Below are positions 1 to 64,000 of a DNA stretch of 64,000 nt, in pieces (the first letter of the stretch is position 1; the number at the start of each line of letters is the position of its first letter). Location: assembly GCA_965238175.1 (NCBI GenBank), contig CBDEGZ010000003.1, positions 960,001-1,024,000 on the forward strand, in the 5' to 3' direction. The notes beneath the pieces are model-generated. The model worked only from the letters and a program-made list of their open reading frames with translations. It made no database searches and was not told the DNA's origin. Both the position numbers and the translations under genes were made by a program. This stretch comes from Gammaproteobacteria bacterium. Its GTDB lineage: Bacteria > Pseudomonadota > Gammaproteobacteria > CAJXQU01.

Positions 1-1215
1 CTTTCACGACATGTACAACTTAGTACAGCAATATTAGTTGCTAACCTTGGTTTCTTTCTAGTCGGTGTTGTCTTAATACTCGGCTCAATATTCATTGGTA
101 AGTTTGCTGCAGCCTGGACTTTTTTATATCCCTTGCCAGCAATGGGACAAGGTATTTGGGGTAATCATGCAGCGGCCAGCTTTTTGCTTGGGCTATTACT
201 CGTCGGTGTTGGCTTCTTGTTACTTTACCTTGATACAGCGCGTGCCATCATGAAGAAGTATGGCAATTTAGCAAAAGCACTTGGTTGGCCACAGATTTTT
301 GCCAATAGTCAGGATGAAGCTCCACCACCTGCTGTCGTCGCCAGTACGATGGTCTTAATCGTCAATATTGCTGGGATTGCTGCAGGTGCTGTTGTTATTG
401 TCTTGAGTTTGGTCAATCTTTATCTGCCGGCATTTGAACTGGATCCCCTACTTGTAAAAAATCTGATCTATTTTTTCGGGCATATATTTATTAATGCGAC
501 GATCTATCAAGCGGTCATTGCTGTATATGAGATCTTACCGCAATATACACAACGTCCATGGAAATCTTCAAAAGTATTTTTAATGGCATGGACAGCATCA
601 ACCTTAATGGTAATGTCAGTTTATCCACATCACTTGTTAATGGACTTTGCGATGCCAACCTGGGCATTGGTGATGGGACAAATTATTTCTTATATGAGTG
701 GTTTTCCAGTGCTCGTTGTCACGGCTTATGGAGCTTTGACAATTATTTATCGCTCTGGTATTAAATGGGATGTAACTTCAGGTTTGTTGATGTTATCGAT
801 GATGGGTTGGGCTTGTGGTGTTATCCCAGCAATTGTTGATGGGACCATTAGTGTCAATAACGTGATGCATAATACATTGTGGGTACCGGGACATTTTCAT
901 ATTTACCTGTTATTAGGTGTGGTACCGATGATCTTTGGTTTTATGTATTATCTGGCGCAAAGTAATGGTGAAAAAGTGGGTCTTTTAGATACACTTGCAT
1001 ACTGGGCCTACTTACTTTCAGGAATGGGTTTTGTGACGATGTTTTTGCTAGGCGGTAAAGAAAGTGTTCCACGTCGCTGGGCAACACATATGGAAGAATG
1101 GATAGCATACGATCAGATCGCTGCCGTATTTGCAACCTTAGTTGTATTAAGTGCATTGGTTTTTGCTTACCGTTTCTTGATACGAATATCCAAGGTGAAT
1201 ATTACTGCTTCATGA
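1..1215 (+). CDS. norY: Heme-copper oxidoreductase subunit I, sNOR/NorY-like nitric oxide reductase (5' end outside window)
   Basis: Frame open from base 1 (AWTFLYPLP). Motifs FFGHIFIN (Asn at the H+4 position where oxidases have the cross-linked Tyr), YPHH and GHFH. Followed by SCO and a membrane ORF. Confidence 0.75.
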   Translation, partial: LSRHVQLSTAILVANLGFFLVGVVLILGSIFIGKFAAAWTFLYPLPAMGQGIWGNHAAASFLLGLLLVGVGFLLLYLDTARAIMKKYGNLAKALGWPQIFANSQDEAPPPAVVASTMVLIVNIAGIAAGAVVIVLSLVNLYLPAFELDPLLVKNLIYFFGHIFINATIYQAVIAVYEILPQYTQRPWKSSKVFLMAWTASTLMVMSVYPHHLLMDFAMPTWALVMGQIISYMSGFPVLVVTAYGALTIIYRSGIKWDVTSGLLMLSMMGWACGVIPAIVDGTISVNNVMHNTLWVPGHFHIYLLLGVVPMIFGFMYYLAQSNGEKVGLLDTLAYWAYLLSGMGFVTMFLLGGKESVPRRWATHMEEWIAYDQIAAVFATLVVLSALVFAYRFLIRISKVNITAS

Positions 1216-1835
1216 ATCGATTGAGTTATATCAGTACTGCTTTAGTTTTTATCTTCTCTGCTACCTTCTGGTGGCAGGGAACGAGCGGCCTTCAGGCATT
1301 TACCAGTGAAACGGCCAGAAGACTTGAAGTTTTAGAATCTCCTAAAACGCTGTCCAATCTAAACTTTGAGAACCAAAATAATGAACCAATCAATTTTGTT
1401 GATTATCAGGGTAAGGTTGTTTTAGTAGATTTTATATACACCCGTTGCCCAGATATTTGTCATGCCTTGGGCTTTGCTTTCAAATCGATTAAAGAAGATC
1501 TGAAAGAACTGGGTTTGGATGATCAGGTACAAATAGCTAACATCAGTTTTGATCTGGAAAATGATATGTCAGAAGAACTCGATGCTTATATTAAACGCTA
1601 TAGCAATGACACAAGTTCATGGCATGGATTACGTCTTAAAGATCCACAAAAACTCCCTCAGCTTTTAAACGATTTTGGCATCGTTGTTATAGCAAATGAT
1701 CGTGGTGGTTTTGATCACAATGCAGCCATTCATTTATTGGATGAAAAAGGTCGCCTGATTGGTATATATGACTATCAAGCTCAGAAACAGATCGTAAAGC
1801 ATATACGTGAACAGATCGAAACCATAACTTTATGA
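1212..1835 (+). CDS. senC: SCO/SenC family copper chaperone
   Basis: FIYTRCPDIC (CxxxC) plus a conserved His (FDHNA). ATG at 1212 overlaps the norY stop (ATGA), so it is preferred over 1098. Confidence 0.9.
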   Translation: MNRLSYISTALVFIFSATFWWQGTSGLQAFTSETARRLEVLESPKTLSNLNFENQNNEPINFVDYQGKVVLVDFIYTRCPDICHALGFAFKSIKEDLKELGLDDQVQIANISFDLENDMSEELDAYIKRYSNDTSSWHGLRLKDPQKLPQLLNDFGIVVIANDRGGFDHNAAIHLLDEKGRLIGIYDYQAQKQIVKHIREQIETITL

Positions 1836-2413
1836 TTAAGCCTGTATTGGTTTATGCATTTGGTCTTTATGCAATTAGTTATTCTCTAATAGGAGAGTGG
1901 TTAGAAGCTTCTATGATCAGGCATGTCTTGATCCAAATACCTTGTCTCATTTTACTAGGCTATTTCTATGGTCGTCAGTATTTAAAAAATAATTCCTTTT
2001 TATTATTGATCAACGAAAAGGGTCTGGCGGGTATACTCTTGTGTATTTTTATCGGTGCTTATTGGATGCTACCAAGAGCATTGGATACATCATTGACAAC
2101 GCCTTTAATGGCGTCATTCAAATATTTTTCGTTACCTGTTCTGGTTGGCATTCCATTAGCGATTAGTTGGGAAAAGATCCACCCTATCGCTCAGGCTCTA
2201 GTAAAAATTGAGTTGCTAACGATGTTATACCGATTGGGTTGGCTCTATTTGGTTTCTCCAAATCGATTATGTAATTTTTACCAACTAAACGAACAGGTTC
2301 TATTAGGAAAATCTTTTTTGATCATTGCCCTGCTTATTTCTATTTATTGTGTATGGCAGCTTTTTTCTAATGATTATCGTGAATCGGAAAAAGAACCAGA
2401 AAGCTCAGTTTAA
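1832..2413 (+). CDS. Membrane protein of the norSY-senC-orf1 type cluster (CtaG-like assembly factor)
   Basis: Multi-TM protein with LEASMIRHVLIQIP and WMLPRALD; 4-nt overlap with senC. Confidence 0.65.
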   Translation: MIKPVLVYAFGLYAISYSLIGEWLEASMIRHVLIQIPCLILLGYFYGRQYLKNNSFLLLINEKGLAGILLCIFIGAYWMLPRALDTSLTTPLMASFKYFSLPVLVGIPLAISWEKIHPIAQALVKIELLTMLYRLGWLYLVSPNRLCNFYQLNEQVLLGKSFLIIALLISIYCVWQLFSNDYRESEKEPESSV

Positions 2414-2824
2414 AAATTGTTTTAATTCTCTTTTGTTTTTAATGAGATCAGCCAAAGTAAAATCATCTAAAACACTTAAGAATGCTTGCGTTGCCTGGTT
2501 GAGCGCGGACTGTAAATAACAGGCGGGTAGAAATGGACAAATGGGTTCATTACAATTGACGACATCCAAAGTCTGCTCAGTAGAACGTACAATTTCACCG
2601 ATACTAATTGTCTCTGGTTCATAGGCGAGTTCAAGTCCCCCGCCACGCCCGCGTTTAGAATAGATATAGCCAAGTTTAACCAAATAATTTACAACTTTAA
2701 TCAAATGGTTTCGGGAAATATTAAACGACTCGGCAATATCAGAAATATGACCAAGCTTATCCGGATTTAATGCCAGGTACATAAGCACTCGCAAAGAATA
2801 GTCCGTATATCGTGTTAGTTGCAT
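2405..2824 (-). CDS. nsrR: NO-sensing Rrf2-family repressor NsrR
   Basis: MQLTRYTDYSLRVLMYLA, SRNHLIKVV, RGRGGG and three C-terminal Cys (NCNEPICPFLPAC). Confidence 0.9.
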   Translation of the reverse strand: MQLTRYTDYSLRVLMYLALNPDKLGHISDIAESFNISRNHLIKVVNYLVKLGYIYSKRGRGGGLELAYEPETISIGEIVRSTEQTLDVVNCNEPICPFLPACYLQSALNQATQAFLSVLDDFTLADLIKNKRELKQFLN

Positions 2825-3099
2825 TGATAAATATCCTTAATAACAAGAAAATAAGTCATGAACACATTTTCCACCTAATTATTGTAAATAAAATATAACA
2901 ATATCATATGGAATGAAAAAGAGGGTAGATAGTAACTGAATGTTTACATTGTCTTAACACCTAATTGCGGAAACCAACTTAAACGGAGAAGTGACAAATG
3001 AATAATATGCATTCAGGCAACCACATATTTTGATATGTTGACTGTGGATATAAGTGAATAGATAATATCGAAAAAAGGAATTTCGTAACAGTTTTGTTT

Positions 3100-3493
3100 A
3101 TTTAATAGGGGTTTCTTACCCAAAATCTGGTATTTATAATGAGGAAAAAAATACTAGAATTTCCACTTGGGAAAAAGGGATCAGTTTTACTGAAACAATC
3201 ACAGAATATATTCCGCAAAAACGTATGACGTAGACATATGACTTCAAGCCGAGTGATATTCTACATAATGCACTAGACGAACATCTTGAAATCGGAGGAA
3301 AATATTTCGACGTGATAGATACAACGTATGTAACCAAACAATTAGCAAACAAAATAAGACCAAGCTTACGTTATTGATAATACAGGATCTCAACTAACTT
3401 AAATTGGTACTCGAACCCGTGGGCACAGTTTCTAATTTCAAACTTTCAAAGTCAGATTTTGTATGTCTATAAAATCGCTCAGAAACCAGTTAA
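3100..3493 (+). pseudogene. Decayed gene fragment, possibly SRPBCC-like cassette gene
   Basis: Frame RISTWEKGISFTETITEY..*..ALDEHLEIGGKYFDVIDTTY has internal stops and frameshifts and ends before an attC-like site. Boundaries approximate. Confidence 0.4.
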
Positions 3494-3495
3494 TG

Positions 3496-3553
3496 TGGCA
3501 ACTTTGCGGCTGGGCGCAAAAAAGACGTGCGCCCATTCTTGTAGGCATTATTA
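3496..3553 (+). repeat. Degenerate attC-like site
   Basis: Central stem GGGCGCA...TGCGCCC between two ORFs; R boxes decayed. Confidence 0.4.
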
Positions 3554-3595
3554 AGGCAAGGAGTAAGTCTGATTAAACTTTTACTTATACCTGGA

Positions 3596-4246
3596 ATGGA
3601 TGGTACAGGAGAATTGTTTAACCCTTTATTGGATGAGTTACCTGAGCACATTAACACTCATGTGATCTGTTTGAACTCTTTAACGGCTAATGAGCCAAAA
3701 GTCCAAGCAATCGAAATTGCATCAACTCTTGGTGATGAAGAAGTTATAATTTTATCTGAATCATATTCAAGCTATATCGCTTATCAGTTATGTTTACTAT
3801 CTCATTTGAATATTAAACACGTAATATTTTCAGCTGGTTTCTTAAGTAATCCATCTAAACTTAGTTATTTAAGAAATGTTCTACCGTTAAATATTATTCG
3901 TTCAGGTTTTATTCCTGGCCATATTCTTAGTTTATTTTTGTTTGCTCAGCGTAATAACGACAAATTGGTAAAGTTGTTTAATTCATCTTTACAGTCAGTC
4001 ACTAATTTCACTTTAAAGCAAAGGCTTGAATATATTGCGAACTTAACTACTCCAGCACAAGAGTTAACTATTCCAGCGACTTACGTACAAGCAAGTAATG
4101 ATTATCTTGTTAGTAAAAAATCGGTGGATGTCTTTACTAAAATATGTATAAATATTAATGTGGTTAAAGCAGAAGGTGGTCATTTTGTGGTTCAGAGTAA
4201 CCCGCAATTTTTTGTAAAATTAATACAAAATGTAATGGCTTTATAA
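3596..4246 (+). CDS. Alpha/beta hydrolase (cassette gene; true start may be slightly upstream)
   Basis: (LIPG)MDGTGELF, nucleophile-like SESYSS, C-terminal GGHF. Confidence 0.75.
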   Translation: MDGTGELFNPLLDELPEHINTHVICLNSLTANEPKVQAIEIASTLGDEEVIILSESYSSYIAYQLCLLSHLNIKHVIFSAGFLSNPSKLSYLRNVLPLNIIRSGFIPGHILSLFLFAQRNNDKLVKLFNSSLQSVTNFTLKQRLEYIANLTTPAQELTIPATYVQASNDYLVSKKSVDVFTKICININVVKAEGGHFVVQSNPQFFVKLIQNVMAL

Positions 4247-4285
4247 AAAGCACCATAGAGGTGCGTTATATTTTCCAATAAGATA

Positions 4286-4918
4286 ATGACAAGATTCATA
4301 TTAATTGCTTTGATACTATTTTCTCAAAACGTTAGGAGTGAGAGTTTTGAGGATGATATTGTGCTTGCTGCAGTAGGCCGGACGAAGCATGAAGTTCGCT
4401 ACGATGGCGCATACTTTTCGATTCCATATCCAAATGGCGATGTGCCAGCGGACATTGGTGTTTGCACTGATGTCGTCATTAGGTCATATCGTGCACTCGG
4501 TACAGATCTTCAAGTCTTGGTACACGAAGATATGGCCAATAATTTTAGCCTTTATCCATCAAAACGAATTTGGGGACATAAATCTACGGATAGAAATATA
4601 GATCATCGTCGCGTGCTCAACCTGCAAGTGTTCTTCTCTAGGCACGGGGGATCACTTCCTATTACCGATAAAAAACAAGATTATGCGCCAGGCGATATCG
4701 TCACATGGCTATTACCAGGAAATTTGCCTCATATAGGCATTGTTACCAACCGGGTATCACTCCGTACAGGAAATCCACTTATTGCTCACAATATTGGCTC
4801 AGGGCCAAATCTTGATGATATGCTCTTCGCATACAAAATAACGGGGCATTATCGCTACATACCAAAAAAGTATAACAATTTAAGCAAGCTGGAGGCGCTA
4901 CAGCGCACACCTTCTTAA
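4286..4918 (+). CDS. DUF1287 (YijF-like) protein, cassette gene
   Basis: YPNGDVP..GVCTDVVIR, DRNIDHRRV, PGDIVTW, LPHIGIV, HNIG; signal peptide. Confidence 0.85.
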   Translation: MTRFILIALILFSQNVRSESFEDDIVLAAVGRTKHEVRYDGAYFSIPYPNGDVPADIGVCTDVVIRSYRALGTDLQVLVHEDMANNFSLYPSKRIWGHKSTDRNIDHRRVLNLQVFFSRHGGSLPITDKKQDYAPGDIVTWLLPGNLPHIGIVTNRVSLRTGNPLIAHNIGSGPNLDDMLFAYKITGHYRYIPKKYNNLSKLEALQRTPS

Positions 4919-4926
4919 AGTGATGC
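4870..4926 (+). repeat. attC-like recombination site
   Basis: R'' GTATAAC, inner arms TTTAAGCAAG / CTTCTTAAA with one unpaired base, R' GTGATGC (GTT>GTG). This cassette begins GTTATAT at 4265. Confidence 0.6.
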
Positions 4927-5345
4927 GTATGTCTAAAGAATGCCCGGAGCACTTATGGAGACATCCAACTGCAGCAGCAATTGATAGCCTGGCCACAAGA
5001 TTTAATTTGCCAAATCACGAAGGAATGCAGGATTGGGAACATGAGGTTGCCGATCCAAATAGAGTTGTTGAGTTCATAGACGCATATAAAAATGGTGAGC
5101 TATCCGAAGACGAACGATTTACAATTATGGAAACCATAATTCAATCATTTGAGGAGCAGGAGCGATCCTTAGACGATAGCAAGGAGTGGAAGGAGGTGTT
5201 GAATTTGATCGAATCAAATGTTGATCTACATATTTACACTATTTGGTATTGGTCCCTTGTGGAAGAGGAATCCGAAAACAATTGGTGGAATGTTACTAAA
5301 TTCATACGACAAATTTTTGAAGGAAACTGTGACAAATACACATAA
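4920..5345 (+). CDS. Hypothetical protein (cassette gene)
   Basis: 141-aa ORF (MQDWEHEVAD) starting right at the attC R' box. Confidence 0.65.
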   Translation: MMRMSKECPEHLWRHPTAAAIDSLATRFNLPNHEGMQDWEHEVADPNRVVEFIDAYKNGELSEDERFTIMETIIQSFEEQERSLDDSKEWKEVLNLIESNVDLHIYTIWYWSLVEEESENNWWNVTKFIRQIFEGNCDKYT

Positions 5346-5393
5346 AAAGCGCACTTTGTCGTGATGCGAGGCGTTGCACGGTAGGTCGGAAAT

Positions 5394-5819
5394 TTGAATG
5401 TGAGTAATAAATTGGCAAGGCGAGTTTGGTACATAATATTTTTGGTAGTTGGTATTGCTATTGGTAGTTCAGGCGGCTGGTTTCTGTCTTTTCTCCATAA
5501 TAAAAATGCTGTTCTCCAGCCTATAGAATTGGGAACTGTTTTAAAATTTTCAAATATACGAATAAGTGAAAGTAAATTTTCATGTGAAGGTCATTTAGCG
5601 AAAACAGTTGGTGGTGTAGTCGCTTCAATATATGAATCAAATTCGAGAAATACCAGAAATATGGTTTTATATAAGTGCAATGCATCAATATGTTCATTAT
5701 CAGTTACAAGTTGTAAACCCTGGCAGTCGTCAGAGTGTGGCTCGCGTACATTGCGTTTCAATATTACAGAGCAACAGAAAATAGATGAAAATTCATTTGC
5801 GTGTATTGATGTACCGTAA
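5394..5819 (+). CDS. Hypothetical membrane-anchored Cys-rich protein
   Basis: N-terminal TM segment, six Cys. Confidence 0.55.
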   Translation: MNVSNKLARRVWYIIFLVVGIAIGSSGGWFLSFLHNKNAVLQPIELGTVLKFSNIRISESKFSCEGHLAKTVGGVVASIYESNSRNTRNMVLYKCNASICSLSVTSCKPWQSSECGSRTLRFNITEQQKIDENSFACIDVP

Positions 5820-5899
5820 TCGTTTCACAGATAGTCAATTGACGCACCCTAGTCGCTAGTCCAGGCAGCAGTAAAAAAGTATTAGAAACTGACTATATT

Positions 5900-6250
5900 G
5901 TGGTCTGGAAGGAGGGTAGCAATCAAAGAAACTTCGGTGTTTACCTCTTCAAGGGCGATGGTACTTTCGGAGGCCTTATCAATACGACGACTGCCGGGTT
6001 TGCTCCGGATATTAGCGGGTGTGATAGAGGGCAATGTGCGGATGTCAACGGTGATGGCTTAGCCGATTATACCGTTTCCTTGGATCATAACGGTAAAAGG
6101 GCTTTGGTCGTGCATCTTTCTAAGGGCGATGGCACGTTCAAGGAACGTGTTTATACAGAAAGCAATGGGAATTTCTTACTGGATAGTTTGGGTCGTGACA
6201 GAGGCATGTTTATCAATGCCAATGAGAAAGGGAGAGGGGCAGGTCTTACA
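5900..6250 (+). pseudogene. FG-GAP/VCBS repeat protein fragment
   Basis: ADVNGDGLAD and two KGDGTF repeats; truncated at the REP-like end/IS481 junction. Confidence 0.6.
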
Positions 6251-7476
6251 TGTAGAAGTTTAGACCCAATCTGACACATCACTAAATCAAGCGGAGCGTA
6301 GCGACGCTTGATTTAGTGAGAGTTACCCGCTTTGATGTAACTGCAACGTAAACATCAAAACACAAAGAGGTAACTCTCATGATTCATACTAATGACAAAG
6401 TTATAAAACATAAAGTTGGTCTACTCAATCTCGCTGAAGAACTCGGCAATGTCTCAAAAGCCTGCAAGATGATGGGTTTGTCCAGAGATACATTTTATCG
6501 CTACAAAGAAGCGGCTGATGAAGGCGGTGTAGAAGCCTTGTTTGATCGTAATCGGCGTACCCCAAATCTTAAAAACAGAATCGACCCGGCTATTGAAACC
6601 GTTGTGCTCGAGTATGCACTGGAAGAGCCCGCACATGGTCAAACGCGCACCAGTAACGAGCTGCGCAAACGGGGAACATTTGTCTCACCCAGTGGCGTTC
6701 GTTGTATCTGGCTTCGTCATGGTCTTGCTTGCTTTAAAGATCGCCTGAAGGCATTGTCTGATAAGGTAGCTGGTGAAGGCTTGATCCTCACTGAGTCTCA
6801 AGTCGCGGCGATGGAACGCAAAAAAGACGACGATGAGGCTTGTGGCGAGATAGAGACGGCACACCCTGGTTATCTTGGCTCGCAAGATACTTACTATGTC
6901 GGTACTTTCAAAGGCATTGGTCGGGTTTATCAACAAACGTTTGTTGATACTTACAGCAAGGTCGCTCACGCGAAACTGTACCCGACTAAAACACCGATTA
7001 CGGCAGCTGACATGCTCAATGACCGCGTCCTCCCATTCTACGAAGAACAACGTTTGCCTATGTTGCGCATTTTGACAGATAGAGGGACGGAGTATTGTGG
7101 GCGAGCTGACCAGCATGATTATCAGCTTTATATGGCGTTGAACAATATCGAACACACCAAAACCAAGGTCAAATCACCTCAGACGAATGGTATTTGTGAG
7201 CGATTCCATAAGACGATCCTCAATGAGTTTTATCAAGTCGCTTTGCGTAAGAAAATTTACCAATCGATTGATGAACTGCAACTCGACCTTGACGAATGGT
7301 TGCTCAAATACAATACTCAACGAACTCACCAAGGCAAAATGTGCTGCGGGAGGACGCCGATGGAAACACTCATCGACGGACAAGCTATCTGGAAGGAAAA
7401 GTTTGTGAATTAAACTTAACCTGACAGTCGGTTACTGATAATTGGGTAACTGTCAGATCAAATCTGAATTTCTACA
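6251..7476 (+). mobile_element. IS481-family insertion sequence, copy 1 (1226 bp)
   Basis: Ends TGTAGAAGTTTAGACCCAATCTGACA ... TGTCAGATCAAATCTGAATTTCTACA; 7-bp target duplication TCTTACA. Confidence 0.95.
6379..7413 (+). CDS. IS481-family DDE transposase
   Basis: N-terminal HTH; integrase core SQDT, TDRGTEY, QTNGICERFHKT. Confidence 0.95.
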   Translation: MIHTNDKVIKHKVGLLNLAEELGNVSKACKMMGLSRDTFYRYKEAADEGGVEALFDRNRRTPNLKNRIDPAIETVVLEYALEEPAHGQTRTSNELRKRGTFVSPSGVRCIWLRHGLACFKDRLKALSDKVAGEGLILTESQVAAMERKKDDDEACGEIETAHPGYLGSQDTYYVGTFKGIGRVYQQTFVDTYSKVAHAKLYPTKTPITAADMLNDRVLPFYEEQRLPMLRILTDRGTEYCGRADQHDYQLYMALNNIEHTKTKVKSPQTNGICERFHKTILNEFYQVALRKKIYQSIDELQLDLDEWLLKYNTQRTHQGKMCCGRTPMETLIDGQAIWKEKFVN

Positions 7477-7804
7477 TCTTACATTTGACATAATGCCGAT
7501 TTTTATCCATTTGCCATTTCAAAAGTCTTCACGGCACGACTCACCGTTGCATAGCTTTTGGAATAGGCCACGCCTACTTCCTTTAGCGTATAATGCCCAC
7601 TCAAGTAGGCTCGTGCCATTCCCTCTTTATCTGGGTATTGGGCCAAATAGTAAGTCAGCGGTTGGGATGGGGCTAGCTTTTGTGATCTGGGGATATCTAC
7701 CAGAGATTGTTCTTCTTTATAAGTTTGCACTGGGTATTTTCAACAAACTCATCGGAGTCCAGAAACACTTGACTCTTTAATATGTCAAATGTAAGGCCTG
7801 ACCC
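7477..7804 (-). mobile_element. Internally deleted RAYT derivative (3' ~280 bp of the gene between two REP-like ends; one end split by IS481, remainder at 6236-6250)
   Basis: Reverse complement aligns to 11739-12048 with a frameshift; bounded by GGGTCAGGCCTTACATTTGACA and GGGGCAGGTCTTACA[IS]TTTGACAT. Confidence 0.85.
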
Positions 7805-7920
7805 TGAGGGATCCTCTGAGGGATCCTTTTTGACGTGAGGAATTGCACTTATCGTATGAATTCGCGCTATTGTCGCCTATTTAATGTACCCGTTAAATGT
7901 AGCAGTTTCAGCTTTTGTTT

Positions 7921-8421
7921 CTAATCCCGACCCCACCACTTTTTCCAGTTCAAGTCTTTGAAGCACGTCTTTCCTTCATCTCTATCAAAAAAGAATTTAG
8001 GGATCTCTTTATTCGTCCGTTTGAAATCACCTTTTGAGTATATCGCATGACCATATCCGCAATCGTCGGCTTGATCATTAGTCCGAATGTAAAGTGAGTC
8101 ATTAGTAAACCTAAAATTCATACTACAGTTGATATTCTCATTTTCCTTAATCATGGTGAAGTTTGCTTTCCCTAAACTTTCAATATTCATTTGCCCAACA
8201 ATTGCACCACTATTATAGGAAGGAGCACCACGGTTCAATTCTAAGTAAAAAAGGAGTGTACTATCAGAATTCGGATATACATAGATTACACCTGTCCGTC
8301 CGTTTTCTGGAGTTGTTCCATAGGAGTATGTTCCACCATATCCTAGGTCCTGTCCGTAGGCAGTTTTAATCATTAAAAAGAGTAGTACGAGTATTTTGCT
8401 TTTCATTTTTTCATTAAGCAC
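7921..8421 (-). CDS. Hypothetical exported protein, Bacteroidota-like
   Basis: Signal peptide ending AYGQ; LFYLELNRGAPSYNSG. Confidence 0.7.
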   Translation of the reverse strand: MLNEKMKSKILVLLFLMIKTAYGQDLGYGGTYSYGTTPENGRTGVIYVYPNSDSTLLFYLELNRGAPSYNSGAIVGQMNIESLGKANFTMIKENENINCSMNFRFTNDSLYIRTNDQADDCGYGHAIYSKGDFKRTNKEIPKFFFDRDEGKTCFKDLNWKKWWGRD

Positions 8422-8562
8422 AACGTTGTCGTATAAGAAGAGTAAGGGATTAAAACCTATTTGTTTTTCGGTTTAGTACTTAGCTTAATCTAAATTTAAG
8501 TGGGTTTTAAGCACGAATTCTTTGCTTTAGCTATCTTAGATGGCCTCTTATTAAAAACGAGT

Positions 8563-9274
8563 TTACTGGTATCCTCTGCTAATGTATTTCAACCTGCTTT
8601 TTTCTTTTGTTACCGTTTCTTTTCCATCACAATTATTATCCATATTTACAAAATCTTCTCTCTCCGTTATTGTATTTTTAGCTAGCAGGTCAAAAAAACC
8701 ATTAGTTTCATTATTGGTCATAACTAAAACCTTGTTTTGTAAACTTCCCTGCACAGATTGTATTTCATTCACCATTAAACTGTTTAATTGTATAATTTTT
8801 CAGGATATTCTCTAAAGCATGTGATGCCACTACAAAAAGAAAAATTGTTGCATAGTGGTACGGGTCTGGCCTCGAACTATTGATAGTATATTCGAATTCC
8901 AAATGATCTCTTGTTTTTGGTTATCGTATACGGTGCTGTATCGATTTTTATGTGTTCCATTCTAAGCGTATCAGAAACTCATTCATGGGTGTCTGCGCTT
9001 TCAAAGTATTTGTGCTTTATTTTTCCGGTTTTAGTGTCCGTGATTAAAATTTAGCTATTCAGTGTAAAATAATCCTCCTCTTCCTCTGCAACTTCTAGAA
9101 TCACAATGATGGTTTCTTCAAGATGATCAGGATGTACTTTAGACGCGATTAAATCTGTTTTTATGTTCTCCTTATCTAAGTTTAATTCCCTTAGAAGAGA
9201 ATGAATGTGATTGGGTTTTGAACATAACAATTCAATCCAATGAGCAATGTTATTATGAATATAAATTTTTTCAT
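8563..9274 (-). pseudogene. Decayed exported protein gene (PA3715-like)
   Basis: Starts MKKFIFIITLL; fragments IKIDTAPY..RSFGIR and ICAGKF broken by several stops and frameshifts. Confidence 0.55.
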
Positions 9275-9292
9275 CTTGTTTTATACAACGTT

Positions 9293-10054
9293 TTATTGAG
9301 TTAATCCACTTTCAAAAGCACCTAACACAAATTTTGTATCATTTAAAAAATTCTCTTTAAATAGTTGTGTTGGCACAAGCCATAGTCCTAACTGCAAATG
9401 TTTACGGGTGGAAGAGTTTGATAGTGGTTGCGAGCCAACAAAACGAACTCCAATTTTTCCATCCTTCATTTTTGTATCAATTATGGTAAAACTATAAGCG
9501 TTAAGTTCTATAAAATTATTAAGACCATTCAGCAATCCAAGTATTTCATCAAACGATTTGATTGAACCCATCTTAACTTTAGTAGATGAAATATTAAGTT
9601 GGCTAGACAGCCAACTATCATTTTTGAATGCGTTCAATATTGATTCTTCGGTAAATAAATCGGTAAGATTAACTTTTTCTAGTGTTTGTAAATCTATGGT
9701 TTCGACTGTTATTGTGTTTCCATAATATCCACATCCTGTTTCTGAACCAAAGAAATATTCATAACTAAAATAAGCGCCAACCAATGACAATGGGTTTCGG
9801 TCTATGTTTACCAGAACTGGACATCCTTCAGTTTCGTTGGATTTCCTATAGGCAATTTCCTCTTTTTTAGAATCATAAATCTCAATATCTCTGTAGAATG
9901 CTCTTGTGTTATAAATTACGAAGCCATCGTTATCCTTTGGATAGATCGCTGCATCTTTTTGAGCAAATACCGAATTGATCGGCAATAGAAGTAGAAAGAT
10001 TTTAAGGATTGTTTTCATATGGTTTGTCGCTAGTGGTTCAGACCACTCAGTCAC
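9293..10054 (-). CDS. Hypothetical exported protein, Bacteroidota-like
   Basis: MKTILKIFLLLLPINSVFAQ signal peptide; the likely start is the internal Met. Confidence 0.7.
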   Translation of the reverse strand: MTEWSEPLATNHMKTILKIFLLLLPINSVFAQKDAAIYPKDNDGFVIYNTRAFYRDIEIYDSKKEEIAYRKSNETEGCPVLVNIDRNPLSLVGAYFSYEYFFGSETGCGYYGNTITVETIDLQTLEKVNLTDLFTEESILNAFKNDSWLSSQLNISSTKVKMGSIKSFDEILGLLNGLNNFIELNAYSFTIIDTKMKDGKIGVRFVGSQPLSNSSTRKHLQLGLWLVPTQLFKENFLNDTKFVLGAFESGLTQ

Positions 10055-10120
10055 GCTTGTTTTTGTTAATGATTCTTTAATTTCAAAGAGTTCCTAATTG
10101 TTACGAACGCATGCTGCAAA

Positions 10121-10176
10121 AATTAAAAACGCAGGCAGGCGACGCAAAATGCGCGCGCCTGCTACGAGCGTTAGGC
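10121..10176 (+). repeat. attC-like site
   Basis: Stem GCAGGCG...CGCCTGC and canonical R' GTTAGGC; R'' decayed (TTAAAA). Confidence 0.6.
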
Positions 10177-10484
10177 GAGAAAAACCCAAACTCTACACTA
10201 TATTTAAGAGAACGCGTTAGTACTCATTACTAGCATCAGTAGCCCTACAATTTTTAGAGGCCTTCCAGAAATTAATCATCGTCAGGCTTACAGGGATCCC
10301 TCAGGACCTGATCCTTTCTTTTTTTTCTTTTTCTCACCTTAGTTTTATACTAAAGTGGTGCGTTTCGTTTTAGAATGTGGGCCTTTACTTTTCCCAGTTG
10401 GCCGTCACCTTATATTTATTGGGATAAGAGAAATAAAGCATATGTTAAAGAATGGCTGTTCGATTGACAGATAACTCAAACGTT

Positions 10485-10931
10485 ATGTTGAAAGGAACAC
10501 TCCTATATATTGTAATTTTCTTTATAAGTATTGCATGGCTTTCATGTTCAAAGCCCCTACCCAATAATTCATTTCAATTTGATAAGGCAGACAATGTAAA
10601 ACTTAATGGCATTGACCTCACCCACAGCCAGATTGATAATATCGAAAAATTATTGAACAACTTACCGAATGCTAAAAAAGACACTTATAGCCGGGCGCCT
10701 CTATTCATTACGTCATTTGAAAATGATAAGCTAAAACAGGTAATATCAATTTTCAAAAAAGAGATGTTCGTTTATAAGGGCGTTGACTTGGATTCCTGGG
10801 AAGATCGGATGAAAGGAAAGGAATCCAAAGGATACAAAGCTAATAAAGCTTTAATTGAATTATTAGAGGACATAGTGAACAAAAAACATAACAAAACATT
10901 CAAGACGGACCAGCTACCGCCGGCCGCTTAA
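10485..10931 (+). CDS. Hypothetical lipoprotein, integron cassette gene
   Basis: ATG lies in the cassette 5' box GTTATGT (10482-10488); lipobox-like AWLSC; ORF runs into the attC (KHNK...). Confidence 0.75.
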   Translation: MLKGTLLYIVIFFISIAWLSCSKPLPNNSFQFDKADNVKLNGIDLTHSQIDNIEKLLNNLPNAKKDTYSRAPLFITSFENDKLKQVISIFKKEMFVYKGVDLDSWEDRMKGKESKGYKANKALIELLEDIVNKKHNKTFKTDQLPPAA

Positions 10932-10945
10932 CTGGACTGTTATGT
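10886..10945 (+). repeat. attC site (60 bp)
   Basis: R'' ACATAAC and R' GTTATGT are exact complements; R'' also complements the cassette's own 5' GTTATGT. Confidence 0.85.
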
Positions 10946-11113
10946 TAAAAAGATGAACACATGATACAGCATAAATATACAGGGTTAGACCACAGGAAGC
11001 AGAATGTAGAAGAAAATGTTGTTGATGCCATTTTTCATTACGATAATGATCTTTGTGAGATTGAGCTAAAGAAATGTCTTAAACAACAAGTTCATCAGGG
11101 TCAGGCCTTACAA

Positions 11114-11142
11114 TTGACATTCTCCAGCCTCTTCCTTATTCT
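11114..11142 (+). promoter_or_regulatory. Sigma70 promoter of the RAYT gene, with the -35 inside the REP end
   Basis: TTGACA-N17-TATTCT. Confidence 0.6.
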
Positions 11143-11168
11143 GGGTCGTTTTATATTAAGGTATCCTT

Positions 11169-12014
11169 ATGGCTAGGCCATTACGCATTGAGTATTCAGG
11201 GGCGCTTTACCACGTCACATCCCGGGGTAACGCGCAGCAGGATATATATCTGAGCGATGACGACAGGCGACAATTTCTCACGTTACTAAGCAATGTCTGT
11301 GAGCGACATCAGTGGTATTGTCATGCCTATTGTTTGATGTCGAATCACTACCATCTATTGATCGAAACACAGACACCGACTCTTTCCAAGGGAATGAAAT
11401 ACCTCAATGGTAGCTACACGCAATATTTTAATCGCAATCATCAGCGGGTAGGGCATGTATTTCAGGGGCGATTTAAAGCGATTATGCTGGAGGCCGAGAG
11501 TTATCTGTTGGAACTGTGTCGCTATATTGTATTAAATCCAGTTCGGGCACAGATGGTTAGGTCGGCTAAGGATTGGCCGTGGAGCAGTTACCGCGCTACA
11601 GCAGGTATGACTAAGCCGGTCAATGCGTTGACAACAGATTGGGTATTGGGTTGTTTTAGTAAGCAAAAAAAGCGCGCTATTAAGGGTTATAGATTGTTTG
11701 TTTCAGAAGGTAGAAATCAGCCGTCCCCATGGAAGGCATTAAAGAATCAGGTGTTTCTAGGCTCCGATGAGTTTGTTGAAGATACCCAGAACAAGCTTAA
11801 GGAAGAGCATTCTCTGGTGGATATTCCCAGGTCGCAAAAGCTAACCCCATCCCAACCGCTGACTTACTATTTGGCCGAATACCCAGATAAAGAAGGAATG
11901 GCGCGAGCCTATTTGAGTGGGCATTATACGTTAAAGGAAGTAGGCGTGGCCTATTCCAAAAGCTATGCAACGGTGAGTCGTGCCGTGAAGGCTTTTGAAA
12001 GGGCAAGTGGATAG
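11169..12014 (+). CDS. REP-associated tyrosine transposase (Y1 HUH) with C-terminal HTH
   Basis: MARPLRIEYSGALYHVTSRGN, YCLMSNHYHLL (HUH), GHVFQGRF, RYIVLNPVRA, WPWSS. Confidence 0.92.
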   Translation: MARPLRIEYSGALYHVTSRGNAQQDIYLSDDDRRQFLTLLSNVCERHQWYCHAYCLMSNHYHLLIETQTPTLSKGMKYLNGSYTQYFNRNHQRVGHVFQGRFKAIMLEAESYLLELCRYIVLNPVRAQMVRSAKDWPWSSYRATAGMTKPVNALTTDWVLGCFSKQKKRAIKGYRLFVSEGRNQPSPWKALKNQVFLGSDEFVEDTQNKLKEEHSLVDIPRSQKLTPSQPLTYYLAEYPDKEGMARAYLSGHYTLKEVGVAYSKSYATVSRAVKAFERASG

Positions 12015-12059
12015 AAATCGGCATTATATCAAATGTAAGTCCTGACCCTATTTACCTAG

Positions 12060-12287
12060 CAGGTATTCTTTCCCAAAGAGCTTGGCCCTGTTGATGGTGA
12101 ACTTGACGTTATTGCACCGTTTAAAAATCTGGATGAAGTCACCGATCAGATCATCAACAAAACCACGGGTGGTGGCTGGTTCCTGATCCCATGGAACCGC
12201 CGCAATCAGACGGGCGCTTTAGAGATCACCAACGGGCTTGGGCAAGCGGGCGCGCGTGAAGGCCGCCAAAGTGAATGTGACCAATAG
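12060..12287 (+). pseudogene. 5'-truncated gene fragment starting just after the RAYT right end
   Basis: Open frame QVFFPKELGP...GRQSECDQ* with no start codon; followed by an RBS (AGGAG) and the next ORF. Confidence 0.4.
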
Positions 12288-12295
12288 GAGTAGAT

Positions 12296-12836
12296 ATGCT
12301 AGATTTTAAAGAGATATACAGCCTATTTGATCAGTCAATCGCGCTCTATGAAGTTGGTGCCAACCGCCTCGATGAAATAGTTGAGCAATTAGGTGATCAT
12401 GTCCTTCATAGAAAGCCGTTACCACCAGAAATTCTACGAATGATGGAAAACAGCGCGCCCTTGCAAAGTGACATCAGAACGCAAATGGGAAATCTATAAT
12501 GAATTGCGAAAAATGCCGAATTTGTTACGGCGGTCACAAAAGTTTTTGCGTGAGTCTTTAGGTGAAGGGGATGCTATTAGTTCTTTAACATATGCATACG
12601 CATATGTTAAATACCAAAGATCCTACCAAGATCAATTGGGGTTTTGGAACAAATTGGAAGACCCCGCTTTGATGGATTTTGAGAAAAAAAGCTATGATGT
12701 TGCTTTACGTCTCAGTGATATTTTTACGATTGTGTCTGAAGATGGCAGCATGCCGTATTCAAATGATACAGCAGATGTAGCCCTTGCAGCCGAACTCTCA
12801 CGCAATAACCCATGGGCGAAATACGCAACAAAATAA
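12296..12836 (+). pseudogene. Probably frameshifted hypothetical gene
   Basis: Two overlapping ORFs (12296-12499, 12468-12836); only the first has an RBS. Confidence 0.45.
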
Positions 12837-12957
12837 CTTAAAGGGGGGGATTCAATTTCAAAGTGCACTATCGCTGTTAATGGCGTGTTTTGGAGTGGAA
12901 ACCGTCCAAATGCTATTCTACTTATTTTTTAGAATGGGTGGCTTAATCTAAAGTTTA

Positions 12958-12990
12958 TCAGGGTCAGACCTTACAATTGACATTCTCCAG
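12958..12990 (+). repeat. Solo RAYT left end (REP-like)
   Basis: TCAGGGTCAGACCTTACAATTGACATTCTCCAG has 1 mismatch to 11095-11127. Confidence 0.85.
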
Positions 12991-12992
12991 TC

Positions 12993-13090
12993 TGGTAGAT
13001 CCACGTTTTAAGTGTAACTCTCCTTAATTAAAGTTACTAGATTAGCTAGTAATTGCTTAATAGAAAATTGCACTTAAAACGGATCCCTCA
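12993..13090. mobile_element. ~98-bp miniature element with TG...CA inverted termini
   Basis: TGGTAGATCCACGTTTTAAGTGTAA versus reverse complement of right end TGAGGGATCCGTTTTAAGTGCAA. Confidence 0.5.
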
Positions 13091-13111
13091 GGGTTAGATA
13101 CTGTCTTAAAT

Positions 13112-14337
13112 TGTAGAAGTTTAGACCCAATCTGACACATCACTAAATCAAGCGGAGCGTAGCGACGCTTGATTTAGTGAGAGTTACCCGCTTTGATGTA
13201 ACTGCAACGTAAACATCAAAACACAAAGAGGTAACTCTCATGATTCATACTAATGACAAAGTTATAAAACATAAAGTTGGTCTACTCAATCTCGCTGAAG
13301 AACTCGGCAATGTCTCAAAAGCCTGCAAGATGATGGGTTTGTCCAGAGATACATTTTATCGCTACAAAGAAGCGGCTGATGAAGGCGGTGTAGAAGCCTT
13401 GTTTGATCGTAATCGGCGTACCCCAAATCTTAAAAACAGAATCGACCCGGCTATTGAAACCGTTGTGCTCGAGTATGCACTGGAAGAGCCCGCACATGGT
13501 CAAACGCGCACCAGTAACGAGCTGCGCAAACGGGGAACATTTGTCTCACCCAGTGGCGTTCGTTGTATCTGGCTTCGTCATGGTCTTGCTTGCTTTAAAG
13601 ATCGCCTGAAGGCATTGTCTGATAAGGTAGCTGGTGAAGGCTTGATCCTCACTGAGTCTCAAGTCGCGGCGATGGAACGCAAAAAAGACGACGATGAGGC
13701 TTGTGGCGAGATAGAAACGGCACACCCTGGTTATCTTGGCTCGCAAGATACTTACTATGTCGGTACTTTCAAAGGCATTGGTCGGGTTTATCAACAAACG
13801 TTTGTTGATACTTACAGCAAGGTCGCTCACGCGAAACTGTACCCGACTAAAACACCGATTACGGCAGCTGACATGCTCAATGACCGCGTCCTCCCATTCT
13901 ACGAAGAACAACGTTTGCCTATGTTGCGCATTTTGACAGATAGAGGGACGGAGTATTGTGGGCGAGCTGACCAGCATGATTATCAGCTTTATATGGCGTT
14001 GAACAATATCGAACACACCAAAACCAAGGTCAAATCACCTCAGACGAATGGTATTTGTGAGCGATTCCATAAGACGATCCTCAATGAGTTTTATCAAGTC
14101 GCTTTGCGTAAGAAAATTTACCAATCGATTGATGAACTGCAACTCGACCTTGACGAATGGTTGCTCAAATACAATACTCAACGAACTCACCAAGGCAAAA
14201 TGTGCTGCGGGAGGACGCCGATGGAAACACTCATCGACGGACAAGCTATCTGGAAGGAAAAGTTTGTGAATTAAACTTAACCTGACAGTCGGTTACTGAT
14301 AATTGGGTAACTGTCAGATCAAATCTGAATTTCTACA
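13112..14337 (+). mobile_element. IS481-family insertion sequence, copy 2
   Basis: Same 1226-bp element; flanks CTTAAAT/CTTAAAG (6/7 match); one synonymous SNP seen versus copies 1 and 3. Confidence 0.95.
13240..14274 (+). CDS. IS481-family DDE transposase
   Basis: Protein identical to 6379-7413. Confidence 0.95.
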   Translation: MIHTNDKVIKHKVGLLNLAEELGNVSKACKMMGLSRDTFYRYKEAADEGGVEALFDRNRRTPNLKNRIDPAIETVVLEYALEEPAHGQTRTSNELRKRGTFVSPSGVRCIWLRHGLACFKDRLKALSDKVAGEGLILTESQVAAMERKKDDDEACGEIETAHPGYLGSQDTYYVGTFKGIGRVYQQTFVDTYSKVAHAKLYPTKTPITAADMLNDRVLPFYEEQRLPMLRILTDRGTEYCGRADQHDYQLYMALNNIEHTKTKVKSPQTNGICERFHKTILNEFYQVALRKKIYQSIDELQLDLDEWLLKYNTQRTHQGKMCCGRTPMETLIDGQAIWKEKFVN

Positions 14338-14523
14338 CTTAAAGATCAAGTCTAAATGCCATTAATTTGATAATGAACATCAAAGGGTTTACCTGATTTC
14401 AACACCCCATAAGCCAACACCAACAGCTTTCGCATCACCGCGACCAATGCGACTTTCTTAGGCTTGCCTTTTGCCAATAGCTTTTTATAGAATTAATTCT
14501 GACTCTTGTTGGTTTTGATTCCT

Positions 14524-15135
14524 TCATGAGTATTCTAACCATCCTGTCATAACATACTTCGTGCCTTTAAGAGGTGGATTACCACGATGAAGATGTGTCC
14601 AACCAGCAGGCCAGATAACGCATCTACCAGCTTTTGGTTGTACTCGACGACTCTGATACAAAAATTCTGTCTCACCACCTTCTTCGACATCATTTAAGTA
14701 CAACATATAAGCACTATGTCTGCGAAGAAAACTTAGAGCTCCATTCTCATGATGCCAGACATGATAACCACCTGATGGTTCTGTTCTCTGTATTTTGTAA
14801 GTGAAGATAGTATGTGGAGGAATATCGTTCAGAACTTGAAACTGATCGCAGTAATGTTTGTATGCTTGATTCCAGAAAGCATCGTTAAAGCCATCTATGA
14901 ACCCAACTAAGTTTTCATAATTAAAATCAATTTCACTGTGACTATTTGGATTTAGAAACACAGAAAAATCTTTTACCGTTAATCCTTCAGACTCTAGTTC
15001 CGTATCTTCTCTCGACCTTCCGTAAGTTTTATTGTTTTTATTACACCACTCAAAGTACTCGATGAGTTCCTGGCAATATTCTTTACTGACCATATCATCA
15101 TATACACCAATGAAATCTTCATTCTGTACATCCAT
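14524..15135 (-). CDS. 2OG-Fe(II) oxygenase, marine T4-like phage type
   Basis: GYHVWHHE, LYLNDVEEGGETEFL, THLHRGNPP, KYVMTGW; RBS GAGGAG upstream of ATG at 15135. Confidence 0.85.
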   Translation of the reverse strand: MDVQNEDFIGVYDDMVSKEYCQELIEYFEWCNKNNKTYGRSREDTELESEGLTVKDFSVFLNPNSHSEIDFNYENLVGFIDGFNDAFWNQAYKHYCDQFQVLNDIPPHTIFTYKIQRTEPSGGYHVWHHENGALSFLRRHSAYMLYLNDVEEGGETEFLYQSRRVQPKAGRCVIWPAGWTHLHRGNPPLKGTKYVMTGWLEYS

Positions 15136-15154
15136 AACCACACACTCCTCAATT

Positions 15155-15385
15155 TAAGACCAATCTGGTCTTTCATACCATTAGCAAGACTAATTCTTTT
15201 ACCCTTAGTTACGGGTGTTGCTCTGTGTACTACGAAACTCGGAAAGCAACGAAACCACCCAATAACTTATCAGGATATTGATTATTGTCACAATCTAACA
15301 ACTCTAATTGACTGCCTTCAAAATCTTCAGGTGATGGCAATAGAACAGATGCTGAAACTTTTCTTTGTTGTTGTACATATGACAG
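15155..15385 (-). pseudogene. Decayed C-terminal part of a PKHD-type 2OG-Fe(II) oxygenase
   Basis: RKVSASVLL..EDFEGSQLE...F/SFVVHRATPVTKGKRISL with frameshifts. Confidence 0.6.
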
Positions 15386-15679
15386 TTATTTAAAATCAAT
15401 AGGGTCATTGAAAGCAAAATATCAATCGAAATTGACCTTATTGATACACAGAGTACCGTACGTGTTGCAATTCATGCAAAGCAAAGGCCAAGTTCAGGGA
15501 ATGCCTTGGTTTAAACGAAAATAGGGCGTGAAAATGGATCACAAATTCTTACTATATTGGGTGATTTAGAGATTCTTTTTTTGACAAAGATGATGAGGAT
15601 TATGAATGGCCTGCCTGCATATATATTATTGGGACTGCTCTAACGAATTAGAATCGAGCCTCTACAACTCTGTGACGAA

Positions 15680-15978
15680 TATGCTTGAGAAGCGCGTTAA
15701 AGGTTTGAAGAAAACTAAGGTGCTGATGCAGGAAAAAATGGCAAATTGTCATCGTCCGGTGAGAGGGATAGCGAAACTTATAGAATCGCAATAGAATTCC
15801 TCGCAAAGCCTTATAAAATCTGGTTTTCCAAGTGACTAGAAGATAAGCGGAGAGTGCTAAAATTGGCTTTTGCAGACCGATTGACTTATGTGTGTGGGAA
15901 GGGTTATAGAACTGCAAAAACGATTTACCTTTCAAAGTGTTAAGGAAATATTTTACTCAAAAAGAAGTAATGGTGGGC
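15680..15978 (+). pseudogene. 3' relic of an older serine integrase homologous to 33389-34948
   Basis: Aligns with ~34615-34912 (LEKRVK..QEK.ANC.RPV; EFLAKPY; EDKR.VLKLAFADRLTYV; LPFKVL; QKEVMVG) with stops and frameshifts. Confidence 0.9.
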
Positions 15979-16077
15979 ATCGATGTGGAAACATCGAACC
16001 AACTTTTCGAGACTTTAGCAGAATGGGATGACTACTTACAACACCATGTTCCATACTTTCAGGAGCCACAACCATGA
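15970..16077 (+). other. Left att junction plus detached integrase C-terminal coding segment
   Basis: MVG|IDVETSNQLFETLAEWDDYLQHHVPYFQEPQP* is in the same frame as the integrase MVG; its stop overlaps the mobC ATG (ATGA). Confidence 0.75.
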
Positions 16078-16517
16078 GCGCCGTAGTCAATCAAAAGCTA
16101 CGGGCTACGACAGCATTTCAAGCAGTTTCCGGTAAACAAAACTCTCACCCCGGCAAACGTGCTGCTCCTTTTTCACTTCGACTGACAGCCGACGAAAGAG
16201 CCTACCTTGAACAATTAGCAGGTAATCGCTCTCTGAGCGCCTACATCCGAGAACAGTTATTGGGTGACAAGGTACATAAACGCCGTGTCTTAAGAAAACC
16301 CAAAATGGATGAGGCGCAATACGCTTCCTTACTGGCAGCATTAGGGCAATCCCATCTCTCATCCAACCTCAACCAATTGGCAAAACATGCCAACATGGGC
16401 ACACTGGATGTTTCAGAAGAAACGGAACGACAATTGGAGGAAGCGTATAAAACCATCTTGGTGGTGCGAGAAACCTTATTGATGGCCTTGGGTCTCAAAA
16501 CAGGAGATAGCACATGA
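16074..16517 (+). CDS. mobC: MobC-like relaxosome accessory protein (RHH)
   Basis: FSLRLTADER, SLSAYIRE, LSSNLNQLAKHAN; overlaps the relaxase start. Confidence 0.9.
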   Translation: MSAVVNQKLRATTAFQAVSGKQNSHPGKRAAPFSLRLTADERAYLEQLAGNRSLSAYIREQLLGDKVHKRRVLRKPKMDEAQYASLLAALGQSHLSSNLNQLAKHANMGTLDVSEETERQLEEAYKTILVVRETLLMALGLKTGDST

Positions 16518-17797
16518 ACCTGCAAGGCAGTCAACGCGGTGGCGCAAAAGACCTAGCATTGCATCTTCTCAAAGAAGAGAACGAACATGTTGAAGTGCAT
16601 GAGCTACGTGGGTTTGTGTCTGATGATTTAGTCTCTGCCCTCAACGAAACCCATGCAATTAGTCGTGGCACCAAAGCCAAACAATTCTTGTTTTCTCTTA
16701 GCCTGAACCCACCTCCAAAAGAAAACGTTTCAACAAAGACGTTTGAGGATGCGATACAACGGGTGGAAGACAAGCTAAACCTGACCAATCAACCCCGCGG
16801 CATTGTCTTTCATGAAAAACAGGGGCGTCGTCACGCACATGCGGTCTGGTCGCGCATTGATACAGAAACCATGAAAGCTATTCCGTTACCGCACACACGT
16901 TACAAACTCAGAGATATTTCCCGCGAGTTATATTTAGAAAATGGCTGGGATATGCCAAAGGGTTATCTGAATTCCAAAGAACGTGATCCTAAAAATTTTA
17001 CCCATGCTCAATGGCAGCAAGCCAAACGCTTGGGTAAAGACCCACGAGAAATAAAGGCTGCGTTTCAGGAGAGTTGGTCAATCAGTGATACTCAAAGCGC
17101 TTTTCAGCAGGCCTTGAAAGAACGGGGTTACGCATTGGCAAAAGGTGATAGACGCGGTTTTGTCGCCCTCGACCATCGCTGTGAAGTCTTCTCAGTCCCA
17201 AAGTGGACAGGCCTTAAAACCAAAGACATCAAAACCAAACTCACCGAGAAAGAAAATCTGCCTTCGGTTGATACTGCCAGAGCGCAGATTTCCAAGGAGA
17301 TGCAATCACGGTTAACGACATTGCAAAGGCAACAACACGAAGCAATTGAGGGACGTGTGAGTGAGATTGAGCAAAAGCGGGTGCCGTTGATGCAAGCTCA
17401 GCAAGCTGAACGCCTTCAACTTAAAGCATCTCAGCAAACTCGCTGGCAAGCTGAAACCTTGCAACGACAGGCGCGATTTAATAAAGGGCTACGAGGATTG
17501 TTTGATCATGTCACAGGTCAGCGCCGCCGTATCCAAGAACAAAATGAGCAGGAAACCTATGAATCCAGCGAGCGCGATAAACAAGAAAAAGACACGTTAA
17601 TCTTTACACAACTCAATCAGCGGCGAATGTTACAGAGCCGTATTGAACGCTTGCAAGATTTTAAGCAGCACCGGGTTGAATCACTCTCCCATGACATTAA
17701 GCAATACCAAGAAGTCAGAGAGAGAAAACGTGAAGTTGTCGATTTTAAAGAGCGAATGCAACAGCGCCGCCAACGAGGGCCTGAACGTGAGCGTTAA
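16514..17797 (+). CDS. Relaxase/mobilization nuclease (MOBP/VirD2-like)
   Basis: FSLSLNP, HEKQGRRHAHAVWSRID (3H motif), coiled-coil C-terminal half, basic tail. Confidence 0.9.
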   Translation: MNLQGSQRGGAKDLALHLLKEENEHVEVHELRGFVSDDLVSALNETHAISRGTKAKQFLFSLSLNPPPKENVSTKTFEDAIQRVEDKLNLTNQPRGIVFHEKQGRRHAHAVWSRIDTETMKAIPLPHTRYKLRDISRELYLENGWDMPKGYLNSKERDPKNFTHAQWQQAKRLGKDPREIKAAFQESWSISDTQSAFQQALKERGYALAKGDRRGFVALDHRCEVFSVPKWTGLKTKDIKTKLTEKENLPSVDTARAQISKEMQSRLTTLQRQQHEAIEGRVSEIEQKRVPLMQAQQAERLQLKASQQTRWQAETLQRQARFNKGLRGLFDHVTGQRRRIQEQNEQETYESSERDKQEKDTLIFTQLNQRRMLQSRIERLQDFKQHRVESLSHDIKQYQEVRERKREVVDFKERMQQRRQRGPERER

Positions 17798-17837
17798 GCC
17801 AATTTTATCCATCCCCTAATAACAGGGGATTAATCGC

Positions 17838-17880
17838 TTGACCTCTCACTTAGTAGCAACTATATTTACGATTGACGTAA
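17838..17880 (+). promoter_or_regulatory. higBA promoter and palindromic operator
   Basis: TTGACC-N17-TATATT followed by TTACG-ATTGA-CGTAA. Confidence 0.6.
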
Positions 17881-17905
17881 CACGTACTTTTTGGTAATAT
17901 AAAAG

Positions 17906-18181
17906 ATGATAATAGACTTTAAGTGCAGGAAAACCGAACGTCTGTTTAATGGTGAACATATCCCGGCGTTTTCCGGCTTTAAGCGACAGGCTGAAAAACG
18001 CCTTCGTATATTGGATGCGGCAGATACACTTGGGGCGTTGCAAGCCTTGCCGAGTAACCGTTTTGAATCCTTATCCGGTGATCGGGCAGGACAATACAGT
18101 ATCCGCGTTAATATGCAGTGGCGTGTTTGTTTTACATGGGACGAAGGTGCTCACGATGTAGAGATAGTGGATTACCACTAG
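17906..18181 (+). CDS. higB: HigB (RelE/ParE-family) toxin
   Basis: LSGDRAGQYSIRVNMQWRVCF, VEIVDYH. Confidence 0.92.
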   Translation: MIIDFKCRKTERLFNGEHIPAFSGFKRQAEKRLRILDAADTLGALQALPSNRFESLSGDRAGQYSIRVNMQWRVCFTWDEGAHDVEIVDYH

Positions 18182-18193
18182 ATAGAGAAATGA

Positions 18194-18505
18194 ATGGAGT
18201 TAATCATGGCTAGAGAAGCAATACACCCCGGCGAAATTCTGGCAGATGAGCTGGAAGAAATCGGAATTACAGCGGCGGAATTATCGCGTCAAATTGATGT
18301 GCCACCCAACCGTATATCACATATTGTTCGTGGTATGCGGGATGTTACGGCGGATACGGCGCTAAGGCTCGGTCAGTTTTTTGGGACGGGGCCGGAGCTT
18401 TGGATGAATCTGCAAAAAACCTATGAACTAGATAAGGCGAAAGCCGAGTTAGGTGCAACGATTAAGAAAATACATCGCTGGCAGCCTCAAGACATGCATG
18501 TTTAA
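18194..18505 (+). CDS. higA: HigA HTH antitoxin
   Basis: IHPGEIL, VTADTALRL, WMNLQ. Confidence 0.92.
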   Translation: MELIMAREAIHPGEILADELEEIGITAAELSRQIDVPPNRISHIVRGMRDVTADTALRLGQFFGTGPELWMNLQKTYELDKAKAELGATIKKIHRWQPQDMHV

Positions 18506-18529
18506 GACGGTAGATTAAGGTATTAAGTT

Positions 18530-18690
18530 ATGGCGACAATGAATATTTCCTTACCGAGCCTATGCGTAAATGGGTCGAGTCCAGAACCGATGATGGTCAA
18601 TATGCGAATAATAGCGATTATGTGCGTGACTTAATTCGTAAAGATATACAGCGAGCCGAGAAAATTCAGCAAGAACTGGATAGTGAGTAA
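18530..18690 (+). pseudogene. ParD-like RHH antitoxin, frameshifted and truncated, no toxin partner
   Basis: MATMNISLP / EPMRKWVE..GQYANNSDYVRDLIRKD; 1-nt deletion near codon 9. Confidence 0.75.
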
Positions 18691-18800
18691 TGGGTAGCAT
18701 ATAAGCAAAGTATTAATTTTTTCGGTAGAAGTTCAATTAGCTGCTAGAGACTACCAACAGTCCCCTGACAGATTGAGACATCAATAATTGGAGAATAACT

Positions 18801-19124
18801 ATGCCAGATTATCACAACTACTATGGTAGTGCAGAGGATCCCACTGAAAAGCACAAAGTTGAGTCTGGGGGAATTCGACGTTATACGAAGAGCAGTGTTT
18901 TCTTCGCTAGTTTTCAACGTTGGAAACCAGGTATTTTGTGGAGGTTCACACCAAATACTAGGCTTGTTGAGTTCACAAACAATTCAGGCAAAGGATGGGT
19001 AACTATGACAGGTTTAGATGGTCCTTCGGATAAACAAACATTCTATGCTTACCAGAACGTGAAAAGTCTGGAACAGGAGATAGCTAAACAAGGTGTGCTG
19101 AAAGAGCCCCGCTACCCAGAATAA
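18801..19124 (+). CDS. Hypothetical protein
   Basis: 107-aa ORF with a GGAG RBS. Confidence 0.6.
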   Translation: MPDYHNYYGSAEDPTEKHKVESGGIRRYTKSSVFFASFQRWKPGILWRFTPNTRLVEFTNNSGKGWVTMTGLDGPSDKQTFYAYQNVKSLEQEIAKQGVLKEPRYPE

Positions 19125-19368
19125 TGGGGCAAATAAACCGATGCTGCCTAACAAGTTCGGGCAACGCATTTCTCGTTTTGTCGTTATTCTCTATAAATAT
19201 CATTAATACATAGGTGAGTTTTCAATCAGTTCCCGCAGGCCATTAAGGAGCGGCCCAAGGTCATCACCCTCAATGATTTTTATTACTTCTTCTTCATGGT
19301 CGGCCAGTTCCGCAATTAACGTACCGTAGGCTTTCATATAAATCCGGTAGTGGTAGAGCGTTTTGGCA

Positions 19369-19959
19369 TTAACCGACATTTGCAAGCACTCCTTCCTCAC
19401 TCACCTGCGAAATAATCCGCGAGACAGTGCGCACAGATACATCAAACTGACTTGCAATTTGCGCCGGGGTTAAACCGGGTTGTTCTTGTAATAAACTTTG
19501 CGCATAAATTATTTCATCATCTGAAAGCTTACGCGGCCTGCCGATATGCACCCCGCGCTTTCGCGCCGCATCCATCCCGGCAATCGTGCGCTCACGTATC
19601 AAATTACGTTCCAGTTCAGAAAACGCATGACGCACTTGATACATGCACTTTCCCATCGGCGTAGTGGTATCAATCGCCTCAGTTAAACAGCGGAACTCAA
19701 CGCCGCGCCTTTCAAATTCTTCGAGCGTATCCAGTGCATTTTTTAATGAGCGAAAGGCCCTGTCCATTTTCCAGACCACCAACACATCACCTTCTTGCAA
19801 GCATGCTAACGCCTGTTCAAATCCGGGCCGGGTTTTGGCTATGGCCGAGACACCTTCATCTTCAAAGACAGGATGGCATCCGGCATCGAGTAAGGCATCA
19901 CGTTGTAAATCGAGATTTTGTTCTTGTGTGCTGACACGGGCGTAACCGATAACGGCCAT
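19369..19959 (-). CDS. Serine resolvase/invertase (Pin/TnpR family)
   Basis: IGYARVSTQEQN, VWKMDRAFRS, GRPRKL, C-terminal HTH. Confidence 0.95.
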   Translation of the reverse strand: MAVIGYARVSTQEQNLDLQRDALLDAGCHPVFEDEGVSAIAKTRPGFEQALACLQEGDVLVVWKMDRAFRSLKNALDTLEEFERRGVEFRCLTEAIDTTTPMGKCMYQVRHAFSELERNLIRERTIAGMDAARKRGVHIGRPRKLSDDEIIYAQSLLQEQPGLTPAQIASQFDVSVRTVSRIISQVSEEGVLANVG

Positions 19960-20010
19960 AGGTTTCTCCTACTTGTTTAATATCATTAACCCTTTGCGCC
20001 GAAGTATAGA

Positions 20011-20126
20011 CAAAAGGGAACCCTTTTGACTTATGCTCATAAACACCTCCTGTCAACCTAAAAACCCGCGCATTTAGCGGCATAAAACCCATGATTGTGA
20101 TTATGGCAAAAGGGTTCCCTTTTGCC
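20011..20126. promoter_or_regulatory. res-like palindrome pair upstream of the resolvase
   Basis: CAAAAGGGAACCCTTTTG (20011) and GGCAAAAGGGTTCCCTTTTGCC (20105). Confidence 0.55.
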
Positions 20127-20382
20127 GAACCTTAAGTGTATGAAAAACAATGTATATTTCGGTTTTTTGGTTGTGGTTTTTTTAGTTGTTTTATTCGTGT
20201 TTTCTTATAGGGCAGCATTCGCACAGGAGGAATTATTATCTGCAAAAAATGATTATATTACCTGCTGGAAGCAACCGTGTGTGTTGGTAGAAGGCAGTAT
20301 CTGGTCAGAAAAAAATCCCAATGGTGTGGCGGTTAGTGTGGCGATGGGCACAAAACCACTTATTCTACAACCAGCGCTTTAG
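20122..20382 (+). pseudogene. Probably truncated exported protein
   Basis: Signal peptide ending AAFAQ; collides tail-to-tail with the ORF on the opposite strand. Confidence 0.4.
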
Positions 20383-20950
20383 CATTATTCAAATTGTTCT
20401 GCTTCTGCGCCCACTGCGCATAATCACCATACTCTGGATGGTCTTTATATTCATTTTTAATGCTGCCATCGGGGTTAAGCATTTCGTTGATAAGATGTGC
20501 CTCTAACCGTTCACGGTAATCAGCCATACTCTCATCGGGATTACGCTGTGGGATTTCATCTTCATCCAATATTTGCAACGCCAATTTTTCCCGCCATTCT
20601 TCACCGTCACGCGCCTGAAACTTTTCTTCCAACGCTTTGATATCGGCTTCCATCCGCTGGAGAGAAGCGCGGACTTGCTCTATTAATTCGGTAATTTGCG
20701 CCGTTTGGCGTTCTTTGTTCTTGCGGGTTTTGGCCTGTTTGGATTGTACGCCGGTGGCCGCGCCACCGCGTTCAATCACACCATCAACCGAACCACCGGG
20801 CTGACCCAGCAGGATTTGGTTTTCTTTTTCGATGAATTCTTGGTGACGCAACGCGTTAAACTCTTCGTCCGACAGGCAGGTGTCACAGTGAATAAAAGTA
20901 TCGGTTAATCCGCCGGATAGTCGCAGAGTATCGGTAGTCGGTTTAACCAT
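20360..20950 (-). CDS. Hypothetical coiled-coil protein (possibly 3'-truncated)
   Basis: 196-aa ORF. Confidence 0.6.
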   Translation of the reverse strand: MVKPTTDTLRLSGGLTDTFIHCDTCLSDEEFNALRHQEFIEKENQILLGQPGGSVDGVIERGGAATGVQSKQAKTRKNKERQTAQITELIEQVRASLQRMEADIKALEEKFQARDGEEWREKLALQILDEDEIPQRNPDESMADYRERLEAHLINEMLNPDGSIKNEYKDHPEYGDYAQWAQKQNNLNNAKALVVE

Positions 20951-21190
20951 AGATCGCCCCGCTTGAAAGTCGGGTCGCCGAAAAACCGCGATATGCTACT
21001 GCATATCGAAGATTAAGAATAACGGCGTTATTCTTAATCACTGTTAAGCAAATATCAGACACACTACACCCCATTGTCCCTACCTCCCTGTGCTCTTAGT
21101 CATTATTATTCCCATAAATACTACCGGGAATTGATTAAAAAATACTTAATACAACTAAAATGGGAAGTGTGAAAAGTACGTAAAAATCGG

Positions 21191-21697
21191 TTACCGTTCG
21201 CGGTCTTTATCCCGGTTAGATTTTGTCCGTATTTTCTGCCGATGTTCACGTACCTGCTTATTCAGGGCTTTATCATCCCGGTCAATCACATTCAGGTTAC
21301 GGTTTCTTGCATTCTCCCGCACCTGTTCAATCGTGGTTTTAATCAAGCCTTGCGGTAAATAACCGTAGGCCAATTCACCAAATTGGGTTTTTCTCACATC
21401 CGGGCCTTGCCATGTAAAACGGTTCACTTCACGGGTGATGATCCAAGATTGATCATCATCTAGCTTTAGACGTTGTTTCGTGGCTAACGGAATTTCTTTA
21501 GCCTGAGTTAAGTCGTCAGGGGGTGTATGCGTAATCGGACAGATAAAGACTTCGGTTTCATCGAACTCATTCAAGCGTTTATGAACAATGACGCAAGGCC
21601 GGGCTTTACGTCCTTCCTCGTGTCCTCGTTGTTGTTCATCCCGCCAAAGATACAAATGACGGATAACCAAGCCTATTTCAGGGGTATCCTCCGCCAT
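21191..21697 (-). CDS. PemK/MazF-like toxin with an extended basic C-terminal tail
   Basis: YLWRDEQ..EEGRKARPCVIV, ICPITHTPP, SWIITREVNRF; downstream of a Phd antitoxin. Confidence 0.75.
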   Translation of the reverse strand: MAEDTPEIGLVIRHLYLWRDEQQRGHEEGRKARPCVIVHKRLNEFDETEVFICPITHTPPDDLTQAKEIPLATKQRLKLDDDQSWIITREVNRFTWQGPDVRKTQFGELAYGYLPQGLIKTTIEQVRENARNRNLNVIDRDDKALNKQVREHRQKIRTKSNRDKDRER

Positions 21698-21703
21698 TAC
21701 TGA

Positions 21704-21964
21704 TTATGAGGATTTATATTCGTGGTCGAATTGTTGGGTTTCTTTGGGAATGGGTAACGTACCTAATTCGTCGATAACCTCTTTGGGTAATTCGTTGGCA
21801 TAGAAGGTTTGTTGGTCAAGCTGGCGTAAGCGGCTGTACTCTTCTGCCGAAATCAGTGCTAAATCATCCCGCCCATGGTTGGTGATGATGACCGCCCCCT
21901 TATGGGCTTCGGTACGAAAGCGACCAAATTCCTTTTGGAATTCCGCTGATGTGATTTTGTTCAT
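21704..21964 (-). CDS. Phd/YefM-family antitoxin
   Basis: ITSAEFQKEFGRF..AVIITNHGR..LISAEEY. Confidence 0.88.
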   Translation of the reverse strand: MNKITSAEFQKEFGRFRTEAHKGAVIITNHGRDDLALISAEEYSRLRQLDQQTFYANELPKEVIDELGTLPIPKETQQFDHEYKSS

Positions 21965-22085
21965 GGTGATATCTCCTAATCCTATATCGGCATTAAATGC
22001 CTATTATTTATATTATCCGTAAAATATGGATTTTACAAGAAGAATATATTCCTACCTTTTTATGCCTGTCTGGAAGAGTTGTTCT

Positions 22086-22262
22086 TTATTCTGGCTGTCT
22101 ATCGGGAAACTGAGATAACTCAGTTTCCAACGCCTCAGACAGAGTGTTGCGTTCATCAACATTATCAAGGCTAAGTCCATCGTGTTGTTCAAGGATAGTC
22201 GAGATAATCTCGCGTAAACTTCGACTATTTTCTTTTTTATCTGTGTGTTTTTGATTTGGCAT
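22086..22262 (-). CDS. Small hypothetical protein (58 aa) downstream of ardA
   Basis: MPNQKHTD...DGLSLDNVDER with an AAGGA RBS; below the ORF-track cutoff. Confidence 0.45.
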   Translation of the reverse strand: MPNQKHTDKKENSRSLREIISTILEQHDGLSLDNVDERNTLSEALETELSQFPDRQPE

Positions 22263-22303
22263 TTTAGTATCCTTTGCGTTGTTGTTTTTGCCTCTTTTTC
22301 AGC

Positions 22304-22822
22304 CTAATGGCTCCAGAATATATGCGCTTCTTGACAGCCCGTTTCGATAGTGTAAATATCGCCGCCCATTTCCATGTCACGCCCCATGCGTTCATAGTCG
22401 ATATAGAACGCTAAATGTTCTGGAATATCGGTGGTGGTGTCTTCGGTGAGTTGCTGGGCGTAACCGGCCACACTTTCATATTCACCACTGTAATTTTCTT
22501 CTAAGGCTTTTCGGGCATCTTCGATGTCACCGCACCAATGATTTAAAACCGCTGCTCCCAACTCGCCGTGTTCTTCAATAAACAGGGCTTTATTGTTGGC
22601 ACTTTCCAATCCTTCATATTCTGAAAGTTCGACACCGCCAAATCCTTCGTAATCATGCAGCGAATATTCTTCTGCATCTTCAATAGGGCTGGCTTTCAGC
22701 ATGTCTCGGACAGCTTTCAAGATATCCTGTAAATCCTGCGTCGCATCAATCCATGCACCATGCAAAATACCGTTGTTGTAAGCGGCTAAATCTGCCACGT
22801 GAATTTTAGGTTCTATGTTCAT
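22304..22822 (-). CDS. ardA: Antirestriction protein ArdA
   Basis: IHVADLAAYNNGILHGAWID, EEYSLHDYEGF, YIDYERMGRDME; very acidic. Confidence 0.95.
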   Translation of the reverse strand: MNIEPKIHVADLAAYNNGILHGAWIDATQDLQDILKAVRDMLKASPIEDAEEYSLHDYEGFGGVELSEYEGLESANNKALFIEEHGELGAAVLNHWCGDIEDARKALEENYSGEYESVAGYAQQLTEDTTTDIPEHLAFYIDYERMGRDMEMGGDIYTIETGCQEAHIFWSH

Positions 22823-23191
22823 TGTCTTTTCTCCTAAATCGTTGCTGAGGTTTATGAAGCAGCTTTTGCGCTGCTCATGAACCTCTGGCGACTAGGCCGA
22901 CTAGCGGACGTGAGAATTCCAGAAAAATTGCGGAGTGTCTGCGCCTTTTGTGGCGTAGAAACCGTCATTATTCTTGAATTTGAGGGGAACAAGACCCCCT
23001 CTCTTTTGGGGCGTTGCGGGGTATCCCGCTAGAAAGGGGTGCCGGAAAACGCAGCTTTTGCTGCGGTTGAAGCAGGTGGAAGGCTTTCCCCCCCACAAAG
23101 CTATATTCATATTAAAAGACAGCTCTGCTATCGACTGCTATGATAAAGCGATGTATAAAAACGTGTTTATTGGTTAAATTAGAGAGTCCTG

Positions 23192-23974
23192 ATGGCAGAA
23201 ACACAAATCGAATGGACAGATGCGACGTGGAATCCAGTTGCAGGTTGCTCTCTCGCAAGTGCCGGTTGCAAACACTGCTACGCCATGCAAATGGCTAGAC
23301 GACTTGAGGCCATGGGGATCGACAAATACAAAGGACTTACTCAGAAGCGAGGCAAAAATGTCACATGGAATGGTATTGTTAAAGAAGATAAATCTTCTTT
23401 ATTAATTCCCTATACGTGGAAAAAACCGCGTAAAATTTTCGTAAATTCAATGAGCGACTTATTTCACGAAGATGTCAGTGAGGCATTTATTCTTTCTGTC
23501 TGGAAAGTGATGCGCGAAACACCACAGCATAATTATCAAATATTGACTAAGCGTCCAGAAAGAATGCATCAAATCGTCTCCAAGAAAATCAAAATAGTAC
23601 TGCCAAATGTTTGGTTAGGCACGAGTGTTGAAAACGCAGAAGTCACTGAACGAATAAACCACTTACGCAAGATTCCTGCTGCCATAAGGTTTATCTCCTT
23701 TGAGCCACTTATTGACTCTGTTGGTTCTGTTAATTTGAAGAATATTCACTGGGCGATTGTTGGTGGTGAAAGCGGCAACAAAGCCAGACCTATAAAAGAA
23801 GAATGGATTGATGAAATTCATGAACAGTGTGATCTCTACGATACGGCCTTCTTCTTTAAACAATGGGGTTCTTGGGGGAAAGACAATCAAAAACGATCTA
23901 AAAAAGCCAATGGCCGTGAATATAGGGGTAGAACGTGGGATGAAATGCCCATAACAGGTAATGTAGCAATGTAA
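23192..23974 (+). CDS. DUF5131 (phage Gp37/Gp68) three-Cys radical-SAM-like protein
   Basis: IEWTDATWNPVAGC..SAGCKHCYA, FVNSMSDLFHE, SFEPL, IVGGESG, FFFKQWG. Confidence 0.93.
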   Translation: MAETQIEWTDATWNPVAGCSLASAGCKHCYAMQMARRLEAMGIDKYKGLTQKRGKNVTWNGIVKEDKSSLLIPYTWKKPRKIFVNSMSDLFHEDVSEAFILSVWKVMRETPQHNYQILTKRPERMHQIVSKKIKIVLPNVWLGTSVENAEVTERINHLRKIPAAIRFISFEPLIDSVGSVNLKNIHWAIVGGESGNKARPIKEEWIDEIHEQCDLYDTAFFFKQWGSWGKDNQKRSKKANGREYRGRTWDEMPITGNVAM

Positions 23975-23993
23975 AACAGAGTGGTTTTGTTAC

Positions 23994-25247
23994 GTGGTAA
24001 AGAAAAAAATTGATTGGGAAGGTGGCGCTGAACTTGAAGACCACACAAAGAAAAAGCATACTATTCTTGAGAAATATTTTAGAGAATATCTGATTATTCG
24101 TTGCCAGTTACCCCAACAGGAAAAATTCAGACTGGCTATAGTTGATGGGTTTTCTGGAGCAGGTCAATACAAGTGCGGCAGTTATGGCTCACCTCTCATA
24201 TTTGTAGACGTACTCAGAAAAACCACAAATGAGATTAATTTACGCCGCGTAAATCAGGGTATACGCCCTATCCAGATCGAGTGTTTATTAATCTTGAATG
24301 ATTACGAGAAGTCTGCCGTTGAACTGCTTCGTAAAAATATTTCTCCTCTCTTAGTCGAGGCAAAAGATAATAACGACAAACTCTATATAGAAACTGAATT
24401 CTTAAATGGAGCATTTGAGACAGTTTATCCCCAGATAAAAAAGAGATTGTTAACTGCAAGATGCAATAACGTGTTGTTCAATTTGGATCAGTGTGGTTAT
24501 TCACTTGTTCCAACAATTATTATTAGTGACATAGTGAGTACATGGCGTTCGGCTGAAATTCTTCTTACATTTATGATCAAAAGTATGTTGACATATTTAT
24601 CTGCGAAAGAAGGAGCGAATAATGTTCCTTTAGAGCCTGAAATGAAGCAAAAGATCGATGCTTTATTGAGCGATAGCGATAACCTTCTTGGGAAAAAGGA
24701 ATGGCTAGGTGAAGCTGAGAAAATTGCTCACGCTCATCTCCAAAACTGCGCAACATATGTGAGCCCCTTTTCAATCAATAACCCCTCTGGTTGGCGTTAT
24801 TGGTTGATGCATTTTGCTAATGCGTATCGCGCTCGGCAAGTCTACAACGACATACTCCATCAGGTTAGTGCATCGCAAGCACATTACGGGCGACCAGGTT
24901 TGAATATGTTGTCATATGATCCTCAAGAAGAAGGGCAGCTATATTTATTTAGCGATGACTCCAGACAATCTGCGAAAGAGGCATTGTATGACGATATTCC
25001 AAGGTTTGTAGCGGCATCGGGTGACACGCTTGCCATGCAGGATTTCTATGCTGCTGCATATAGCGAGACACCAGCTCATAGTGATGATATTCATGAAATG
25101 ATTATTCAGAACCCTGATATGGAAGTCGTCACTGAATCAGGCGGCAACCGCCGAAAGGCTAACACGATTAAAGCAAATGATACTTTGAAGCTCAAGAGCC
25201 AGAAAAGTATGTTTTTTATGTTTTCAGATGTCCCCGAAAAAAAATAA
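23994..25247 (+). CDS. tcmP: Three-Cys-motif partner TcmP (SAM-dependent methyltransferase-like)
   Basis: HTKKKH..L..Y, IVDGFSGAG..GSP, LFNLDQCGY; adjacent to DUF5131. Confidence 0.88.
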   Translation: MVKKKIDWEGGAELEDHTKKKHTILEKYFREYLIIRCQLPQQEKFRLAIVDGFSGAGQYKCGSYGSPLIFVDVLRKTTNEINLRRVNQGIRPIQIECLLILNDYEKSAVELLRKNISPLLVEAKDNNDKLYIETEFLNGAFETVYPQIKKRLLTARCNNVLFNLDQCGYSLVPTIIISDIVSTWRSAEILLTFMIKSMLTYLSAKEGANNVPLEPEMKQKIDALLSDSDNLLGKKEWLGEAEKIAHAHLQNCATYVSPFSINNPSGWRYWLMHFANAYRARQVYNDILHQVSASQAHYGRPGLNMLSYDPQEEGQLYLFSDDSRQSAKEALYDDIPRFVAASGDTLAMQDFYAAAYSETPAHSDDIHEMIIQNPDMEVVTESGGNRRKANTIKANDTLKLKSQKSMFFMFSDVPEKK

Positions 25248-25472
25248 AAGGCCTTCTCACTTTATGCACGTGGGTATCCCTTCGCTATCTCACTAGAGCT
25301 TTACCTAGGGGGAGCACAGCAAATGCATGATGGCTAAGTGCAGGTGGAAAGGCATTTTTCCAAGCCCTGCGAGTGATTAAAACGGCGATACGTTTGACTG
25401 GAGCAATAGGCTCAATGCCTAATTTGCACCAGCGCTAGAGGTATCCAACAGGAGAACGCAGTGTCTCCTTTG

Positions 25473-25526
25473 GCAAGCGGCTTTGTACTACCATTTAGGA
25501 AAATGGTAGTACAAAGCACTGCTTGC
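25473..25526. promoter_or_regulatory. Candidate oriT (long inverted repeat)
   Basis: Perfect 17-bp arms GCTTTGTACTACCATTT-AGGA-AAATGGTAGTACAAAGC, extended by GCAAGC/GCTTGC. Confidence 0.5.
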
Positions 25527-25817
25527 GTGAAGCGACATGTGTAGTAGTCCCCGATACTTTGCGTTTAATGCTTATATCAGCTTCTGGAGTAAGCTAGCTA
25601 CCCATAGACGGCTATTATTGTTTGTAAACCCGATAATTACATGCTTGATTCTGGGGTATGACTGTATTCGAAGTTTAGGCCGATTGACCTTTCTTTTTAG
25701 CCGCTACTGAGTATGAAAATAGTTTCAACTCCATGGGATGTAACTGAAAAAAATGCCATCATTTATTACGCACCATTTGCTTATAAACAAATGGCAAAAC
25801 GAAAGAAGCGACTGTTC

Positions 25818-26027
25818 TTACAAGTAATAATCAGAAGGACTGCTTGTCTCGGCTTGGAACGATATGATTTCTTTATCTGCTTCCCAAGGAAGGCGCATTG
25901 ATTTTTTCAAAAATACAGTCTGATACTTTTTATCAGTTTCAAGCCCATTTTCAACAATCATCTCTATCGCTTTATCATGTATCTGAATCTTCCTACCAGA
26001 AGCTTTCTCCGTAAACTCTATCAACAT
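25818..26027 (-). CDS. Small hypothetical protein
   Basis: 69-aa ORF co-directional with the NTPase operon. Confidence 0.45.
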   Translation of the reverse strand: MLIEFTEKASGRKIQIHDKAIEMIVENGLETDKKYQTVFLKKSMRLPWEADKEIISFQAETSSPSDYYL

Positions 26028-26059
26028 TTCATACCTTTCTGACTTGAGAGTTTTTTTAG

Positions 26060-26521
26060 TTATGTCTTTGTTACCGAATCTTTTAGCTTTTGTATACCAT
26101 TATCTTTACCTTTTGCGTAATCATCGTCAAGAAGAGCATTTCTATCATTAATTTGTTTAAAAGTGTTCCAGAAAAACTTGTCTACTTCTTTTACAACCGC
26201 TCCATACTCCGCCTTGGTGACATGAGGCAACGTGGACAAGACGTCAAGATACGTGCTTCTAATCTGGTATTCGGAACGGCCATTTCCATTTCTCTCAAGT
26301 AGAGCATCAATATAATTTATAAGTGATAATAAAGAATTTTTAGCCAATAAATGCTGGTGCCTTTTTTCTCTACGCGAAATTAATATCTCAGCTTGATAGC
26401 TTGTAAAAAGCTGTAATAAAAGTGAAATGAAGACTCCAGCAAATAAGTAAACCATTCCATTGGGCATTGACTCCATTGTCATGGTAATGGCTTGTTTAAA
26501 ATCATTAATTAATGTGCACAT
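26060..26521 (-). CDS. Hypothetical single-TM protein
   Basis: N-terminal TM segment; starts 3 nt after the NTPase stop. Confidence 0.65.
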   Translation of the reverse strand: MCTLINDFKQAITMTMESMPNGMVYLFAGVFISLLLQLFTSYQAEILISRREKRHQHLLAKNSLLSLINYIDALLERNGNGRSEYQIRSTYLDVLSTLPHVTKAEYGAVVKEVDKFFWNTFKQINDRNALLDDDYAKGKDNGIQKLKDSVTKT

Positions 26522-26524
26522 TAA

Positions 26525-29053
26525 TTAGATACCATAAGCTACAGGGAAAATCTTACTAAAATAATTGTGAAAGCTCTTGTATTCGTTATATAACTCTTCC
26601 TGAGCTGGAAGCTCATCTTTTTTCACAGCGTAGTAGTAAACATCCTCAATAGATTTTTTAACAATCAAATCTGTATTAAATAGATTGCAATCAATGTTTG
26701 ATAAATCTCCCCATACGTTTACGTACTTTTTCATCTCCACCTCTTGCGCAGCTTTTAACAAACCCATAAAACGAACTACCTTTCGAAGTTTGTGCCCCAT
26801 GACTTTTACATAGCAGTGGGGGTAATCTTCTCTCACGAGATAAGAATAATTGAACATAGTTATGTATTGAAACGGTGCATATTCTAAGGACTGAGGGTTT
26901 TGATATAAATTAGGTAGCCCTAGTTCCTTATTCCGAATTTCAACTCTCGGTAATATACTTAGCCGATGAGTTTCAGGTGGGAGTGGCAATTTTGGGTCAT
27001 CAATTACTAATTGCGTATATAAAAAATCAGCCACCAAGGGCAGATCATCACTATTTGCATCTTCATGAAAAAGTTCCTTAGCTCTAGGCGTAAGCTCGAT
27101 ATTTTCATGGTCAAATTTCTGTTTCCTCAGGCTAGAGAGTCGTCTTTCTACCTGCAATAATCTTGGGCCTTGTTGAATGCGTTGAAGTCTGGTTATAGTC
27201 TTACAAAAACTTATGATATCGTAAAACCCATTAGGGTTGCCTTCACCACTTCTATTATTTGGGTAATCGCAAAAATGTTCTAACAACTCCTTCAACCTGA
27301 TCTTCCCGTTTGTTTTTAAAAAGTCCACAATCATTGGTATTAGCCAATAATCTGGTGTGCTTGGCCGTTCTTCATTGGTATAGGCTAAAAACACATTTGG
27401 GAAATGGGAGTTATGCTCTGAAAAACGAATTCTATGCCTAGAGGCTTGCACCATGATTGCAAGGTTTGGTTTCTTAAAAATCCTATTTTGCGCATTAACA
27501 TTTAGTTTATCGTGAGAAGAGTCCTGTTGCACCCATGAGAATGCTTTAAAAACTCTTATCGCGTCACGGAGGCCTGAGCCCGATAGTTTTACTATCCTAT
27601 CAATTGACTTTGCATGCCTATTATTCATTGCCTTTACTGAAACAGGATTTTTTTCATAGTCACTTAGTTTTTTTGCGAGATCACTTACGGTTTTTACTAG
27701 GGCATTGATTTGTTTGATATGGTTTATTACCTTATGGTTCTTTTCATCTTGTGAGTTTAGGGTATCAAAGGAATCGTTCAGAGCCTTTCTTAACTCACTC
27801 AAAGTGGCATTCATATCCAAAAAGGTATCGGGTAATTCAATAAGACTTTCATCGGTGGGTTTCTTATGATTGATCAGTTCACACTGCAATAAAAGTCGAC
27901 ATCCAATAGCTAGGTAATGTAAACGTTTGAGAATAATTAACTGTGCAGGTGCTTTTGAAGTTGAGTGAAGCGAGTATGTGTTTTCTGATGAAATTAGCTT
28001 ATCTCCACCACCTGCAGATATTGATGAAGAAAGTTGCTCTAGAAGACTATATGAATCTTTTCTAAGTATAATTAGTATCGCCCCACAAACCTTTGACCAA
28101 TTTCTATTTGATGAAAGAAGATTTCCTAAAACAGTTATAAACGAAAACAAGCACTTCTGTTTTTTGTCCTTGATTTTTGTCTTGCCATTTTTCACCGATA
28201 TAGTTTGTATTTCGTCATTCTCATGAAAAACAAAGTCAATATTATCTAAGATGATGATAACATTCCGCTTTGAGGCTCTTTTTAGATAGCCTAAGTACTC
28301 TATAGTCTCAACTTCTGCTTTATGTTCTTCTTTCTTCTGAACATACTTAAATATATTCTTCTCGTATGTTTCAAAGGCATCTTTATCATTTTCAGAAAAA
28401 AAGTTAACTTCTTTGTGAGTGGTTAAGCTCTCTCGTACTTGATTCACTTTTCTTACAACTTCAAGACAGAATTGATTCATATCGAAACCATCACGATAGA
28501 ATTGTTGTAGGTTTATTCTAATGAACCATATCTTATCGTTCTGAATCGAGTTTGCTATTAAATGTGACGACAGAATATAACTAAGAAATGATGACTTTCC
28601 AGAGCCAACATCACCGACTATGGAGAAAACTGAACTACGGCGATTAACTGAGCTTTTAATAAAAACCCTTTGAAAAAATTCGTCGATGGATTTTTCTGCA
28701 GACTCTTCTAATTGCGAGCCATGACTTTGCCCTTGCCCATGATGCACCATAGGCAAATCAAGAAGTTTTAGAATGTAATAATATCTTCTTAAAATATCAT
28801 TCCTTCCCCCCGAAGTTAAAAGGGCATCTTCAGGAATATTTTGAGGATTATCTAAAGCCTTTCCATTTAGAAGCCCACTGGCATCAAAACTTATAGCCTG
28901 TTCATCAAAAACAAATTGGAATAATTTATCTAGCTCATTATACCTTGCTCTAAAAGGACCCTCATCGTTATTAACCAATGGATTAACGGTTGATAAGCTG
29001 CCCTCATGTTCTGACGTACAATCACGATATGTAAACCAATTAGGATTTGTCAT
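26525..29053 (-). CDS. Large P-loop NTPase (STAND/AAA-like), function unknown
   Basis: Walker A GDVGSGKS, Walker B IIILDNID; AT-rich; 842 aa. Confidence 0.8.
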   Translation of the reverse strand: MTNPNWFTYRDCTSEHEGSLSTVNPLVNNDEGPFRARYNELDKLFQFVFDEQAISFDASGLLNGKALDNPQNIPEDALLTSGGRNDILRRYYYILKLLDLPMVHHGQGQSHGSQLEESAEKSIDEFFQRVFIKSSVNRRSSVFSIVGDVGSGKSSFLSYILSSHLIANSIQNDKIWFIRINLQQFYRDGFDMNQFCLEVVRKVNQVRESLTTHKEVNFFSENDKDAFETYEKNIFKYVQKKEEHKAEVETIEYLGYLKRASKRNVIIILDNIDFVFHENDEIQTISVKNGKTKIKDKKQKCLFSFITVLGNLLSSNRNWSKVCGAILIILRKDSYSLLEQLSSSISAGGGDKLISSENTYSLHSTSKAPAQLIILKRLHYLAIGCRLLLQCELINHKKPTDESLIELPDTFLDMNATLSELRKALNDSFDTLNSQDEKNHKVINHIKQINALVKTVSDLAKKLSDYEKNPVSVKAMNNRHAKSIDRIVKLSGSGLRDAIRVFKAFSWVQQDSSHDKLNVNAQNRIFKKPNLAIMVQASRHRIRFSEHNSHFPNVFLAYTNEERPSTPDYWLIPMIVDFLKTNGKIRLKELLEHFCDYPNNRSGEGNPNGFYDIISFCKTITRLQRIQQGPRLLQVERRLSSLRKQKFDHENIELTPRAKELFHEDANSDDLPLVADFLYTQLVIDDPKLPLPPETHRLSILPRVEIRNKELGLPNLYQNPQSLEYAPFQYITMFNYSYLVREDYPHCYVKVMGHKLRKVVRFMGLLKAAQEVEMKKYVNVWGDLSNIDCNLFNTDLIVKKSIEDVYYYAVKKDELPAQEELYNEYKSFHNYFSKIFPVAYGI

Positions 29054-29180
29054 AATTTTCTCAACTTGTATTTATATGTTTTTATATGAATTTCGTTGTG
29101 CTAATTTATGAATTCAAATATTTTGGTTTTTATTTTTCGATAGTTTAGAATAAAGTAAGAATCCACACTAAGCGTTATGC

Positions 29181-29789
29181 TTAGAAATCGCTGACAACAT
29201 CTAAGAAGGATTTGCTTTCGTTCAAGTCCAGAGGTTCTGCTTCGAGCTCTGATTTAAACAATAGAAATGCCTTTTCAGATAATTTATATATTATTTTCTC
29301 GTTCGAAATTTCAGTCAGGCCACTCTCTCTCCCCGCTGCCATTATCAGAGAAGCATAGCCGACGTAACTACCAAAAAAACGACTATTAATTCCATATGAT
29401 TGTTTGAATCGACCTTTTAGAATTTTCAAAAAAAAGAGCATTTGTGGTTTCACTTCAAGCATCGAATTGTTGACATCTTTTGGTGAAACCCTTCTCTCTT
29501 CATCGTAATTCCATGTACCCACCAAAAAGTGCCGTATAGTCGCAATTAATTTTTTCATTAAATCTGGCCTTTTTAGAGCTAACTGGCGATAGTTGAAAGT
29601 CTGTAACGCACGGCTTCCTAGTGCTTGGTAATATTTATGCACAGTTACCTTTGATACGAAAGTTTTCTTTGCGGTTTTGTCAGCCTCAACTCCTTCACAC
29701 CAATATTTTAGAACACTTAAAAACTTATCCTCACTCAGGTTAGAGTTTTTTACGAACTTATTTTTAGGTGTATAGAATTTACGCGGCAT
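29181..29789 (-). CDS. IS1595-transposase-derived protein lacking the DDE core
   Basis: N-terminus SNLSEDKF..LKYWCEG..ADKTA..VSKVTVHKYY..L..R and C-terminus LKGRFKQSYGI..FF...EPL resemble the two ends of IS1595 transposases. Confidence 0.55.
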   Translation of the reverse strand: MPRKFYTPKNKFVKNSNLSEDKFLSVLKYWCEGVEADKTAKKTFVSKVTVHKYYQALGSRALQTFNYRQLALKRPDLMKKLIATIRHFLVGTWNYDEERRVSPKDVNNSMLEVKPQMLFFLKILKGRFKQSYGINSRFFGSYVGYASLIMAAGRESGLTEISNEKIIYKLSEKAFLLFKSELEAEPLDLNESKSFLDVVSDF

Positions 29790-29904
29790 TCATTGATGGT
29801 ACAACAGTCTTTACTAGCTTTTCTATGGTTGCTGTCATTGTAAAAATATCCCCTATGATATGAAACCTCTTAAAAAAACACCGCAGAAGCGGTAAGAGGT
29901 ACAA

Positions 29905-30207
29905 ATGTTCAACAAATCCAAGTCCTCTAGTAATAAGGGGCAATCAACCGTCGAAAGTTCACTCTACGGGATGGCAAATATGCTGGCATTAATAGCTGCA
30001 TTTCTTGTCGCTCCGCAGATTTACGAGCATTCGGCAGATCCCGTCTATATGTATTTACTTAATTCCTACAGCGATCAAACACTGGCGGAATTAGGAATCT
30101 ACGTGTGGACATTCCTTGCAACCGCCTGTGTGTATTTTTTAAGCCGCGCCATCTTTGTATTGGCGCTCATGCTGATTGCACAGCGGCTGCTTGTTTTAGC
30201 ATTTTAA
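29905..30207 (+). CDS. Small multi-TM protein
   Basis: GAGG RBS; 2-3 hydrophobic segments. Confidence 0.7.
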   Translation: MFNKSKSSSNKGQSTVESSLYGMANMLALIAAFLVAPQIYEHSADPVYMYLLNSYSDQTLAELGIYVWTFLATACVYFLSRAIFVLALMLIAQRLLVLAF

Positions 30208-30225
30208 ATAAACAGGAGAAATATC

Positions 30226-30351
30226 ATGCCAAAAAAAGTATTAAGCAAACCAGTCGGTACTGTCCATAGAGTCGAATCCAAATGGACTTTTAGTGACTAT
30301 GTAATCGGTGCTGTCATTGTGTTTGTTTTAATCGCTGTCTTCTCTGGCTAA
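30226..30351 (+). CDS. 41-aa single-TM microprotein
   Basis: AGGAGA RBS; MPKKVLSKPVGTVHRVESKWTFSDYVIGAVIVFVLIAVFSG. Confidence 0.6.
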   Translation: MPKKVLSKPVGTVHRVESKWTFSDYVIGAVIVFVLIAVFSG

Positions 30352-30413
30352 TTAGCTAGCAAGACATTCATCCACCGCCCCGCTTCGGCGGGGCAACTTT
30401 CTGGATAAACATT

Positions 30414-32024
30414 ATGAACTACGAACAAGACCGTTTCGGCAGTGCCGGAGCCGTTTCAACCCATGCGTTGAAACACGCCAAGATTATTGGTGGTAAAGGC
30501 ATCAGTTTTGGTTTTGATGCCACCAAGCGTCATGAACTCCGTATTCCCACCGATGGCTCAACCGCCTTATTCGGTGGTGCAGGAAGTGGTAAAAGCGCAG
30601 GCCCCTTTGCCAATGCATTAATTGGTGGACATCTACCGGGTAATTTTATCTGTTTTGACCCACGCGGCGAACTCGCTGCTGTTAGCATGCTATCCCTATC
30701 GCTACAGGGTTATGAAATTTTTTACATTAACCACACCGGCATGTTGGGTTTACCCCAGCATCAAGTCAATCCACTCGACCATCTGAGAATTGATAGTCCA
30801 AGTTTAATTCCCGATGCCCAAAAATCGGCACTGGACTTTTGTCCTACCCCGGCGGGGATGCGAGCGAGTTGGGCCTTTGATGATGCGAGGCGTTGGCTTA
30901 CAGATTTATCACTCTATGATGCGGAACGTAATGGCTGTGCCAGCTTACCCGGTATCTATCAATTACTGCTTTCCTTACAAGGCGATTTAAACCAATGGTG
31001 CCAACATCTAGATCGGATGCTGCAATCACGCTTTGCAACCGTCCGTAGCTTTGCTAATGAGATTATGAGTTTGCAGCAAGAAGGCCGTGAGAGTTTTACC
31101 GCGCCTATGGGTGTGTTGCAAAATGCCTTTGCCTTTATGCGTGACCCACGTTTGCAACATACCTTCAGTGGTAATGACTTTTCTCTGCAATGGCTCACAG
31201 AGCCTAATCGCAAAATCGGAGTATTCGTCAATTGGCCTATTGAGTATATCGACACCCAAGCCCCGGCCATTCGGCAAGTGATTGGCTCGGCCATTCAAAA
31301 CAAACTACGTCAGCCGGGGAGTCAGCCTGTTAGTGTATTAATTGACGAAGCAGGTCAACTCAAAAACTTTCCTTCTGTGAGAGAACTTTTCACCTTTGGC
31401 CGAGGTGCAGGTCTTATCAGCAATATGGTGGCATGGCAGGAGATTTCTCAAATTCGTGCTGCTTTTGGCCCCCAAGCTGATGAGATTATTGGTTCAGCAC
31501 AGTTCAGAGTATTCAAGGGCGTACGTACGATGGACAGTGCCATGATGGTCTCACGTATGGCAGGCACCATGACGTTGGAATATGACGCTGTAAAAGAACA
31601 ATCCGATGCCCGGCGTCTAAAACAACAGGCCGCCCAACGGATGCTAACAGGTGGGAGTTTCTTTGAAGCGGCGGCGGATTTACGGCATTACAACGAGGCC
31701 GAAGAGCATCGCACCAAACAGGCCCGTCTAGTACTACAACCAGATGAAGTGCTGAACCTGCCACCCACTGCCATGGTCGCGTTTGCCTCCGGTTTGGTCG
31801 AAGGCCCAATTATTGGACATTGGATTAATCACTTTGAGCGTGCTGACTTTCCCGGAAAGTATCTCAACAACCCCTACCATGGAGAAGAGGTGCTACTTAA
31901 AACACGTTGGGGGTCAAAAAAGGCACGCATTATCGAAGAATCTGTTCCCGATGTCATGGCACATCTGCCGCAATACCAAAGCGGTACATGGCGATATGTG
32001 GAAGGCTATCGCCCAAAAATATGA
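30414..32024 (+). CDS. VirD4/TraG-like type IV coupling protein without an N-terminal TM domain
   Basis: FGSA at residues 8-11, Walker A GGAGSGKS, FDPRGEL, Walker B LIDEAGQL, ARLVLQPDEV. Confidence 0.88.
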   Translation: MNYEQDRFGSAGAVSTHALKHAKIIGGKGISFGFDATKRHELRIPTDGSTALFGGAGSGKSAGPFANALIGGHLPGNFICFDPRGELAAVSMLSLSLQGYEIFYINHTGMLGLPQHQVNPLDHLRIDSPSLIPDAQKSALDFCPTPAGMRASWAFDDARRWLTDLSLYDAERNGCASLPGIYQLLLSLQGDLNQWCQHLDRMLQSRFATVRSFANEIMSLQQEGRESFTAPMGVLQNAFAFMRDPRLQHTFSGNDFSLQWLTEPNRKIGVFVNWPIEYIDTQAPAIRQVIGSAIQNKLRQPGSQPVSVLIDEAGQLKNFPSVRELFTFGRGAGLISNMVAWQEISQIRAAFGPQADEIIGSAQFRVFKGVRTMDSAMMVSRMAGTMTLEYDAVKEQSDARRLKQQAAQRMLTGGSFFEAAADLRHYNEAEEHRTKQARLVLQPDEVLNLPPTAMVAFASGLVEGPIIGHWINHFERADFPGKYLNNPYHGEEVLLKTRWGSKKARIIEESVPDVMAHLPQYQSGTWRYVEGYRPKI

Positions 32025-32035
32025 GGTAATTATGA

Positions 32036-32578
32036 ATGATCACCAAAGACGAACTCAAAAGACTGGAACAACCGTCCCGGCAAAACAAAGAACTGCATTA
32101 TACGATTGGCGGCTCTGTAGAATCTGCCGTTCACTCAAATTTAGAGAGTGAGCGTATCAGCAAGCTTAATAAAGGCCACCGCATCATGAATAAGGCCGTT
32201 CAACAGTTTGAAAATAACATGGCCTTTAAATCACGCGAAGGACTGGCACACAGTCAGTTTCAGCAATTGGTGAATAGTGAACCACCGCCGCCAGACAGAA
32301 AGCTTGCTGAACAAACATGGCAGGATAATCATAAGGTGGCGCACCAAGAAACATTCGATAAAGCCCGCAAACAGTTTCGCTCTGCGATGCAACAGGCAAC
32401 CCAAGGTGAGCTTCCCATTATCGATACCGATTCAGGCTATGGTGCAGGTCAGGACAATACCACCGTTGAGAAATACGTTAACCATACCACTAAGGAACAA
32501 CAACCTGTCCGCAATGAACGGGTTAAGGCATTCGCACAAAATATGACGCAAGACCGCAGTCAAGGTTTAGAACGCTAA
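32036..32578 (+). CDS. Hypothetical protein with a relaxase-like C-terminal tail
   Basis: GAGG RBS; ends AFAQNMTQDRSQGLER. Confidence 0.7.
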   Translation: MITKDELKRLEQPSRQNKELHYTIGGSVESAVHSNLESERISKLNKGHRIMNKAVQQFENNMAFKSREGLAHSQFQQLVNSEPPPPDRKLAEQTWQDNHKVAHQETFDKARKQFRSAMQQATQGELPIIDTDSGYGAGQDNTTVEKYVNHTTKEQQPVRNERVKAFAQNMTQDRSQGLER

Positions 32579-32606
32579 TTTTTTACCAGCACACAGGAGA
32601 ACCATT

Positions 32607-32915
32607 ATGAGCAACGAGAATGAACAACACACAACCGTAATCAATTCACAGCAAGGTAATAGACCTATAGACACACTTTGGGATGGTTCTATTAAAGTCG
32701 CTATTTTTAAAAACCAACGGCAAAACGGTGTGTCATTTTCTGCTGAGGCAGGTCGGATTTATACCGATAGCCACGGTCAGACACAGGAAGCCAAAAGTTT
32801 TTCAGGTAGAGAATTACTTAGCGTGGCAAAACTTTCAGAAAAAGCCTATGACCGTATCGGCGAATTCAAGCAACAAATGAAATCTCAGCAACGAGGCACA
32901 GAGCGAGAACGCTAG
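32607..32915 (+). CDS. Putative ssDNA-binding (PC4/Whirly-like) protein with a relaxase-like tail
   Basis: PIDTLWDGSIKVAIFKN...RIYTD..G...KSFSGRELL; ends EFKQQMKSQQRGTERER. Fold call is inference. Confidence 0.55.
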   Translation: MSNENEQHTTVINSQQGNRPIDTLWDGSIKVAIFKNQRQNGVSFSAEAGRIYTDSHGQTQEAKSFSGRELLSVAKLSEKAYDRIGEFKQQMKSQQRGTERER

Positions 32916-32931
32916 ACAAAAAATAGAGATT

Positions 32932-32959
32932 GCCGTTGTGAATGCAACGGCTGTTTTTT
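32932..32959 (+). terminator. Rho-independent terminator of the T4CP operon
   Basis: GCCGTTG-N6-CAACGGC followed by TGTTTTTT. Confidence 0.75.
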
Positions 32960-32962
32960 GTA

Positions 32963-33005
32963 TTGCCAGATTTAAAAATATCGGTTAAATGTTCTCGTTA
33001 TGTTC
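32963..33005 (+). promoter_or_regulatory. Promoter of the integrase operon with an alphaproteobacterial LexA box
   Basis: TTGCCA...TTAAAT immediately followed by GTTC-TCGTTAT-GTTC (32991-33005). Confidence 0.6.
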
Positions 33006-33054
33006 TATTTAGAAAAGGAGAGAGCATTGATGTATTAATTCAAGACACGGAGGC

Positions 33055-33402
33055 GTGATGAAAAATAATAACACTATTGAAATCGCTGACTATAGCGAAG
33101 AGCAAAACGATATTGCGGTTGTGCCGCCCCTGCAATTGGAGCCGGATGACTATCGGGATGAGTTGGCAGAATTTGAGCTTACACCCGAGCAGGAAACTGA
33201 ACTGTTGCAAGTACTCTGGAATATCATGTCAACAATGGTTGACCTTGGTTGGGGACTGGATTCTGTACAACTGTTTTCATTGCCAAAAGCACATAAAATT
33301 GACAGCGATTCCAGTGACAAGGTAAAACTAACAGACAACAACCAAGCATTTAATCAGACCGCAGGAAATACAACTGAGAAAGGCAACAATGATGAAAAAT
33401 GA
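33055..33402 (+). CDS. Hypothetical protein overlapping the integrase start (candidate excision/directionality factor)
   Basis: GGAGG RBS; 14-nt overlap with the integrase; LWNIMSTMVDLGWG. Confidence 0.65.
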   Translation: MMKNNNTIEIADYSEEQNDIAVVPPLQLEPDDYRDELAEFELTPEQETELLQVLWNIMSTMVDLGWGLDSVQLFSLPKAHKIDSDSSDKVKLTDNNQAFNQTAGNTTEKGNNDEK

Positions 33403-34948
33403 AACAAATAAGAAAGCCCTTATCTACTGTCGCGTTTCCAGTAAGAAACAAACTAAAGGCAGTGGGTTGGACAGTCAGGAACACCGTTGCCGTCAATATG
33501 CAGCCTCTAAGGGCTATGAAGTCGAAGCTGTTTTTCCCGATGATGTAACCGGAGCAGGTGATTTTATGAAACGTCCCGGCATGGTGGCCTTGCTAGCGTA
33601 TCTGCAAGCGCAGACAGACAGCAATTACGTGGTGATTTTCGACGATCTCAAACGTTTCGCTCGTGACACTATCTTTCACTGGGGGTTACGTCACAAGCTC
33701 TTAGAATATGGCGCTACAGTGGAATGCCTGAATTTCAACTTTGAAGATACACCGGAAGGTGAGTTTGTTGAAACCATTGTTGCTGCGCAAGGGCAGCTTG
33801 AACGCCAGCAAAACCGCCGTCAGACCTTGCAAAAGATGAAAGCCCGACTTGAGAAAGGTTTTTTCGTTTTTCAGGCACCCATTGGTTATCGCTATCAGAA
33901 ATCACAGTATGGTGGAAAAGAATTAGTCAGGAATGAACCGCTTGCCAGTATCATGCAAGAGGCATTGGAAGGGTTTGCCACGGGTCGGTTTCAGATCAAG
34001 GCTGAGGTGAAACACTTTCTGGAGAGTTTTCCTGATTTCCCACGAGGCCCAAGCGGAGTCATCGGTAGTTCACGTATTGATGAAATGCTGACCCGTGTTA
34101 CTTACGCTGGATATATTGAGCATAAGGACTGGGGAGTGAGTTTACGAAAGGCGCGCCATGAAGGAATAATCAACTTTGAAATGTTCCAGAAAATACAGGA
34201 GCGTCTTAGAGGTCGAGCTAATGCGCCAGCCAGAAAAAATATCAATCAGGATTTTCCGTTGCGCGGCTTTATCAGTTGCTCGTGTGGAAAACCGTTAACC
34301 GCAGCATGGTCAAAGGGGCGTAATACCCATTACCCCTATTATTTTTGTCAGGCTCGCGATTGCAGTCATTACGGTAAGTCCATCAAGCGTGAAGTCATAG
34401 AAGGCGAATTTAAAACCCTGCTCAAACAACTAACCCCAACAAAGGAATTAATCGGGGTCGCCAGCATCATGTTTGAAAAGCTATGGAATCATCGAGCGCA
34501 ATATCAACAATCTCGTGTCTCCATGCTTGATACTGAATATATCAAAATTGATCGCAGTATCGACAAATTGCTTGATCGAGTCGTTGATGCTGAATCACCA
34601 ACAGTGATAAATGCACTTGAGAAACGAGTTAAAGCATTGGAAGAAAAGAAAATTGTGATACAGGAAAAAACCGCCAATTGTCGCCGCCCGGTAAAGGCCT
34701 ATAGTGACAGTTATAGAACCGCTATGGAATTCCTCGCTAAGCCTTATAGGCTATGGGCTTCCGATCGGCTTGAAGATAAGCGAGCAGTGCTAAAATTAGC
34801 CTTTGCAGACCGCTTAACCTATGTGCGTGGCGAAGGTTATAGAACCGCAAAAACCACCTTACCTTTCAAGGTATTAGGGGATTTTTTTGCTCAAAAAGAA
34901 GTAATGGTGGGCCCGGGAGGACTCGAACCTCCGACCAATGGATTATGA
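33389..34948 (+). CDS. Large serine recombinase (integrase); C-terminus reads antisense into the tRNA
   Basis: IYCRVSSKKQ, DDLKRFARD, recombinase domain, Zn ribbon CSCG...YYFC..C, coiled coil. Confidence 0.95.
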   Translation: MMKNETNKKALIYCRVSSKKQTKGSGLDSQEHRCRQYAASKGYEVEAVFPDDVTGAGDFMKRPGMVALLAYLQAQTDSNYVVIFDDLKRFARDTIFHWGLRHKLLEYGATVECLNFNFEDTPEGEFVETIVAAQGQLERQQNRRQTLQKMKARLEKGFFVFQAPIGYRYQKSQYGGKELVRNEPLASIMQEALEGFATGRFQIKAEVKHFLESFPDFPRGPSGVIGSSRIDEMLTRVTYAGYIEHKDWGVSLRKARHEGIINFEMFQKIQERLRGRANAPARKNINQDFPLRGFISCSCGKPLTAAWSKGRNTHYPYYFCQARDCSHYGKSIKREVIEGEFKTLLKQLTPTKELIGVASIMFEKLWNHRAQYQQSRVSMLDTEYIKIDRSIDKLLDRVVDAESPTVINALEKRVKALEEKKIVIQEKTANCRRPVKAYSDSYRTAMEFLAKPYRLWASDRLEDKRAVLKLAFADRLTYVRGEGYRTAKTTLPFKVLGDFFAQKEVMVGPGGLEPPTNGL

Positions 34949-34981
34949 GTCCACTGCTCTAACCAACTGAGCTACAGGCCC
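34905..34981 (-). tRNA. ileX: tRNA-Ile2 (anticodon CAU, lysidine type)
   Basis: GGGCCTGTAGCTCAGTTGGTTAGAGCAGTGGACTCATAATCCATTGGTCGGAGGTTCGAGTCCTCCCGGGCCCACCA; located downstream of rpoD like E. coli ileX. Confidence 0.93.
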
Positions 34982-35010
34982 TGAATGGGTTGGCAATTAT
35001 AGCCGAGTGC

Positions 35011-35037
35011 GTTTGATCCTGAAAGTCAGGATCAAAC
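35011..35037 (-). terminator. Hairpin between rpoD and the tRNA (possible rpoD terminator)
   Basis: GTTTGATCCTGA-AAG-TCAGGATCAAAC, 12-bp stem; no clear U-tract. Confidence 0.45.
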
Positions 35038-35074
35038 TTATCGTTGTACGACTAAACGAATTGGATTTATTAGT

Positions 35075-36300
35075 TGTAGAAGTTTAGACCCAATCTGACA
35101 CATCACTAAATCAAGCGGAGCGTAGCGACGCTTGATTTAGTGAGAGTTACCCGCTTTGATGTAACTGCAACGTAAACATCAAAACACAAAGAGGTAACTC
35201 TCATGATTCATACTAATGACAAAGTTATAAAACATAAAGTTGGTCTACTCAATCTCGCTGAAGAACTCGGCAATGTCTCAAAAGCCTGCAAGATGATGGG
35301 TTTGTCCAGAGATACATTTTATCGCTACAAAGAAGCGGCTGATGAAGGCGGTGTAGAAGCCTTGTTTGATCGTAATCGGCGTACCCCAAATCTTAAAAAC
35401 AGAATCGACCCGGCTATTGAAACCGTTGTGCTCGAGTATGCACTGGAAGAGCCCGCACATGGTCAAACGCGCACCAGTAACGAGCTGCGCAAACGGGGAA
35501 CATTTGTCTCACCCAGTGGCGTTCGTTGTATCTGGCTTCGTCATGGTCTTGCTTGCTTTAAAGATCGCCTGAAGGCATTGTCTGATAAGGTAGCTGGTGA
35601 AGGCTTGATCCTCACTGAGTCTCAAGTCGCGGCGATGGAACGCAAAAAAGACGACGATGAGGCTTGTGGCGAGATAGAGACGGCACACCCTGGTTATCTT
35701 GGCTCGCAAGATACTTACTATGTCGGTACTTTCAAAGGCATTGGTCGGGTTTATCAACAAACGTTTGTTGATACTTACAGCAAGGTCGCTCACGCGAAAC
35801 TGTACCCGACTAAAACACCGATTACGGCAGCTGACATGCTCAATGACCGCGTCCTCCCATTCTACGAAGAACAACGTTTGCCTATGTTGCGCATTTTGAC
35901 AGATAGAGGGACGGAGTATTGTGGGCGAGCTGACCAGCATGATTATCAGCTTTATATGGCGTTGAACAATATCGAACACACCAAAACCAAGGTCAAATCA
36001 CCTCAGACGAATGGTATTTGTGAGCGATTCCATAAGACGATCCTCAATGAGTTTTATCAAGTCGCTTTGCGTAAGAAAATTTACCAATCGATTGATGAAC
36101 TGCAACTCGACCTTGACGAATGGTTGCTCAAATACAATACTCAACGAACTCACCAAGGCAAAATGTGCTGCGGGAGGACGCCGATGGAAACACTCATCGA
36201 CGGACAAGCTATCTGGAAGGAAAAGTTTGTGAATTAAACTTAACCTGACAGTCGGTTACTGATAATTGGGTAACTGTCAGATCAAATCTGAATTTCTACA
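35075..36300 (+). mobile_element. IS481-family insertion sequence, copy 3
   Basis: 1226 bp; 7-bp target duplication TATTAGT contains the rpoD stop codon. Confidence 0.95.
35203..36237 (+). CDS. IS481-family DDE transposase
   Basis: Protein identical to copies 1 and 2. Confidence 0.95.
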   Translation: MIHTNDKVIKHKVGLLNLAEELGNVSKACKMMGLSRDTFYRYKEAADEGGVEALFDRNRRTPNLKNRIDPAIETVVLEYALEEPAHGQTRTSNELRKRGTFVSPSGVRCIWLRHGLACFKDRLKALSDKVAGEGLILTESQVAAMERKKDDDEACGEIETAHPGYLGSQDTYYVGTFKGIGRVYQQTFVDTYSKVAHAKLYPTKTPITAADMLNDRVLPFYEEQRLPMLRILTDRGTEYCGRADQHDYQLYMALNNIEHTKTKVKSPQTNGICERFHKTILNEFYQVALRKKIYQSIDELQLDLDEWLLKYNTQRTHQGKMCCGRTPMETLIDGQAIWKEKFVN

Positions 36301-36302
36301 TA

Positions 36303-38162
36303 TTAGTTATCCAGGAAAGTTCGAAGTTGTTCTGATCGTGAAGGATGGCGTAATTTTCTTAATGCTTTTGCTTCTATTTGACGAATGCGTTCACGTGTTA
36401 CATCAAACTGTTTTCCGACTTCTTCCAAGGTGTGATCGGTGTTCATGCCGATACCAAAGCGCATGCGCAGTACTTTGGCTTCTCTTGGAGTGAGTCCTTC
36501 GAGTACGTCACTTGTTGTTCTACACAGTCCTTCAAAGGTAGCTGAATCAACAGGTGCTTGGATATTAATGTCTTCAATGAAGTCTCCGAGGTGCGAATCT
36601 TCATCGTCACCTATAGGTGTTTCCATAGAGATAGGTTCTTTAGCGATTTTTAGTACTTTGCGGATCTTGTCTTCTGGCATTTGCATGCGTTCGGCAAGTT
36701 CTTCAGGTGTTGGTTCACGTCCTTTTTCTTGAAGGATTTGCCGAGAGATACGATTCAGTTTATTGATCGTTTCTATCATGTGCACGGGGATACGGATAGT
36801 ACGTGCTTGATCGGCAATTGATCGCGTTATTGCTTGCCTGATCCACCATGTTGCGTAGGTGGAGAATTTGTAGCCACGACGATATTCAAATTTATCGACG
36901 GCTTTCATCAGGCCGATATTGCCTTCCTGAATAAGATCCAGAAAGAGCAGGCCACGGTTGGTGTATTTTTTCGCGATCGAAATAACCAGCCTTAAGTTGG
37001 CTTCAACCATTTCTTTTTTCGCACGCCGTGCTTTTGCCTCACCGATCGACATGCGACGGTTGATCTCTTTGATCTCCGGGATTGGCATGTACGATCTTTC
37101 TTCAACTTGAATAAGTCGTTTTTGCGCAAATATAATATCTTCCTGATAGTTTTTTAGTTTTTCTGACCAGGGTTTTCCGGCAGCAAGTAATTGATCTGTC
37201 CAATCTAAGTTGGTTTCATTATCTTTAAATGAGGCAATGAAATCTTTACGTGGCATTCCAGAACGTTTAGTACATGCGGTGATGATGGTTTTTTCTTGCT
37301 TGCGCAGTTCATCAACTAGACCTCGAACTTCTTTATTTAAGCGATCAATAAATTTAGGTGTGAATTTAAGTTCGCGAAAGCGTTCTGCCAGTTCTTTTCT
37401 GAGAGGCTTGGTTTTATCATCTTCTCTGCCGTGTTGTTTTGTTGTAGCAAGGACTCTGTCATGCAATTTAGCGAGATGTGTGAAGCGAATGTGTGCTTCT
37501 TCAGGATCTAATGCATTTGGATCTTCTTCCTCTTCGTCGCCATCGTCATCAGGTTCTGAATTATCTTCTGCTTCGACAGCCGGTCTTGGTGCTGGTTGGG
37601 CTGCTGCTTCGTTAGGGTCAAAAAATCCAGTGATGACGTCAGTTAATTTGAGTTCTTCCGTACCAACTTTGTCATATTCAGCTAATACGATATCCATGAT
37701 ATATGGATAATCAGACAGGGCAGCAAGGACTTGGGTTAAGCCTTGTTCGATGCGTTTTGCGATGACGATCTCACCTTCTCGGGTAAGAAGGTCAACCGTT
37801 CCCATTTCACGCATATACATTCTGACGGGATCAGTTGTTCGCCCAAAGTCGTTTTCAACTAATGCCAGCGCTGCGGCTGCTTCTTCCGCCGCTTCATCAC
37901 TGTCTGTGACGGCGTTATCCGACATCAACAATGAATCCATGTCTGGAGCTGTTTCATGGACTGTAATACCCATGTCATTGATCATGCTGATAATTTCTTC
38001 GATCTGCTCAGGATCTACAATTTCTCCTGGCAAGTGATCGTTTACTTCATGATATGTGAGGTAGCCCTGTTCTTTACCTTTTGCGATCAATTCCTTTAAC
38101 AAGGAACGTTGCACGTCTGTTTTTACTGGTGAAGATGAATTCTCTTTTGTTTTTTTATCCAT
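36303..38162 (-). CDS. rpoD: RNA polymerase sigma factor RpoD
   Basis: [60 protein letters not shown]. Confidence 0.99.
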
Positions 38163-38377
38163 TAAATAGCCGTAAATTGGAGAAAGTATGTATTAATAAA
38201 GTATGTATTAATAATATAGGGTAAAATCGTTGATTTTAAAGTTATAAATCTCGTCATAATACTTTTGAAGTCTAGTACCAATGTAGTCTTCCTGCCATAT
38301 TGCTAATGATTTAGCAAATACCAACAGGGGATTATACATTAAATTTGTTTATAGGCGGTAGTATAAATTTTTTATTT

Positions 38378-40153
38378 CTAATCTGTAGTTGAACGCTTGT
38401 ACATGTTTATGTTCTTAATCTGATCTGTAATTTTACCGTCGGAAGTTTGAATCAAAGCGGAACGTTGTTGTTTTGCTAAGTTTTTTTGTAATGTTTGGAT
38501 AATCCCTAAATATTCTGCACGCATAGCCTCGTCTGATAACTCTTTTTCACCCGCTAATAACTGGTTTAGTATCTCGATTTTGTCAGATTCTCTGTAGTGT
38601 TCTAATAATTGCCCGGTGCTCATAAAGGATCGGTTTGAGATTTGTTGAGTAAGTTCCAAAATGAATGGGATCTGCTGATCTGACAAGGCTGATAATTCTT
38701 CAGGAAAATCAATGTCCAAGACAAATTCCGGATGGTTGATTACGATGTGAATGGCCTGCTCAACCAGCGAGCGAGTGAATCGTTTATTTCGATTTACGGG
38801 TGTTCTTTGTATTGGTTTTATCCGTTCAGGAGCCGGGTTATGGCCCGGCATCATTTGATCAATTTGTGCAGTAGCAAGTTGCGATAATGTACTAAGTTGT
38901 TGTTTCATCAGTGTGCGTAAAGCGCCGGTGGGAATTTTTGCGATTAATGGGCTGGCAAGATCAAATAATCGGGCACGGCCTTCGAGCGTGCTTAAATCCG
39001 TCTGCTGAACGAGTGAGTCGAATAAGAATTCCGATAATTGGGCGTAGTTGTTACTGTTTTCAAAATATGCTGCACCTTGCTTTCGGATAATACTGTCAGG
39101 ATCATCTCCTTCTGGTAGAAATAGAAAACGCACGGAGTAACCTTCTTTTAGCAGCGGGAGTGATAATTCTAAAGCCTTCCAGGCGGCACGTTGGCCAGCT
39201 TTATCGCCATCAAAACAAAATACAATTTCACGTGTCGCTTTGAATAGGCGTTGTAGATGTTCAATAGTTGTTGCTGTCCCTAAAGTTGCAACGGCATTGT
39301 TGATGTCGAATTGGGCAAGTGCGACAACATCCATATAACCTTCAACAACGATAATGTGTGATAAATCTCGACAGCGTTTTCGCGCTTCATACAACCCATA
39401 AAGTTCACGGCCTTTATGGAAAACGGGTGTTTCTGGAGAATTTAGATATTTTGGTTCGCCCTGATCGAACACTCTGCCACCAAAACCGATGACTCGGCCT
39501 TTATAGTCACGTATGGGAAACATAATCCGATCACGGAAGCGATCATAATGACGTTTTTTATTATGCTCTAAATCTTTTTCGGCGATTAAACCAGATTTTA
39601 GGAGTAAATTAATTTGATCCGTTGTAATTTGTTCTTTTGTGCCAAAGGAATTGATCAAGTTATCCCAACCCGGTGGTGCATAACCAATGTCATAGGCGGC
39701 AGCGATTTCTCCGGAGAGTCCACGACTTTTCAGGTATTGAACAGCCCTTTCTTTGCTCGAATGTTGACGCAATTGTTTTGCATAAAACTGGGCGGCTTGT
39801 TCTAGTATATTGAATATGGGGCTGTGATCAGGACGATTTTGCTTTGTTTCAGTATTTTCTGGAAGTTGCATCCCGGCTTTTGAGGCGAGATCTTTGATTG
39901 TTTCAACAAAATCCAGATGATTATGATCCATTAAAAAACTGATCGCCGATCCATTCGCGCCACAACCAAAACAGTGATAGAACTGTTTGACCTGGCTGAC
40001 GGTGAAGGAGGGTGTTTTTTCGTTATGGAATGGACAAAGTCCTTGATAATCCTTACCAGCTTTGCGAAGTTGCACAAATTCGCCGATCACATCGATAATA
40101 TCGGTGCGACTCAAAAGATCGTCAATAAAATCTTGTGGGATCATTCCGGCCAT
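38378..40153 (-). CDS. dnaG: DNA primase
   Basis: MAGMIPQDFIDDLL start at 40153, CPFHNEKTPSF, KYLNSPET, VEGYMDV, CFDGD. Confidence 0.98.
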   Translation of the reverse strand: MAGMIPQDFIDDLLSRTDIIDVIGEFVQLRKAGKDYQGLCPFHNEKTPSFTVSQVKQFYHCFGCGANGSAISFLMDHNHLDFVETIKDLASKAGMQLPENTETKQNRPDHSPIFNILEQAAQFYAKQLRQHSSKERAVQYLKSRGLSGEIAAAYDIGYAPPGWDNLINSFGTKEQITTDQINLLLKSGLIAEKDLEHNKKRHYDRFRDRIMFPIRDYKGRVIGFGGRVFDQGEPKYLNSPETPVFHKGRELYGLYEARKRCRDLSHIIVVEGYMDVVALAQFDINNAVATLGTATTIEHLQRLFKATREIVFCFDGDKAGQRAAWKALELSLPLLKEGYSVRFLFLPEGDDPDSIIRKQGAAYFENSNNYAQLSEFLFDSLVQQTDLSTLEGRARLFDLASPLIAKIPTGALRTLMKQQLSTLSQLATAQIDQMMPGHNPAPERIKPIQRTPVNRNKRFTRSLVEQAIHIVINHPEFVLDIDFPEELSALSDQQIPFILELTQQISNRSFMSTGQLLEHYRESDKIEILNQLLAGEKELSDEAMRAEYLGIIQTLQKNLAKQQRSALIQTSDGKITDQIKNINMYKRSTTD

Positions 40154-40159
40154 AGGCTG

Positions 40160-40435
40160 GTACTCTATCCAGTTGATATTGTCGTATTCAGCGTTACCGT
40201 GGCGTTTCGCAACAAGGCGCAGTGCACAGGGAATAGTCGCTCTATTCGCAAGCGCTGCAACGCAGTTGCGAAACGCCACGGTAGCGCCCTACGGGTTAGT
40301 ATGTCAATATCCATGGACGGTGTTGTGCCTTTTGGAAATGGCCAAGCTTATTTTAAGGCCATTTTCTGCAAGACACGCCTTGCCATGAATATTGACATGC
40401 TAACTGAAAACGACAATATCAACTGGATAGAGTAC
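40160..40435. mobile_element. Structured MITE copy 1 (276 bp)
   Basis: Perfect >=25-bp terminal IR GTACTCTATCCAGTTGATATTGTCG; two internal hairpin arms. Confidence 0.88.
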
Positions 40436-40510
40436 GGGTATAGCCGGATAATTATTCTGTCTGGAGGATCTTTTCCGAAAGGTATTAGCGGTGTGGTACG
40501 TTTAAGCTAA

Positions 40511-40963
40511 CTAACCAGCAAGTTGCTTTTTGATCAGCCCACTAACAGCACTCATATCAGCACGACCTTGTAGTTTAGGCTTTAGGATCCCCATTACCTT
40601 ACCCATATCTTTCATTTCGCTGGCACCACTCGTACTAATCGCCTCTTGAACTAAGCTGAGAATTTCTTCTTCAGAAAGTTGTTCTGGCAGATAGGTTTTA
40701 ATGATGTCGAGTTCGTAGATCTCTTGATCAGCGAGATCTTGTCTATTGGCTTTTTCATATTGCGAAATTGATTCACGACGTTGTTTGCACATTTTGTCCA
40801 AGATCGTCGTAACATCGGCATCTTTCAGTTCAATACGTTCGTCCACTTCACGTTGTTTTATCGCGGCAGTGATCAGACGCAAAGTTCCAAGGCGCGGCTT
40901 ATCTTTGCTGCGCATTGCATCTTTTACGTCATCAAGCAGGCGTTGTTTTAGAGAATCTGACAT
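40511..40963 (-). CDS. GatB/YqeY domain protein
   Basis: AIKQREVDER, KQRRESI, YLPEQL, DMGKVMG. Confidence 0.95.
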   Translation of the reverse strand: MSDSLKQRLLDDVKDAMRSKDKPRLGTLRLITAAIKQREVDERIELKDADVTTILDKMCKQRRESISQYEKANRQDLADQEIYELDIIKTYLPEQLSEEEILSLVQEAISTSGASEMKDMGKVMGILKPKLQGRADMSAVSGLIKKQLAG

Positions 40964-41015
40964 GTTGTATTGACTTATGAAAATTTTCTAGCCTTATTGT
41001 ATAAATCTCTAAAGG

Positions 41016-41231
41016 CTAGTAAAGGCGTTTTCTTTGCAGGCTAGTACGTGATGCTTTTTTCTGCCAACGTTTTACTGCAGCGGCAGCTTTACGCTTTCTT
41101 TCTTGAGCAGGTTTTTCGTAGTATTCTCGGCGATGTACTTCCGCGACGGTTCCAGCTTTTTCACAAGAACGTTTAAAACGTCGCAGAGCGATGTCAAAAG
41201 GTTCGTTTTCTCTGACCTTAACTGATGGCAT
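41016..41231 (-). CDS. rpsU: 30S ribosomal protein S21
   Basis: [27 protein letters not shown]. Confidence 0.99.
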
Positions 41232-41324
41232 TCGATATTCCTAAGTTGTTTAATTAATAAAAAAGTTGCACAAAATCCAAAAGGCGCATTATTCTAGTTC
41301 CTTAACAGGAGAAAAGCAAAAATC

Positions 41325-42326
41325 ATGCGCGTTTTAGGCATCGAAACTTCTTGTGACGAAACAGGGGTCGCAATTTATGACACAAAGCAAGGACTTTTAG
41401 CTCATGCTTTATTCAGTCAAATTGATCTTCATGCCCAATACGGTGGAGTGGTTCCGGAGTTGGCATCACGTGATCATGTTCGAAGGATTATCCCTTTAGT
41501 GAAAGGTGTTTTGGAAGAAGCGAACACTCACTCCGATCAAATTGGGGGCATTGCCTATACACAAGGTCCTGGTCTTATTGGTGCACTTTTAGTTGGGGTT
41601 TCTGTCGCGCATGGTTTGGCATGGGCATGGAAGATCTCAAGTGTCGGTGTACATCATATGGAAGGGCATTTATTGGCCTGTATGCTGGAAGAAAATCCAC
41701 CAGCATTCCCATTTGTTGCTTTACTTGTTTCCGGGGGGCATACGCAGCTAGTCAAAGTCAGCAGTGTCGGTGACTATCAAATACTCGGTGAATCACTTGA
41801 TGATGCAGTGGGAGAGGCTTTTGATAAAACGGCAAAGTTACTTGGATTATCATATCCAGGTGGGTCGGCAATTGAAAAACTTTCAAATCAAGGAAATTCT
41901 GATTGGTATACTTTTCCTCGTCCAATGGTTAATCGCCCGGGGTTGGATTTCAGTTTTAGCGGGTTAAAAACATTTGCTAAGAATACCTGGGAAAAGTCAG
42001 AACAAAATGATCAGACTAAAGCGGATATCTCTCGCGCTTTTTCTGATGCGGTTTTTGACACTTTATTAATCAAATGTAAGCGCGCATTAAAAGAGACTGG
42101 GTTAAAAAGATTAGTGATCGCGGGTGGCGTAAGTGCTAATAATCAGTTGAGGGATCAATTCAAAACATTAAACGCGGAAGTTTATTACCCAAGGTTAGAA
42201 TTTTGTACCGATAATGGCGCTATGATCGCTTATGCAGGTGCAATAAGGTTAGCTGCGGGTGAAAAAAATGGGTTGGCTTTTCAGGCGCAACCTCGATGGC
42301 AAATGGAAGATCTGGAGCCGATTTAA
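41325..42326 (+). CDS. tsaD: tRNA t6A biosynthesis protein TsaD
   Basis: [31 protein letters not shown]. Confidence 0.99.
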
Positions 42327-42332
42327 ATCACT

Positions 42333-43715
42333 ATGATTCATACCTTCGCCTGGTTTTCGTTGCGAGAAGCACTTTCTATTTATAAGAATTCCCGTGTGGT
42401 GGGAATGCTGTTTCTGGGATTTTCTGCCGGATTACCGATATTGCTCGTGTTTGGAACCTTGTCGTTTTGGTTACGTGAGGCAGGTGTTTCAAGAAGTACG
42501 ATCGGTTTTTTTAGTTGGATCGGCTTAGCTTATGCCGTGAAATGGTGTTGGTCTCCTTTAGTTGATCGACTGAAATTGCCTGTTCTGACCCATTGGCTGG
42601 GAAGGCGGCGTGCCTGGTTACTCTTTTCTCAAATTTTGATCATTTTTTCGTTGGTGTGTATGGCGATGACAGATCCTGGGGTTGATCTCAGATTAATGGC
42701 TGGATTTGCCTTGTTAGTTGCAGTCTCTTCAGCGACTCAAGATATTGCCTTGGATGCTTATCGAATTGAAGCTGTTCCAGAAGACATGCAAGGTGCGATG
42801 TCGGCGAGCTATATGGCTGGTTATCGTTTAGGTATGATTTTGGCGTCAGCAGGAACATTGGCAATTGCTGCGATTTTTGATCCATCTGAGGCAAGTTATG
42901 AGCACCATCCTTGGCAGATAGCCTATCTATGTATGGCGGCTTGTATGTTGGTGGGGATTATCTCGACGCTGTTAACAACGGAGCCAGATCAAATAGAAGA
43001 TCTTGAGTCGGGCCAAAGAAAAGAAAAGTTAGCGACATTGATAGCGCGTCATCAACATTTACCAAAACCTATTGCTAATTTCCTGGGTTGGTTTTTAGAT
43101 GCGGTGGTCAGCCCTTTCTGGGATTTTCTCATACGTTATGGTTGGCATGCATTACTGATCCTGTTTTTGATCGGAACATATCGCATATCCGATATTGTTT
43201 TAGGAATCATGGCAAACCCATTTTATTACGACATGGGTTTTACTAAAGCAGAAGTGGCGGGAATTACCAAGATCTATGGTGTAATAATGACAATTGTAGG
43301 AGCCGGATTCGGTGGACTTATGATCGTTCGCTGGGGAGTCTTACCCATTTTATTACTCGGTGCTGTTCTGTCAGCTGGGAGTAATCTTCTATTCTCAGTA
43401 CTCGCTGGTATAGGACATGATATCTGGTGGTTAACAGCCGTAATTTCTTTCGATAATTTCAGTGCTGGAATTGCAACTGCTGCATTTGTCGCGTACTTAT
43501 CAAGTCTGACGAATGTGAGCTACTCGGCAACGCAATATGCGTTATTCAGTTCGGTCATGTTGCTGTTGCCTAAATTCATGGCAGGTTTTTCTGGCGTGAT
43601 TGTCGATAAGATCGGTTATTCGGAATTTTTTGTGGGCACGGCTTTATTGGGAATGCCTGTTTTAATTTTGATCGTGCTGGCTATGAAATTTGTTCCGACA
43701 AGGAACAAATCCTGA
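42333..43715 (+). CDS. ampG: AmpG-family muropeptide MFS transporter
   Basis: LGFSAGLP, LGRRRAW, SATQDIALDAYRIE, SATQYALFSS. Confidence 0.93.
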   Translation: MIHTFAWFSLREALSIYKNSRVVGMLFLGFSAGLPILLVFGTLSFWLREAGVSRSTIGFFSWIGLAYAVKWCWSPLVDRLKLPVLTHWLGRRRAWLLFSQILIIFSLVCMAMTDPGVDLRLMAGFALLVAVSSATQDIALDAYRIEAVPEDMQGAMSASYMAGYRLGMILASAGTLAIAAIFDPSEASYEHHPWQIAYLCMAACMLVGIISTLLTTEPDQIEDLESGQRKEKLATLIARHQHLPKPIANFLGWFLDAVVSPFWDFLIRYGWHALLILFLIGTYRISDIVLGIMANPFYYDMGFTKAEVAGITKIYGVIMTIVGAGFGGLMIVRWGVLPILLLGAVLSAGSNLLFSVLAGIGHDIWWLTAVISFDNFSAGIATAAFVAYLSSLTNVSYSATQYALFSSVMLLLPKFMAGFSGVIVDKIGYSEFFVGTALLGMPVLILIVLAMKFVPTRNKS

Positions 43716-43754
43716 AAGTGTCTGTCATTACAGACTACTGTTTGACGTTAATGG

Positions 43755-44028
43755 GTACTTTATCTAGTTGATATTGTCGAATTCAGTTAGTTTGTCAGTA
43801 CTCATGGCAAGACGTGTCTTGCTGGAAATGGCTTAAAATAAGTTTGGCTATTTACAAAAGGCACAACGCAGTCCATGGTCGCTGACAAGCTAACCCGAAG
43901 GGCACTACCGTGGTGCCCCGCCGCTGCGTTGTAGCGTTTGAGAATAGAACGACTATTCTCTTCGCATTACGCCTCGCCGCAAACACCACGGTAACGCTGA
44001 ATGCGACAATATCAACTGGACAGAGTGC
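43755..44028. mobile_element. Structured MITE copy 2 (274 bp, inverted and diverged)
   Basis: Same termini with a few mismatches; internal arms in reverse order relative to copy 1. Confidence 0.85.
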
Positions 44029-44241
44029 TTAGATGTGTGGAGAATATTGGCGCGATTAAGTTAAAATCACGCGATTAAGTTTATGCAATAAGTACAAGTC
44101 CGAATAATCTTAAAAATAATAATTAATCAAGATATAAATAAACTTTGTTCGGAAGGTATAGCCCAAGAATAGTTACCTTAAGAACAATTGCCTAAAATTA
44201 ACGTAAGAACAGTAAAACCAACGAATAGTGAAAATAAAGTA

Positions 44242-45234
44242 ATGCCAAAAAATCCTATGGAAAATGCGATAGAAGTAAAACGTTTGAGCAAGCAATTTGG
44301 ATCATTGCTTGCCGTTAATGATATTTCGTTTAATGTTAGGCGTGGTGAAGTACTCGGATTTCTAGGACCAAATGGTGCTGGTAAATCCACAACGATGAAA
44401 ATGATCGCAGGGTTTCTAGAACCAACCAACGGAACCGTCAGTCTGTGTGGTCATGATGTTCTGGAAGATCCAATTAGTTTGAAAAAGAAGCTGGGTTATT
44501 TACCTGAAGGTGCGCCTGCTTACGGCGAAATGACACCAAAAAATTTCCTGAATTTTATTGCTGACATTCGTGGTCTGCAAGGAAGCTATCGACAAGAAAG
44601 AATCGACGATGTGGTTAAAAAAATTAATATCGATGGTGTTATGAATCAGCCAATCGAAACCCTTTCTAAAGGGTTTAAACGACGAGTGGGTATGGCGCAA
44701 GCGATTCTGCATGATCCTGAAGTGTTGATTATGGACGAACCCACAGATGGTCTTGATCCAAATCAAAAGCATGAAGTACGAACCTTAATACAAGCAATGG
44801 CTCAGGATAAGGCGATTATTATTTCGACGCATATATTAGAAGAAGTTGGTGCCGTTTGTGATCGCGCGATCATTATAGCGAAAGGTCAACTTCTGTTTAA
44901 TGGCACACCAAAAGAATTGATATCTAAATCTAAATATCACAATGCCGTTTCTTTGACGATAAAAACCTCTCAAAGTCAGAGTGCGAAACAGCTGCTTTCT
45001 AATCTGCCGAGTGTGGAAAACATTGAATTGTTAGAAAAAACGCTCGGAAAGTCCCAACTGTTAATTATCCCCAAAAAGGGTATGAGCATTGTTGGTAGTA
45101 TTAGTGATCTCGTACATACACGTGCTTGGGAAGTGGGTGAACTTCGTGTAGAAACAGGGCGCGTCGATGAAGTGTTCAGAGATATCACTATAGGATCAAA
45201 TTCTCCGGCGCTAGAACAGGAGCACCTTTCATGA
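44242..45234 (+). CDS. ABC transporter ATP-binding protein (GldA-like)
   Basis: GPNGAGKST, LSKGFKRR, MDEPTDGLDPNQ; start uncertain (44242 or 44257). Confidence 0.92.
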   Translation: MPKNPMENAIEVKRLSKQFGSLLAVNDISFNVRRGEVLGFLGPNGAGKSTTMKMIAGFLEPTNGTVSLCGHDVLEDPISLKKKLGYLPEGAPAYGEMTPKNFLNFIADIRGLQGSYRQERIDDVVKKINIDGVMNQPIETLSKGFKRRVGMAQAILHDPEVLIMDEPTDGLDPNQKHEVRTLIQAMAQDKAIIISTHILEEVGAVCDRAIIIAKGQLLFNGTPKELISKSKYHNAVSLTIKTSQSQSAKQLLSNLPSVENIELLEKTLGKSQLLIIPKKGMSIVGSISDLVHTRAWEVGELRVETGRVDEVFRDITIGSNSPALEQEHLS

Positions 45235-45965
45235 ACAATATTCTGTCTATTTTTAAACGTGAATTAAGTGCTTATTTTGCAACACCGGTTGCTTACGTTT
45301 TTATTGTGATTTTTTTATTTTTAACCGGTATTTTTACTTTTTATATCGGTGGGTTTTATGAAAGTAATCAAGCTGGCTTAGTGCCTTTCTTTAGTTTCCA
45401 TCCATGGCTTTATTTGTTTTTGATCCCGGCGATATCAATGCGCCTTTGGTCTGAAGAACGCAAAACTGGCACTATCGAATTATTAATGACATTACCCATA
45501 TCTTTAACAGAAGCAGTTATTGGTAAATTTTTAGCGGCCTGGTGTTTTACCGCAATCGCGCTAGTGCTGACTTTCCCGATTTGGATCACGGTAAATTATT
45601 TAGGTGATCCGGATAACACGGTTATTTTTGTCAGTTATATCGGCAGTTTATTGATGGCAGGAGGCTTCCTTGCAATTGGTTCTTGCATCTCTGCATTGAC
45701 AAAAAATCAAGTCATCGCGTTTGTTGTTAGTGTCGTTATTTGCTTCTTATTTACTCTAAGCGGCTTCCCACTCGTACAAGACTTTTTTAGTGTCTGGGCT
45801 CCACAATCGATTTTGGATGCGATCAGTTCATTTAGTTTTCTAAGTCATTTTAATTCAATAATGAAAGGCGTTATTGATATTCGTGACATCATCTTTTTTG
45901 CATCGCTAATCGGTTTGTGGCTGTATTTAAACACGCTGGCAATTGATAGTAATAAGGCCAGATAA
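45231..45965 (+). CDS. ABC-2 permease (GldF-like)
   Basis: RELSAYFATPVAYV, MRLWSEERKTGTIELL. Confidence 0.92.
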   Translation: MNNILSIFKRELSAYFATPVAYVFIVIFLFLTGIFTFYIGGFYESNQAGLVPFFSFHPWLYLFLIPAISMRLWSEERKTGTIELLMTLPISLTEAVIGKFLAAWCFTAIALVLTFPIWITVNYLGDPDNTVIFVSYIGSLLMAGGFLAIGSCISALTKNQVIAFVVSVVICFLFTLSGFPLVQDFFSVWAPQSILDAISSFSFLSHFNSIMKGVIDIRDIIFFASLIGLWLYLNTLAIDSNKAR

Positions 45966-45981
45966 AATAAGACGAGATAAA

Positions 45982-47850
45982 ATGAGTAAAAGATTTATAA
46001 CATTAAGCAGTCTAGTTCTGGCTATCGTACTTTTTCTCGCGATCAATATTCTTGCGAGTGGCACGCTGACTTCATGGCGTATGGACATGACCGACAATAA
46101 ACTTTTCACCTTGTCGGACGGCACTCGAAACATTCTTAAAGATCTTGAAGAGCCAGTCACATTGAGATATTTCTTTTCGCAAAAAATGCTCAACAGCATT
46201 CCTAATCTAAAAAATTATGGTGCGCGTGTTCGTGATATGTTGGAAGAGTATGAAGATGCGTCGAATGGCAAGTTAAAATTGATCATTTCTGATCCAGAAC
46301 CATTTTCAGAAGTAGAAGATGAAGCCGTCAGTTATGGGATGCAACAGTTACCTGTTAGCAATAATGGCGAGCTAGCCTACTTTGGTTTGGCCGGTACGAA
46401 TACCACAGACGACGAAGAGATCATTCCATTCTTTCAGCCTGAAAAAGAACAGACGCTCGAATATGAATTGACTAAAATGATCTACAATTTGGGTAATCCA
46501 AAAGATCGTGTTATCGGCGTGATTAGTACCTTACCGGTTTTTGGTCAACGTTCTCCTGATGGTCGATCAAGTGTGCCTGCCTGGGCGGTGATGGATATCA
46601 TGCGTAGTGAGTACCAAGTGCGAGATTTAGGTGTACAAACCAGTTATATCGATCCGGAAATTGATACTTTATTGGTTATTCATCCGAAGTCTTTAAAAGA
46701 CAAAACATTGTACGCAATTGATCAATTTGTTTTGAAAGGTGGTAAGGCAATTGTTTTTGTTGATCCGATGTCGGAAGCAGATGAAACTATGCCAGATCAA
46801 CAAAGCCAGATGGTTATGCCAGAACGTCACTCAACGATGCCGACACTTTTCGATAAATGGGGTATTGTTTTTGATACAACAAAAGTTGCTGGCGACATTG
46901 AAGCGTCAATTCGAGTGCAATCGAGAAATGCGCGTGGTCCGCAAGAAATTGCTTATATTCCGTGGATGCGTTTGCAACCACAGCATTTCAATAAGGACGA
47001 TTTTTCTACTAACCAATTGACCTTAATTAATTTAGGTACAGCGGGCTTTCTTCAGCAAGAGGAAGGGGCGACAACGACATTCACACCATTGATTTCAACA
47101 AGTAATAATTCAATGGCTTATGAACGCGATTCCGTTATTTTTGTTCGTGATCCAACCGCATTACTTGATCAATTTGAATCAGGTGGAAAACAATTAATGA
47201 TCGCTGCGCGGATTAATGGAAAGGTAGCAACTGCATTTCCTGAAGGTCGTCCAGCGGCGGATGAAAAAGATCCAACGTTTGTTAGCGAATCGAAAGAAGA
47301 TATTAATCTTATCGTAATAGCCGATACCGATATTCTTGCAGATCGATTCTGGGTACAGTTCCAGAACTTTATGGGATCACGAGTACCTACACCGCATGCT
47401 GATAATGCAAAATTTATATTGAACAGTATTGATATTTTAGGCGGCAATGCAGATCTGATTAGTTTAAGAAGTCGTGGTCAATATTCTCGGCCTTTCGATA
47501 GAGTTCAAGATCTGCAACGACAAGCAGAAGATCAATTCCGAGCACGCGAACAAGCATTGCAACAAAAACTGCAAGAGGCTGAGCAACGTATTAGTCAATT
47601 GCAGCAACAGAATACCGAAAACAGTGGAACCTTGTTGAGTCCTGAGCAAAGGAAAGAGATCGAAAGTTTTCAACAGGAGCAGCTTAAAACACGTAAGGAA
47701 CTGCGTTCTGTACAACATGATCTGAAGAAAAATATTGAGCAACTAGGAACAAAATTAAAATTTCTCAATATTGGTTTGATCCCGATGCTGATCGGACTAC
47801 TTGCGATTGGAACCGCTGTTTTAAGTGTTAAACGTAGAGCACGTCCTTAA
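45982..47850 (+). CDS. GldG-like ABC auxiliary component
   Basis: DMTDNKLFTLS, LEYEL, IDQFVLKGG, LISLRSRG. Confidence 0.9.
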   Translation: MSKRFITLSSLVLAIVLFLAINILASGTLTSWRMDMTDNKLFTLSDGTRNILKDLEEPVTLRYFFSQKMLNSIPNLKNYGARVRDMLEEYEDASNGKLKLIISDPEPFSEVEDEAVSYGMQQLPVSNNGELAYFGLAGTNTTDDEEIIPFFQPEKEQTLEYELTKMIYNLGNPKDRVIGVISTLPVFGQRSPDGRSSVPAWAVMDIMRSEYQVRDLGVQTSYIDPEIDTLLVIHPKSLKDKTLYAIDQFVLKGGKAIVFVDPMSEADETMPDQQSQMVMPERHSTMPTLFDKWGIVFDTTKVAGDIEASIRVQSRNARGPQEIAYIPWMRLQPQHFNKDDFSTNQLTLINLGTAGFLQQEEGATTTFTPLISTSNNSMAYERDSVIFVRDPTALLDQFESGGKQLMIAARINGKVATAFPEGRPAADEKDPTFVSESKEDINLIVIADTDILADRFWVQFQNFMGSRVPTPHADNAKFILNSIDILGGNADLISLRSRGQYSRPFDRVQDLQRQAEDQFRAREQALQQKLQEAEQRISQLQQQNTENSGTLLSPEQRKEIESFQQEQLKTRKELRSVQHDLKKNIEQLGTKLKFLNIGLIPMLIGLLAIGTAVLSVKRRARP

Positions 47851-47854
47851 TAAT

Positions 47855-49072
47855 ATGAAAAAATCATTACCCTTATTTGCTATTGTTACTTTGTTATTTG
47901 TTATTGCTGCCTGGTTCTCTGTTCAGCAACGTTCATTAGAGACAGTGGTCAATAAAGAACCTTTGTTTCCAGAGCTTGCTAATAAAATCCAGGATGTCGC
48001 AAAGGTAGAGCTGAGAACCCACGACATGGAGACAGTGCTCGCAGCAAAAGATGATCTATGGGTGTTGGAAAACCGTGGTAGCTATCCTGCTCATTTTACT
48101 CGAATTAAACCTTTGGTAATTGCGCTGAGCAAACTTGAAATACGGGAAGCTAAAACCGCTAATCCAGCGTTATATTCTCGTCTACAAGTCGAAGATATTA
48201 CTGACGAAAAAGCAAAATCAAAACAGGTGGTTTTGAAGGATGTTGATGGCAATGTTTTAGTATCGCTTCTGGTAGGAAAGGAGCGTATCAACAGAACAGA
48301 TGGATCAACTGATTCGCTCTACGTTAGAAAAGCTGGTGAAGAAAAAACCTATTTGGTTAAAGGTGAAGTTTCCCTGTCAGCAGATCCTGCAGAATGGTTT
48401 GAAAATAGTCTGATCAATTTATCTTCTGATCGTCTGAAGAGTATCTCGATCCAGCATGGCGGTGATAAGACGGTTGAAGTGATTAGAGAAGATAAAAATA
48501 CGGTCAATTATGATTTACAAAATATACCAGAAGGTTTTAAGGTTAAATCGCAAACCACCCTTAATAGTTTGGCTTCCATCGTTGAAGAATTGCATTTTGA
48601 TGACGTGAATAGTTCTGCGGAATTCAAATGGTCTGATGAAACTTTAACTACTGTTTATGAAACGTTTGGAGGTCTTGTAGCAAAGATTAAATCGAGCAAT
48701 ATTGATAATAAAACTTGGGCGGCTTTTTCATTTGAATTTGTTGGTAAAGATGAGCTAAAAAGTGAAACTCAGAGTGATGCAGGAGTAAGTAAGGCTGAAA
48801 AATCTAAAATACCTTCGGTTAAGCAACAGGTAGAATTACTCAATGCAAAAACGGATGGTTGGGTTTATGCACTACCTGCACATAAAGCGCAACAACTTAC
48901 ACGAACACTTTCTGATTTAATTATAGAAGAAGGTCAGCAAACAGAGTCTAAAAAACAATCTCAAATGCCTGGTTTACTACCGGGAATGTCTGGGGGAATG
49001 CCAACGGAATTACCACCTGGTGTCACCCCTGAAATGTTACAAGAGATGATGTCACCTCAAGGACAGCCTTAA
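47855..49072 (+). CDS. DUF4340 domain protein
   Basis: Usual fourth gene of this operon type; N-terminal TM, YVRKAGE. Confidence 0.8.
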   Translation: MKKSLPLFAIVTLLFVIAAWFSVQQRSLETVVNKEPLFPELANKIQDVAKVELRTHDMETVLAAKDDLWVLENRGSYPAHFTRIKPLVIALSKLEIREAKTANPALYSRLQVEDITDEKAKSKQVVLKDVDGNVLVSLLVGKERINRTDGSTDSLYVRKAGEEKTYLVKGEVSLSADPAEWFENSLINLSSDRLKSISIQHGGDKTVEVIREDKNTVNYDLQNIPEGFKVKSQTTLNSLASIVEELHFDDVNSSAEFKWSDETLTTVYETFGGLVAKIKSSNIDNKTWAAFSFEFVGKDELKSETQSDAGVSKAEKSKIPSVKQQVELLNAKTDGWVYALPAHKAQQLTRTLSDLIIEEGQQTESKKQSQMPGLLPGMSGGMPTELPPGVTPEMLQEMMSPQGQP

Positions 49073-49159
49073 TAAATTTTTTAGGATGCAACAAGCCAAG
49101 AAAAATTGATCAGTTTGTATTATGTATTAAAATGATGATAGTAAACCCTGGGGACGTTC

Positions 49160-50578
49160 ATGCGTTCTATTTTCAAGGCTTTTTTAACTCTTCTATTTAA
49201 CCGTTATACGGGTGTTGCCTTTCTGGCAGGTGTACTTGTAGCGAGTTGGTTTATTGGCGGGTTTGGTGAGGCTAAACCCGATCTTCAACGTCTTTTCTCA
49301 GAAAGTAAAACGGTTACGGATCAGCCGCCAGTGGTGTTTATTCATGGTGTACTTGGTGGGAAATTAAAAAATACTCAAACCGAAGAAGAGGTCTGGCCAG
49401 GTTCGGTCTTCAATATACTGCTTGGAGATCATGATCGCCTCGCTTTAAAAATTGATCACGATACGCTTGAGGTCAAGCCTGATGAGCATCATGCATTTGC
49501 GATTGCAGATAGTTCAGCTGGTAAAGATTTCTACGGCAATATTATCAAAACGCTACACACTTATGGTCGTTATCAAAAAGCACGTCCAGGTCAGACAATT
49601 GATCCTGTAAACAAATATTACTACCCATTTTTTTATGACTGGCGGCAGGACAATTCAAAGACCGCCGCGAAGTTAGCAGATTTTATTGATCAGATCAGAA
49701 AGGATTACAACAACCCAAACTTAAAAGTCGATATTGTCGCACACAGTATGGGAGGATTGATCGCCCGGTATTACCTCCGGTATGGAAGAACGGATGTTTT
49801 GAACGACAATGATTTCCCGATCAATATGTATGGTGAGGATCGGATCCGACGCGTAATTTTGCTTGGTACACCTAATCTGGGATCGGTCAAAACAATGAAG
49901 GCCTTTATAGCTGGTATCAATTTAGGGGCTGGCAAGATTAATCCCGAAATTTTGGCAACCATGCCAAGCTTGTATCAGCTTATGCCGCATCCACTTAATA
50001 ATTGGATCGTGACAACGCAGGGTAAAAGTTTGGAGCGAGATTTATTTGATATAAATTTATGGCGACAATTTGAGTGGAATATTTTTGATCCAGAAGTTCG
50101 AGCAAGAGTTAAAGCGCAATTTACAGATGCAAAAGAAGCGGAAGAACATTTGCAAGTATTAGAAAACTACTTCGAGAAAACAATTGAAAGAGCTCGGAGG
50201 TTTGTTTGGTCGTTAACTATTCCTTTGCCAGAAAAACATCCAACTCTGATCGTTTTTGGTGGCGATTGCACATTGACCCCAGCTAGAATTGCTGTTGAAG
50301 AAGTTGATGGCGTGTCGTTTGTTCGATTGAATGCGGGAGAAATAGTTAATCCGGATGAGAATATAGATTACGAAGAATTATTAATGGAGCCGGGCGATGG
50401 TGCTGTCACTAAAGCATCCTTGTTGGGGCGTAATGTTCTTGACCCCAGCATCCCAAGACACAAGTATTCTTTTTTCCCATTGGATCATGGGATTATGTTG
50501 TGTGAAAAACATAACAGTTTGACCGGTAATATTAGTTTTCAGGATAATTTATTAAATGCATTATTAATAAGAGATTAA
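49160..50578 (+). CDS. Lipase/LCAT-like alpha/beta hydrolase
   Basis: FIHGVLGG, YDWRQD, VAHSMGGL, LGTPNLGS, PGDGAV. Confidence 0.85.
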   Translation: MRSIFKAFLTLLFNRYTGVAFLAGVLVASWFIGGFGEAKPDLQRLFSESKTVTDQPPVVFIHGVLGGKLKNTQTEEEVWPGSVFNILLGDHDRLALKIDHDTLEVKPDEHHAFAIADSSAGKDFYGNIIKTLHTYGRYQKARPGQTIDPVNKYYYPFFYDWRQDNSKTAAKLADFIDQIRKDYNNPNLKVDIVAHSMGGLIARYYLRYGRTDVLNDNDFPINMYGEDRIRRVILLGTPNLGSVKTMKAFIAGINLGAGKINPEILATMPSLYQLMPHPLNNWIVTTQGKSLERDLFDINLWRQFEWNIFDPEVRARVKAQFTDAKEAEEHLQVLENYFEKTIERARRFVWSLTIPLPEKHPTLIVFGGDCTLTPARIAVEEVDGVSFVRLNAGEIVNPDENIDYEELLMEPGDGAVTKASLLGRNVLDPSIPRHKYSFFPLDHGIMLCEKHNSLTGNISFQDNLLNALLIRD

Positions 50579-50585
50579 TGCAAGG

Positions 50586-52295
50586 TTGATCATGAAGCTT
50601 TCCACTCTTTTTGTATATTCAGTATTTTCAACAATATTTCTTTTAACGAAAAATTCATCAGCTCAAGATGATACTCAGGCAGAAGCTGACCAAGTCGTCT
50701 ACTTAGAACAAAACTGGACTGAAGAAGAAAGACAACGATTTTATTTTATCGATCAAGGGTCACGGCTCATACCCTATGATATTTTTCTTAATCTTGAACA
50801 GGCAAAAAATGCAGAATTATTTCGTAGCGATAACAACATAAAGCGACTGGGTTTTATGCCAGCGAGAGCGAGCCGATCAAATCCAGATGGATTACCGATT
50901 GGTTTTGCTAAAGGTGATGATTTTCTTGCACCAACCTGTGCGGGGTGTCATACGCAAGTAATAGAGTACCAAGGAAAATCTATACATCTTGATGGTGGTC
51001 AAGGGATGGGTGATCTTCAACTTTTTTTGCAAGAACTTACAGAGGCACTTGGATCCACTTTAAATGATAAAGAAAAATTTGTGCGTTTTGAAAAAGCTGT
51101 GCTTGGAGAAAATGGATCAGAAAGTGCGAAACAGAAATTACAGAAAAGACTTAAGGAGCAGTATGAAATACGCAGGGATTACAATCACCGTAACCATACT
51201 GACGTACCATACGGATACGCCAGACTTGATGCATTTGGCGCCATTCTAAATAGAGGTCTACATCTAACAGGTGTGCCGGATAATTTTAACTCCCCTAATG
51301 CACCTACAAGCTATCCTTATTTATGGGATACGCCTCAACATGATTATGTGGAGTGGAATGGTTCGCAATCAAACTCCTATATTGGTGCATTAGCAAGAAA
51401 TATCGGTGAAGTAATAGGTGTTTTTGGTGACATAGATACAACGCCAACAAAAAAAATATTTTTCATTGATGGTGGATATAAGTCTTCAATACAAGCTAAA
51501 AATCTCCGTGAGGTAGAGATGTTGGTGAGTAAATTACACTCCCCCGTTTGGCCTGATTTTTTCCCAGAGATTGATCAAGATCAAGCTCAAAAAGGTCGGG
51601 CTTTATATGAGCAACATTGCTTTGCTTGTCATGCAGATATTGATCGAACCGATCCGAAACGTAAAATACACACACAAATGAGTACGCTTGATTATGTTCA
51701 AACCGATCCTTTAATGGCCAGAAATGCACTTTTCTTGCGTGGTAAAACGGGTATTCTTGAAGGTAAGCCTCGTTTCTATGCGAAAGGTAATTTACTTGGA
51801 GAAGAAGAGCCAGCACTTTTTATTGCTAACCATTTTATGGGAGGTATATTAAAAAATAATCCTCTTCAAAGTTATTTTTCAATCAGGGATGCAAAAAAAT
51901 TGGGACATGAGGATGAAATTCATCCGGTGAAATATGTTGATGGAGAAGTGATTGAAATGGGGAAAGAGGTTTCTGAACATGCATTGCTTGCCTATAAAGC
52001 ACGTCCCTTAAATGGGGTGTGGTCGAGTGCACCATTTTTACATAATGGTTCTGTTCCAAATTTATATGAGTTGCTGCTGCCTGCCGAGGAAAGATCAACC
52101 GTTTTTTATCTAGGGGACTGGGAGTTTGATCCAACCCATGTGGGTTATGTTTCAACATCGGGTTCGTTTTTGTTTGATACCAAATTACTTGGAAATAGTA
52201 ATGCAGGCCACGAATATGGCACAGGTAAGGATGGAAAATTAAGACTTCGCGAGAATGAAATTTGGGAGTTGCTAGAGTATATAAAGATGCTCTAG
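50586..52295 (+). CDS. Exported di-heme cytochrome c peroxidase-like protein (FadCCP/RoxA-like)
   Basis: CAGCH and CFACH; YKARPLNGVWSSAPFLHNGSVPNL; GNSNAGHEY. Confidence 0.85.
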   Translation: MIMKLSTLFVYSVFSTIFLLTKNSSAQDDTQAEADQVVYLEQNWTEEERQRFYFIDQGSRLIPYDIFLNLEQAKNAELFRSDNNIKRLGFMPARASRSNPDGLPIGFAKGDDFLAPTCAGCHTQVIEYQGKSIHLDGGQGMGDLQLFLQELTEALGSTLNDKEKFVRFEKAVLGENGSESAKQKLQKRLKEQYEIRRDYNHRNHTDVPYGYARLDAFGAILNRGLHLTGVPDNFNSPNAPTSYPYLWDTPQHDYVEWNGSQSNSYIGALARNIGEVIGVFGDIDTTPTKKIFFIDGGYKSSIQAKNLREVEMLVSKLHSPVWPDFFPEIDQDQAQKGRALYEQHCFACHADIDRTDPKRKIHTQMSTLDYVQTDPLMARNALFLRGKTGILEGKPRFYAKGNLLGEEEPALFIANHFMGGILKNNPLQSYFSIRDAKKLGHEDEIHPVKYVDGEVIEMGKEVSEHALLAYKARPLNGVWSSAPFLHNGSVPNLYELLLPAEERSTVFYLGDWEFDPTHVGYVSTSGSFLFDTKLLGNSNAGHEYGTGKDGKLRLRENEIWELLEYIKML

Positions 52296-52311
52296 CCTGA
52301 TAAAAAACAGT

Positions 52312-54489
52312 TTAAACCGTCAATTTTACTTCGAGTTTATCGACCAGATCTTCATTACGTTGCTTGGCCCAATCGATCAGATCTTCGCCAGGTAATGGAC
52401 AACTAAAATAATGACCCTGGATAATGTCACAATTCTGTTCTTGGAGGATCTTAAGTTGTCCCACCTCTTCGATACCTTCTGCAATTACTTTTAAGCGTAA
52501 ACTATGAGCGAGGGAAATCACCGCCTGGACGATGGCTCTGTCATCTTCATCTTTTTCAATGTCTTGTACAAAAGATTGATCAACTTTCAATGTTGTTACC
52601 GGAAATTTTTTCAAATATGAGAGGGAGGAGTAACCTGTTCCAAAATCATCAATTGCAATAGAGAATCCCAGATTTCGGAGTGTCTTTAATGTGTTAATCG
52701 CTTGTTCTACATCATTCATGATCAGGCTTTCTGTTATTTCTAATTGTATATGTTTAGATTCAATTCCGTAGTCTTCAATTGTATTTGATAATATTTTAGG
52801 TAAATCAGTTTGCCCAAATTGTACACCTGATAAATTGATTGCGACTGTTGGTGCAGGGAACCCTTCCTCTTGCATCTTATTTATAAAACGACAGGTTTCT
52901 TCAAGTACCCACTGTCCTATTGGAATAATCATTCCTGTTTGTTCGGCAACAGGAATAAAGTCTGCTGGCGAGATCATACCTAAATCAGGATGTTGCCATC
53001 GGATCAGTGCTTCCATTCCTCGCAGTTTGCCTGACATCGCATCTACTTTGGGTTGGTAGAATAAAACAAATTGTTTTTCCATGATGGCTTTGCGTAAATT
53101 GACTTCCAATGTAAGACGTTCATAAGCACGAGAATTCATTGATGTGGTAAAAAATTTGTAGCAATTCCGGCCTTCATTTTTTGCATGATAAAGTGCTGCA
53201 CCACTTTGTTTTAATAGTGATTCAACATCGCTTCCATCTTCGGGATAAGCACTTATACCTATGCTTGTCGTAATTGAAACAACATTACTATTAATCTCGA
53301 CAGGTTCGGCAATTGCACTATTAATCATCCGTGACATAATGGCCGCGGCCTCAACAGCATGGATCCCATCCATCAACACAACGAATTCATCTCCACCTAA
53401 ATGTGCTAAGACTATTTCGAGCGTTGATTTTGCGTGGTACATACGGGTTGAGGACATATCATCTTCAATATATTCTTCAATACATTGGTTTAATCGTGCG
53501 GCGACATTTCTAAGCAGTTCATCTCCACTTTGATGACCTAGTGTGTCATTAATACGTTTAAAATGATCTAAACCTAGTGTCAAAATGGCCGCGATATGAT
53601 CATCTGAATTATGGCTAGAGATGACTTTTTCTAATTTTCGTCGTAACAACGTACGGTTTGCTAGCCCGGTAACCTTGTCATAGTTAGATAGTTTTTCTAT
53701 TTTACTTTCGGCATGTTTTCGATCGGTTATATCTTGTATTGTTCCGATCAAATGATGTGGTTTTCCAGAATCGAGATAGGTAATTTCAGCTTCATGATAA
53801 ACGACACGAATTTTTCCAGCTGAGTTTTTTATGCGATATTCGAGTTTAAAGTTTTGTTGTTTATCTCTGGCGAGTTTTAGAGCAGCTTTCACTTTTCCCA
53901 TATCTTTTTTATAAATGTTTTGGAAAAAATAAGTAATATCACCAGAAGATTTTTCAGGCTTAAGCCAAAATGTATTTGTGATCTGCTCAGACCAGCTTAC
54001 ATGTTGACTAAAATCCCACTCCCAATAACCTAGTTTTGCTAAACGCTGTGCATGTCCAAGTTTTTCCTGACTGGCACGTAAATCGTCAGCAGTTTGTTTT
54101 GAACGTAACATATAAATAATACGATGAGATAGTATGGTGTAGTTGATTGGTTTTGTAGCAAAATCGGTTGCACCTGCTTCGTAAGATCTATCAATCGATT
54201 TTATATCTTCAAGCCCAGTCATCATTAAGATCGGCGTGTGTTCACACTCAGGTATTTTTCTGATGAAAGCACATGCTTCGAATCCATCCATTTCAGGCAT
54301 CATTACATCAAGTAAAATAATATCTGGTTTTAATTGTTGTGCCTGTTCAATTGCCTGCTTACCATTTTCAGCTTCTTCGACGATAAAACCTTGTTGTTCA
54401 AGTGATTCTTTGACCATAAATCGTATTGTGATGTCATCATCAACAACAAGTATGACCGAAGAATGCTGAGTTTCTATACTAGACGACAT
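52312..54489 (-). CDS. REC-PAS-GGDEF-EAL response regulator
   Basis: LLDVMMP, GGDEF, EALIRW, DDFGTGYSSL. Confidence 0.95.
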   Translation of the reverse strand: MSSSIETQHSSVILVVDDDITIRFMVKESLEQQGFIVEEAENGKQAIEQAQQLKPDIILLDVMMPEMDGFEACAFIRKIPECEHTPILMMTGLEDIKSIDRSYEAGATDFATKPINYTILSHRIIYMLRSKQTADDLRASQEKLGHAQRLAKLGYWEWDFSQHVSWSEQITNTFWLKPEKSSGDITYFFQNIYKKDMGKVKAALKLARDKQQNFKLEYRIKNSAGKIRVVYHEAEITYLDSGKPHHLIGTIQDITDRKHAESKIEKLSNYDKVTGLANRTLLRRKLEKVISSHNSDDHIAAILTLGLDHFKRINDTLGHQSGDELLRNVAARLNQCIEEYIEDDMSSTRMYHAKSTLEIVLAHLGGDEFVVLMDGIHAVEAAAIMSRMINSAIAEPVEINSNVVSITTSIGISAYPEDGSDVESLLKQSGAALYHAKNEGRNCYKFFTTSMNSRAYERLTLEVNLRKAIMEKQFVLFYQPKVDAMSGKLRGMEALIRWQHPDLGMISPADFIPVAEQTGMIIPIGQWVLEETCRFINKMQEEGFPAPTVAINLSGVQFGQTDLPKILSNTIEDYGIESKHIQLEITESLIMNDVEQAINTLKTLRNLGFSIAIDDFGTGYSSLSYLKKFPVTTLKVDQSFVQDIEKDEDDRAIVQAVISLAHSLRLKVIAEGIEEVGQLKILQEQNCDIIQGHYFSCPLPGEDLIDWAKQRNEDLVDKLEVKLTV

Positions 54490-54549
54490 ATAAATTCAGT
54501 TTATAGATAGTCATGAGAGAATAGTGGCTGATAATGTTGCAAGTTAATA

Positions 54550-57339
54550 TCATGCTACTTCTTTCTCTTCTTGAATAACAATATTTAAAGCGGTGCAAAC
54601 CGCTTCATATTCATATTCAAGAACATTCAGTGAGGACTGTGCTTTCTCAATATCTTCTTCTTTTCCTAAAGTTTCGAGTTCAGAACAAAGTTTAGCTAGA
54701 CCTGTTGCTCCAACTGTCAAACAACTCGATTTTAGACTGTAAGCTGAGCGTCGTAACGAGGCATACTCACCTTTAGAAATAGCGGACTCTAAAGCGTGAA
54801 TAATTTTCTGACTATTGCTCAAGAAAAGTTTAATCACTTTTATAACAACATTTGCTTGACCTTCTCTTTGTAATTTTCGGATTTTATCGAAAGCTAAGAT
54901 ATCAATTTTGGCGACAGGTTTTATTTCCGAGTCCTTAATTTCAGTTTCCTTATTTTGTTTTAAAGGATGTTCTTCCTGCTTTTTGTTATGTTGATAAATT
55001 TCACTTTTATTTTCTTTTGCTAACAGAGGAAGCCATCGATATAAAAGTGCGCCTAGTTGCTCTATGTTAAATGGTTTGGCCATGTAATCGTCCATACCTG
55101 CAGAAATACATTTTTCTCGATCACCTTCCATAGCATTCGCCGTGAGTGCAATAATCGGGATATGTTGAATTTCTTTTTGTCGACTTTCCCAAGCACGTAG
55201 TTGTTTGGTTGCTTCAAAGCCATCCATTTCAGGCATTTGACAATCCATTAAGATCAAGTCATAGGGTTCATGAAAATTATCGAGTGAGTATTTTGTAATG
55301 GTATCGAGAGCTAACTTACCGTTGTCAACAATCTCAGCAGTACAACCAAGGTTAGCGATCATTTCGCGAACTAGTTCCTGATTTACAATATTATCTTCTG
55401 CTATCAGGATATGCCCATGTAAATCGGATATTTTGCTAGAGAGGGTAACTTCACGTATGTGATCTGATGCATTAAAGCCCGTTTGTTCTGAGTAAAGTGC
55501 GGCACAAACGGACTCATAGAGTTCATTTTGTCGGATCGGTTTATTAAGGTATGTCTCTATCCCTGCTAATAACCACTGTCCGGTTTCTTCCAAATTACCG
55601 ACCGAACTCAGCATAATTAATTTGATCTCTGCCAGGCTAGAATCGTTTTTAATTTTTTTTGCAAGGGAAATACCATCAATATCTGATAGCTGATTGTCAA
55701 GAATTGCGAGTGTGAAGGGGTTACCTTGTTGTTTTGCAGCGAGTAATGCTTCGAGCGCTGTTTTTCCATCGGAAACAGAATAAAAATCTATGCCCCAGTT
55801 TGTGAATTGTTTCTCAAGAACATTGCGGTTGCTTACGCTGCTGTCTGCGATTAATAATCTATTCTTTTCAAAGTGATTTGACGTTGTTTTAGATAGTGGT
55901 TGTTTTACAGCGACTTCTTTTTTTAATGGAATGGCAAACCAAAAAACTGCTCCTTTTCCCAGTTGACTTTTAATGCCTATTTTCCCTTGCATTAACTCGG
56001 TTAGTTTTTTACATATGGTCAAGCCTAAACCTGTGCCTCCAAATTTACGAGTTGTTGAACCATCTGCTTGCGAGAAAGAACCAAATATTTTGTGCTGAGC
56101 AGATTCTTCAATACCTATTCCTGTATCACGAATCTTAAATCTTATGAAAAATTGATCAGACGTTTTCTCAAATAATTCAACTTGTAAAGATACTTCACCT
56201 TCAGAAGTAAATTTGAGTGCATTCCCAATCAGGTTAATCAGAATTTGTCTTATTCTTTCAGCATCACCTCTAAACATGCTGTGACCATTAGCAGGGTAAT
56301 CGCATATTAATCCCAAACCTTTTTGATAAGCCTGATCTGCAAATAAGGCACTCACTTCTTCAACTAGGAAGCGCAGATCAAAAACAGTATGGTTTAATTC
56401 GAGTTTTCCAGCTTCGAATTTAGAAAAATCCAAAATATCATTGATAATAGTGAGAAGTGCATTTCCCGATTTGTGTATTGTTTCGGCAAACCTGATTTGC
56501 TTATTGGTTAATTCGGTATTGATTAACAACTCGGCCATACCTAATATGCCGTTCATTGGAGTACGAATTTCGTGACTCATTGTTGCGAGGAACTCACTTT
56601 TAGCACTCGTAGCAGCTTGTGCTTCATCCCTTGCTTTGATTAATTCTTCTTCTGCTTGTTTTCTATCATTTATTTCATGTTTCAGTTCCGCATTAGTTGT
56701 TTTTGTTTCCCGAATTGCTATGTTTAGATCATTAATTAACTTTTGGTGCATATCACTCAGTGAATTAGTTCGCGTTTGGAAATCAAGACTTATTCTTACA
56801 ACCCTCATAATCACTGGAATCAAGGAAGCGATGAGGAAACTTTTACTAATAGAAACCGTATTTAGTTCAGACAAATAAAATAGTGATGTAGGTAATAAAA
56901 TGACAGATGAAAATATTAAAACAAGACGCGAAGAGGATGTGAATAAGGGAACACCAAGAGCGACTATTGCAATCAGCGACATGATGAGTAAGACATGATT
57001 ACTATCTGATGTCTGAGGTAAAATAATTCCACCGAGAGAACCCCAAATAAGGCCACTAAAAACAAATCCACTTGTAAAAAAAATATTATTGTGAGACCTG
57101 GTTTTTTTTAACGAAGATATGTAGTGGAATAATGCTAATATGGCCGTATTAGCTTCTAGGCTTATAAACCATAAATGTAACAGGTTGTTGTCTGTGTCAC
57201 TACGTATTACAACAAGAACAAACAAAGCCAACAAAGCTGAAAATACGAAATACATAAATGTATTTCGTGATAGAGCATCTTCTATAAAAAGCTCTGGAGG
57301 CAATTCTATTTCGTTATTATCCATGCAATAAAATTTCAA
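54550..57339 (-). CDS. Membrane hybrid histidine kinase (HisKA-HATPase-REC-REC-Hpt)
   Basis: SHEIRTPMNG, NLIGNALKFT, GGTGLGL, LMDCQMP; Hpt reads AYSLKS. Confidence 0.95.
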   Translation of the reverse strand: MKFYCMDNNEIELPPELFIEDALSRNTFMYFVFSALLALFVLVVIRSDTDNNLLHLWFISLEANTAILALFHYISSLKKTRSHNNIFFTSGFVFSGLIWGSLGGIILPQTSDSNHVLLIMSLIAIVALGVPLFTSSSRLVLIFSSVILLPTSLFYLSELNTVSISKSFLIASLIPVIMRVVRISLDFQTRTNSLSDMHQKLINDLNIAIRETKTTNAELKHEINDRKQAEEELIKARDEAQAATSAKSEFLATMSHEIRTPMNGILGMAELLINTELTNKQIRFAETIHKSGNALLTIINDILDFSKFEAGKLELNHTVFDLRFLVEEVSALFADQAYQKGLGLICDYPANGHSMFRGDAERIRQILINLIGNALKFTSEGEVSLQVELFEKTSDQFFIRFKIRDTGIGIEESAQHKIFGSFSQADGSTTRKFGGTGLGLTICKKLTELMQGKIGIKSQLGKGAVFWFAIPLKKEVAVKQPLSKTTSNHFEKNRLLIADSSVSNRNVLEKQFTNWGIDFYSVSDGKTALEALLAAKQQGNPFTLAILDNQLSDIDGISLAKKIKNDSSLAEIKLIMLSSVGNLEETGQWLLAGIETYLNKPIRQNELYESVCAALYSEQTGFNASDHIREVTLSSKISDLHGHILIAEDNIVNQELVREMIANLGCTAEIVDNGKLALDTITKYSLDNFHEPYDLILMDCQMPEMDGFEATKQLRAWESRQKEIQHIPIIALTANAMEGDREKCISAGMDDYMAKPFNIEQLGALLYRWLPLLAKENKSEIYQHNKKQEEHPLKQNKETEIKDSEIKPVAKIDILAFDKIRKLQREGQANVVIKVIKLFLSNSQKIIHALESAISKGEYASLRRSAYSLKSSCLTVGATGLAKLCSELETLGKEEDIEKAQSSLNVLEYEYEAVCTALNIVIQEEKEVA

Positions 57340-57362
57340 CGAGGATTCTATGAGTTCTATGT

Positions 57363-59198
57363 TTAGTACTTGTGTGCATTTTGGTTCAATGGCTCGTTGG
57401 TTAGCTCTGCTATTAAGGCAGATTCCACTTGGATTATTTCTGCATTTAGTGAATGAAATGGTTTTGGTATGGAAGTATATTCTTTGCTATCGATAGCCTC
57501 TTTAATTGTGTTCAAATATTCCATCAAACCAATCGCTCCAACATGTAGGCTTCGGCTTCCTAAATCTTTTACAATGACATTGAGTTCTGAATATTTTCTG
57601 GCATCAAGGGCCTGCTGTGCTTGTTCTAATAGTGCTGGCGCATCTTCCAGGTAGCTATTCAGGATCGAAGAAAAATGTGTTGGTATTATTGATCGAAGAC
57701 CATCAATAACATAAGAATCAATAACAGGTTTATATATTGTTGGGAGTTTTTCTCTTTGAGAAGATGATGTTGAAATTTCAACTAAATCATCAATCAGAAT
57801 TTCTAGTGGAGAAGGAAGCCTTTTGGATAGTTTTTTTACCGATTGAGTAATTGCAGAGATCAGTAAATCTTCATTGATAGGCCTTTCAATTATATGATAT
57901 ATATTTAATCTTTTTAGCCTTTCTTGATCTATTTTTTCACTAGAACCCAGTATAATGAATTCAATGTTTTTGAATGCTGGATCATCTTTTAAACATTCTG
58001 CAAAACCTAGCCCATCTATTTCTGGAAAATTGATGGTTGAAATGATAATTTCGAAATAATCTTTCCGAGATTCTGCATCGCAAAGTGAATTAAGCGCAGA
58101 AGTAATATTGCTCACAAATTCGCAGTTCCACCCTGATTTCAAAACACATTTTTCAAGGATTTTAAATTCATGTTTCTGATCATTAACAATTAAAATATTA
58201 CCCTGAATAGGACTCTTGAATTCTTTTTCTTTGTTATCAAAATCCAGAGGAATGTATTCCGAGCTTCCTATATCAACTTCGTTTAAATTGTCAGCTATAT
58301 AATGTGCATTTTCTTCTACAAAAGAAAGAAGCTTCTTTTGTTTTTTTGATAGTTTTGATTCTTTTAATAAATTAAGATTATTGACTAGATTAAGAGATGT
58401 TCCAGCAAGCTGATAAAGTTCTTCACCAAGCTCGGTAATAATGTGATCAGTTTCTTCTGTTTTTTGTGACTTGATGTCAAATTGATCTTTGAGGTTTTTG
58501 AGTTTATTTTTTTCTTTTCTGATGTTTTTTCTCAGAAGAAGATTTTCATCTTCTAAATTAATAATTGTTATTTCATTTTCAGTGTCGATACTAAAAGCAG
58601 TGTGCAGCGTATTATTCAATCTACATGTCGAAAAATAGAACATCATGCTGAGTACACCAAGTGAGCTTGCGATCAAAAATTCACTATCACCTCCTGTGCT
58701 GAAAAGGCGTGTTATGTAGGGTAGGGTTACGCATACAAGAAAAGGCACTGCGACAAGAATATTAGTTGAATAAGAAATACTACCGGTACCACCAACACCT
58801 ATTAACAAAAGTGCAATTAAACTCATCATCAATATTGAATCAATAGGGAATAAAAAGGCAGCTGAAATTCCCCATCCTAGTCCTTCTACTAAGATCAGAG
58901 AAATAATAATTTTTTGCCAGTGTGAGGTTAAGGATCCAGTCGTTGTTGCGTTTGCAAAGCTAAAACCACAAAGCCAACGTGCAATAAGAAAAGATACCAT
59001 CGTTCCTTGCCAAACAAACATCAGTTTATGATCTATCTGTTCCCAGACAAGCACAGGGAATAAAATGATCAGACAAAGACTGACCAGGGATGTCAGCAGA
59101 TCATTTTGAATAAAACTTGCTGTACTGAAATTGTGTTCGTCCAGGAAGGAGTTAAGATCCGGATTTTCATCATCTGGATTGACCGTATAGTCAGTCAC
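57363..59198 (-). CDS. Degenerate hybrid sensor (TM - pseudo-REC - pseudo-Hpt)
   Basis: Same TM sensor layout as its neighbour; no HATPase; phosphoacceptor residues substituted. Confidence 0.75.
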   Translation of the reverse strand: MTDYTVNPDDENPDLNSFLDEHNFSTASFIQNDLLTSLVSLCLIILFPVLVWEQIDHKLMFVWQGTMVSFLIARWLCGFSFANATTTGSLTSHWQKIIISLILVEGLGWGISAAFLFPIDSILMMSLIALLLIGVGGTGSISYSTNILVAVPFLVCVTLPYITRLFSTGGDSEFLIASSLGVLSMMFYFSTCRLNNTLHTAFSIDTENEITIINLEDENLLLRKNIRKEKNKLKNLKDQFDIKSQKTEETDHIITELGEELYQLAGTSLNLVNNLNLLKESKLSKKQKKLLSFVEENAHYIADNLNEVDIGSSEYIPLDFDNKEKEFKSPIQGNILIVNDQKHEFKILEKCVLKSGWNCEFVSNITSALNSLCDAESRKDYFEIIISTINFPEIDGLGFAECLKDDPAFKNIEFIILGSSEKIDQERLKRLNIYHIIERPINEDLLISAITQSVKKLSKRLPSPLEILIDDLVEISTSSSQREKLPTIYKPVIDSYVIDGLRSIIPTHFSSILNSYLEDAPALLEQAQQALDARKYSELNVIVKDLGSRSLHVGAIGLMEYLNTIKEAIDSKEYTSIPKPFHSLNAEIIQVESALIAELTNEPLNQNAHKY

Positions 59199-59226
59199 TG
59201 CTCATATTCTCCGTTTATGTTTTATT

Positions 59227-59793
59227 CTAATGGATCGTATTTGACCCTTCAATTATAAAACTGGAGCCCGAGACTTTTTCTAAGGTTCGTTTGGCATTCT
59301 TGCTACCTGAGCCGGTCCATAATTCATGGGCTTGCATTGGATCTAGGCAGCTGTATCCATCGTCTATTTCTCGTAAACTTTGTAGAACATCCATCAGTTT
59401 TACAAAGTCACGACTCATATGCGCATAAACATTATCGAATTTCCCAGCAGCTAATTCTGCGTATGTTCCTATGCCTAGCTCAACAAAATAATTAATGGAT
59501 ATTTGCTTTTGTCCGGCGTAATCTGGAAATAAACCGGCGAAGATAAGACATTGATCGGCGACATCTTGCATGCTTCCATAACGAATAACGCCTGTTTCAA
59601 GGAATTCATCAAGGAGATCTGTTGAACTGGTTTGAGTATGATTCTGGTTTATATTGCCCATAAAGCGCATCAGCGTTGTTACGAGATAACCTTCGGTTTC
59701 TTCGTCTAATGTATAACCTGCAGAGGCTTGTGCCTCGCCAACGAGGGCATGCCATAAAGCAGTCTCAGATGTATGTAACATGACATGGCTCAT
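59227..59793 (-). CDS. Hypothetical protein
   Basis: 188-aa ORF with an AGGA RBS; QDVADQCLIFAGLFP. Confidence 0.8.
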   Translation of the reverse strand: MSHVMLHTSETALWHALVGEAQASAGYTLDEETEGYLVTTLMRFMGNINQNHTQTSSTDLLDEFLETGVIRYGSMQDVADQCLIFAGLFPDYAGQKQISINYFVELGIGTYAELAAGKFDNVYAHMSRDFVKLMDVLQSLREIDDGYSCLDPMQAHELWTGSGSKNAKRTLEKVSGSSFIIEGSNTIH

Positions 59794-59956
59794 ATTTATG
59801 TCCTTGAGTAAATTAATTATGTTTTGTGTGCTTAGATAAGCGACCAGAAACCAAAAACCTTTAGTGTGTGTCGTATCAATTGTTAAAATGATTATTTACA
59901 CAAGCAATCATCGAAAGGCTATAATCTTTGCCATTTTTCGTCTTAAATAAAAACAG

Positions 59957-60871
59957 ATGACACAGCAGAACGATACTTTTCAAGAACTCATTCGGGAGCT
60001 TCAGGATTATTGGGCTTTACAGGGTTGTGTAATAGAACAACTCTACGATATGGAAATGGGGGCTGGCACCTTCCATCCCTCGACGTTTTTACGTGCAATT
60101 GGACCAGAGCCGTGGTGTTCAGCATATGTACAAACTTCACGCCGGCCAACCGACGGGCGTTATGGTGAAAACCCGAATCGATTACAACGATTCTCACAGT
60201 TCCAGGTTTTACTTAAACCTTCGCCGCCAGATATACAAGAAATTTTCCTGGGATCATTAAAACATTTAGGAATTGATCCTCTTGAGCATGATATTCGTTT
60301 TGTCGAAGATAATTGGGAATCCCCAACCTTAGGTGCCTGGGGGCTCGGTTGGGAAGTTTGGTTAAATGGCATGGAAGTATGCCAGTTTACCTATTTTCAA
60401 CAGGTGGGAGGACTGGATTGTCGGCCCGTTTCGGGCGAGATCACCTATGGTCTGGAACGCATTGCGATGTATCTGCAAGATGTAGATAGTATTTATGATT
60501 TGATCTGGGCGAAGACTCCCAACGGCGATGTGACATATGGACAGATTTTTCATCAAAATGAAGTCGAGATGTCGGCCTATAACTTCACTTACGCCGATAC
60601 TGGATCTTTGTTCGGTTGGTTTGATACTTGTGAAAAGGAAAGTCAGAAATTGATCGGAAATGATCTACCACTACCAGCATACGAACAGGTTATGAAAGCC
60701 TCGCATACCTTTAACTTACTCGATGCACGACATGCGATTTCTGTCACCGAGCGGCAGCGGTATATCTTGCGGATAAGAACGCTTGCAAGAGAAGTCGCAA
60801 GTGCCTATTTTAACAAACGTGAAGCACTTGGTTTTCCTCTCATAAATACGCAGAAGGGGGGAGTCGAATGA
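59957..60871 (+). CDS. glyQ: Glycine-tRNA ligase alpha subunit
   Basis: [39 protein letters not shown]. Confidence 0.99.
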
Positions 60872-62958
60872 GTAGACAAACATTTTTGGTCGAAATCGGT
60901 ACGGAAGAATTACCCCCAAAAGCGCTAAAAAAACTGAGTGATGCATTTGGATTAGAGGTTCAAGCGGATCTTGTAGAACACGAATTAGGTTTTAAAGATC
61001 TAAAAGTATTTTCTTCTCCTCGACGTTTGTCAGTACTCGTTTCGGACTTAGTTGCACAACAGGATGATAAAGAAGTGGAACGTCGTGGGCCAGCATTACA
61101 AGCTGCGTTTGATGAAAACGGAGAGCCTACCAAAGCTGCACAGGGCTTTGCTAAATCTTGCGGTGTTGAGGTTACTGATCTTGATCAAATGGAAACCGAT
61201 AAAGGTACTTGGCTGGTTTATAGCCTCAAGGAAAAAGGTAAATCTGTTGCTGAACTACTTCCCGAAATAGTTTCTAATGCACTGAATAAATTACCGATCC
61301 CAAAACGAATGCGTTGGGGTAGTGGCGATGCGGCTTTTGTGCGTCCAGTTCATTGGGTTGTTATGCTTTTTGGAGATCAAATTATTGATGCGGAGATTTT
61401 GAGTATCAAATCCGGAAATGTTACTTACGGACACCGTTTTCATCATCCCGATGCAATTTTAGTCATCGATCCGAGCGCTTATGAAAAACAATTGGAAACG
61501 GTGCGAGTTATCGCCGATTTCGATCGTCGTCGTGATCTGATTTCTGAGCAGGTTAACAACCTTGCTGAGGAGATAGGTGGCCAAGCCGTGTTAGATCCTG
61601 ATCTTCTAGATGAAGTGACTGGTATGGTCGAATGGCCAGTTGCACTGTCAGGTGACATCGATCCAACCTTTTTGGAACTGCCGGATGAAGTTCTTATCTC
61701 CACAATGGCCAGCCATCAAAAGTATTTTCATGTTGTGCACAAAAGTGGTGATCGCGCGGGTAAATTGATGCCTTATTTCATCACTGTTAGTAATATTGAG
61801 AGTAGTCATCCTGCTGTTGTTAAACAGGGCAATGAGCGGGTCGTTCGTCCACGTTTGAGTGACTCAGCGCATTTTTGGAAAACTGATCTTGCGACGGATT
61901 TTTCTGTCTGGGAAAAAGCCTTAGAAAAAGTCGTATTTCAGGATAAGTTAGGCAGTATTTCGGATAAGTCCAAACGGGTATCAAAATTGGCTGCTGATAT
62001 TGTTACGACATTGCAAGGTAGTGCGTCGGACATTGAAAATACCACAAGAGCCGCTTTGATTAGCAAATGTGACCTGATGAGTGAAATGGTGAGTGAATTT
62101 CCTGATTTGCAAGGAAACATGGGGTGCTACTATGCCGAACACCATCAGGAACCTGCGGAAATCGCCTTGGCGCTGGAAGAGCAATACATGCCTCGTTTTG
62201 CCGGTGATCAAATTCCGTCTAAGTTAACAGGACAAGCGCTAGCAATAGCAGATAAGCTCGATACTCTGGTGGGTATTTTTGGTATCGGGCAGGCGCCGAC
62301 GGGAGCAAAGGATCCCTTTGCCTTACGTCGAGCATCCTTAGGATGTTTGCGCATAATAATCGAAGCGAAATTGGATTTAGATCTAAAAGATCTTTTACAA
62401 AAGGCTGCATCCAATCTTGACGGCAAGATTACCGAGCCGGATGTGGTTGAGCAGGTTTTTAACTATATGCTTGAAAGGTTGCGCGCTTATTATTCTGATC
62501 AAACACTCTCATCAGATATCTACGATGCAGTTGTTGCTCGTCGACCAGGTAAGCCCTACGATTTTGATCTTCGCATGCGTGCGGTGCAGGTATTTAGACA
62601 ACTACCAGAAGCGACGAGCTTGGCGGCTGCCAACAAGCGTATTGGTAATATACTGAAAAAACTTGATCAACAACCAGCGGCTGAGATCAATTCTAATCTG
62701 TTGGAAGAGCCGGCAGAAAAAGAATTAGTTAAAGCTTTAATGTCTGTGCGAGAGGGTGTTAGCGGAGATCTAAAAGCTCAAAACTATACCGAAGCATTAG
62801 CAGGCATGGCCGTTTTGCGTGAACCGGTCGATACCTTTTTTGATCAGGTAATGGTCAATTGTGATGATGAAAAAGTGAAGAATAATCGTCAGGCTTTATT
62901 AGCTCAATTGCGTTTCTTATTTATGGAAATTGCTGATATTTCCAGACTTCAAAGCTGA
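60868..62958 (+). CDS. glyS: Glycine-tRNA ligase beta subunit
   Basis: [35 protein letters not shown]. Confidence 0.99.
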
Positions 62959-63509
62959 TGGCTTATTTGATCCTTGATCGTGATGGTGTGATTAATCAGG
63001 ATTCTGATGATTATATTAAAAGTCCGGATGAGTGGTTGCCAATCCCAGGTAGTTTAAAAGCGATTTCTAATGCAAATAGAGCAGGTTTTCGGGTGATCGT
63101 TGTCACCAATCAGTCGGGTTTAGCGAGGGGCATGTTTGATATTAATACCATGAATGCGATGCATAAAAAACTGCATAAAAAATTAGCGCGTGTCGGTGGA
63201 CGTATTGAAGCCATTTTTTTCTGTCCACATAAACCGGATGCAGGTTGTAATTGTCGAAAACCAAAATCGGGAATGTTGGATGAAATTCGTAAGCGGTTAA
63301 ATATTTCACTTGAGAAAGTTTGGTACGTTGGAGACAGTTATACGGATGTGCAAGCAGCAAGGGCAGCTGGTGCCATCCCAATTCTGGTAAGTACAGGAAA
63401 AGGTGAGCGAACATTGGCCGAAGACGTTAAAAATGATCTTAGCGATGTGCCAGTGTATTCCGATCTGGCTGCCTGTGTTGATGCCTTGTTACAGCAACAA
63501 AACAACTAA
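62958..63509 (+). CDS. gmhB: D-glycero-D-manno-heptose 1,7-bisphosphate phosphatase
   Basis: LDRDGVIN, TNQSG, CPH...CNCRKP. Confidence 0.96.
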   Translation: MAYLILDRDGVINQDSDDYIKSPDEWLPIPGSLKAISNANRAGFRVIVVTNQSGLARGMFDINTMNAMHKKLHKKLARVGGRIEAIFFCPHKPDAGCNCRKPKSGMLDEIRKRLNISLEKVWYVGDSYTDVQAARAAGAIPILVSTGKGERTLAEDVKNDLSDVPVYSDLAACVDALLQQQNN

Positions 63510-63529
63510 AATCGTAAGGCTAATAAACG

Positions 63530-64000
63530 ATGCTTTATATCCGTTCTCTAATTTGCTTGCTAGGTGTTGTGCCCATGACGATCTTTTTTGGATTATTGAG
63601 TTTGTTGATCCTTATTCTGCCTTTTCAATTTCGCTACAAAATCATTTCTCATTGGGCAAAAGGCAACCTATGGTGGACAAAGATAGTCTGTGGTTTGTCT
63701 TTTCGTCTCCATGGAGAAGAAAATATTCCATCAGGTCCTGCGGTTATTATGTGTAATCATCAATCTGCCTGGGAAACGCTCGCCTTACAACTTATTTTCC
63801 CCGCTCAGGTTTGGGTACTAAAAAAAGAATTATTGTGGATCCCAGTTTTTGGATGGGGGCTTTTTGTGTTGAAACCTATCGCTATCGATAGAGGCTCAGC
63901 TCGAAAGGCACTACAGCAAGTTGTAGAGCAAGGCACAGCTCGCTTGAAAAATGGTATCTGGGTCACCATATTTCCTGAAGGTACTCGTATTGCGCCTGGA
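63530..64000 (+). CDS. plsC: 1-acyl-sn-glycerol-3-phosphate acyltransferase (3' end outside window)
   Basis: Own translation: NHQSAWET, LKKELL, FPEGTR. Confidence 0.93.
   Translation, partial: MLYIRSLICLLGVVPMTIFFGLLSLLILILPFQFRYKIISHWAKGNLWWTKIVCGLSFRLHGEENIPSGPAVIMCNHQSAWETLALQLIFPAQVWVLKKELLWIPVFGWGLFVLKPIAIDRGSARKALQQVVEQGTARLKNGIWVTIFPEGTRIAPG

Follow-up and report, generated by a model that had tools for sequence, protein, structure and literature searches.

Within a window of 64,000 nucleotides of a gammaproteobacterial genome, an integrative mobilizable element carries a large serine recombinase (LSR) gene that probably spans its own attachment site, attP. We put at about 70% the probability that this is the case and that excision restores an LSR-plus-tail protein coupled to mobC and the relaxase gene. 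Since the integrase gene crosses its own att site, the enzyme should end differently in the integrated and in the excised form; if so, the recombination state would set the LSR C-terminus and link the LSR to DNA-transfer genes. This reading builds on the anatomy of the element, the reading frame across the core, the protein-level conservation of the tail and naturally fused ORFs, all of which sequence comparison demonstrates.

The element and its attachment sites

The element occupies positions 15979 to 34912 (18,934 bp), uses the 3' CCA end of a tRNA-Met gene as its target, and carries mobC, a relaxase, toxin–antitoxin pairs, ArdA, a coupling protein and the LSR (Table 1). The two core copies lie 18,934 bp apart, start to start, which corrects an earlier description, and within the core, TGGTGGGC corresponds to the 3' acceptor/CCA end of the tRNA. 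The coupling protein gene is the first of a same-strand block reaching the LSR. IS copies are found on both sides of the region, at 13111 and 35074.

Table 1. Features of the element and its attachment sites (positions in the window)
Feature	Position	Strand	Remarks
Decayed 3' remnant of a related LSR gene (~residues 405-508), attL left arm	15669-15978	+	
attL core copy, ATGGTGGGC	15970-15978	+	
Tail ORF, MVG + 32 aa + stop	15970-16077	+	proposed LSR 3' end in the excised (attP) form
P' arm of attP	15979-15999	+	TCGAAC 23 nt from TGG; encodes ...ETSN
mobC / NikA-like relaxosome accessory gene	16074-16517	+	PF21983 2.7e-6; PF05713 below cut-off
Relaxase, MobA/VirD2-like	16514-17797	+	PF03432 3.3e-16
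Type IV coupling protein, TraG/VirD4-like	30414-32024	+	PF02534 1.1e-23
115-aa ORF just upstream of the LSR	33055-33402	+	overlaps LSR start
LSR, integrated (attR) form, 519 aa	33389-34948	+	C-terminal 11 residues read from antisense tRNA codons
attR core copy, ATGGTGGGC	34904-34912	+	within LSR ORF; overlaps tRNA 3' end
tRNA-Met(CAT), integration target	34905-34981	-	B' arm of attB

The recombinase belongs to the LSR family, as indicated by its PF00239 (1.3e-24) and PF13408 domains, and its best fold matches are the SPbeta, Bxb1 and PhiC31 integrases; an assignment as tyrosine integrase was rejected on account of these domains and serine-integrase folds. The invariants of the catalytic domain are present. 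The first-pass annotation had recognised an integrase and a shared core, both of which are indeed there, but it had overlooked the type of enzyme and the location of attL within an LSR-gene remnant. Perfect identity between attL and attR covers 23 nt (15956-15978 and 34890-34912) and forms the end of a direct repeat of about 300 nt (79% identity over 299 nt, blastn 3e-66), so that the left arm is a decayed LSR remnant and not merely a 9-bp core. This remnant of about 310 bp harbours frameshifts and stops, and tblastn recovers it as pieces in three frames (15669-15773, 15770-15967 and 15859-15978). Its presence around attL is a sign of an earlier tandem insertion.

On the opposite side of the core, the TCGAAC of the P' arm resembles a tRNA T-loop displaced 5 bp outward, the YYGAAC motif being offset by 23 nt in 7/7 attL sites and by 18 nt, where the tRNA T-loop lies, in 5/5 attR sites. 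In the source genome alone, LSRs of this family target tRNA-Met, Leu(CAG), Leu(CAA), Arg and Lys genes. The 115-aa ORF preceding the LSR keeps its position in 5/5 other intact LSR loci and has no family match in Pfam or NCBIfam; its product is a candidate for an accessory role or for a directionality factor.

A reading frame across the core

The first-pass annotation had placed the att site inside the integrase gene and, from this, proposed an exchange of the integrase tail upon excision together with coupling to the mob genes, an idea supported by the comparative evidence. The attR core lies in frame with the LSR ORF start, and the protein ends in ...KEVMVG followed by PGGLEPPTNGL, the latter read antisense into tRNA-Met(CAT). 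By our own pattern matching, 101 of the 120 best LSR homologues likewise end in antisense-tRNA codons, and 97 of these 101 place the junction codon 15 residues from the LPF motif. At attL, the core reads on in frame as MVG, IDVETSNQLFETLAEWDDYLQHHVPYFQEPQP and a stop codon (16075-16077), which overlaps the mobC ATG at 16074 (ATGA), in the same manner as the mobC stop overlaps the relaxase ATG (16514); the 32-aa tail and both overlaps are as originally described.

The shared core falls inside codons, and the LSR frame is kept through it in 5/5 LSR/attL pairs (three in the source genome, plus G319 and G375), as expected if the crossover preserves the frame, although the arrangement is inherited and the five pairs are not independent events. 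A second island of the source genome has the core TGGTGCCC, a 65-aa tail and an ATGA overlap with mobC. The third, a mini-element, has a tail, and mobC was not found in it by tblastn or in the ORF list; judging from this island, the tail is not bound to mobC alone.

Sequence comparison shows that the tail is conserved at the protein level and widespread, as the tail-exchange proposal had anticipated. The conserved peptide reads SNxLFxTLxxWxxYL...PYFxEPQP. A 35-position protein profile retrieves 381 clusters at E<=1e-3 among 1.84 billion representatives, 31 of them also passing E<=1e-10, the best E values being 1e-15 against 1.84 billion proteins and 1e-20 within single genomes. A set of 399 further genomes of the class yields seven true matches, and 53 real tail loci are distributed over alpha-, beta- and gamma-Proteobacteria, Nitrospirota, Acidobacteriota and others. 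Codon usage varies synonymously, the invariant columns T, L and L being written with 4, 4 and 5 codons, and wherever dS is defined and not zero (7 pairs), dN is lower; dS is undefined in 28/36 pairs, which we read as saturation, and the median dN is 0.30. Furthermore, in a long class of tails the motif is separated from the core by about 40 conserved codons, with no internal start.

These features bear on the proposal that conservation acts at the DNA level only, on the P' arm of attP and/or on an oriT upstream of mobC, and that the open frame is a by-product. Indeed, oriT sites are commonly located upstream of mob operons, and the E-T-S-N with which the conserved residues begin falls on the YYGAAC motif, whose offset at attL is constant. 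Past this motif, however, the invariant residues use 4-5 codons at a dN of 0.30 and an apparently saturated dS, a protein profile retrieves the 381 clusters, and in the long class the frame is open for 65 codons in a genome of 40% GC, which makes this proposal highly improbable.

With regard to the mob genes, the tail stop overlaps the start of the next ORF in 31/54 genome loci, with a recognisable mobC in 23 and a relaxase in 25 of the 54, and this conserved overlap supports the suggested integrase–mob operon fusion. A sigma-70 consensus scan of 15980-16070 returned no promoter-like site, in agreement, if weakly, with the earlier view that mobC has no promoter of its own. A large soil subfamily departs from this link with mobC: its tail ends just after ...WNDYLER with no recognisable mobC or overlap, and 58/80 metagenome tails are without stop/start overlap.

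The frequency of the overlap with mobC (31/54) would also suit an independent small gene at the head of the mob operon, taking its NTG start from the att core and producing a free peptide of about 35 aa in both states, the LSR reading through the core only incidentally. Among the 150 best database matches, 27 are annotated as separate ORFs starting exactly at the junction, and the attL junction codon is ATG, GTG or TTG in 48 of 59 cases (ATG 23, GTG 14, TTG 11, CTG 6, other 5). Nevertheless, all four bases precede TGG at attL, CTG included (6/59, and 5/80 in metagenomes, where GTG accounts for 48, ATG and TTG for 13 each and another codon for 1), and potential starts make up 48/54 of the NTG junction codons (89%), near the 75% expected with a free base. 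No shared Shine-Dalgarno sequence was seen by eye in the 20 nt upstream of attL junctions. Given this unconstrained base and the lack of a shared ribosome-binding site, a separate start codon is not under selection. The fixed LSR register in 97/101 homologues, the long tails devoid of an internal start and the tail retained in the third island with no detectable mobC likewise make an independent gene unlikely.

LSR–tail fused ORFs, which also speak against a separate gene, do exist. At least eight database proteins carry the tail fused to an LSR C-terminus, two of them full-length (P0014 and P0038); LSR C-terminal fragments with the tail include P0212, P0240, P0254, P0151, P0137 and P0171, and the same fusion is present in L012. 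Fused forms are scarce in assemblies (2/120 LSR homologues, a single remnant among the 54 genome loci, 0/80 metagenome tails), and some may represent tandem-array junctions and not circles.

In the reading that we favour, the LSR gene would be built across attP, with the P arm providing the last ~10 codons before the core, the core providing the codons ATG GTG GGC, and the P' arm and the conserved peptide forming the true 3' end of the gene. Integration would sever the gene at the core, and the chromosomal copy would run into the antisense tRNA and yield an enzyme lacking the peptide, the coding sequence of which would then sit 18.9 kb away at attL, joined by ATGA to mobC–relaxase, presumably poorly expressed in this state. 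Upon excision, provided that the element still excises, the parts would be rejoined, and the circle would encode LSR-plus-tail followed by translationally coupled mobC and relaxase, these genes closing the operon that begins at the coupling protein. The tail might then fold against the LSR at the point where DNA-binding domain 2 meets the coiled coil, altering LSR activity or directionality.

Predicted docking of the tail and known systems

When tail and LSR were modelled as two separate chains, ipSAE values of 0.00, 0.64 and 0.61 were obtained (median 0.61), compared with 0.00 for the best control, at partner pLDDT values of 36, 72 and 72 and with contacts agreeing by at least 14% between runs; the docking mark is reached by 58/80 solved complexes and by 2/110 mismatched pairs. 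The predicted interface involves LSR residues 362-373, 441-449, 455-470 and 490-499 and tail residues 4 and 8-30, and the contact residues F362, W366, F448, L449, L470 and P492 are invariant or nearly so in 73 homologues. AlphaFold2 models of natural fusions give the tail helix a pLDDT of 55-72 in P0038, a moderate confidence only, and of 72-89 in P0212. The tail is thus predicted to dock at the point where the coiled coil emerges from DNA-binding domain 2, the site of directionality factors, and the earlier idea that the integrase isoform controls directionality gains from these models. Solved complexes of LSRs with recombination directionality factors (RDFs) figure in the fold search (9dxf and 9tep), so the predictor may owe part of the docking result to prior knowledge of that site. 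The test used separate chains, and docking in trans would be just as feasible for a free peptide, which would suit the independent-gene view.

RDFs of unrelated folds have been described to bind this junction and redirect the coiled coil, engineered integrase–RDF fusions to be functional, and C-terminal extensions of SCCmec recombinases to possibly occupy the RDF site (PMC12286644). The tail, predicted to contact the equivalent region, differs in being only ~35 aa long, in showing no similarity to any RDF and in being attached, as we propose, in the excised state only. Mycobacteriophage BPs exhibits integration-dependent immunity. SSV1-type integrase genes are reported to be split by integration (PMC8371274), and ICEKp1 to have state-dependent int promoters (PMC13023037). 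In these three cases, att also lies inside or beside a gene, and the product or its amount differs between the integrated and excised states; however, the recombinases are described as tyrosine enzymes, and either a repressor or an int promoter is affected, or int is split outright.

Three other systems are also among the closest parallels. In myxophage Mx8 (and Mx9), attP is described as lying inside the IntP/IntX coding sequence, integration generating a recombinant gene whose 3' end is replaced and whose enzyme product differs in its properties, presented as an excision-rate switch (PMC6070905, citing Tojo 1996 and Magrini 1999). The present element shares this location of attP and the change of 3' end, but its enzyme is the LSR of a mobilizable element and not a phage tyrosine recombinase, and the piece lost is a short peptide conserved across phyla and translationally coupled to mobC–relaxase. 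The Dehalococcoides ssrA islands, which accrete in tandem, encode DsiB, a CcrB-like LSR whose gene overlaps the tmRNA 3' end by ~70 bp and was speculated to be fully functional only on the circle or beside an island supplying the 3' fragment; that account calls the C-terminal portions divergent and identifies no conserved 3' fragment (PMC3146451). Both LSR genes overlap the 3' end of an RNA-gene target, but the DsiB account concerns a tmRNA, includes a second, small serine recombinase (DsiA) and describes no mob coupling, in contrast with the tRNA target and mob-coupled tail found here. As for Tn916, its transfer genes are reported to be promoterless when integrated and placed by excision downstream of xis-int, transcripts reading across the joint of the circle (PMC5812530). 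As described, this link is transcriptional only and leaves the integrase protein unchanged, whereas the integrase ORF of the present element runs through the joint and is tied to the following gene by an overlapping stop/start.

State of the present copy

Because a decayed LSR remnant, and not a native attB arm, makes up the left side of attL, excision by the present copy is only putative, and no circle junction or empty site was found in the contigs of one ~7x metagenome sample, from the sole runs containing the island. The family architecture could accordingly be real and the present copy a fixed relic, excision and C-terminal exchange having been lost in the source genome, in line with the pseudogene in the left arm, the IS copies at 13111 and 35074, which point to rearrangement, and the partial LSRs and mini-element of the same genome. 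We consider this conceivable but doubtful, for if the outer attB arm of this family is, as we infer, arbitrary host sequence, recombination would not necessarily be prevented by a foreign left arm. Moreover, the LSR, mobC, relaxase, coupling protein and 115-aa partner ORFs are all intact, the LSR retains its catalytic-domain invariants, and the 23-nt identity is perfect at both ends of the element.

The large serine integrase and its junctions with a tRNA gene

The island carries the anatomy proposed in the first-pass annotation, namely, an integrase gene ending within a tRNA gene, an in-frame continuation at the opposite end and a chain of overlapping genes. The 519-aa integrase ORF (33389-34948, + strand) finishes ...KEVMVG PGGLEPPTNGL followed by a stop codon, its final residues being antisense tRNA-Met(CAT). 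The nonamer ATGGTGGGC lies in the ORF frame at 34904-34912 and recurs at 15970-15978; from 15970, the same frame continues for 32 further codons (IDVETSNQLFETLAEWDDYLQHHVPYFQEPQP), hereafter the tail. The TGA of the tail overlaps the ATG of mobC at 16074, and mobC and the relaxase gene overlap likewise, stop codon with ATG, at 16514. The att core is located inside the integrase ORF, which receives a new 3' end upon integration, as in the Mx8-type arrangement. The nonamer first described as the shared core stands at both ends, but the repeat is longer than 9 bp: 23 identical bases (15956-15978 = 34890-34912) terminate a repeat of about 300 nt (79% identity, E 3e-66). The element itself spans 15979-34912 (18,934 bp).

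With regard to the enzyme, the integrase called at the island end is upheld, and its class, absent from that call, can be given as large serine recombinase (LSR). It harbours a PF00239 resolvase-type catalytic domain (E 1.3e-24), and Y13, R15 and S17, among others, are invariant in 73 homologues. A PF13408 zinc ribbon scores 27.3 bits (cut-off 25.3) and PF07508 19.4 bits, under the cut-off of 21.1. Sequence matches include the TP901-1 integrase catalytic domain (5e-6) and the A118 integrase (8e-5), and the best fold matches of a homologue model are the SPbeta, Bxb1 and PhiC31 integrases (E 7e-18 to 1e-13). Among 8000 scored candidates, 3020 match the LSR at E<=1e-3.

By pattern matching, 101 of the 120 best homologues have an antisense-tRNA ending (G-[LIFV]-E-P and the like), and in 97 of these 101 the junction codon lies 15 residues past a conserved LPF. 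The junction pairs are MV (63), MA (19), LV (7), LA (5), VA (4) and VV (3); these residues simply result from reading the tRNA's CCA end and discriminator base in reverse. Two of the 120 lack a tRNA tail and end SSNALFDILTDW... and SSNSLLDTLADW..., resembling TSNQLFETLAEW of the window, while the other 17 comprise 15 with different endings or contig ends and 2 without the LPF landmark.

The window's own genome (3.35 Mb, 40% GC, from an uncultured environmental bacterium in an order of seven genomes in one genus) holds further LSR copies at tRNA-Leu(CAG) and tRNA-Leu(CAA) and beside a tRNA fragment, as well as partial copies at tRNA-Arg and tRNA-Lys, so the family has colonised at least five tRNA genes in this 3.35-Mb genome. 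Three of these copies lie on its contig G000:C3 (1743525-1745066, 2527157-2528103 and 713426-714436): the intact one reads into a tRNA fragment uncalled by ARAGORN, and the two partial ones adjoin tRNA-Arg(ACG) and tRNA-Lys(TTT). A second island of this genome, with core TGGTGCCC, has an in-frame open tail of 65 codons ending ...LFSTLADWNDYLENHTPYFKEPQP, whose TGA overlaps a mobC homologue that is followed by a relaxase. The third island (L002, G000:C3 184401-188230) is a 3.8-kb mini-element at tRNA-Leu(CAA) with core AAATGGTGC and an in-frame 31-residue tail; it consists of the tail, an opposite-strand 470-aa protein with tandem repeats of about 40 residues, a small partner ORF and an intact LSR in a 550-aa ORF, and mob genes, mobC included, were not detected in it. 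Two other genomes, G319 and G375, have an LSR at tRNA-Arg with the same core as a tail locus (TGGCGCGC and ATGGCGC), again without loss of frame. The reading frame across the core, on which the first-pass proposal depended, is thus preserved in all five LSR/tail pairs checked; since the arrangement is inherited, the pairs do not count as separate events.

Large serine recombinases recombine attP with attB through a 2-bp crossover, and attL x attR recombination requires a recombination directionality factor (RDF); in studied serine integrases, attP and attB differ by a shift of about 5 bp. In the att pairs compared here, the shared cores of 7-9 bp (TGGTG...) limit where the crossover can fall. 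YYGAAC is found 23 nt from TGG in 7/7 P' arms, and its tRNA T-loop copy at 18 nt in 5/5 B' arms. This outward shift on attP relative to attB matches the serine-integrase model for the outer DNA-binding domain; DNA-binding domain 2 (DBD2) is described as being placed differently on attP and attB in PMC12286644. Of the tail, just the first residues are in part fixed at the DNA level. A dyad symmetry noted by eye in the reconstructed attP (CTCAAAAAG / CTTTTCGAG) was dropped, its centre lying outside the shared core.

A conserved peptide encoded beyond attL

Loss of the tail in homologues would have spoken against the first-pass proposal, and the comparison went the other way, with profile matches and varied codons at invariant columns. 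Among 399 other genomes of the class, a profile built from five tails gave seven true matches, in several families, and one false match. With nine tails in the profile, 381 clusters were found at E<=1e-3, 31 of them at E<=1e-10, among 1.84 billion representatives; almost all of the 150 best matches are short ORFs (34-130 aa) that show the pattern [MLV][VA]xxx(G/E)E(T/S)SNxLFETLEEWNxYLxxxxPYFxEPxP. A DNA-pattern scan with one sub-motif returned 54 genome loci, 53 of them real, and a metagenome scan 80 tails. Named sources of the genome loci include gamma-, beta- and alpha-Proteobacteria, Nitrospirota, Acidobacteriota and Bdellovibrionota. The false matches, L014 (genome G251) and L073 (Leptospira), carry the motif inside large unrelated ORFs and stay in the raw counts (9/400 genomes and 54 loci, respectively). 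The loci L009 and L021, which agree in the tail and in the 20 nt before it, are likely one locus, and L020 and L074, with the same tail peptide, perhaps another; all were counted as fetched.

In an alignment of nine tails over 14 codons, the T, L and L columns are invariant as amino acids yet written with 4, 4 and 5 different codons. In the NG86 analysis, 28 of 36 pairs had an undefined dS, which we read as saturation, median dN was 0.30, and dN was lower than dS in all seven pairs with a defined non-zero dS. These comparisons indicate a widespread peptide conserved at the protein level. No Pfam or NCBIfam family covers the tail (a DUF5063 match at E 0.093 was disregarded), and tblastn against a plasmid collection found no plasmid form, a match at E 0.4 in a Mesorhizobium nod-gene region being judged due to chance.

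The tail occurs in several forms. A long class of about 65 aa (L001 684-878, L012 1393-1596, and the database proteins P0146, P0155, P0166, P0181 and P0182, among others) has an extra conserved SNxxxLLAEWNxxNK...PE segment between the core and the usual motif, which looks like a partial duplication of that motif. A soil-dominated subfamily (L078-L153 in metagenomes, L040-L066 in genome contigs) takes the form VASLRGESSNQLLETLEEWNDYLER, with the stop right after the core motif, and several of its loci share conserved sequence upstream of the junction (...TDAQE).

Such short ORFs may simply be small genes of their own, releasing a free peptide from attL in some hosts, and gene callers mostly treat them so, 27 of the 150 best matches starting exactly at the junction. 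However, the base before TGG at attL is host-derived, and all four values occur: the junction codons are ATG 23, GTG 14, TTG 11, CTG 6 and other 5 in a set of 59, and GTG 48, ATG 13, TTG 13, CTG 5 and other 1 in a set of 80; of the 101 codons on the LSR side, 82 are ATG. With this variable base, and with no shared ribosome-binding site seen by eye in the 20 nt upstream of attL junctions, the start codon is under no visible selection. The register of the LSR through the core is fixed, the 40-codon linker of the long class is open and conserved, and the tail occurs in a mob-less mini-element, all of which argues against an independent gene. Natural LSR-tail fusions point the same way. When the tail was sought in homologous integrases, as had been suggested, the full-length P0014 and P0038 were found to end in it; in the 223-aa fragment P0212, a segment 36% identical to LSR residues 325-507 is followed by the tail, and other fusions of LSR fragments with the tail are P0240, P0254, P0151, P0137, P0171 and locus L012. 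Assemblies seldom contain fused forms, some of which may represent tandem junctions. A profile search for longer tail-bearing proteins, with a word index too coarse for a 35-aa motif, returned only the two proteins whose own tails had gone into the profile. On balance, we favour the reading of the tail as the integrase's own C-terminus in the attP configuration.

Predicted binding of the tail and a proposed state-dependent integrase

The complex of LSR residues 1-505 (73-row alignment) with a 35-aa tail (nine rows) was predicted in three runs, giving ipSAE values of 0.00, 0.64 and 0.61 (median 0.61, against 0.00 for the best control, with one run of the three at 0.00). Of 80 solved complexes, 58 attain this mark, and so do 2 of 110 mismatched pairs. 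The partner pLDDT was 36, 72 and 72, and contact agreement between runs was at least 14%. The model supports a putative binding of the tail to the LSR, and, since LSR-RDF complexes are present in the PDB, the score may partly reflect the predictor's memory of that site. Predicted contacts join tail residues 4 and 8-30 to LSR 362-373, 441-449, 455-470 and 490-499; on the tail they include the invariant L12, L16, W19 and L23, and on the LSR six predicted contact residues are invariant or nearly so in the family. In the AlphaFold2 model of P0038, the contact segments form the first turns of a coiled coil (antiparallel helices 353-401 and 405-431) and the helices and strand after it, which places the predicted contact region at the junction of DBD2 and the coiled coil. 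The tail helix has a pLDDT of 55-72 in P0038 and of 72-89 in P0212.

According to PMC12286644, all verified RDFs are predicted or seen at this same junction, integrase-RDF fusions are functional, and C-terminal extensions of SCCmec recombinases are suggested to block the site. The modelled tail could activate the circle-form enzyme, act as an RDF mimic or keep an RDF off the site. The first option would follow the example of Mx8 (IntP versus IntX; PMC6070905).

An ORF of about 95-115 aa lies immediately upstream of the LSR, abutting or overlapping its start, in the window and in 5/5 other intact loci checked. Homologues are found at G000:C3 1703213-1703494, 186274-186017 and 1743254-1743493 and at L015, L016 and L017, with a shared motif of roughly LLxxLWxIMxTxVDxGWGxxSVQxF; no Pfam or NCBIfam family was found for this ORF. 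We consider it a candidate directionality factor or accessory subunit of the LSR family.

Comparison and prediction lend support to the first-pass interpretation, that recombination state would determine both the integrase isoform and transfer-gene expression. From here we can propose, with a probability of roughly one in four, that the tail is a recombination-state-dependent directionality module in a very large, overlooked family of tRNA-targeting serine integrases. The peptide would be carried only by enzyme made from the excised circle, where it would fill the DBD2/coiled-coil hinge, commit this isoform to integration and leave it unresponsive to the excision factor. The chromosomal isoform would lack the peptide, and its free hinge would let a separate factor, for which the 115-aa ORF is a candidate, license excision. 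The same rejoining would turn on mobC and the relaxase via translational coupling. If true, each DNA state would encode the enzyme suited to leaving it, making a timed decay of the RDF needless, and a DNA rearrangement that rewrites an enzyme's C-terminus at the RDF site would be a new solution to directionality, whose control is an active structural question in these major genome-engineering tools.

Mx8 and Mx9, whose integrases are tyrosine recombinases, are the established cases of an attP inside int that gives the gene a new 3' end when the phage integrates. The present element is not a member of that type, its enzyme being the serine recombinase of a mobilizable element and not the tyrosine recombinase of a temperate phage. 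For a serine recombinase, dsiB of the Dehalococcoides ssrA islands overlaps its target, and the authors speculated that it might be complete only on the circle; in PMC3146451, its C-terminal parts are divergent and a 3' fragment is not identified. Our literature search, which did not extend to subscription journals, found no prior description of a conserved tail or of mobC coupling beyond the DsiB speculation, nor of a tRNA-targeting LSR family this large. According to the 2014 Islander study (PMC4383910), no serine integrase was known to use tRNA genes as targets; a 2017 review placed serine-recombinase mobilizable elements mainly in Firmicutes, inserted inside genes (PMC5704250); and a 2020 preprint, in its accessible part, reported a large serine recombinase in 27 of 937 Prochlorococcus elements. 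The family described here, which targets tRNA genes, is abundant and extends across alpha-, beta- and gamma-Proteobacteria, Nitrospirota and other groups. As for annotation, hundreds of 'hypothetical' ORFs of 35-100 aa would be detached ends of integrase genes, the C-termini given for these integrases are antisense tRNA, and the tail profile pinpoints the far end (attL) of such islands.

Transfer genes, element content and traces of earlier insertions

The stop of the tail overlaps the start of the next ORF (ATGA/TAATG type) in the window, in the second island, in 31 of 54 genome loci and in 22 of 80 metagenome tails; among the 54, the next genes include a recognisable mobC in 23 and a relaxase in 25. 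The soil subfamily ending ...WNDYLER usually has no overlapping downstream gene, and neither mobC nor a relaxase is recognisable there. A promoter within 15980-16070, whose presence would have spoken against the first-pass proposal, was not found by consensus scan; one weak promoter-like site lies at 15759-15786, inside an integrase remnant, and the region holds 3 sites against 6.1 expected from shuffles. On the circle, the coupling protein, three ORFs, the LSR with its tail, mobC and the relaxase would follow one another on one strand, a gene order that appears to fit the Tn916 type, with transfer genes downstream of int after circularisation. In Tn916, according to PMC5812530, the transfer genes have no promoter of their own and depend on transcripts from xis-int that cross the joint; the likeness lies in the predicted circle order, and the element differs in that its coupling is predicted, from the overlaps, to be translational as well. 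Such coupling suggests a way to stop the relaxase from nicking the integrated element.

Two runs of one sample carry the island (Logan contigs, word depth about 7 and 4), and no RNA run is listed as containing it. Over 15450-35060, four runs yielded no contig joining 34912 to 15979 (circle junction) or 15978 to 34913 (empty site), a result that does not bear on excision or expression. Further joints, at 23002>34903 and 27220>32617 plus two within the LSR, have a shorter side of just 21-35 nt and seem to stem from repeats or other organisms.

No VirB-type or other mating-pore gene was found by Pfam among 20 of the island ORFs of at least 50 aa, so the element is classed as an integrative mobilizable element; it has its own integrase, a relaxase with an accessory protein and flanking att repeats, and oriT was not located. 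Among its cargo, the 842-aa and 153-aa ORFs and the DUF5131/wHTH pair may constitute a defence module; genes for resistance or virulence are not involved.

Features of the element and its immediate surroundings (window coordinates)
Feature	Position	Strand	Remarks
2OG-Fe(II) oxygenase	left of element		
MobC/NikA-like protein, relaxase	left end of element	+	Pfam scan
HigB-like toxin with HTH partner	element cargo		Pfam scan
Small resolvase	element cargo		Pfam scan
PemK/Phd pair	element cargo		Pfam scan
ArdA	element cargo		Pfam scan
DUF5131 protein, then GMT-like wHTH protein	23192-25247	+	
153-aa ORF	26060-26521	-	after the 842-aa protein
842-aa ATPase-like protein	26525-29053	-	weak AAA_16/Rad50-like matches
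Coupling protein	30414-32024	+	then three small ORFs and LSR, all on plus strand
115-aa ORF	33055-33402	+	directly upstream of LSR, overlapping its start
tRNA-Met(CAT)	34905-34981	-	target; supplies last LSR residues in antisense
rpoD	right of element		

Translation of 15669-15978 yields approximately LSR residues 405-508, spread over three frames and interrupted by stops, and attL therefore lies inside what is left of the 3' end of another, related integrase gene. Viewed on the plus strand, attL consists of the left arm of the old attB and the P' arm of the element. Since this left arm is an LSR remnant ending in the same tRNA-derived bases, the target held a related element before the present one arrived; the simplest reading is a tandem insertion, after which the older element would have been almost entirely lost. 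A comparable case is L012 in genome G220, where an LSR remnant of about 200 bp is joined in frame to a long tail, and several database fragments are similar. Two tails occur within one 2-5-kb locus in L047, L048, L053, L059, L095, L103, L107, L114 and L142, some with stops or broken junctions, which suggests tandem arrays or stacked remnants of such elements. Tandem accretion has been described for the ssrA islands of Dehalococcoides in PMC3146451.

The surroundings also contain two IS copies in direct orientation (13111 to about 14330 and 35074 to about 36300, + strand), each encoding a 344-aa HTH + rve transposase and identical across the first 605 nt compared. To the left of the first copy lies an IS200-like Y1 transposase ORF (11169-12014, + strand), which at 281 aa exceeds the usual family length. 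The IS pair brackets the oxygenase gene, the LSR remnant, the whole element and tRNA-Met, and homologous recombination between the two copies could delete or move this block.

What the first reader, a model, noticed from the sequence alone, without database searches (positions are those of the whole stretch)
16514..32915. Four island proteins share a C-terminal F-x3-M...R..ER(ER) tail: a candidate set of co-transferred T4SS substrates
Seen: relaxase ends DFKERMQQRRQRGPERER*, 32607 ends EFKQQMKSQQRGTERER*, 32036 ends AFAQNMTQDRSQGLER*, and the PemK-like toxin ends VREHRQKIRTKSNRDKDRER* (weaker match). I saw no such ending on host genes in the window. Established: VirD4-type coupling proteins recognise Arg-rich C-terminal signals (Agrobacterium VirD2/VirF, RSF1010 MobA). 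Inference: this VirB-less element uses its own T4CP to send relaxase, a putative SSB, an unknown protein and a toxin through a borrowed T4SS.
Basis: partly seen in the sequence, partly recalled or inferred. Interest (0 to 1): 0.82.

Follow-up and report, generated by a model that had tools for sequence, protein, structure and literature searches.

The report
Shared relaxase-type tail on island proteins
Several unrelated proteins of a small mobilizable genomic island end in the same short arginine-rich tail as the island's DNA-transfer enzyme, most likely an address label for the conjugation coupling protein, though no experiment has tested this.

Summary
The four endings are exactly as written, and the underlying DNA is not a repeat. 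Of 7,996 ORFs in the 3.35-Mb genome, F-x3-M-x(5-12)-ER-COOH occurs only on the three island proteins.

A 12-residue, C-terminus-anchored matrix was trained on 78 relaxases from other genomes. It ranks the island relaxase, the 102-aa protein, the 180-aa protein and the PemK-like toxin 1st, 2nd, 5th and 6th of 3,345 proteins (Fisher p = 3e-6).

The tail is conserved in each family's homologues. It recurs on non-homologous proteins next to the relaxase or coupling protein in related elements, including two Fic toxins.

The island is an integrative mobilizable element with its own membrane-anchor-less coupling protein and no pore genes.

Best reading (0.55): a positively charged C-terminal docking or translocation signal of the Agrobacterium VirB/VirD4 kind, in a new sequence-defined bipartite form.

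Binding and transfer are untested. "SSB" is not supported. The tail is not tied to this coupling-protein clade (p = 0.22).

This scan noted similar shared relaxase tails before on other DNA.

The parts
15741..15980 (.). Left end of the island: a copy, about 80% identical, of the 3' end of the serine-recombinase gene. The likeness breaks down at the point that corresponds to the tRNA-Met edge. It is an attL-side remnant.
   Evidence: Repeat family D2; pairwise alignment.
16074..16517 (+). NikA/MobC-like relaxosome accessory protein (147 aa). It has no tail (score -15.4).
   Evidence: PF21983, E = 2.7e-6. A homologue precedes the relaxase in 80 of 80 related loci. Score.
16514..17797 (+). MobA/VirD2-type relaxase (427 aa). 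Its tail is DFKERMQQRRQRGPERER, encoded at 17741-17794.
   Evidence: PF03432, E = 3.3e-16. 3,266 relatives at E <= 0.001. Tail score 28.0, rank 1 of 3,345.
21191..21697 (-). PemK/MazF-like toxin (168 aa) with a C-terminal extension of about 25 residues ending ...RTKSNRDKDRER, encoded at 21194-21253.
   Evidence: PF02452, 27.6 bits against a cut-off of 23.1. Tail score 9.3, rank 6. 22 of 108 homologues end in [ED]R, 19 of the 52 that are >=155 aa; short forms lack the extension.
21704..21964 (-). Phd/YefM-type antitoxin, paired with the PemK-like toxin.
   Evidence: PF02604, E = 4e-9.
29905..30207 (+). 100-aa membrane protein with two hydrophobic segments. It is conserved directly upstream of the anchor-less coupling protein and is the likely separate membrane anchor.
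   Evidence: Hydropathy. phmmer hits in 8 of 80 relaxase loci and in 6 of 25 coupling-protein loci, beside the coupling protein wherever that gene lies within the fetched locus.
30414..32024 (+). VirD4/TraG-type coupling protein (536 aa) with no transmembrane segment. The Walker A motif lies near residue 55.
   Evidence: PF02534, PF12696 and PF10412. No hydrophobic 19-residue window >=1.6. It is the only coupling-protein match in the genome. Full-length relatives in 17 of 40 genomes searched.
32036..32578 (+). 180-aa protein of unknown family. Its tail is AFAQNMTQDRSQGLER, encoded at 32528-32575.
   Evidence: No Pfam, NCBIfam or PHROG match. 9 of 11 homologues end in [ED]R, and the tail is kept in forms whose middle is deleted. 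Tail score 9.6.
32607..32915 (+). 102-aa protein. The model shows four strands (22-26, 29-38, 41-53, 59-62) followed by one long helix (67-99). Its tail is EFKQQMKSQQRGTERER, encoded at 32862-32912.
   Evidence: 5 of 5 close homologues end in [ED]R. Family members lie downstream of coupling proteins in the loci. Model pLDDT 85.9. Tail score 13.5, rank 2.
33055..33402 (+). 115-aa acidic protein, a conserved last gene of the coupling-protein module. It has no tail (score -10.9).
   Evidence: phmmer hits downstream of the coupling protein in 9 of 25 loci. Score.
33389..34948 (+). Large serine recombinase (519 aa), the island's integrase. Its 3' end overlaps tRNA-Met.
   Evidence: PF00239 and PF13408; NCBIfam matches all below cut-off.
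34905..34981 (-). tRNA-Met (CAT), the right border and integration target.
   Evidence: ARAGORN.

Best explanation
The region at about 15,980-34,981 is an integrative mobilizable element. It carries a serine-recombinase integrase, a MobC/NikA-like protein plus a MobA/VirD2-type relaxase, and a separate coupling-protein module. That module is a small membrane protein, an anchor-less VirD4-type ATPase, the 180-aa protein, the 102-aa protein and a 115-aa protein. There are no mating-pore genes.

The relaxase, the 180-aa protein and the 102-aa protein end in one bipartite, C-terminus-anchored tail:
- a short helix-like F-[K/A]-x-x-[M/R] element;
- a Gln/Arg-rich linker;
- a terminal G-x-(x)-[E/D]-R carboxy end.
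The PemK-like toxin shares only the basic linker and the ...DRER end.

I read this tail as a docking and translocation signal of the 'positively charged C-terminus' class. A VirD4-type coupling protein, either the island's own or a helper's, would bind it. That would bring the relaxase-DNA complex, two small accessory proteins and a toxin to a borrowed type IV pore and probably into the recipient.

Shown here: the tails exist, are anchored at the C-terminus, are specific to the island within the genome, are conserved within four unrelated families, and recur on other non-homologous proteins beside relaxases and coupling proteins elsewhere.

Inferred: binding to the coupling protein, export, the identity of the helper pore, and any function in the recipient.
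For: 1. Specificity within the genome: regular-expression and anchored-matrix results.

2. The tail is an old feature of this relaxase family. 41 of 78 relaxases from other genomes end in [ED]R, against 17 of 3,345 host proteins. Mean net charge of the last 20 residues is +3.1 against +0.09. 40 of 80 relaxases in the greedy gene set end in ER or DR.

3. Conservation in each cargo family:
- 102-aa family: 5 of 5 homologues end in [ED]R.
- 180-aa family: 9 of 11, with the tail kept when the middle is deleted.
- PemK family: 19 of 52 long forms.

4. Recurrence on non-homologous proteins in related elements:
- Proteins of about 100 aa directly after the anchor-less coupling protein in L025, L027, L037, L040 and L079 end ...GPRYER or ...DYDR (scores 8.4-23.2). 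hhalign finds no relation to the 102-aa family.
- Fic-domain toxins 1.0-1.2 kb downstream of the relaxase in L006 and L010 end ...SPRERER and ...GRDRER.
- Further small proteins downstream of coupling proteins end in F-[DE]-R-x-R or ...RDR.

5. The F-x-x-x-[R/M] element is shared. It occurs in 9 of 16 102-aa-family members (one of these looks like a false match) and in 17 of 78 relaxases, against 116 of 6,430 control ORFs and 47 of 3,345 host proteins.

6. Pairing within elements. In the seven cases where the relaxase and the protein downstream of the coupling protein lie in one locus, or for L007/L084 in one genome on separate contigs, both end in [ED]R. In L079 both carry D instead of E at position -2.

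7. Precedents read in passages:
- Relaxase-derived signals on TA toxins that travel with the plasmid, with an explicit expectation that short positively charged signals will reveal more such toxins (PMC5675462).
- Plasmid-encoded SSB, ParA/ParB and PsiB moved by an F-type pore (PMC8406263).
- Cloned positively charged C-termini generally carried Cre across (PMC11288057).
Against: - No experiment exists, and none of my computations shows binding or transfer.
- Taken alone, the 180-aa and PemK tails score no higher than two ordinary host proteins.
- Tails in the 102-aa family vary. 7 of 16 members lack the F element, and several end ...EYRQAL or similar instead of a basic tail.
- An [ED]R relaxase end is not associated with this coupling-protein clade in the same genome: 11 of 17 against 10 of 23, p = 0.22 (tabulated by hand; 40 of the 80 loci were searched).
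- Other plausible 'establishment' proteins of the island lack the tail: ArdA, HigB, the 115-aa protein and MobC.
- The genome holds no type IV pore at all. Only 1 of 5 other genomes with the module has VirB4 (5 of the 7 module loci found).
- Of the 20 of 1,537 non-relaxase ORFs in related loci that score >=8, about 9 look like Arg-rich, possibly spurious ORFs in high-GC DNA.
- An unanchored MAFFT/HMMER tail profile was uninformative.
Confidence: 0.55

Rival explanations
1. Docking in the donor only. The tail binds the coupling protein, but the 102-aa and 180-aa proteins are fixed adaptor, gate or regulator subunits of the coupling complex. They occupy the same site as the relaxase and are not exported.
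For: Both genes sit inside the coupling-protein operon, and proteins at that position are conserved across many elements. In known systems, small partners bind coupling proteins through short terminal peptides; the TraM-TraD contact is described in passages of PMC8406263.
Against: The same tail sits on TA toxins (PemK, Fic) that are not encoded with the coupling protein and have no obvious role as adaptors. The relaxase, which carries the strongest tail, is the one protein known in other systems to be exported.
Confidence: 0.2
2. The tail is a basic nucleic-acid-binding or self-association segment. It is shared because these proteins all handle the transferred DNA, and no coupling protein reads it.
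For: The tails are Arg/Gln-rich. In the model, the tail of the 102-aa protein continues a long helix. The best, weak, fold matches are to small DNA-binding YbaB/EbfC-like proteins (Z 5.3-5.4).
Against: The conserved part is anchored at the very carboxy end ([E/D]-R-COOH), which a DNA-binding patch does not need. The tail also occurs on Fic and PemK enzymes. The fold matches are below the level I would trust.
Confidence: 0.1
3. The tail is a turnover or regulatory tag, for example a C-terminal degron, or in the toxin an antitoxin-contact segment. It would keep these proteins scarce until transfer is induced.
For: C-terminal tags do control the stability of many proteins of mobile elements (general knowledge, from no call). 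The PemK extension is absent from short forms of the family, so it is an add-on.
Against: Nothing in my results points to a protease or an adaptor. The tail's distribution follows relaxases and coupling-protein operons, not TA systems in general. The island's HigB toxin has no tail.
Confidence: 0.05
4. Chance or compositional likeness among short basic endings.
For: The tails are short and of low complexity. An unanchored profile could not separate them from background. Two host proteins reach similar matrix scores.
Against: Genome-wide counts, Fisher p = 3.2e-6, conservation in four families and recurrence in other elements all argue against it.
Confidence: 0.03

Closest known systems
Positively charged C-terminal transport signal of Agrobacterium VirB/VirD4 substrates (VirD2, VirE2, VirE3, VirF, VirD5; Vergunst et al. 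2005)
   Same: In both cases a relaxase and several unrelated proteins of one transfer system share a short Arg-rich tail with net positive charge at the extreme C-terminus. One of the Agrobacterium substrates is a DNA-coating protein encoded apart from the relaxase.
   Different: Here the tail has a definable bipartite sequence (F-[K/A]-x-x-[M/R], a linker, then G-x-[E/D]-R-COOH) with an acidic residue at position -2. It sits on a pore-less mobilizable island and extends to TA toxins. Of the 2005 paper I saw only the title in reference lists; the Agrobacterium consensus and the substrate list are recalled, not taken from a call.
BID domain plus charged tail of Bartonella Beps, the VbhT toxin and rhizobial relaxases (Harms et al. 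2017, PMC5675462; passages read)
   Same: A signal shared between a relaxase and a TA-module toxin encoded near the transfer genes. VbhT was shown to travel with the plasmid. The paper reports repeated recruitment of TA toxins and expects more to be found with short positive signals.
   Different: The BID signal is a folded domain plus a tail. Here only about 18-35 residues are shared, and Pfam finds no domain in the tails. The toxins are PemK/MazF-like in the window and Fic in L006 and L010. No transfer has been shown.
Protein co-transfer by F-type and other conjugation pores (pED208: SSB, ParA, ParB, PsiB; the 'conjutome'; PMC8406263 and PMC11288057; passages read)
   Same: Element-encoded maintenance and DNA-handling proteins are sent with the DNA. 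Cloned positively charged C-termini generally carried Cre across.
   Different: Those signals are heterogeneous and not defined by sequence, and they belong to self-transmissible plasmids. Here a single conserved tail is shared with the relaxase on a mobilizable island.
[quoted passage not shown]
   Same: Relaxase plus own VirD4-type coupling protein, no pore genes, and dependence on a helper's pore.
   Different: The passages of the review link own-coupling-protein elements with MobC-class relaxases. Here the relaxase has a MobA/VirD2-type nuclease domain (PF03432). The coupling protein has no membrane domain of its own.
Coupling proteins without a transmembrane domain that pair with a membrane protein (TraJ-TraI of pIP501; class iii of Llosa and Alkorta as quoted in PMC7431656; passage read)
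   Same: A soluble coupling ATPase with a separately encoded small membrane partner next to it.
   Different: The known example is from a Gram-positive plasmid. Here the pair is conserved in mobilizable elements of Alpha-, Beta- and Gammaproteobacteria. The pairing itself is inferred from gene order only.

Membership tests
Positively charged C-terminal type IV signal (Agrobacterium VirB/VirD4 class) | Located at the extreme C-terminus of otherwise unrelated proteins of one transfer system | tested here: met
   the relaxase, 180-aa, 102-aa and PemK-like proteins of the island, plus Fic toxins and other small proteins in related loci.
Positively charged C-terminal type IV signal (Agrobacterium VirB/VirD4 class) | Net positive charge, Arg-rich, over the last 20 residues or so | tested here: met
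   Foreign relaxases have a mean of +3.1 against +0.09 for host proteins. Counted by hand, the last 20 residues give +3 (relaxase), +3 (102 aa), +1 (180 aa) and +5 (PemK).
Positively charged C-terminal type IV signal (Agrobacterium VirB/VirD4 class) | The tail is sufficient and necessary for pore- and coupling-protein-dependent transfer of a reporter | not testable with these tools
   Needs a recombinase reporter mating assay.
BID-type bipartite signal | A folded BID domain of about 100 residues upstream of the charged tail | tested here: inconclusive
   Pfam finds only PF03432 in the relaxase and nothing in the 180-aa or 102-aa proteins. I did not check that a BID model is in the library, and the relaxase C-terminal half was not modelled.
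Integrative mobilizable element with its own relaxase and coupling protein | Integrase, relaxase and coupling protein are present; mating-pore genes are absent | tested here: met
   PF00239+PF13408, PF03432 and PF02534. None of the island ORFs scanned matches a pore family. No VirB4, TraC or AAA_10 match above cut-off in the genome.
Integrative mobilizable element with its own relaxase and coupling protein | Excision and mobilisation by a helper element | not testable with these tools
   No helper is present in this genome. The borders are inferred from the tRNA-Met and a diverged repeat.
VirD4/TraG-type coupling protein | Nucleotide-binding domain of the family | tested here: met
   PF02534 at 84.3 bits, PF12696 at 57.8 bits, PF10412 at 27.3 bits. 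All NCBIfam models are below their cut-offs.
VirD4/TraG-type coupling protein | N-terminal transmembrane domain in the same polypeptide | tested here: not met
   No 19-residue window with hydropathy >=1.6. Homologues align from residues 1-8 of the query in 23 of 25 matches. It therefore fits the 'no TMD' class rather than the canonical form.
PemK/MazF toxin of a type II TA pair | Toxin domain with an adjacent antitoxin gene | tested here: met
   PF02452 at 27.6 bits against a cut-off of 23.1; the Phd/YefM gene (PF02604) lies directly upstream. Toxicity was not tested.
   No Pfam, PDB-sequence or PHROG match. Foldseek gives nothing at E <= 0.001, and its SSB, PC4 and Pur-alpha rows are at E 0.3-0.7. 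The best VIA Z is 5.4, to YbaB/EbfC-like chains.

The most novel reading that the evidence does not exclude
The tail is a portable, sequence-defined address label read by coupling proteins. It lets a pore-less island load a helper's conjugation pore with its relaxase-DNA, with small DNA-handling proteins, and with ready-made TA toxins (PemK here, Fic in relatives). The recipient would then be 'addicted' or disarmed before any island gene is expressed. The label would have been grafted repeatedly onto unrelated proteins across Alpha-, Beta- and Gammaproteobacteria.
Probability: 0.3. Interest if true: 0.8.

Novelty: new variant of a known kind. Interest (0 to 1): 0.6.

Why it matters
Type IV signals on conjugation substrates are hard to predict. 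The papers I read describe them only as charge or hydrophobicity classes (PMC11288057; PMC5675462).

Here a short tail can be written down as a sequence pattern. It is anchored at the carboxy end and is shared by a very large relaxase family (3,266 relatives at E <= 0.001) and by unrelated neighbours.

If the tail is the coupling-protein label:
- it gives a direct, cheap way to list the proteins that travel with a widespread class of mobilizable islands;
- it allows a test of the proposal that TA toxins are injected during conjugation;
- it allows mapping of the receptor site on a soluble coupling protein that lacks a membrane domain.

If it is only a docking peptide, it still defines how this two-part coupling-protein module recognises its relaxosome.

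Tried and rejected
- **Complex prediction.** Coupling protein (alignment A5) with the 102-aa protein (A1). Result: 'no answer', score 0.00 in both runs, controls not folded. This is no evidence either way.
- **Unanchored tail profile.** MAFFT alignment of 78 relaxase tails, then hmmbuild and hmmsearch against the host proteome. The best hit had E = 2.2, and no island protein, not even the relaxase, was among the 20 hits I printed. Such short, gapped, low-complexity tails need an anchored model.
- **First structure model of the 102-aa protein.** With 6 sequences the model was poor (pLDDT 59.3), and its Foldseek search was meaningless.
- **Second model of the 102-aa protein.** With 17 sequences the model was good (pLDDT 85.9), but no PDB match is convincing.
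- **ESM Atlas.** The 102-aa protein returned only unnamed clusters. The 180-aa protein returned only leads below 0.9 to mobile-element DUFs.
- **Relation between small-protein families.** hhalign between the 102-aa family and the Hyphomicrobium-type proteins of about 100 aa found no relationship.
- **DNA repeat or att site as the cause of the likeness.** Rejected.
- **Other ...ER-ending proteins near 2.00-2.01 Mb.** A 212-aa protein and a small resolvase lie among ordinary genes, and I took them as chance.
- **Association of tail type with the island's coupling-protein clade.** Not significant.
- **Earlier scan notes.** Searches by sequence and by place found no look-alike windows.
- **Literature.** The five full-text searches turned up no description of this tail or of this coupling-protein module. 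That covers only the held library. Supplementary files were not consulted and could hold relevant substrate lists.


Full report
**1. The observation**

- relaxase 16514-17797: ...DFKERMQQRRQRGPERER
- 102-aa protein 32607-32915: ...EFKQQMKSQQRGTERER
- 180-aa protein 32036-32578: ...AFAQNMTQDRSQGLER
- PemK-like toxin 21191-21697(-): ...VREHRQKIRTKSNRDKDRER

The DNA under the tails uses different codons, and the flanks are unrelated. The repeat search found nothing that links the four ends. The likeness is therefore selected at protein level and is not a repeated DNA site.

**2. Is it more than chance?**

I laid the window's genome (3.35 Mb, 3 contigs, 40% GC) and listed 7,996 ORFs of >=60 aa. 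Regular expressions gave:
- F...M.{5,12}ER$ matches 3 ORFs, exactly the three island proteins.
- ERER$ matches 2, both in the island.
- [ED]RER$ matches 4: three in the island plus a resolvase elsewhere.

For a test that does not use the window, I took 80 relaxase loci from other genomes. I built a matrix of the last 12 residues from 78 of their relaxases, dropping two truncated ones. I then scored 3,345 non-overlapping ORFs of the host genome.
- The island relaxase is 1st (28.0), the 102-aa protein 2nd (13.5), the 180-aa protein 5th (9.6) and the PemK-like toxin 6th (9.3).
- At >=9, that is 3 of 24 non-relaxase island ORFs against 2 of 3,320 others (Fisher p = 3.2e-6).
- Among all 7,996 ORFs the ranks are 1, 2, 7 and 8.
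- The two host proteins at that level are a DUF1289 protein beside ArgRS and an unannotated 143-aa protein, with no mobile-element context.

Two cautions apply. The matrix design and threshold were chosen after I had seen the data. An ordinary unanchored HMM of the tails was useless.

**3. What the island is**

Pfam results:
- NikA/MobC-like protein, 16074-16517
- MobA/VirD2-type relaxase (PF03432)
- HigB plus HTH pair, 17906-18505
- small resolvase, 19369-19959
- PemK-like toxin and Phd antitoxin
- ArdA
- DUF5131 protein plus a GMT-wHTH protein
- an 842-aa protein with only weak AAA_16 likeness
- VirD4/TraG-type coupling protein, 30414-32024 (PF02534, PF12696)
- large serine recombinase, 33389-34948, whose end overlaps tRNA-Met at 34905-34981

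At the left, 15741-15980 is a copy, about 80% identical, of the recombinase gene's 3' end. The likeness breaks down where the tRNA sequence begins. The element therefore spans about 19 kb.

None of the island ORFs I scanned matches a mating-pore family. The genome (97.7% complete) has no VirB4, TraC or AAA_10 match above cut-off and only this one coupling protein. It is an integrative mobilizable element of the kind that brings its own relaxase and coupling protein (class I in PMC5704250, passages). At present it has no helper in this genome.

**4. The tail in the relaxase family**

The relaxase has 3,266 relatives at E <= 0.001 among cluster representatives. Many full-length ones end in an Arg-rich run followed by G-P-x-[L/F/I]-[E/D]-R or close variants.
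- In the 80 loci, 40 of 80 relaxases end in ER or DR; among the 78 used for training it is 41.
- The host proteome has 17 of 3,345 such endings.
- Mean net charge of the last 20 residues is +3.1 against +0.09.
- Upstream, many relaxases carry an (E/A)-F-(K/M/R)-x-x-R element: 17 of 78 by a strict pattern, against 47 of 3,345 host proteins.

**5. The tail in the other three families**

- **102-aa protein.** It has five close homologues, all metagenomic, and all five end ...(D/G/Q)-x-E-R with FKQQMK upstream.
- **180-aa protein.** It has eleven homologues; 9 end in [ED]R. The ...RVKAFAQxM...LER end is kept in five forms whose middle part is deleted.
- **PemK-like toxin.** It has 108 homologues. 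Short forms stop after the toxin core. Of the 52 with >=155 aa, 19 end in [ED]R, mostly ...(K/G)DRER.

The 'weaker' PemK match is thus a conserved add-on in one branch of that family.

**6. The same tail on other proteins elsewhere**

Among 1,537 non-relaxase ORFs of the 80 loci, 20 score >=8. They break down as follows:
- Five are proteins of about 100 aa directly downstream of an anchor-less coupling protein (L025, L027, L037, L040, L079), ending ...GPRYER or ...DYDR. hhalign finds no relation to the 102-aa family.
- Two are Fic-domain proteins 1.0-1.2 kb downstream of the relaxase, each with a small upstream ORF (L006, L010), ending ...SPRERER and ...GRDRER.
- About four are small ORFs beside the relaxase or MobC gene.
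- About nine look like Arg-rich, possibly spurious ORFs in high-GC DNA.

Searching 40 of the 80 genomes with the coupling protein found full-length relatives in 17 of them, at 25 places. Downstream of these lie members of the 102-aa family, a 93-aa family ending F-[D/E]-R-x-R, and others ending ...RDR or ...RER. Of 16 members of the 102-aa family, 9 match the F-[K/R/A]-x-x-[R/M] pattern, one of them doubtfully. Seven do not, and several second copies end ...EYRQAL instead.

In the seven cases where the relaxase and a protein downstream of the coupling protein can be assigned to one locus, both end in [ED]R. One of the seven, L007/L084, is assigned only to one genome, on separate contigs. In L079 both have D at position -2. 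That is a single co-variation event and is suggestive only.

**7. The coupling-protein module**

The coupling protein has no hydrophobic segment. The 100-aa ORF just upstream (29905-30207) has two. Homologues of that ORF lie in the same place in 8 of the 80 loci and in 6 of the 25 coupling-protein loci.

This fits the known class of coupling proteins without a membrane domain that pair with a membrane protein. TraJ-TraI of pIP501 is the quoted example (PMC7431656, passage). The conserved gene order is: membrane protein, coupling ATPase, one or two tailed small proteins, then an acidic protein of about 115 aa.

**8. What the small proteins are**

With 17 sequences the 102-aa protein gives a confident model (pLDDT 85.9). 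It has four strands and one long helix that runs into the tail. Foldseek finds nothing at E <= 0.001. The wider structural search peaks at Z 5.4 on YbaB/EbfC-like chains, which is below a trustworthy level. 'SSB' is therefore not supported, though a DNA-handling role is not excluded. The 180-aa protein has no family assignment.

**9. Mechanism**

The simplest account of these results is a recruitment signal. The facts to be explained are:
- a carboxy-anchored, basic, conserved tail;
- shared by the one protein that must be recruited to the coupling protein (the relaxase);
- also carried by proteins encoded in the coupling-protein operon;
- also carried by TA toxins beside the transfer genes.

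This matches the positively charged C-terminal signals of Agrobacterium VirB/VirD4 substrates (known to me; I saw only the title of Vergunst 2005, in reference lists). It also matches the relaxase-derived signal on the VbhT toxin, which travels with its plasmid (PMC5675462, passages). That paper explicitly expects more TA toxins with short positive signals. F-type pores move plasmid SSB, ParA/ParB and PsiB (PMC8406263), and positively charged C-termini generally suffice there (PMC11288057).

I put 0.55 on 'docking plus export'. I put 0.2 on 'docking in the donor only', with the small proteins as adaptors or gates.

Which coupling protein reads the tail is open. [ED]R relaxase ends are not enriched in genomes that have this coupling-protein clade (11 of 17 against 10 of 23, p = 0.22), so helper coupling proteins may read it as well. 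ArdA, HigB, MobC and the 115-aa protein have no tail, so the set is selective.

**10. Novelty**

The kind of signal, a charged C-terminal type IV signal shared by a relaxase and co-transferred proteins, is known. The following appear to be new:
- a sequence-definable bipartite form;
- its breadth across a very large relaxase family;
- its presence on PemK- and Fic-type toxins;
- its link to a two-part coupling-protein module on pore-less islands.

Five full-text searches found no description. They cover only the held library, and I did not see supplements. Earlier notes of this scan describe the same kind of shared relaxase tail on other DNA (e1-5595776 is the closest: a 74-aa protein beside a coupling protein). 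Those are unchecked AI notes and I give them no weight as evidence.

**Verdict**

A real, conserved and probably functional tag. It is a new variant of a known kind, with interest 0.6.

Noticed in passing
window 29905-30207 and 30414-32024; L027, L033, L036, L037, L040, L025, L079, L021; L084, L085, L087, L092, L099, L105: The coupling protein is in two parts. A 100-aa protein with two hydrophobic segments is conserved directly upstream of a coupling ATPase that has none. The pairing is inferred from gene order only.
   Followed up: partly
window 32607-32915 (alignment A6): The 102-aa family gives a confident model (pLDDT 85.9) of four strands plus one long helix. No convincing PDB match was found; the best Z is 5.4, to YbaB/EbfC-like proteins. 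In some elements the family occurs as two copies, one with a basic tail and one ending ...EYRQAL.
   Followed up: partly
L006:12469-13128 and L010:12308-12979: Fic-domain proteins 1.0-1.2 kb downstream of the relaxase (a RadC-like or unannotated ORF lies between), each preceded by a small ORF, carry the relaxase-type ...RER tail. This parallels the PemK case in the window.
   Followed up: partly
L025:9547-9993, L027:9635-9994, L037:9596-9994, L079:9451-9822: In these four Hyphomicrobium-type loci the MobC-like accessory protein also ends ...G(L/I)G(V/I)(R/K)ER, although its matrix score is low. The window's MobC ends ...KTGDST.
   Followed up: no
window 15741-15980 vs 34673-34910: The left border holds a copy, about 80% identical, of the serine-recombinase gene's 3' end. 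The likeness breaks down at the tRNA-Met edge. This suggests an older element of the same kind at this site.
   Followed up: partly
window 13240-14274 and 35203-36237; also C3:2015540-2016574: Two transposase ORFs of 344 aa each (rve and HTH_29 domains; identical apart from a silent base difference seen on the opposite strand) flank the island region. A third copy lies 1 Mb away. The pair could move or delete the whole island by recombination.
   Followed up: no
window 23192-25247 and 26060-29789: Island cargo: a DUF5131 protein with an adjacent GMT-wHTH protein; and an 842-aa protein with only weak AAA_16 likeness, plus ORFs of 153 and 202 aa, in a patch of 35-36% GC. This is possibly a defence cassette. 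None of these carries the tail.
   Followed up: no
window 17906-18505: A HigB-like toxin plus HTH antitoxin pair lies right after the relaxase. A close homologous pair lies in L061 near a tail-less member of the 102-aa family. This toxin has no tail, unlike PemK.
   Followed up: no
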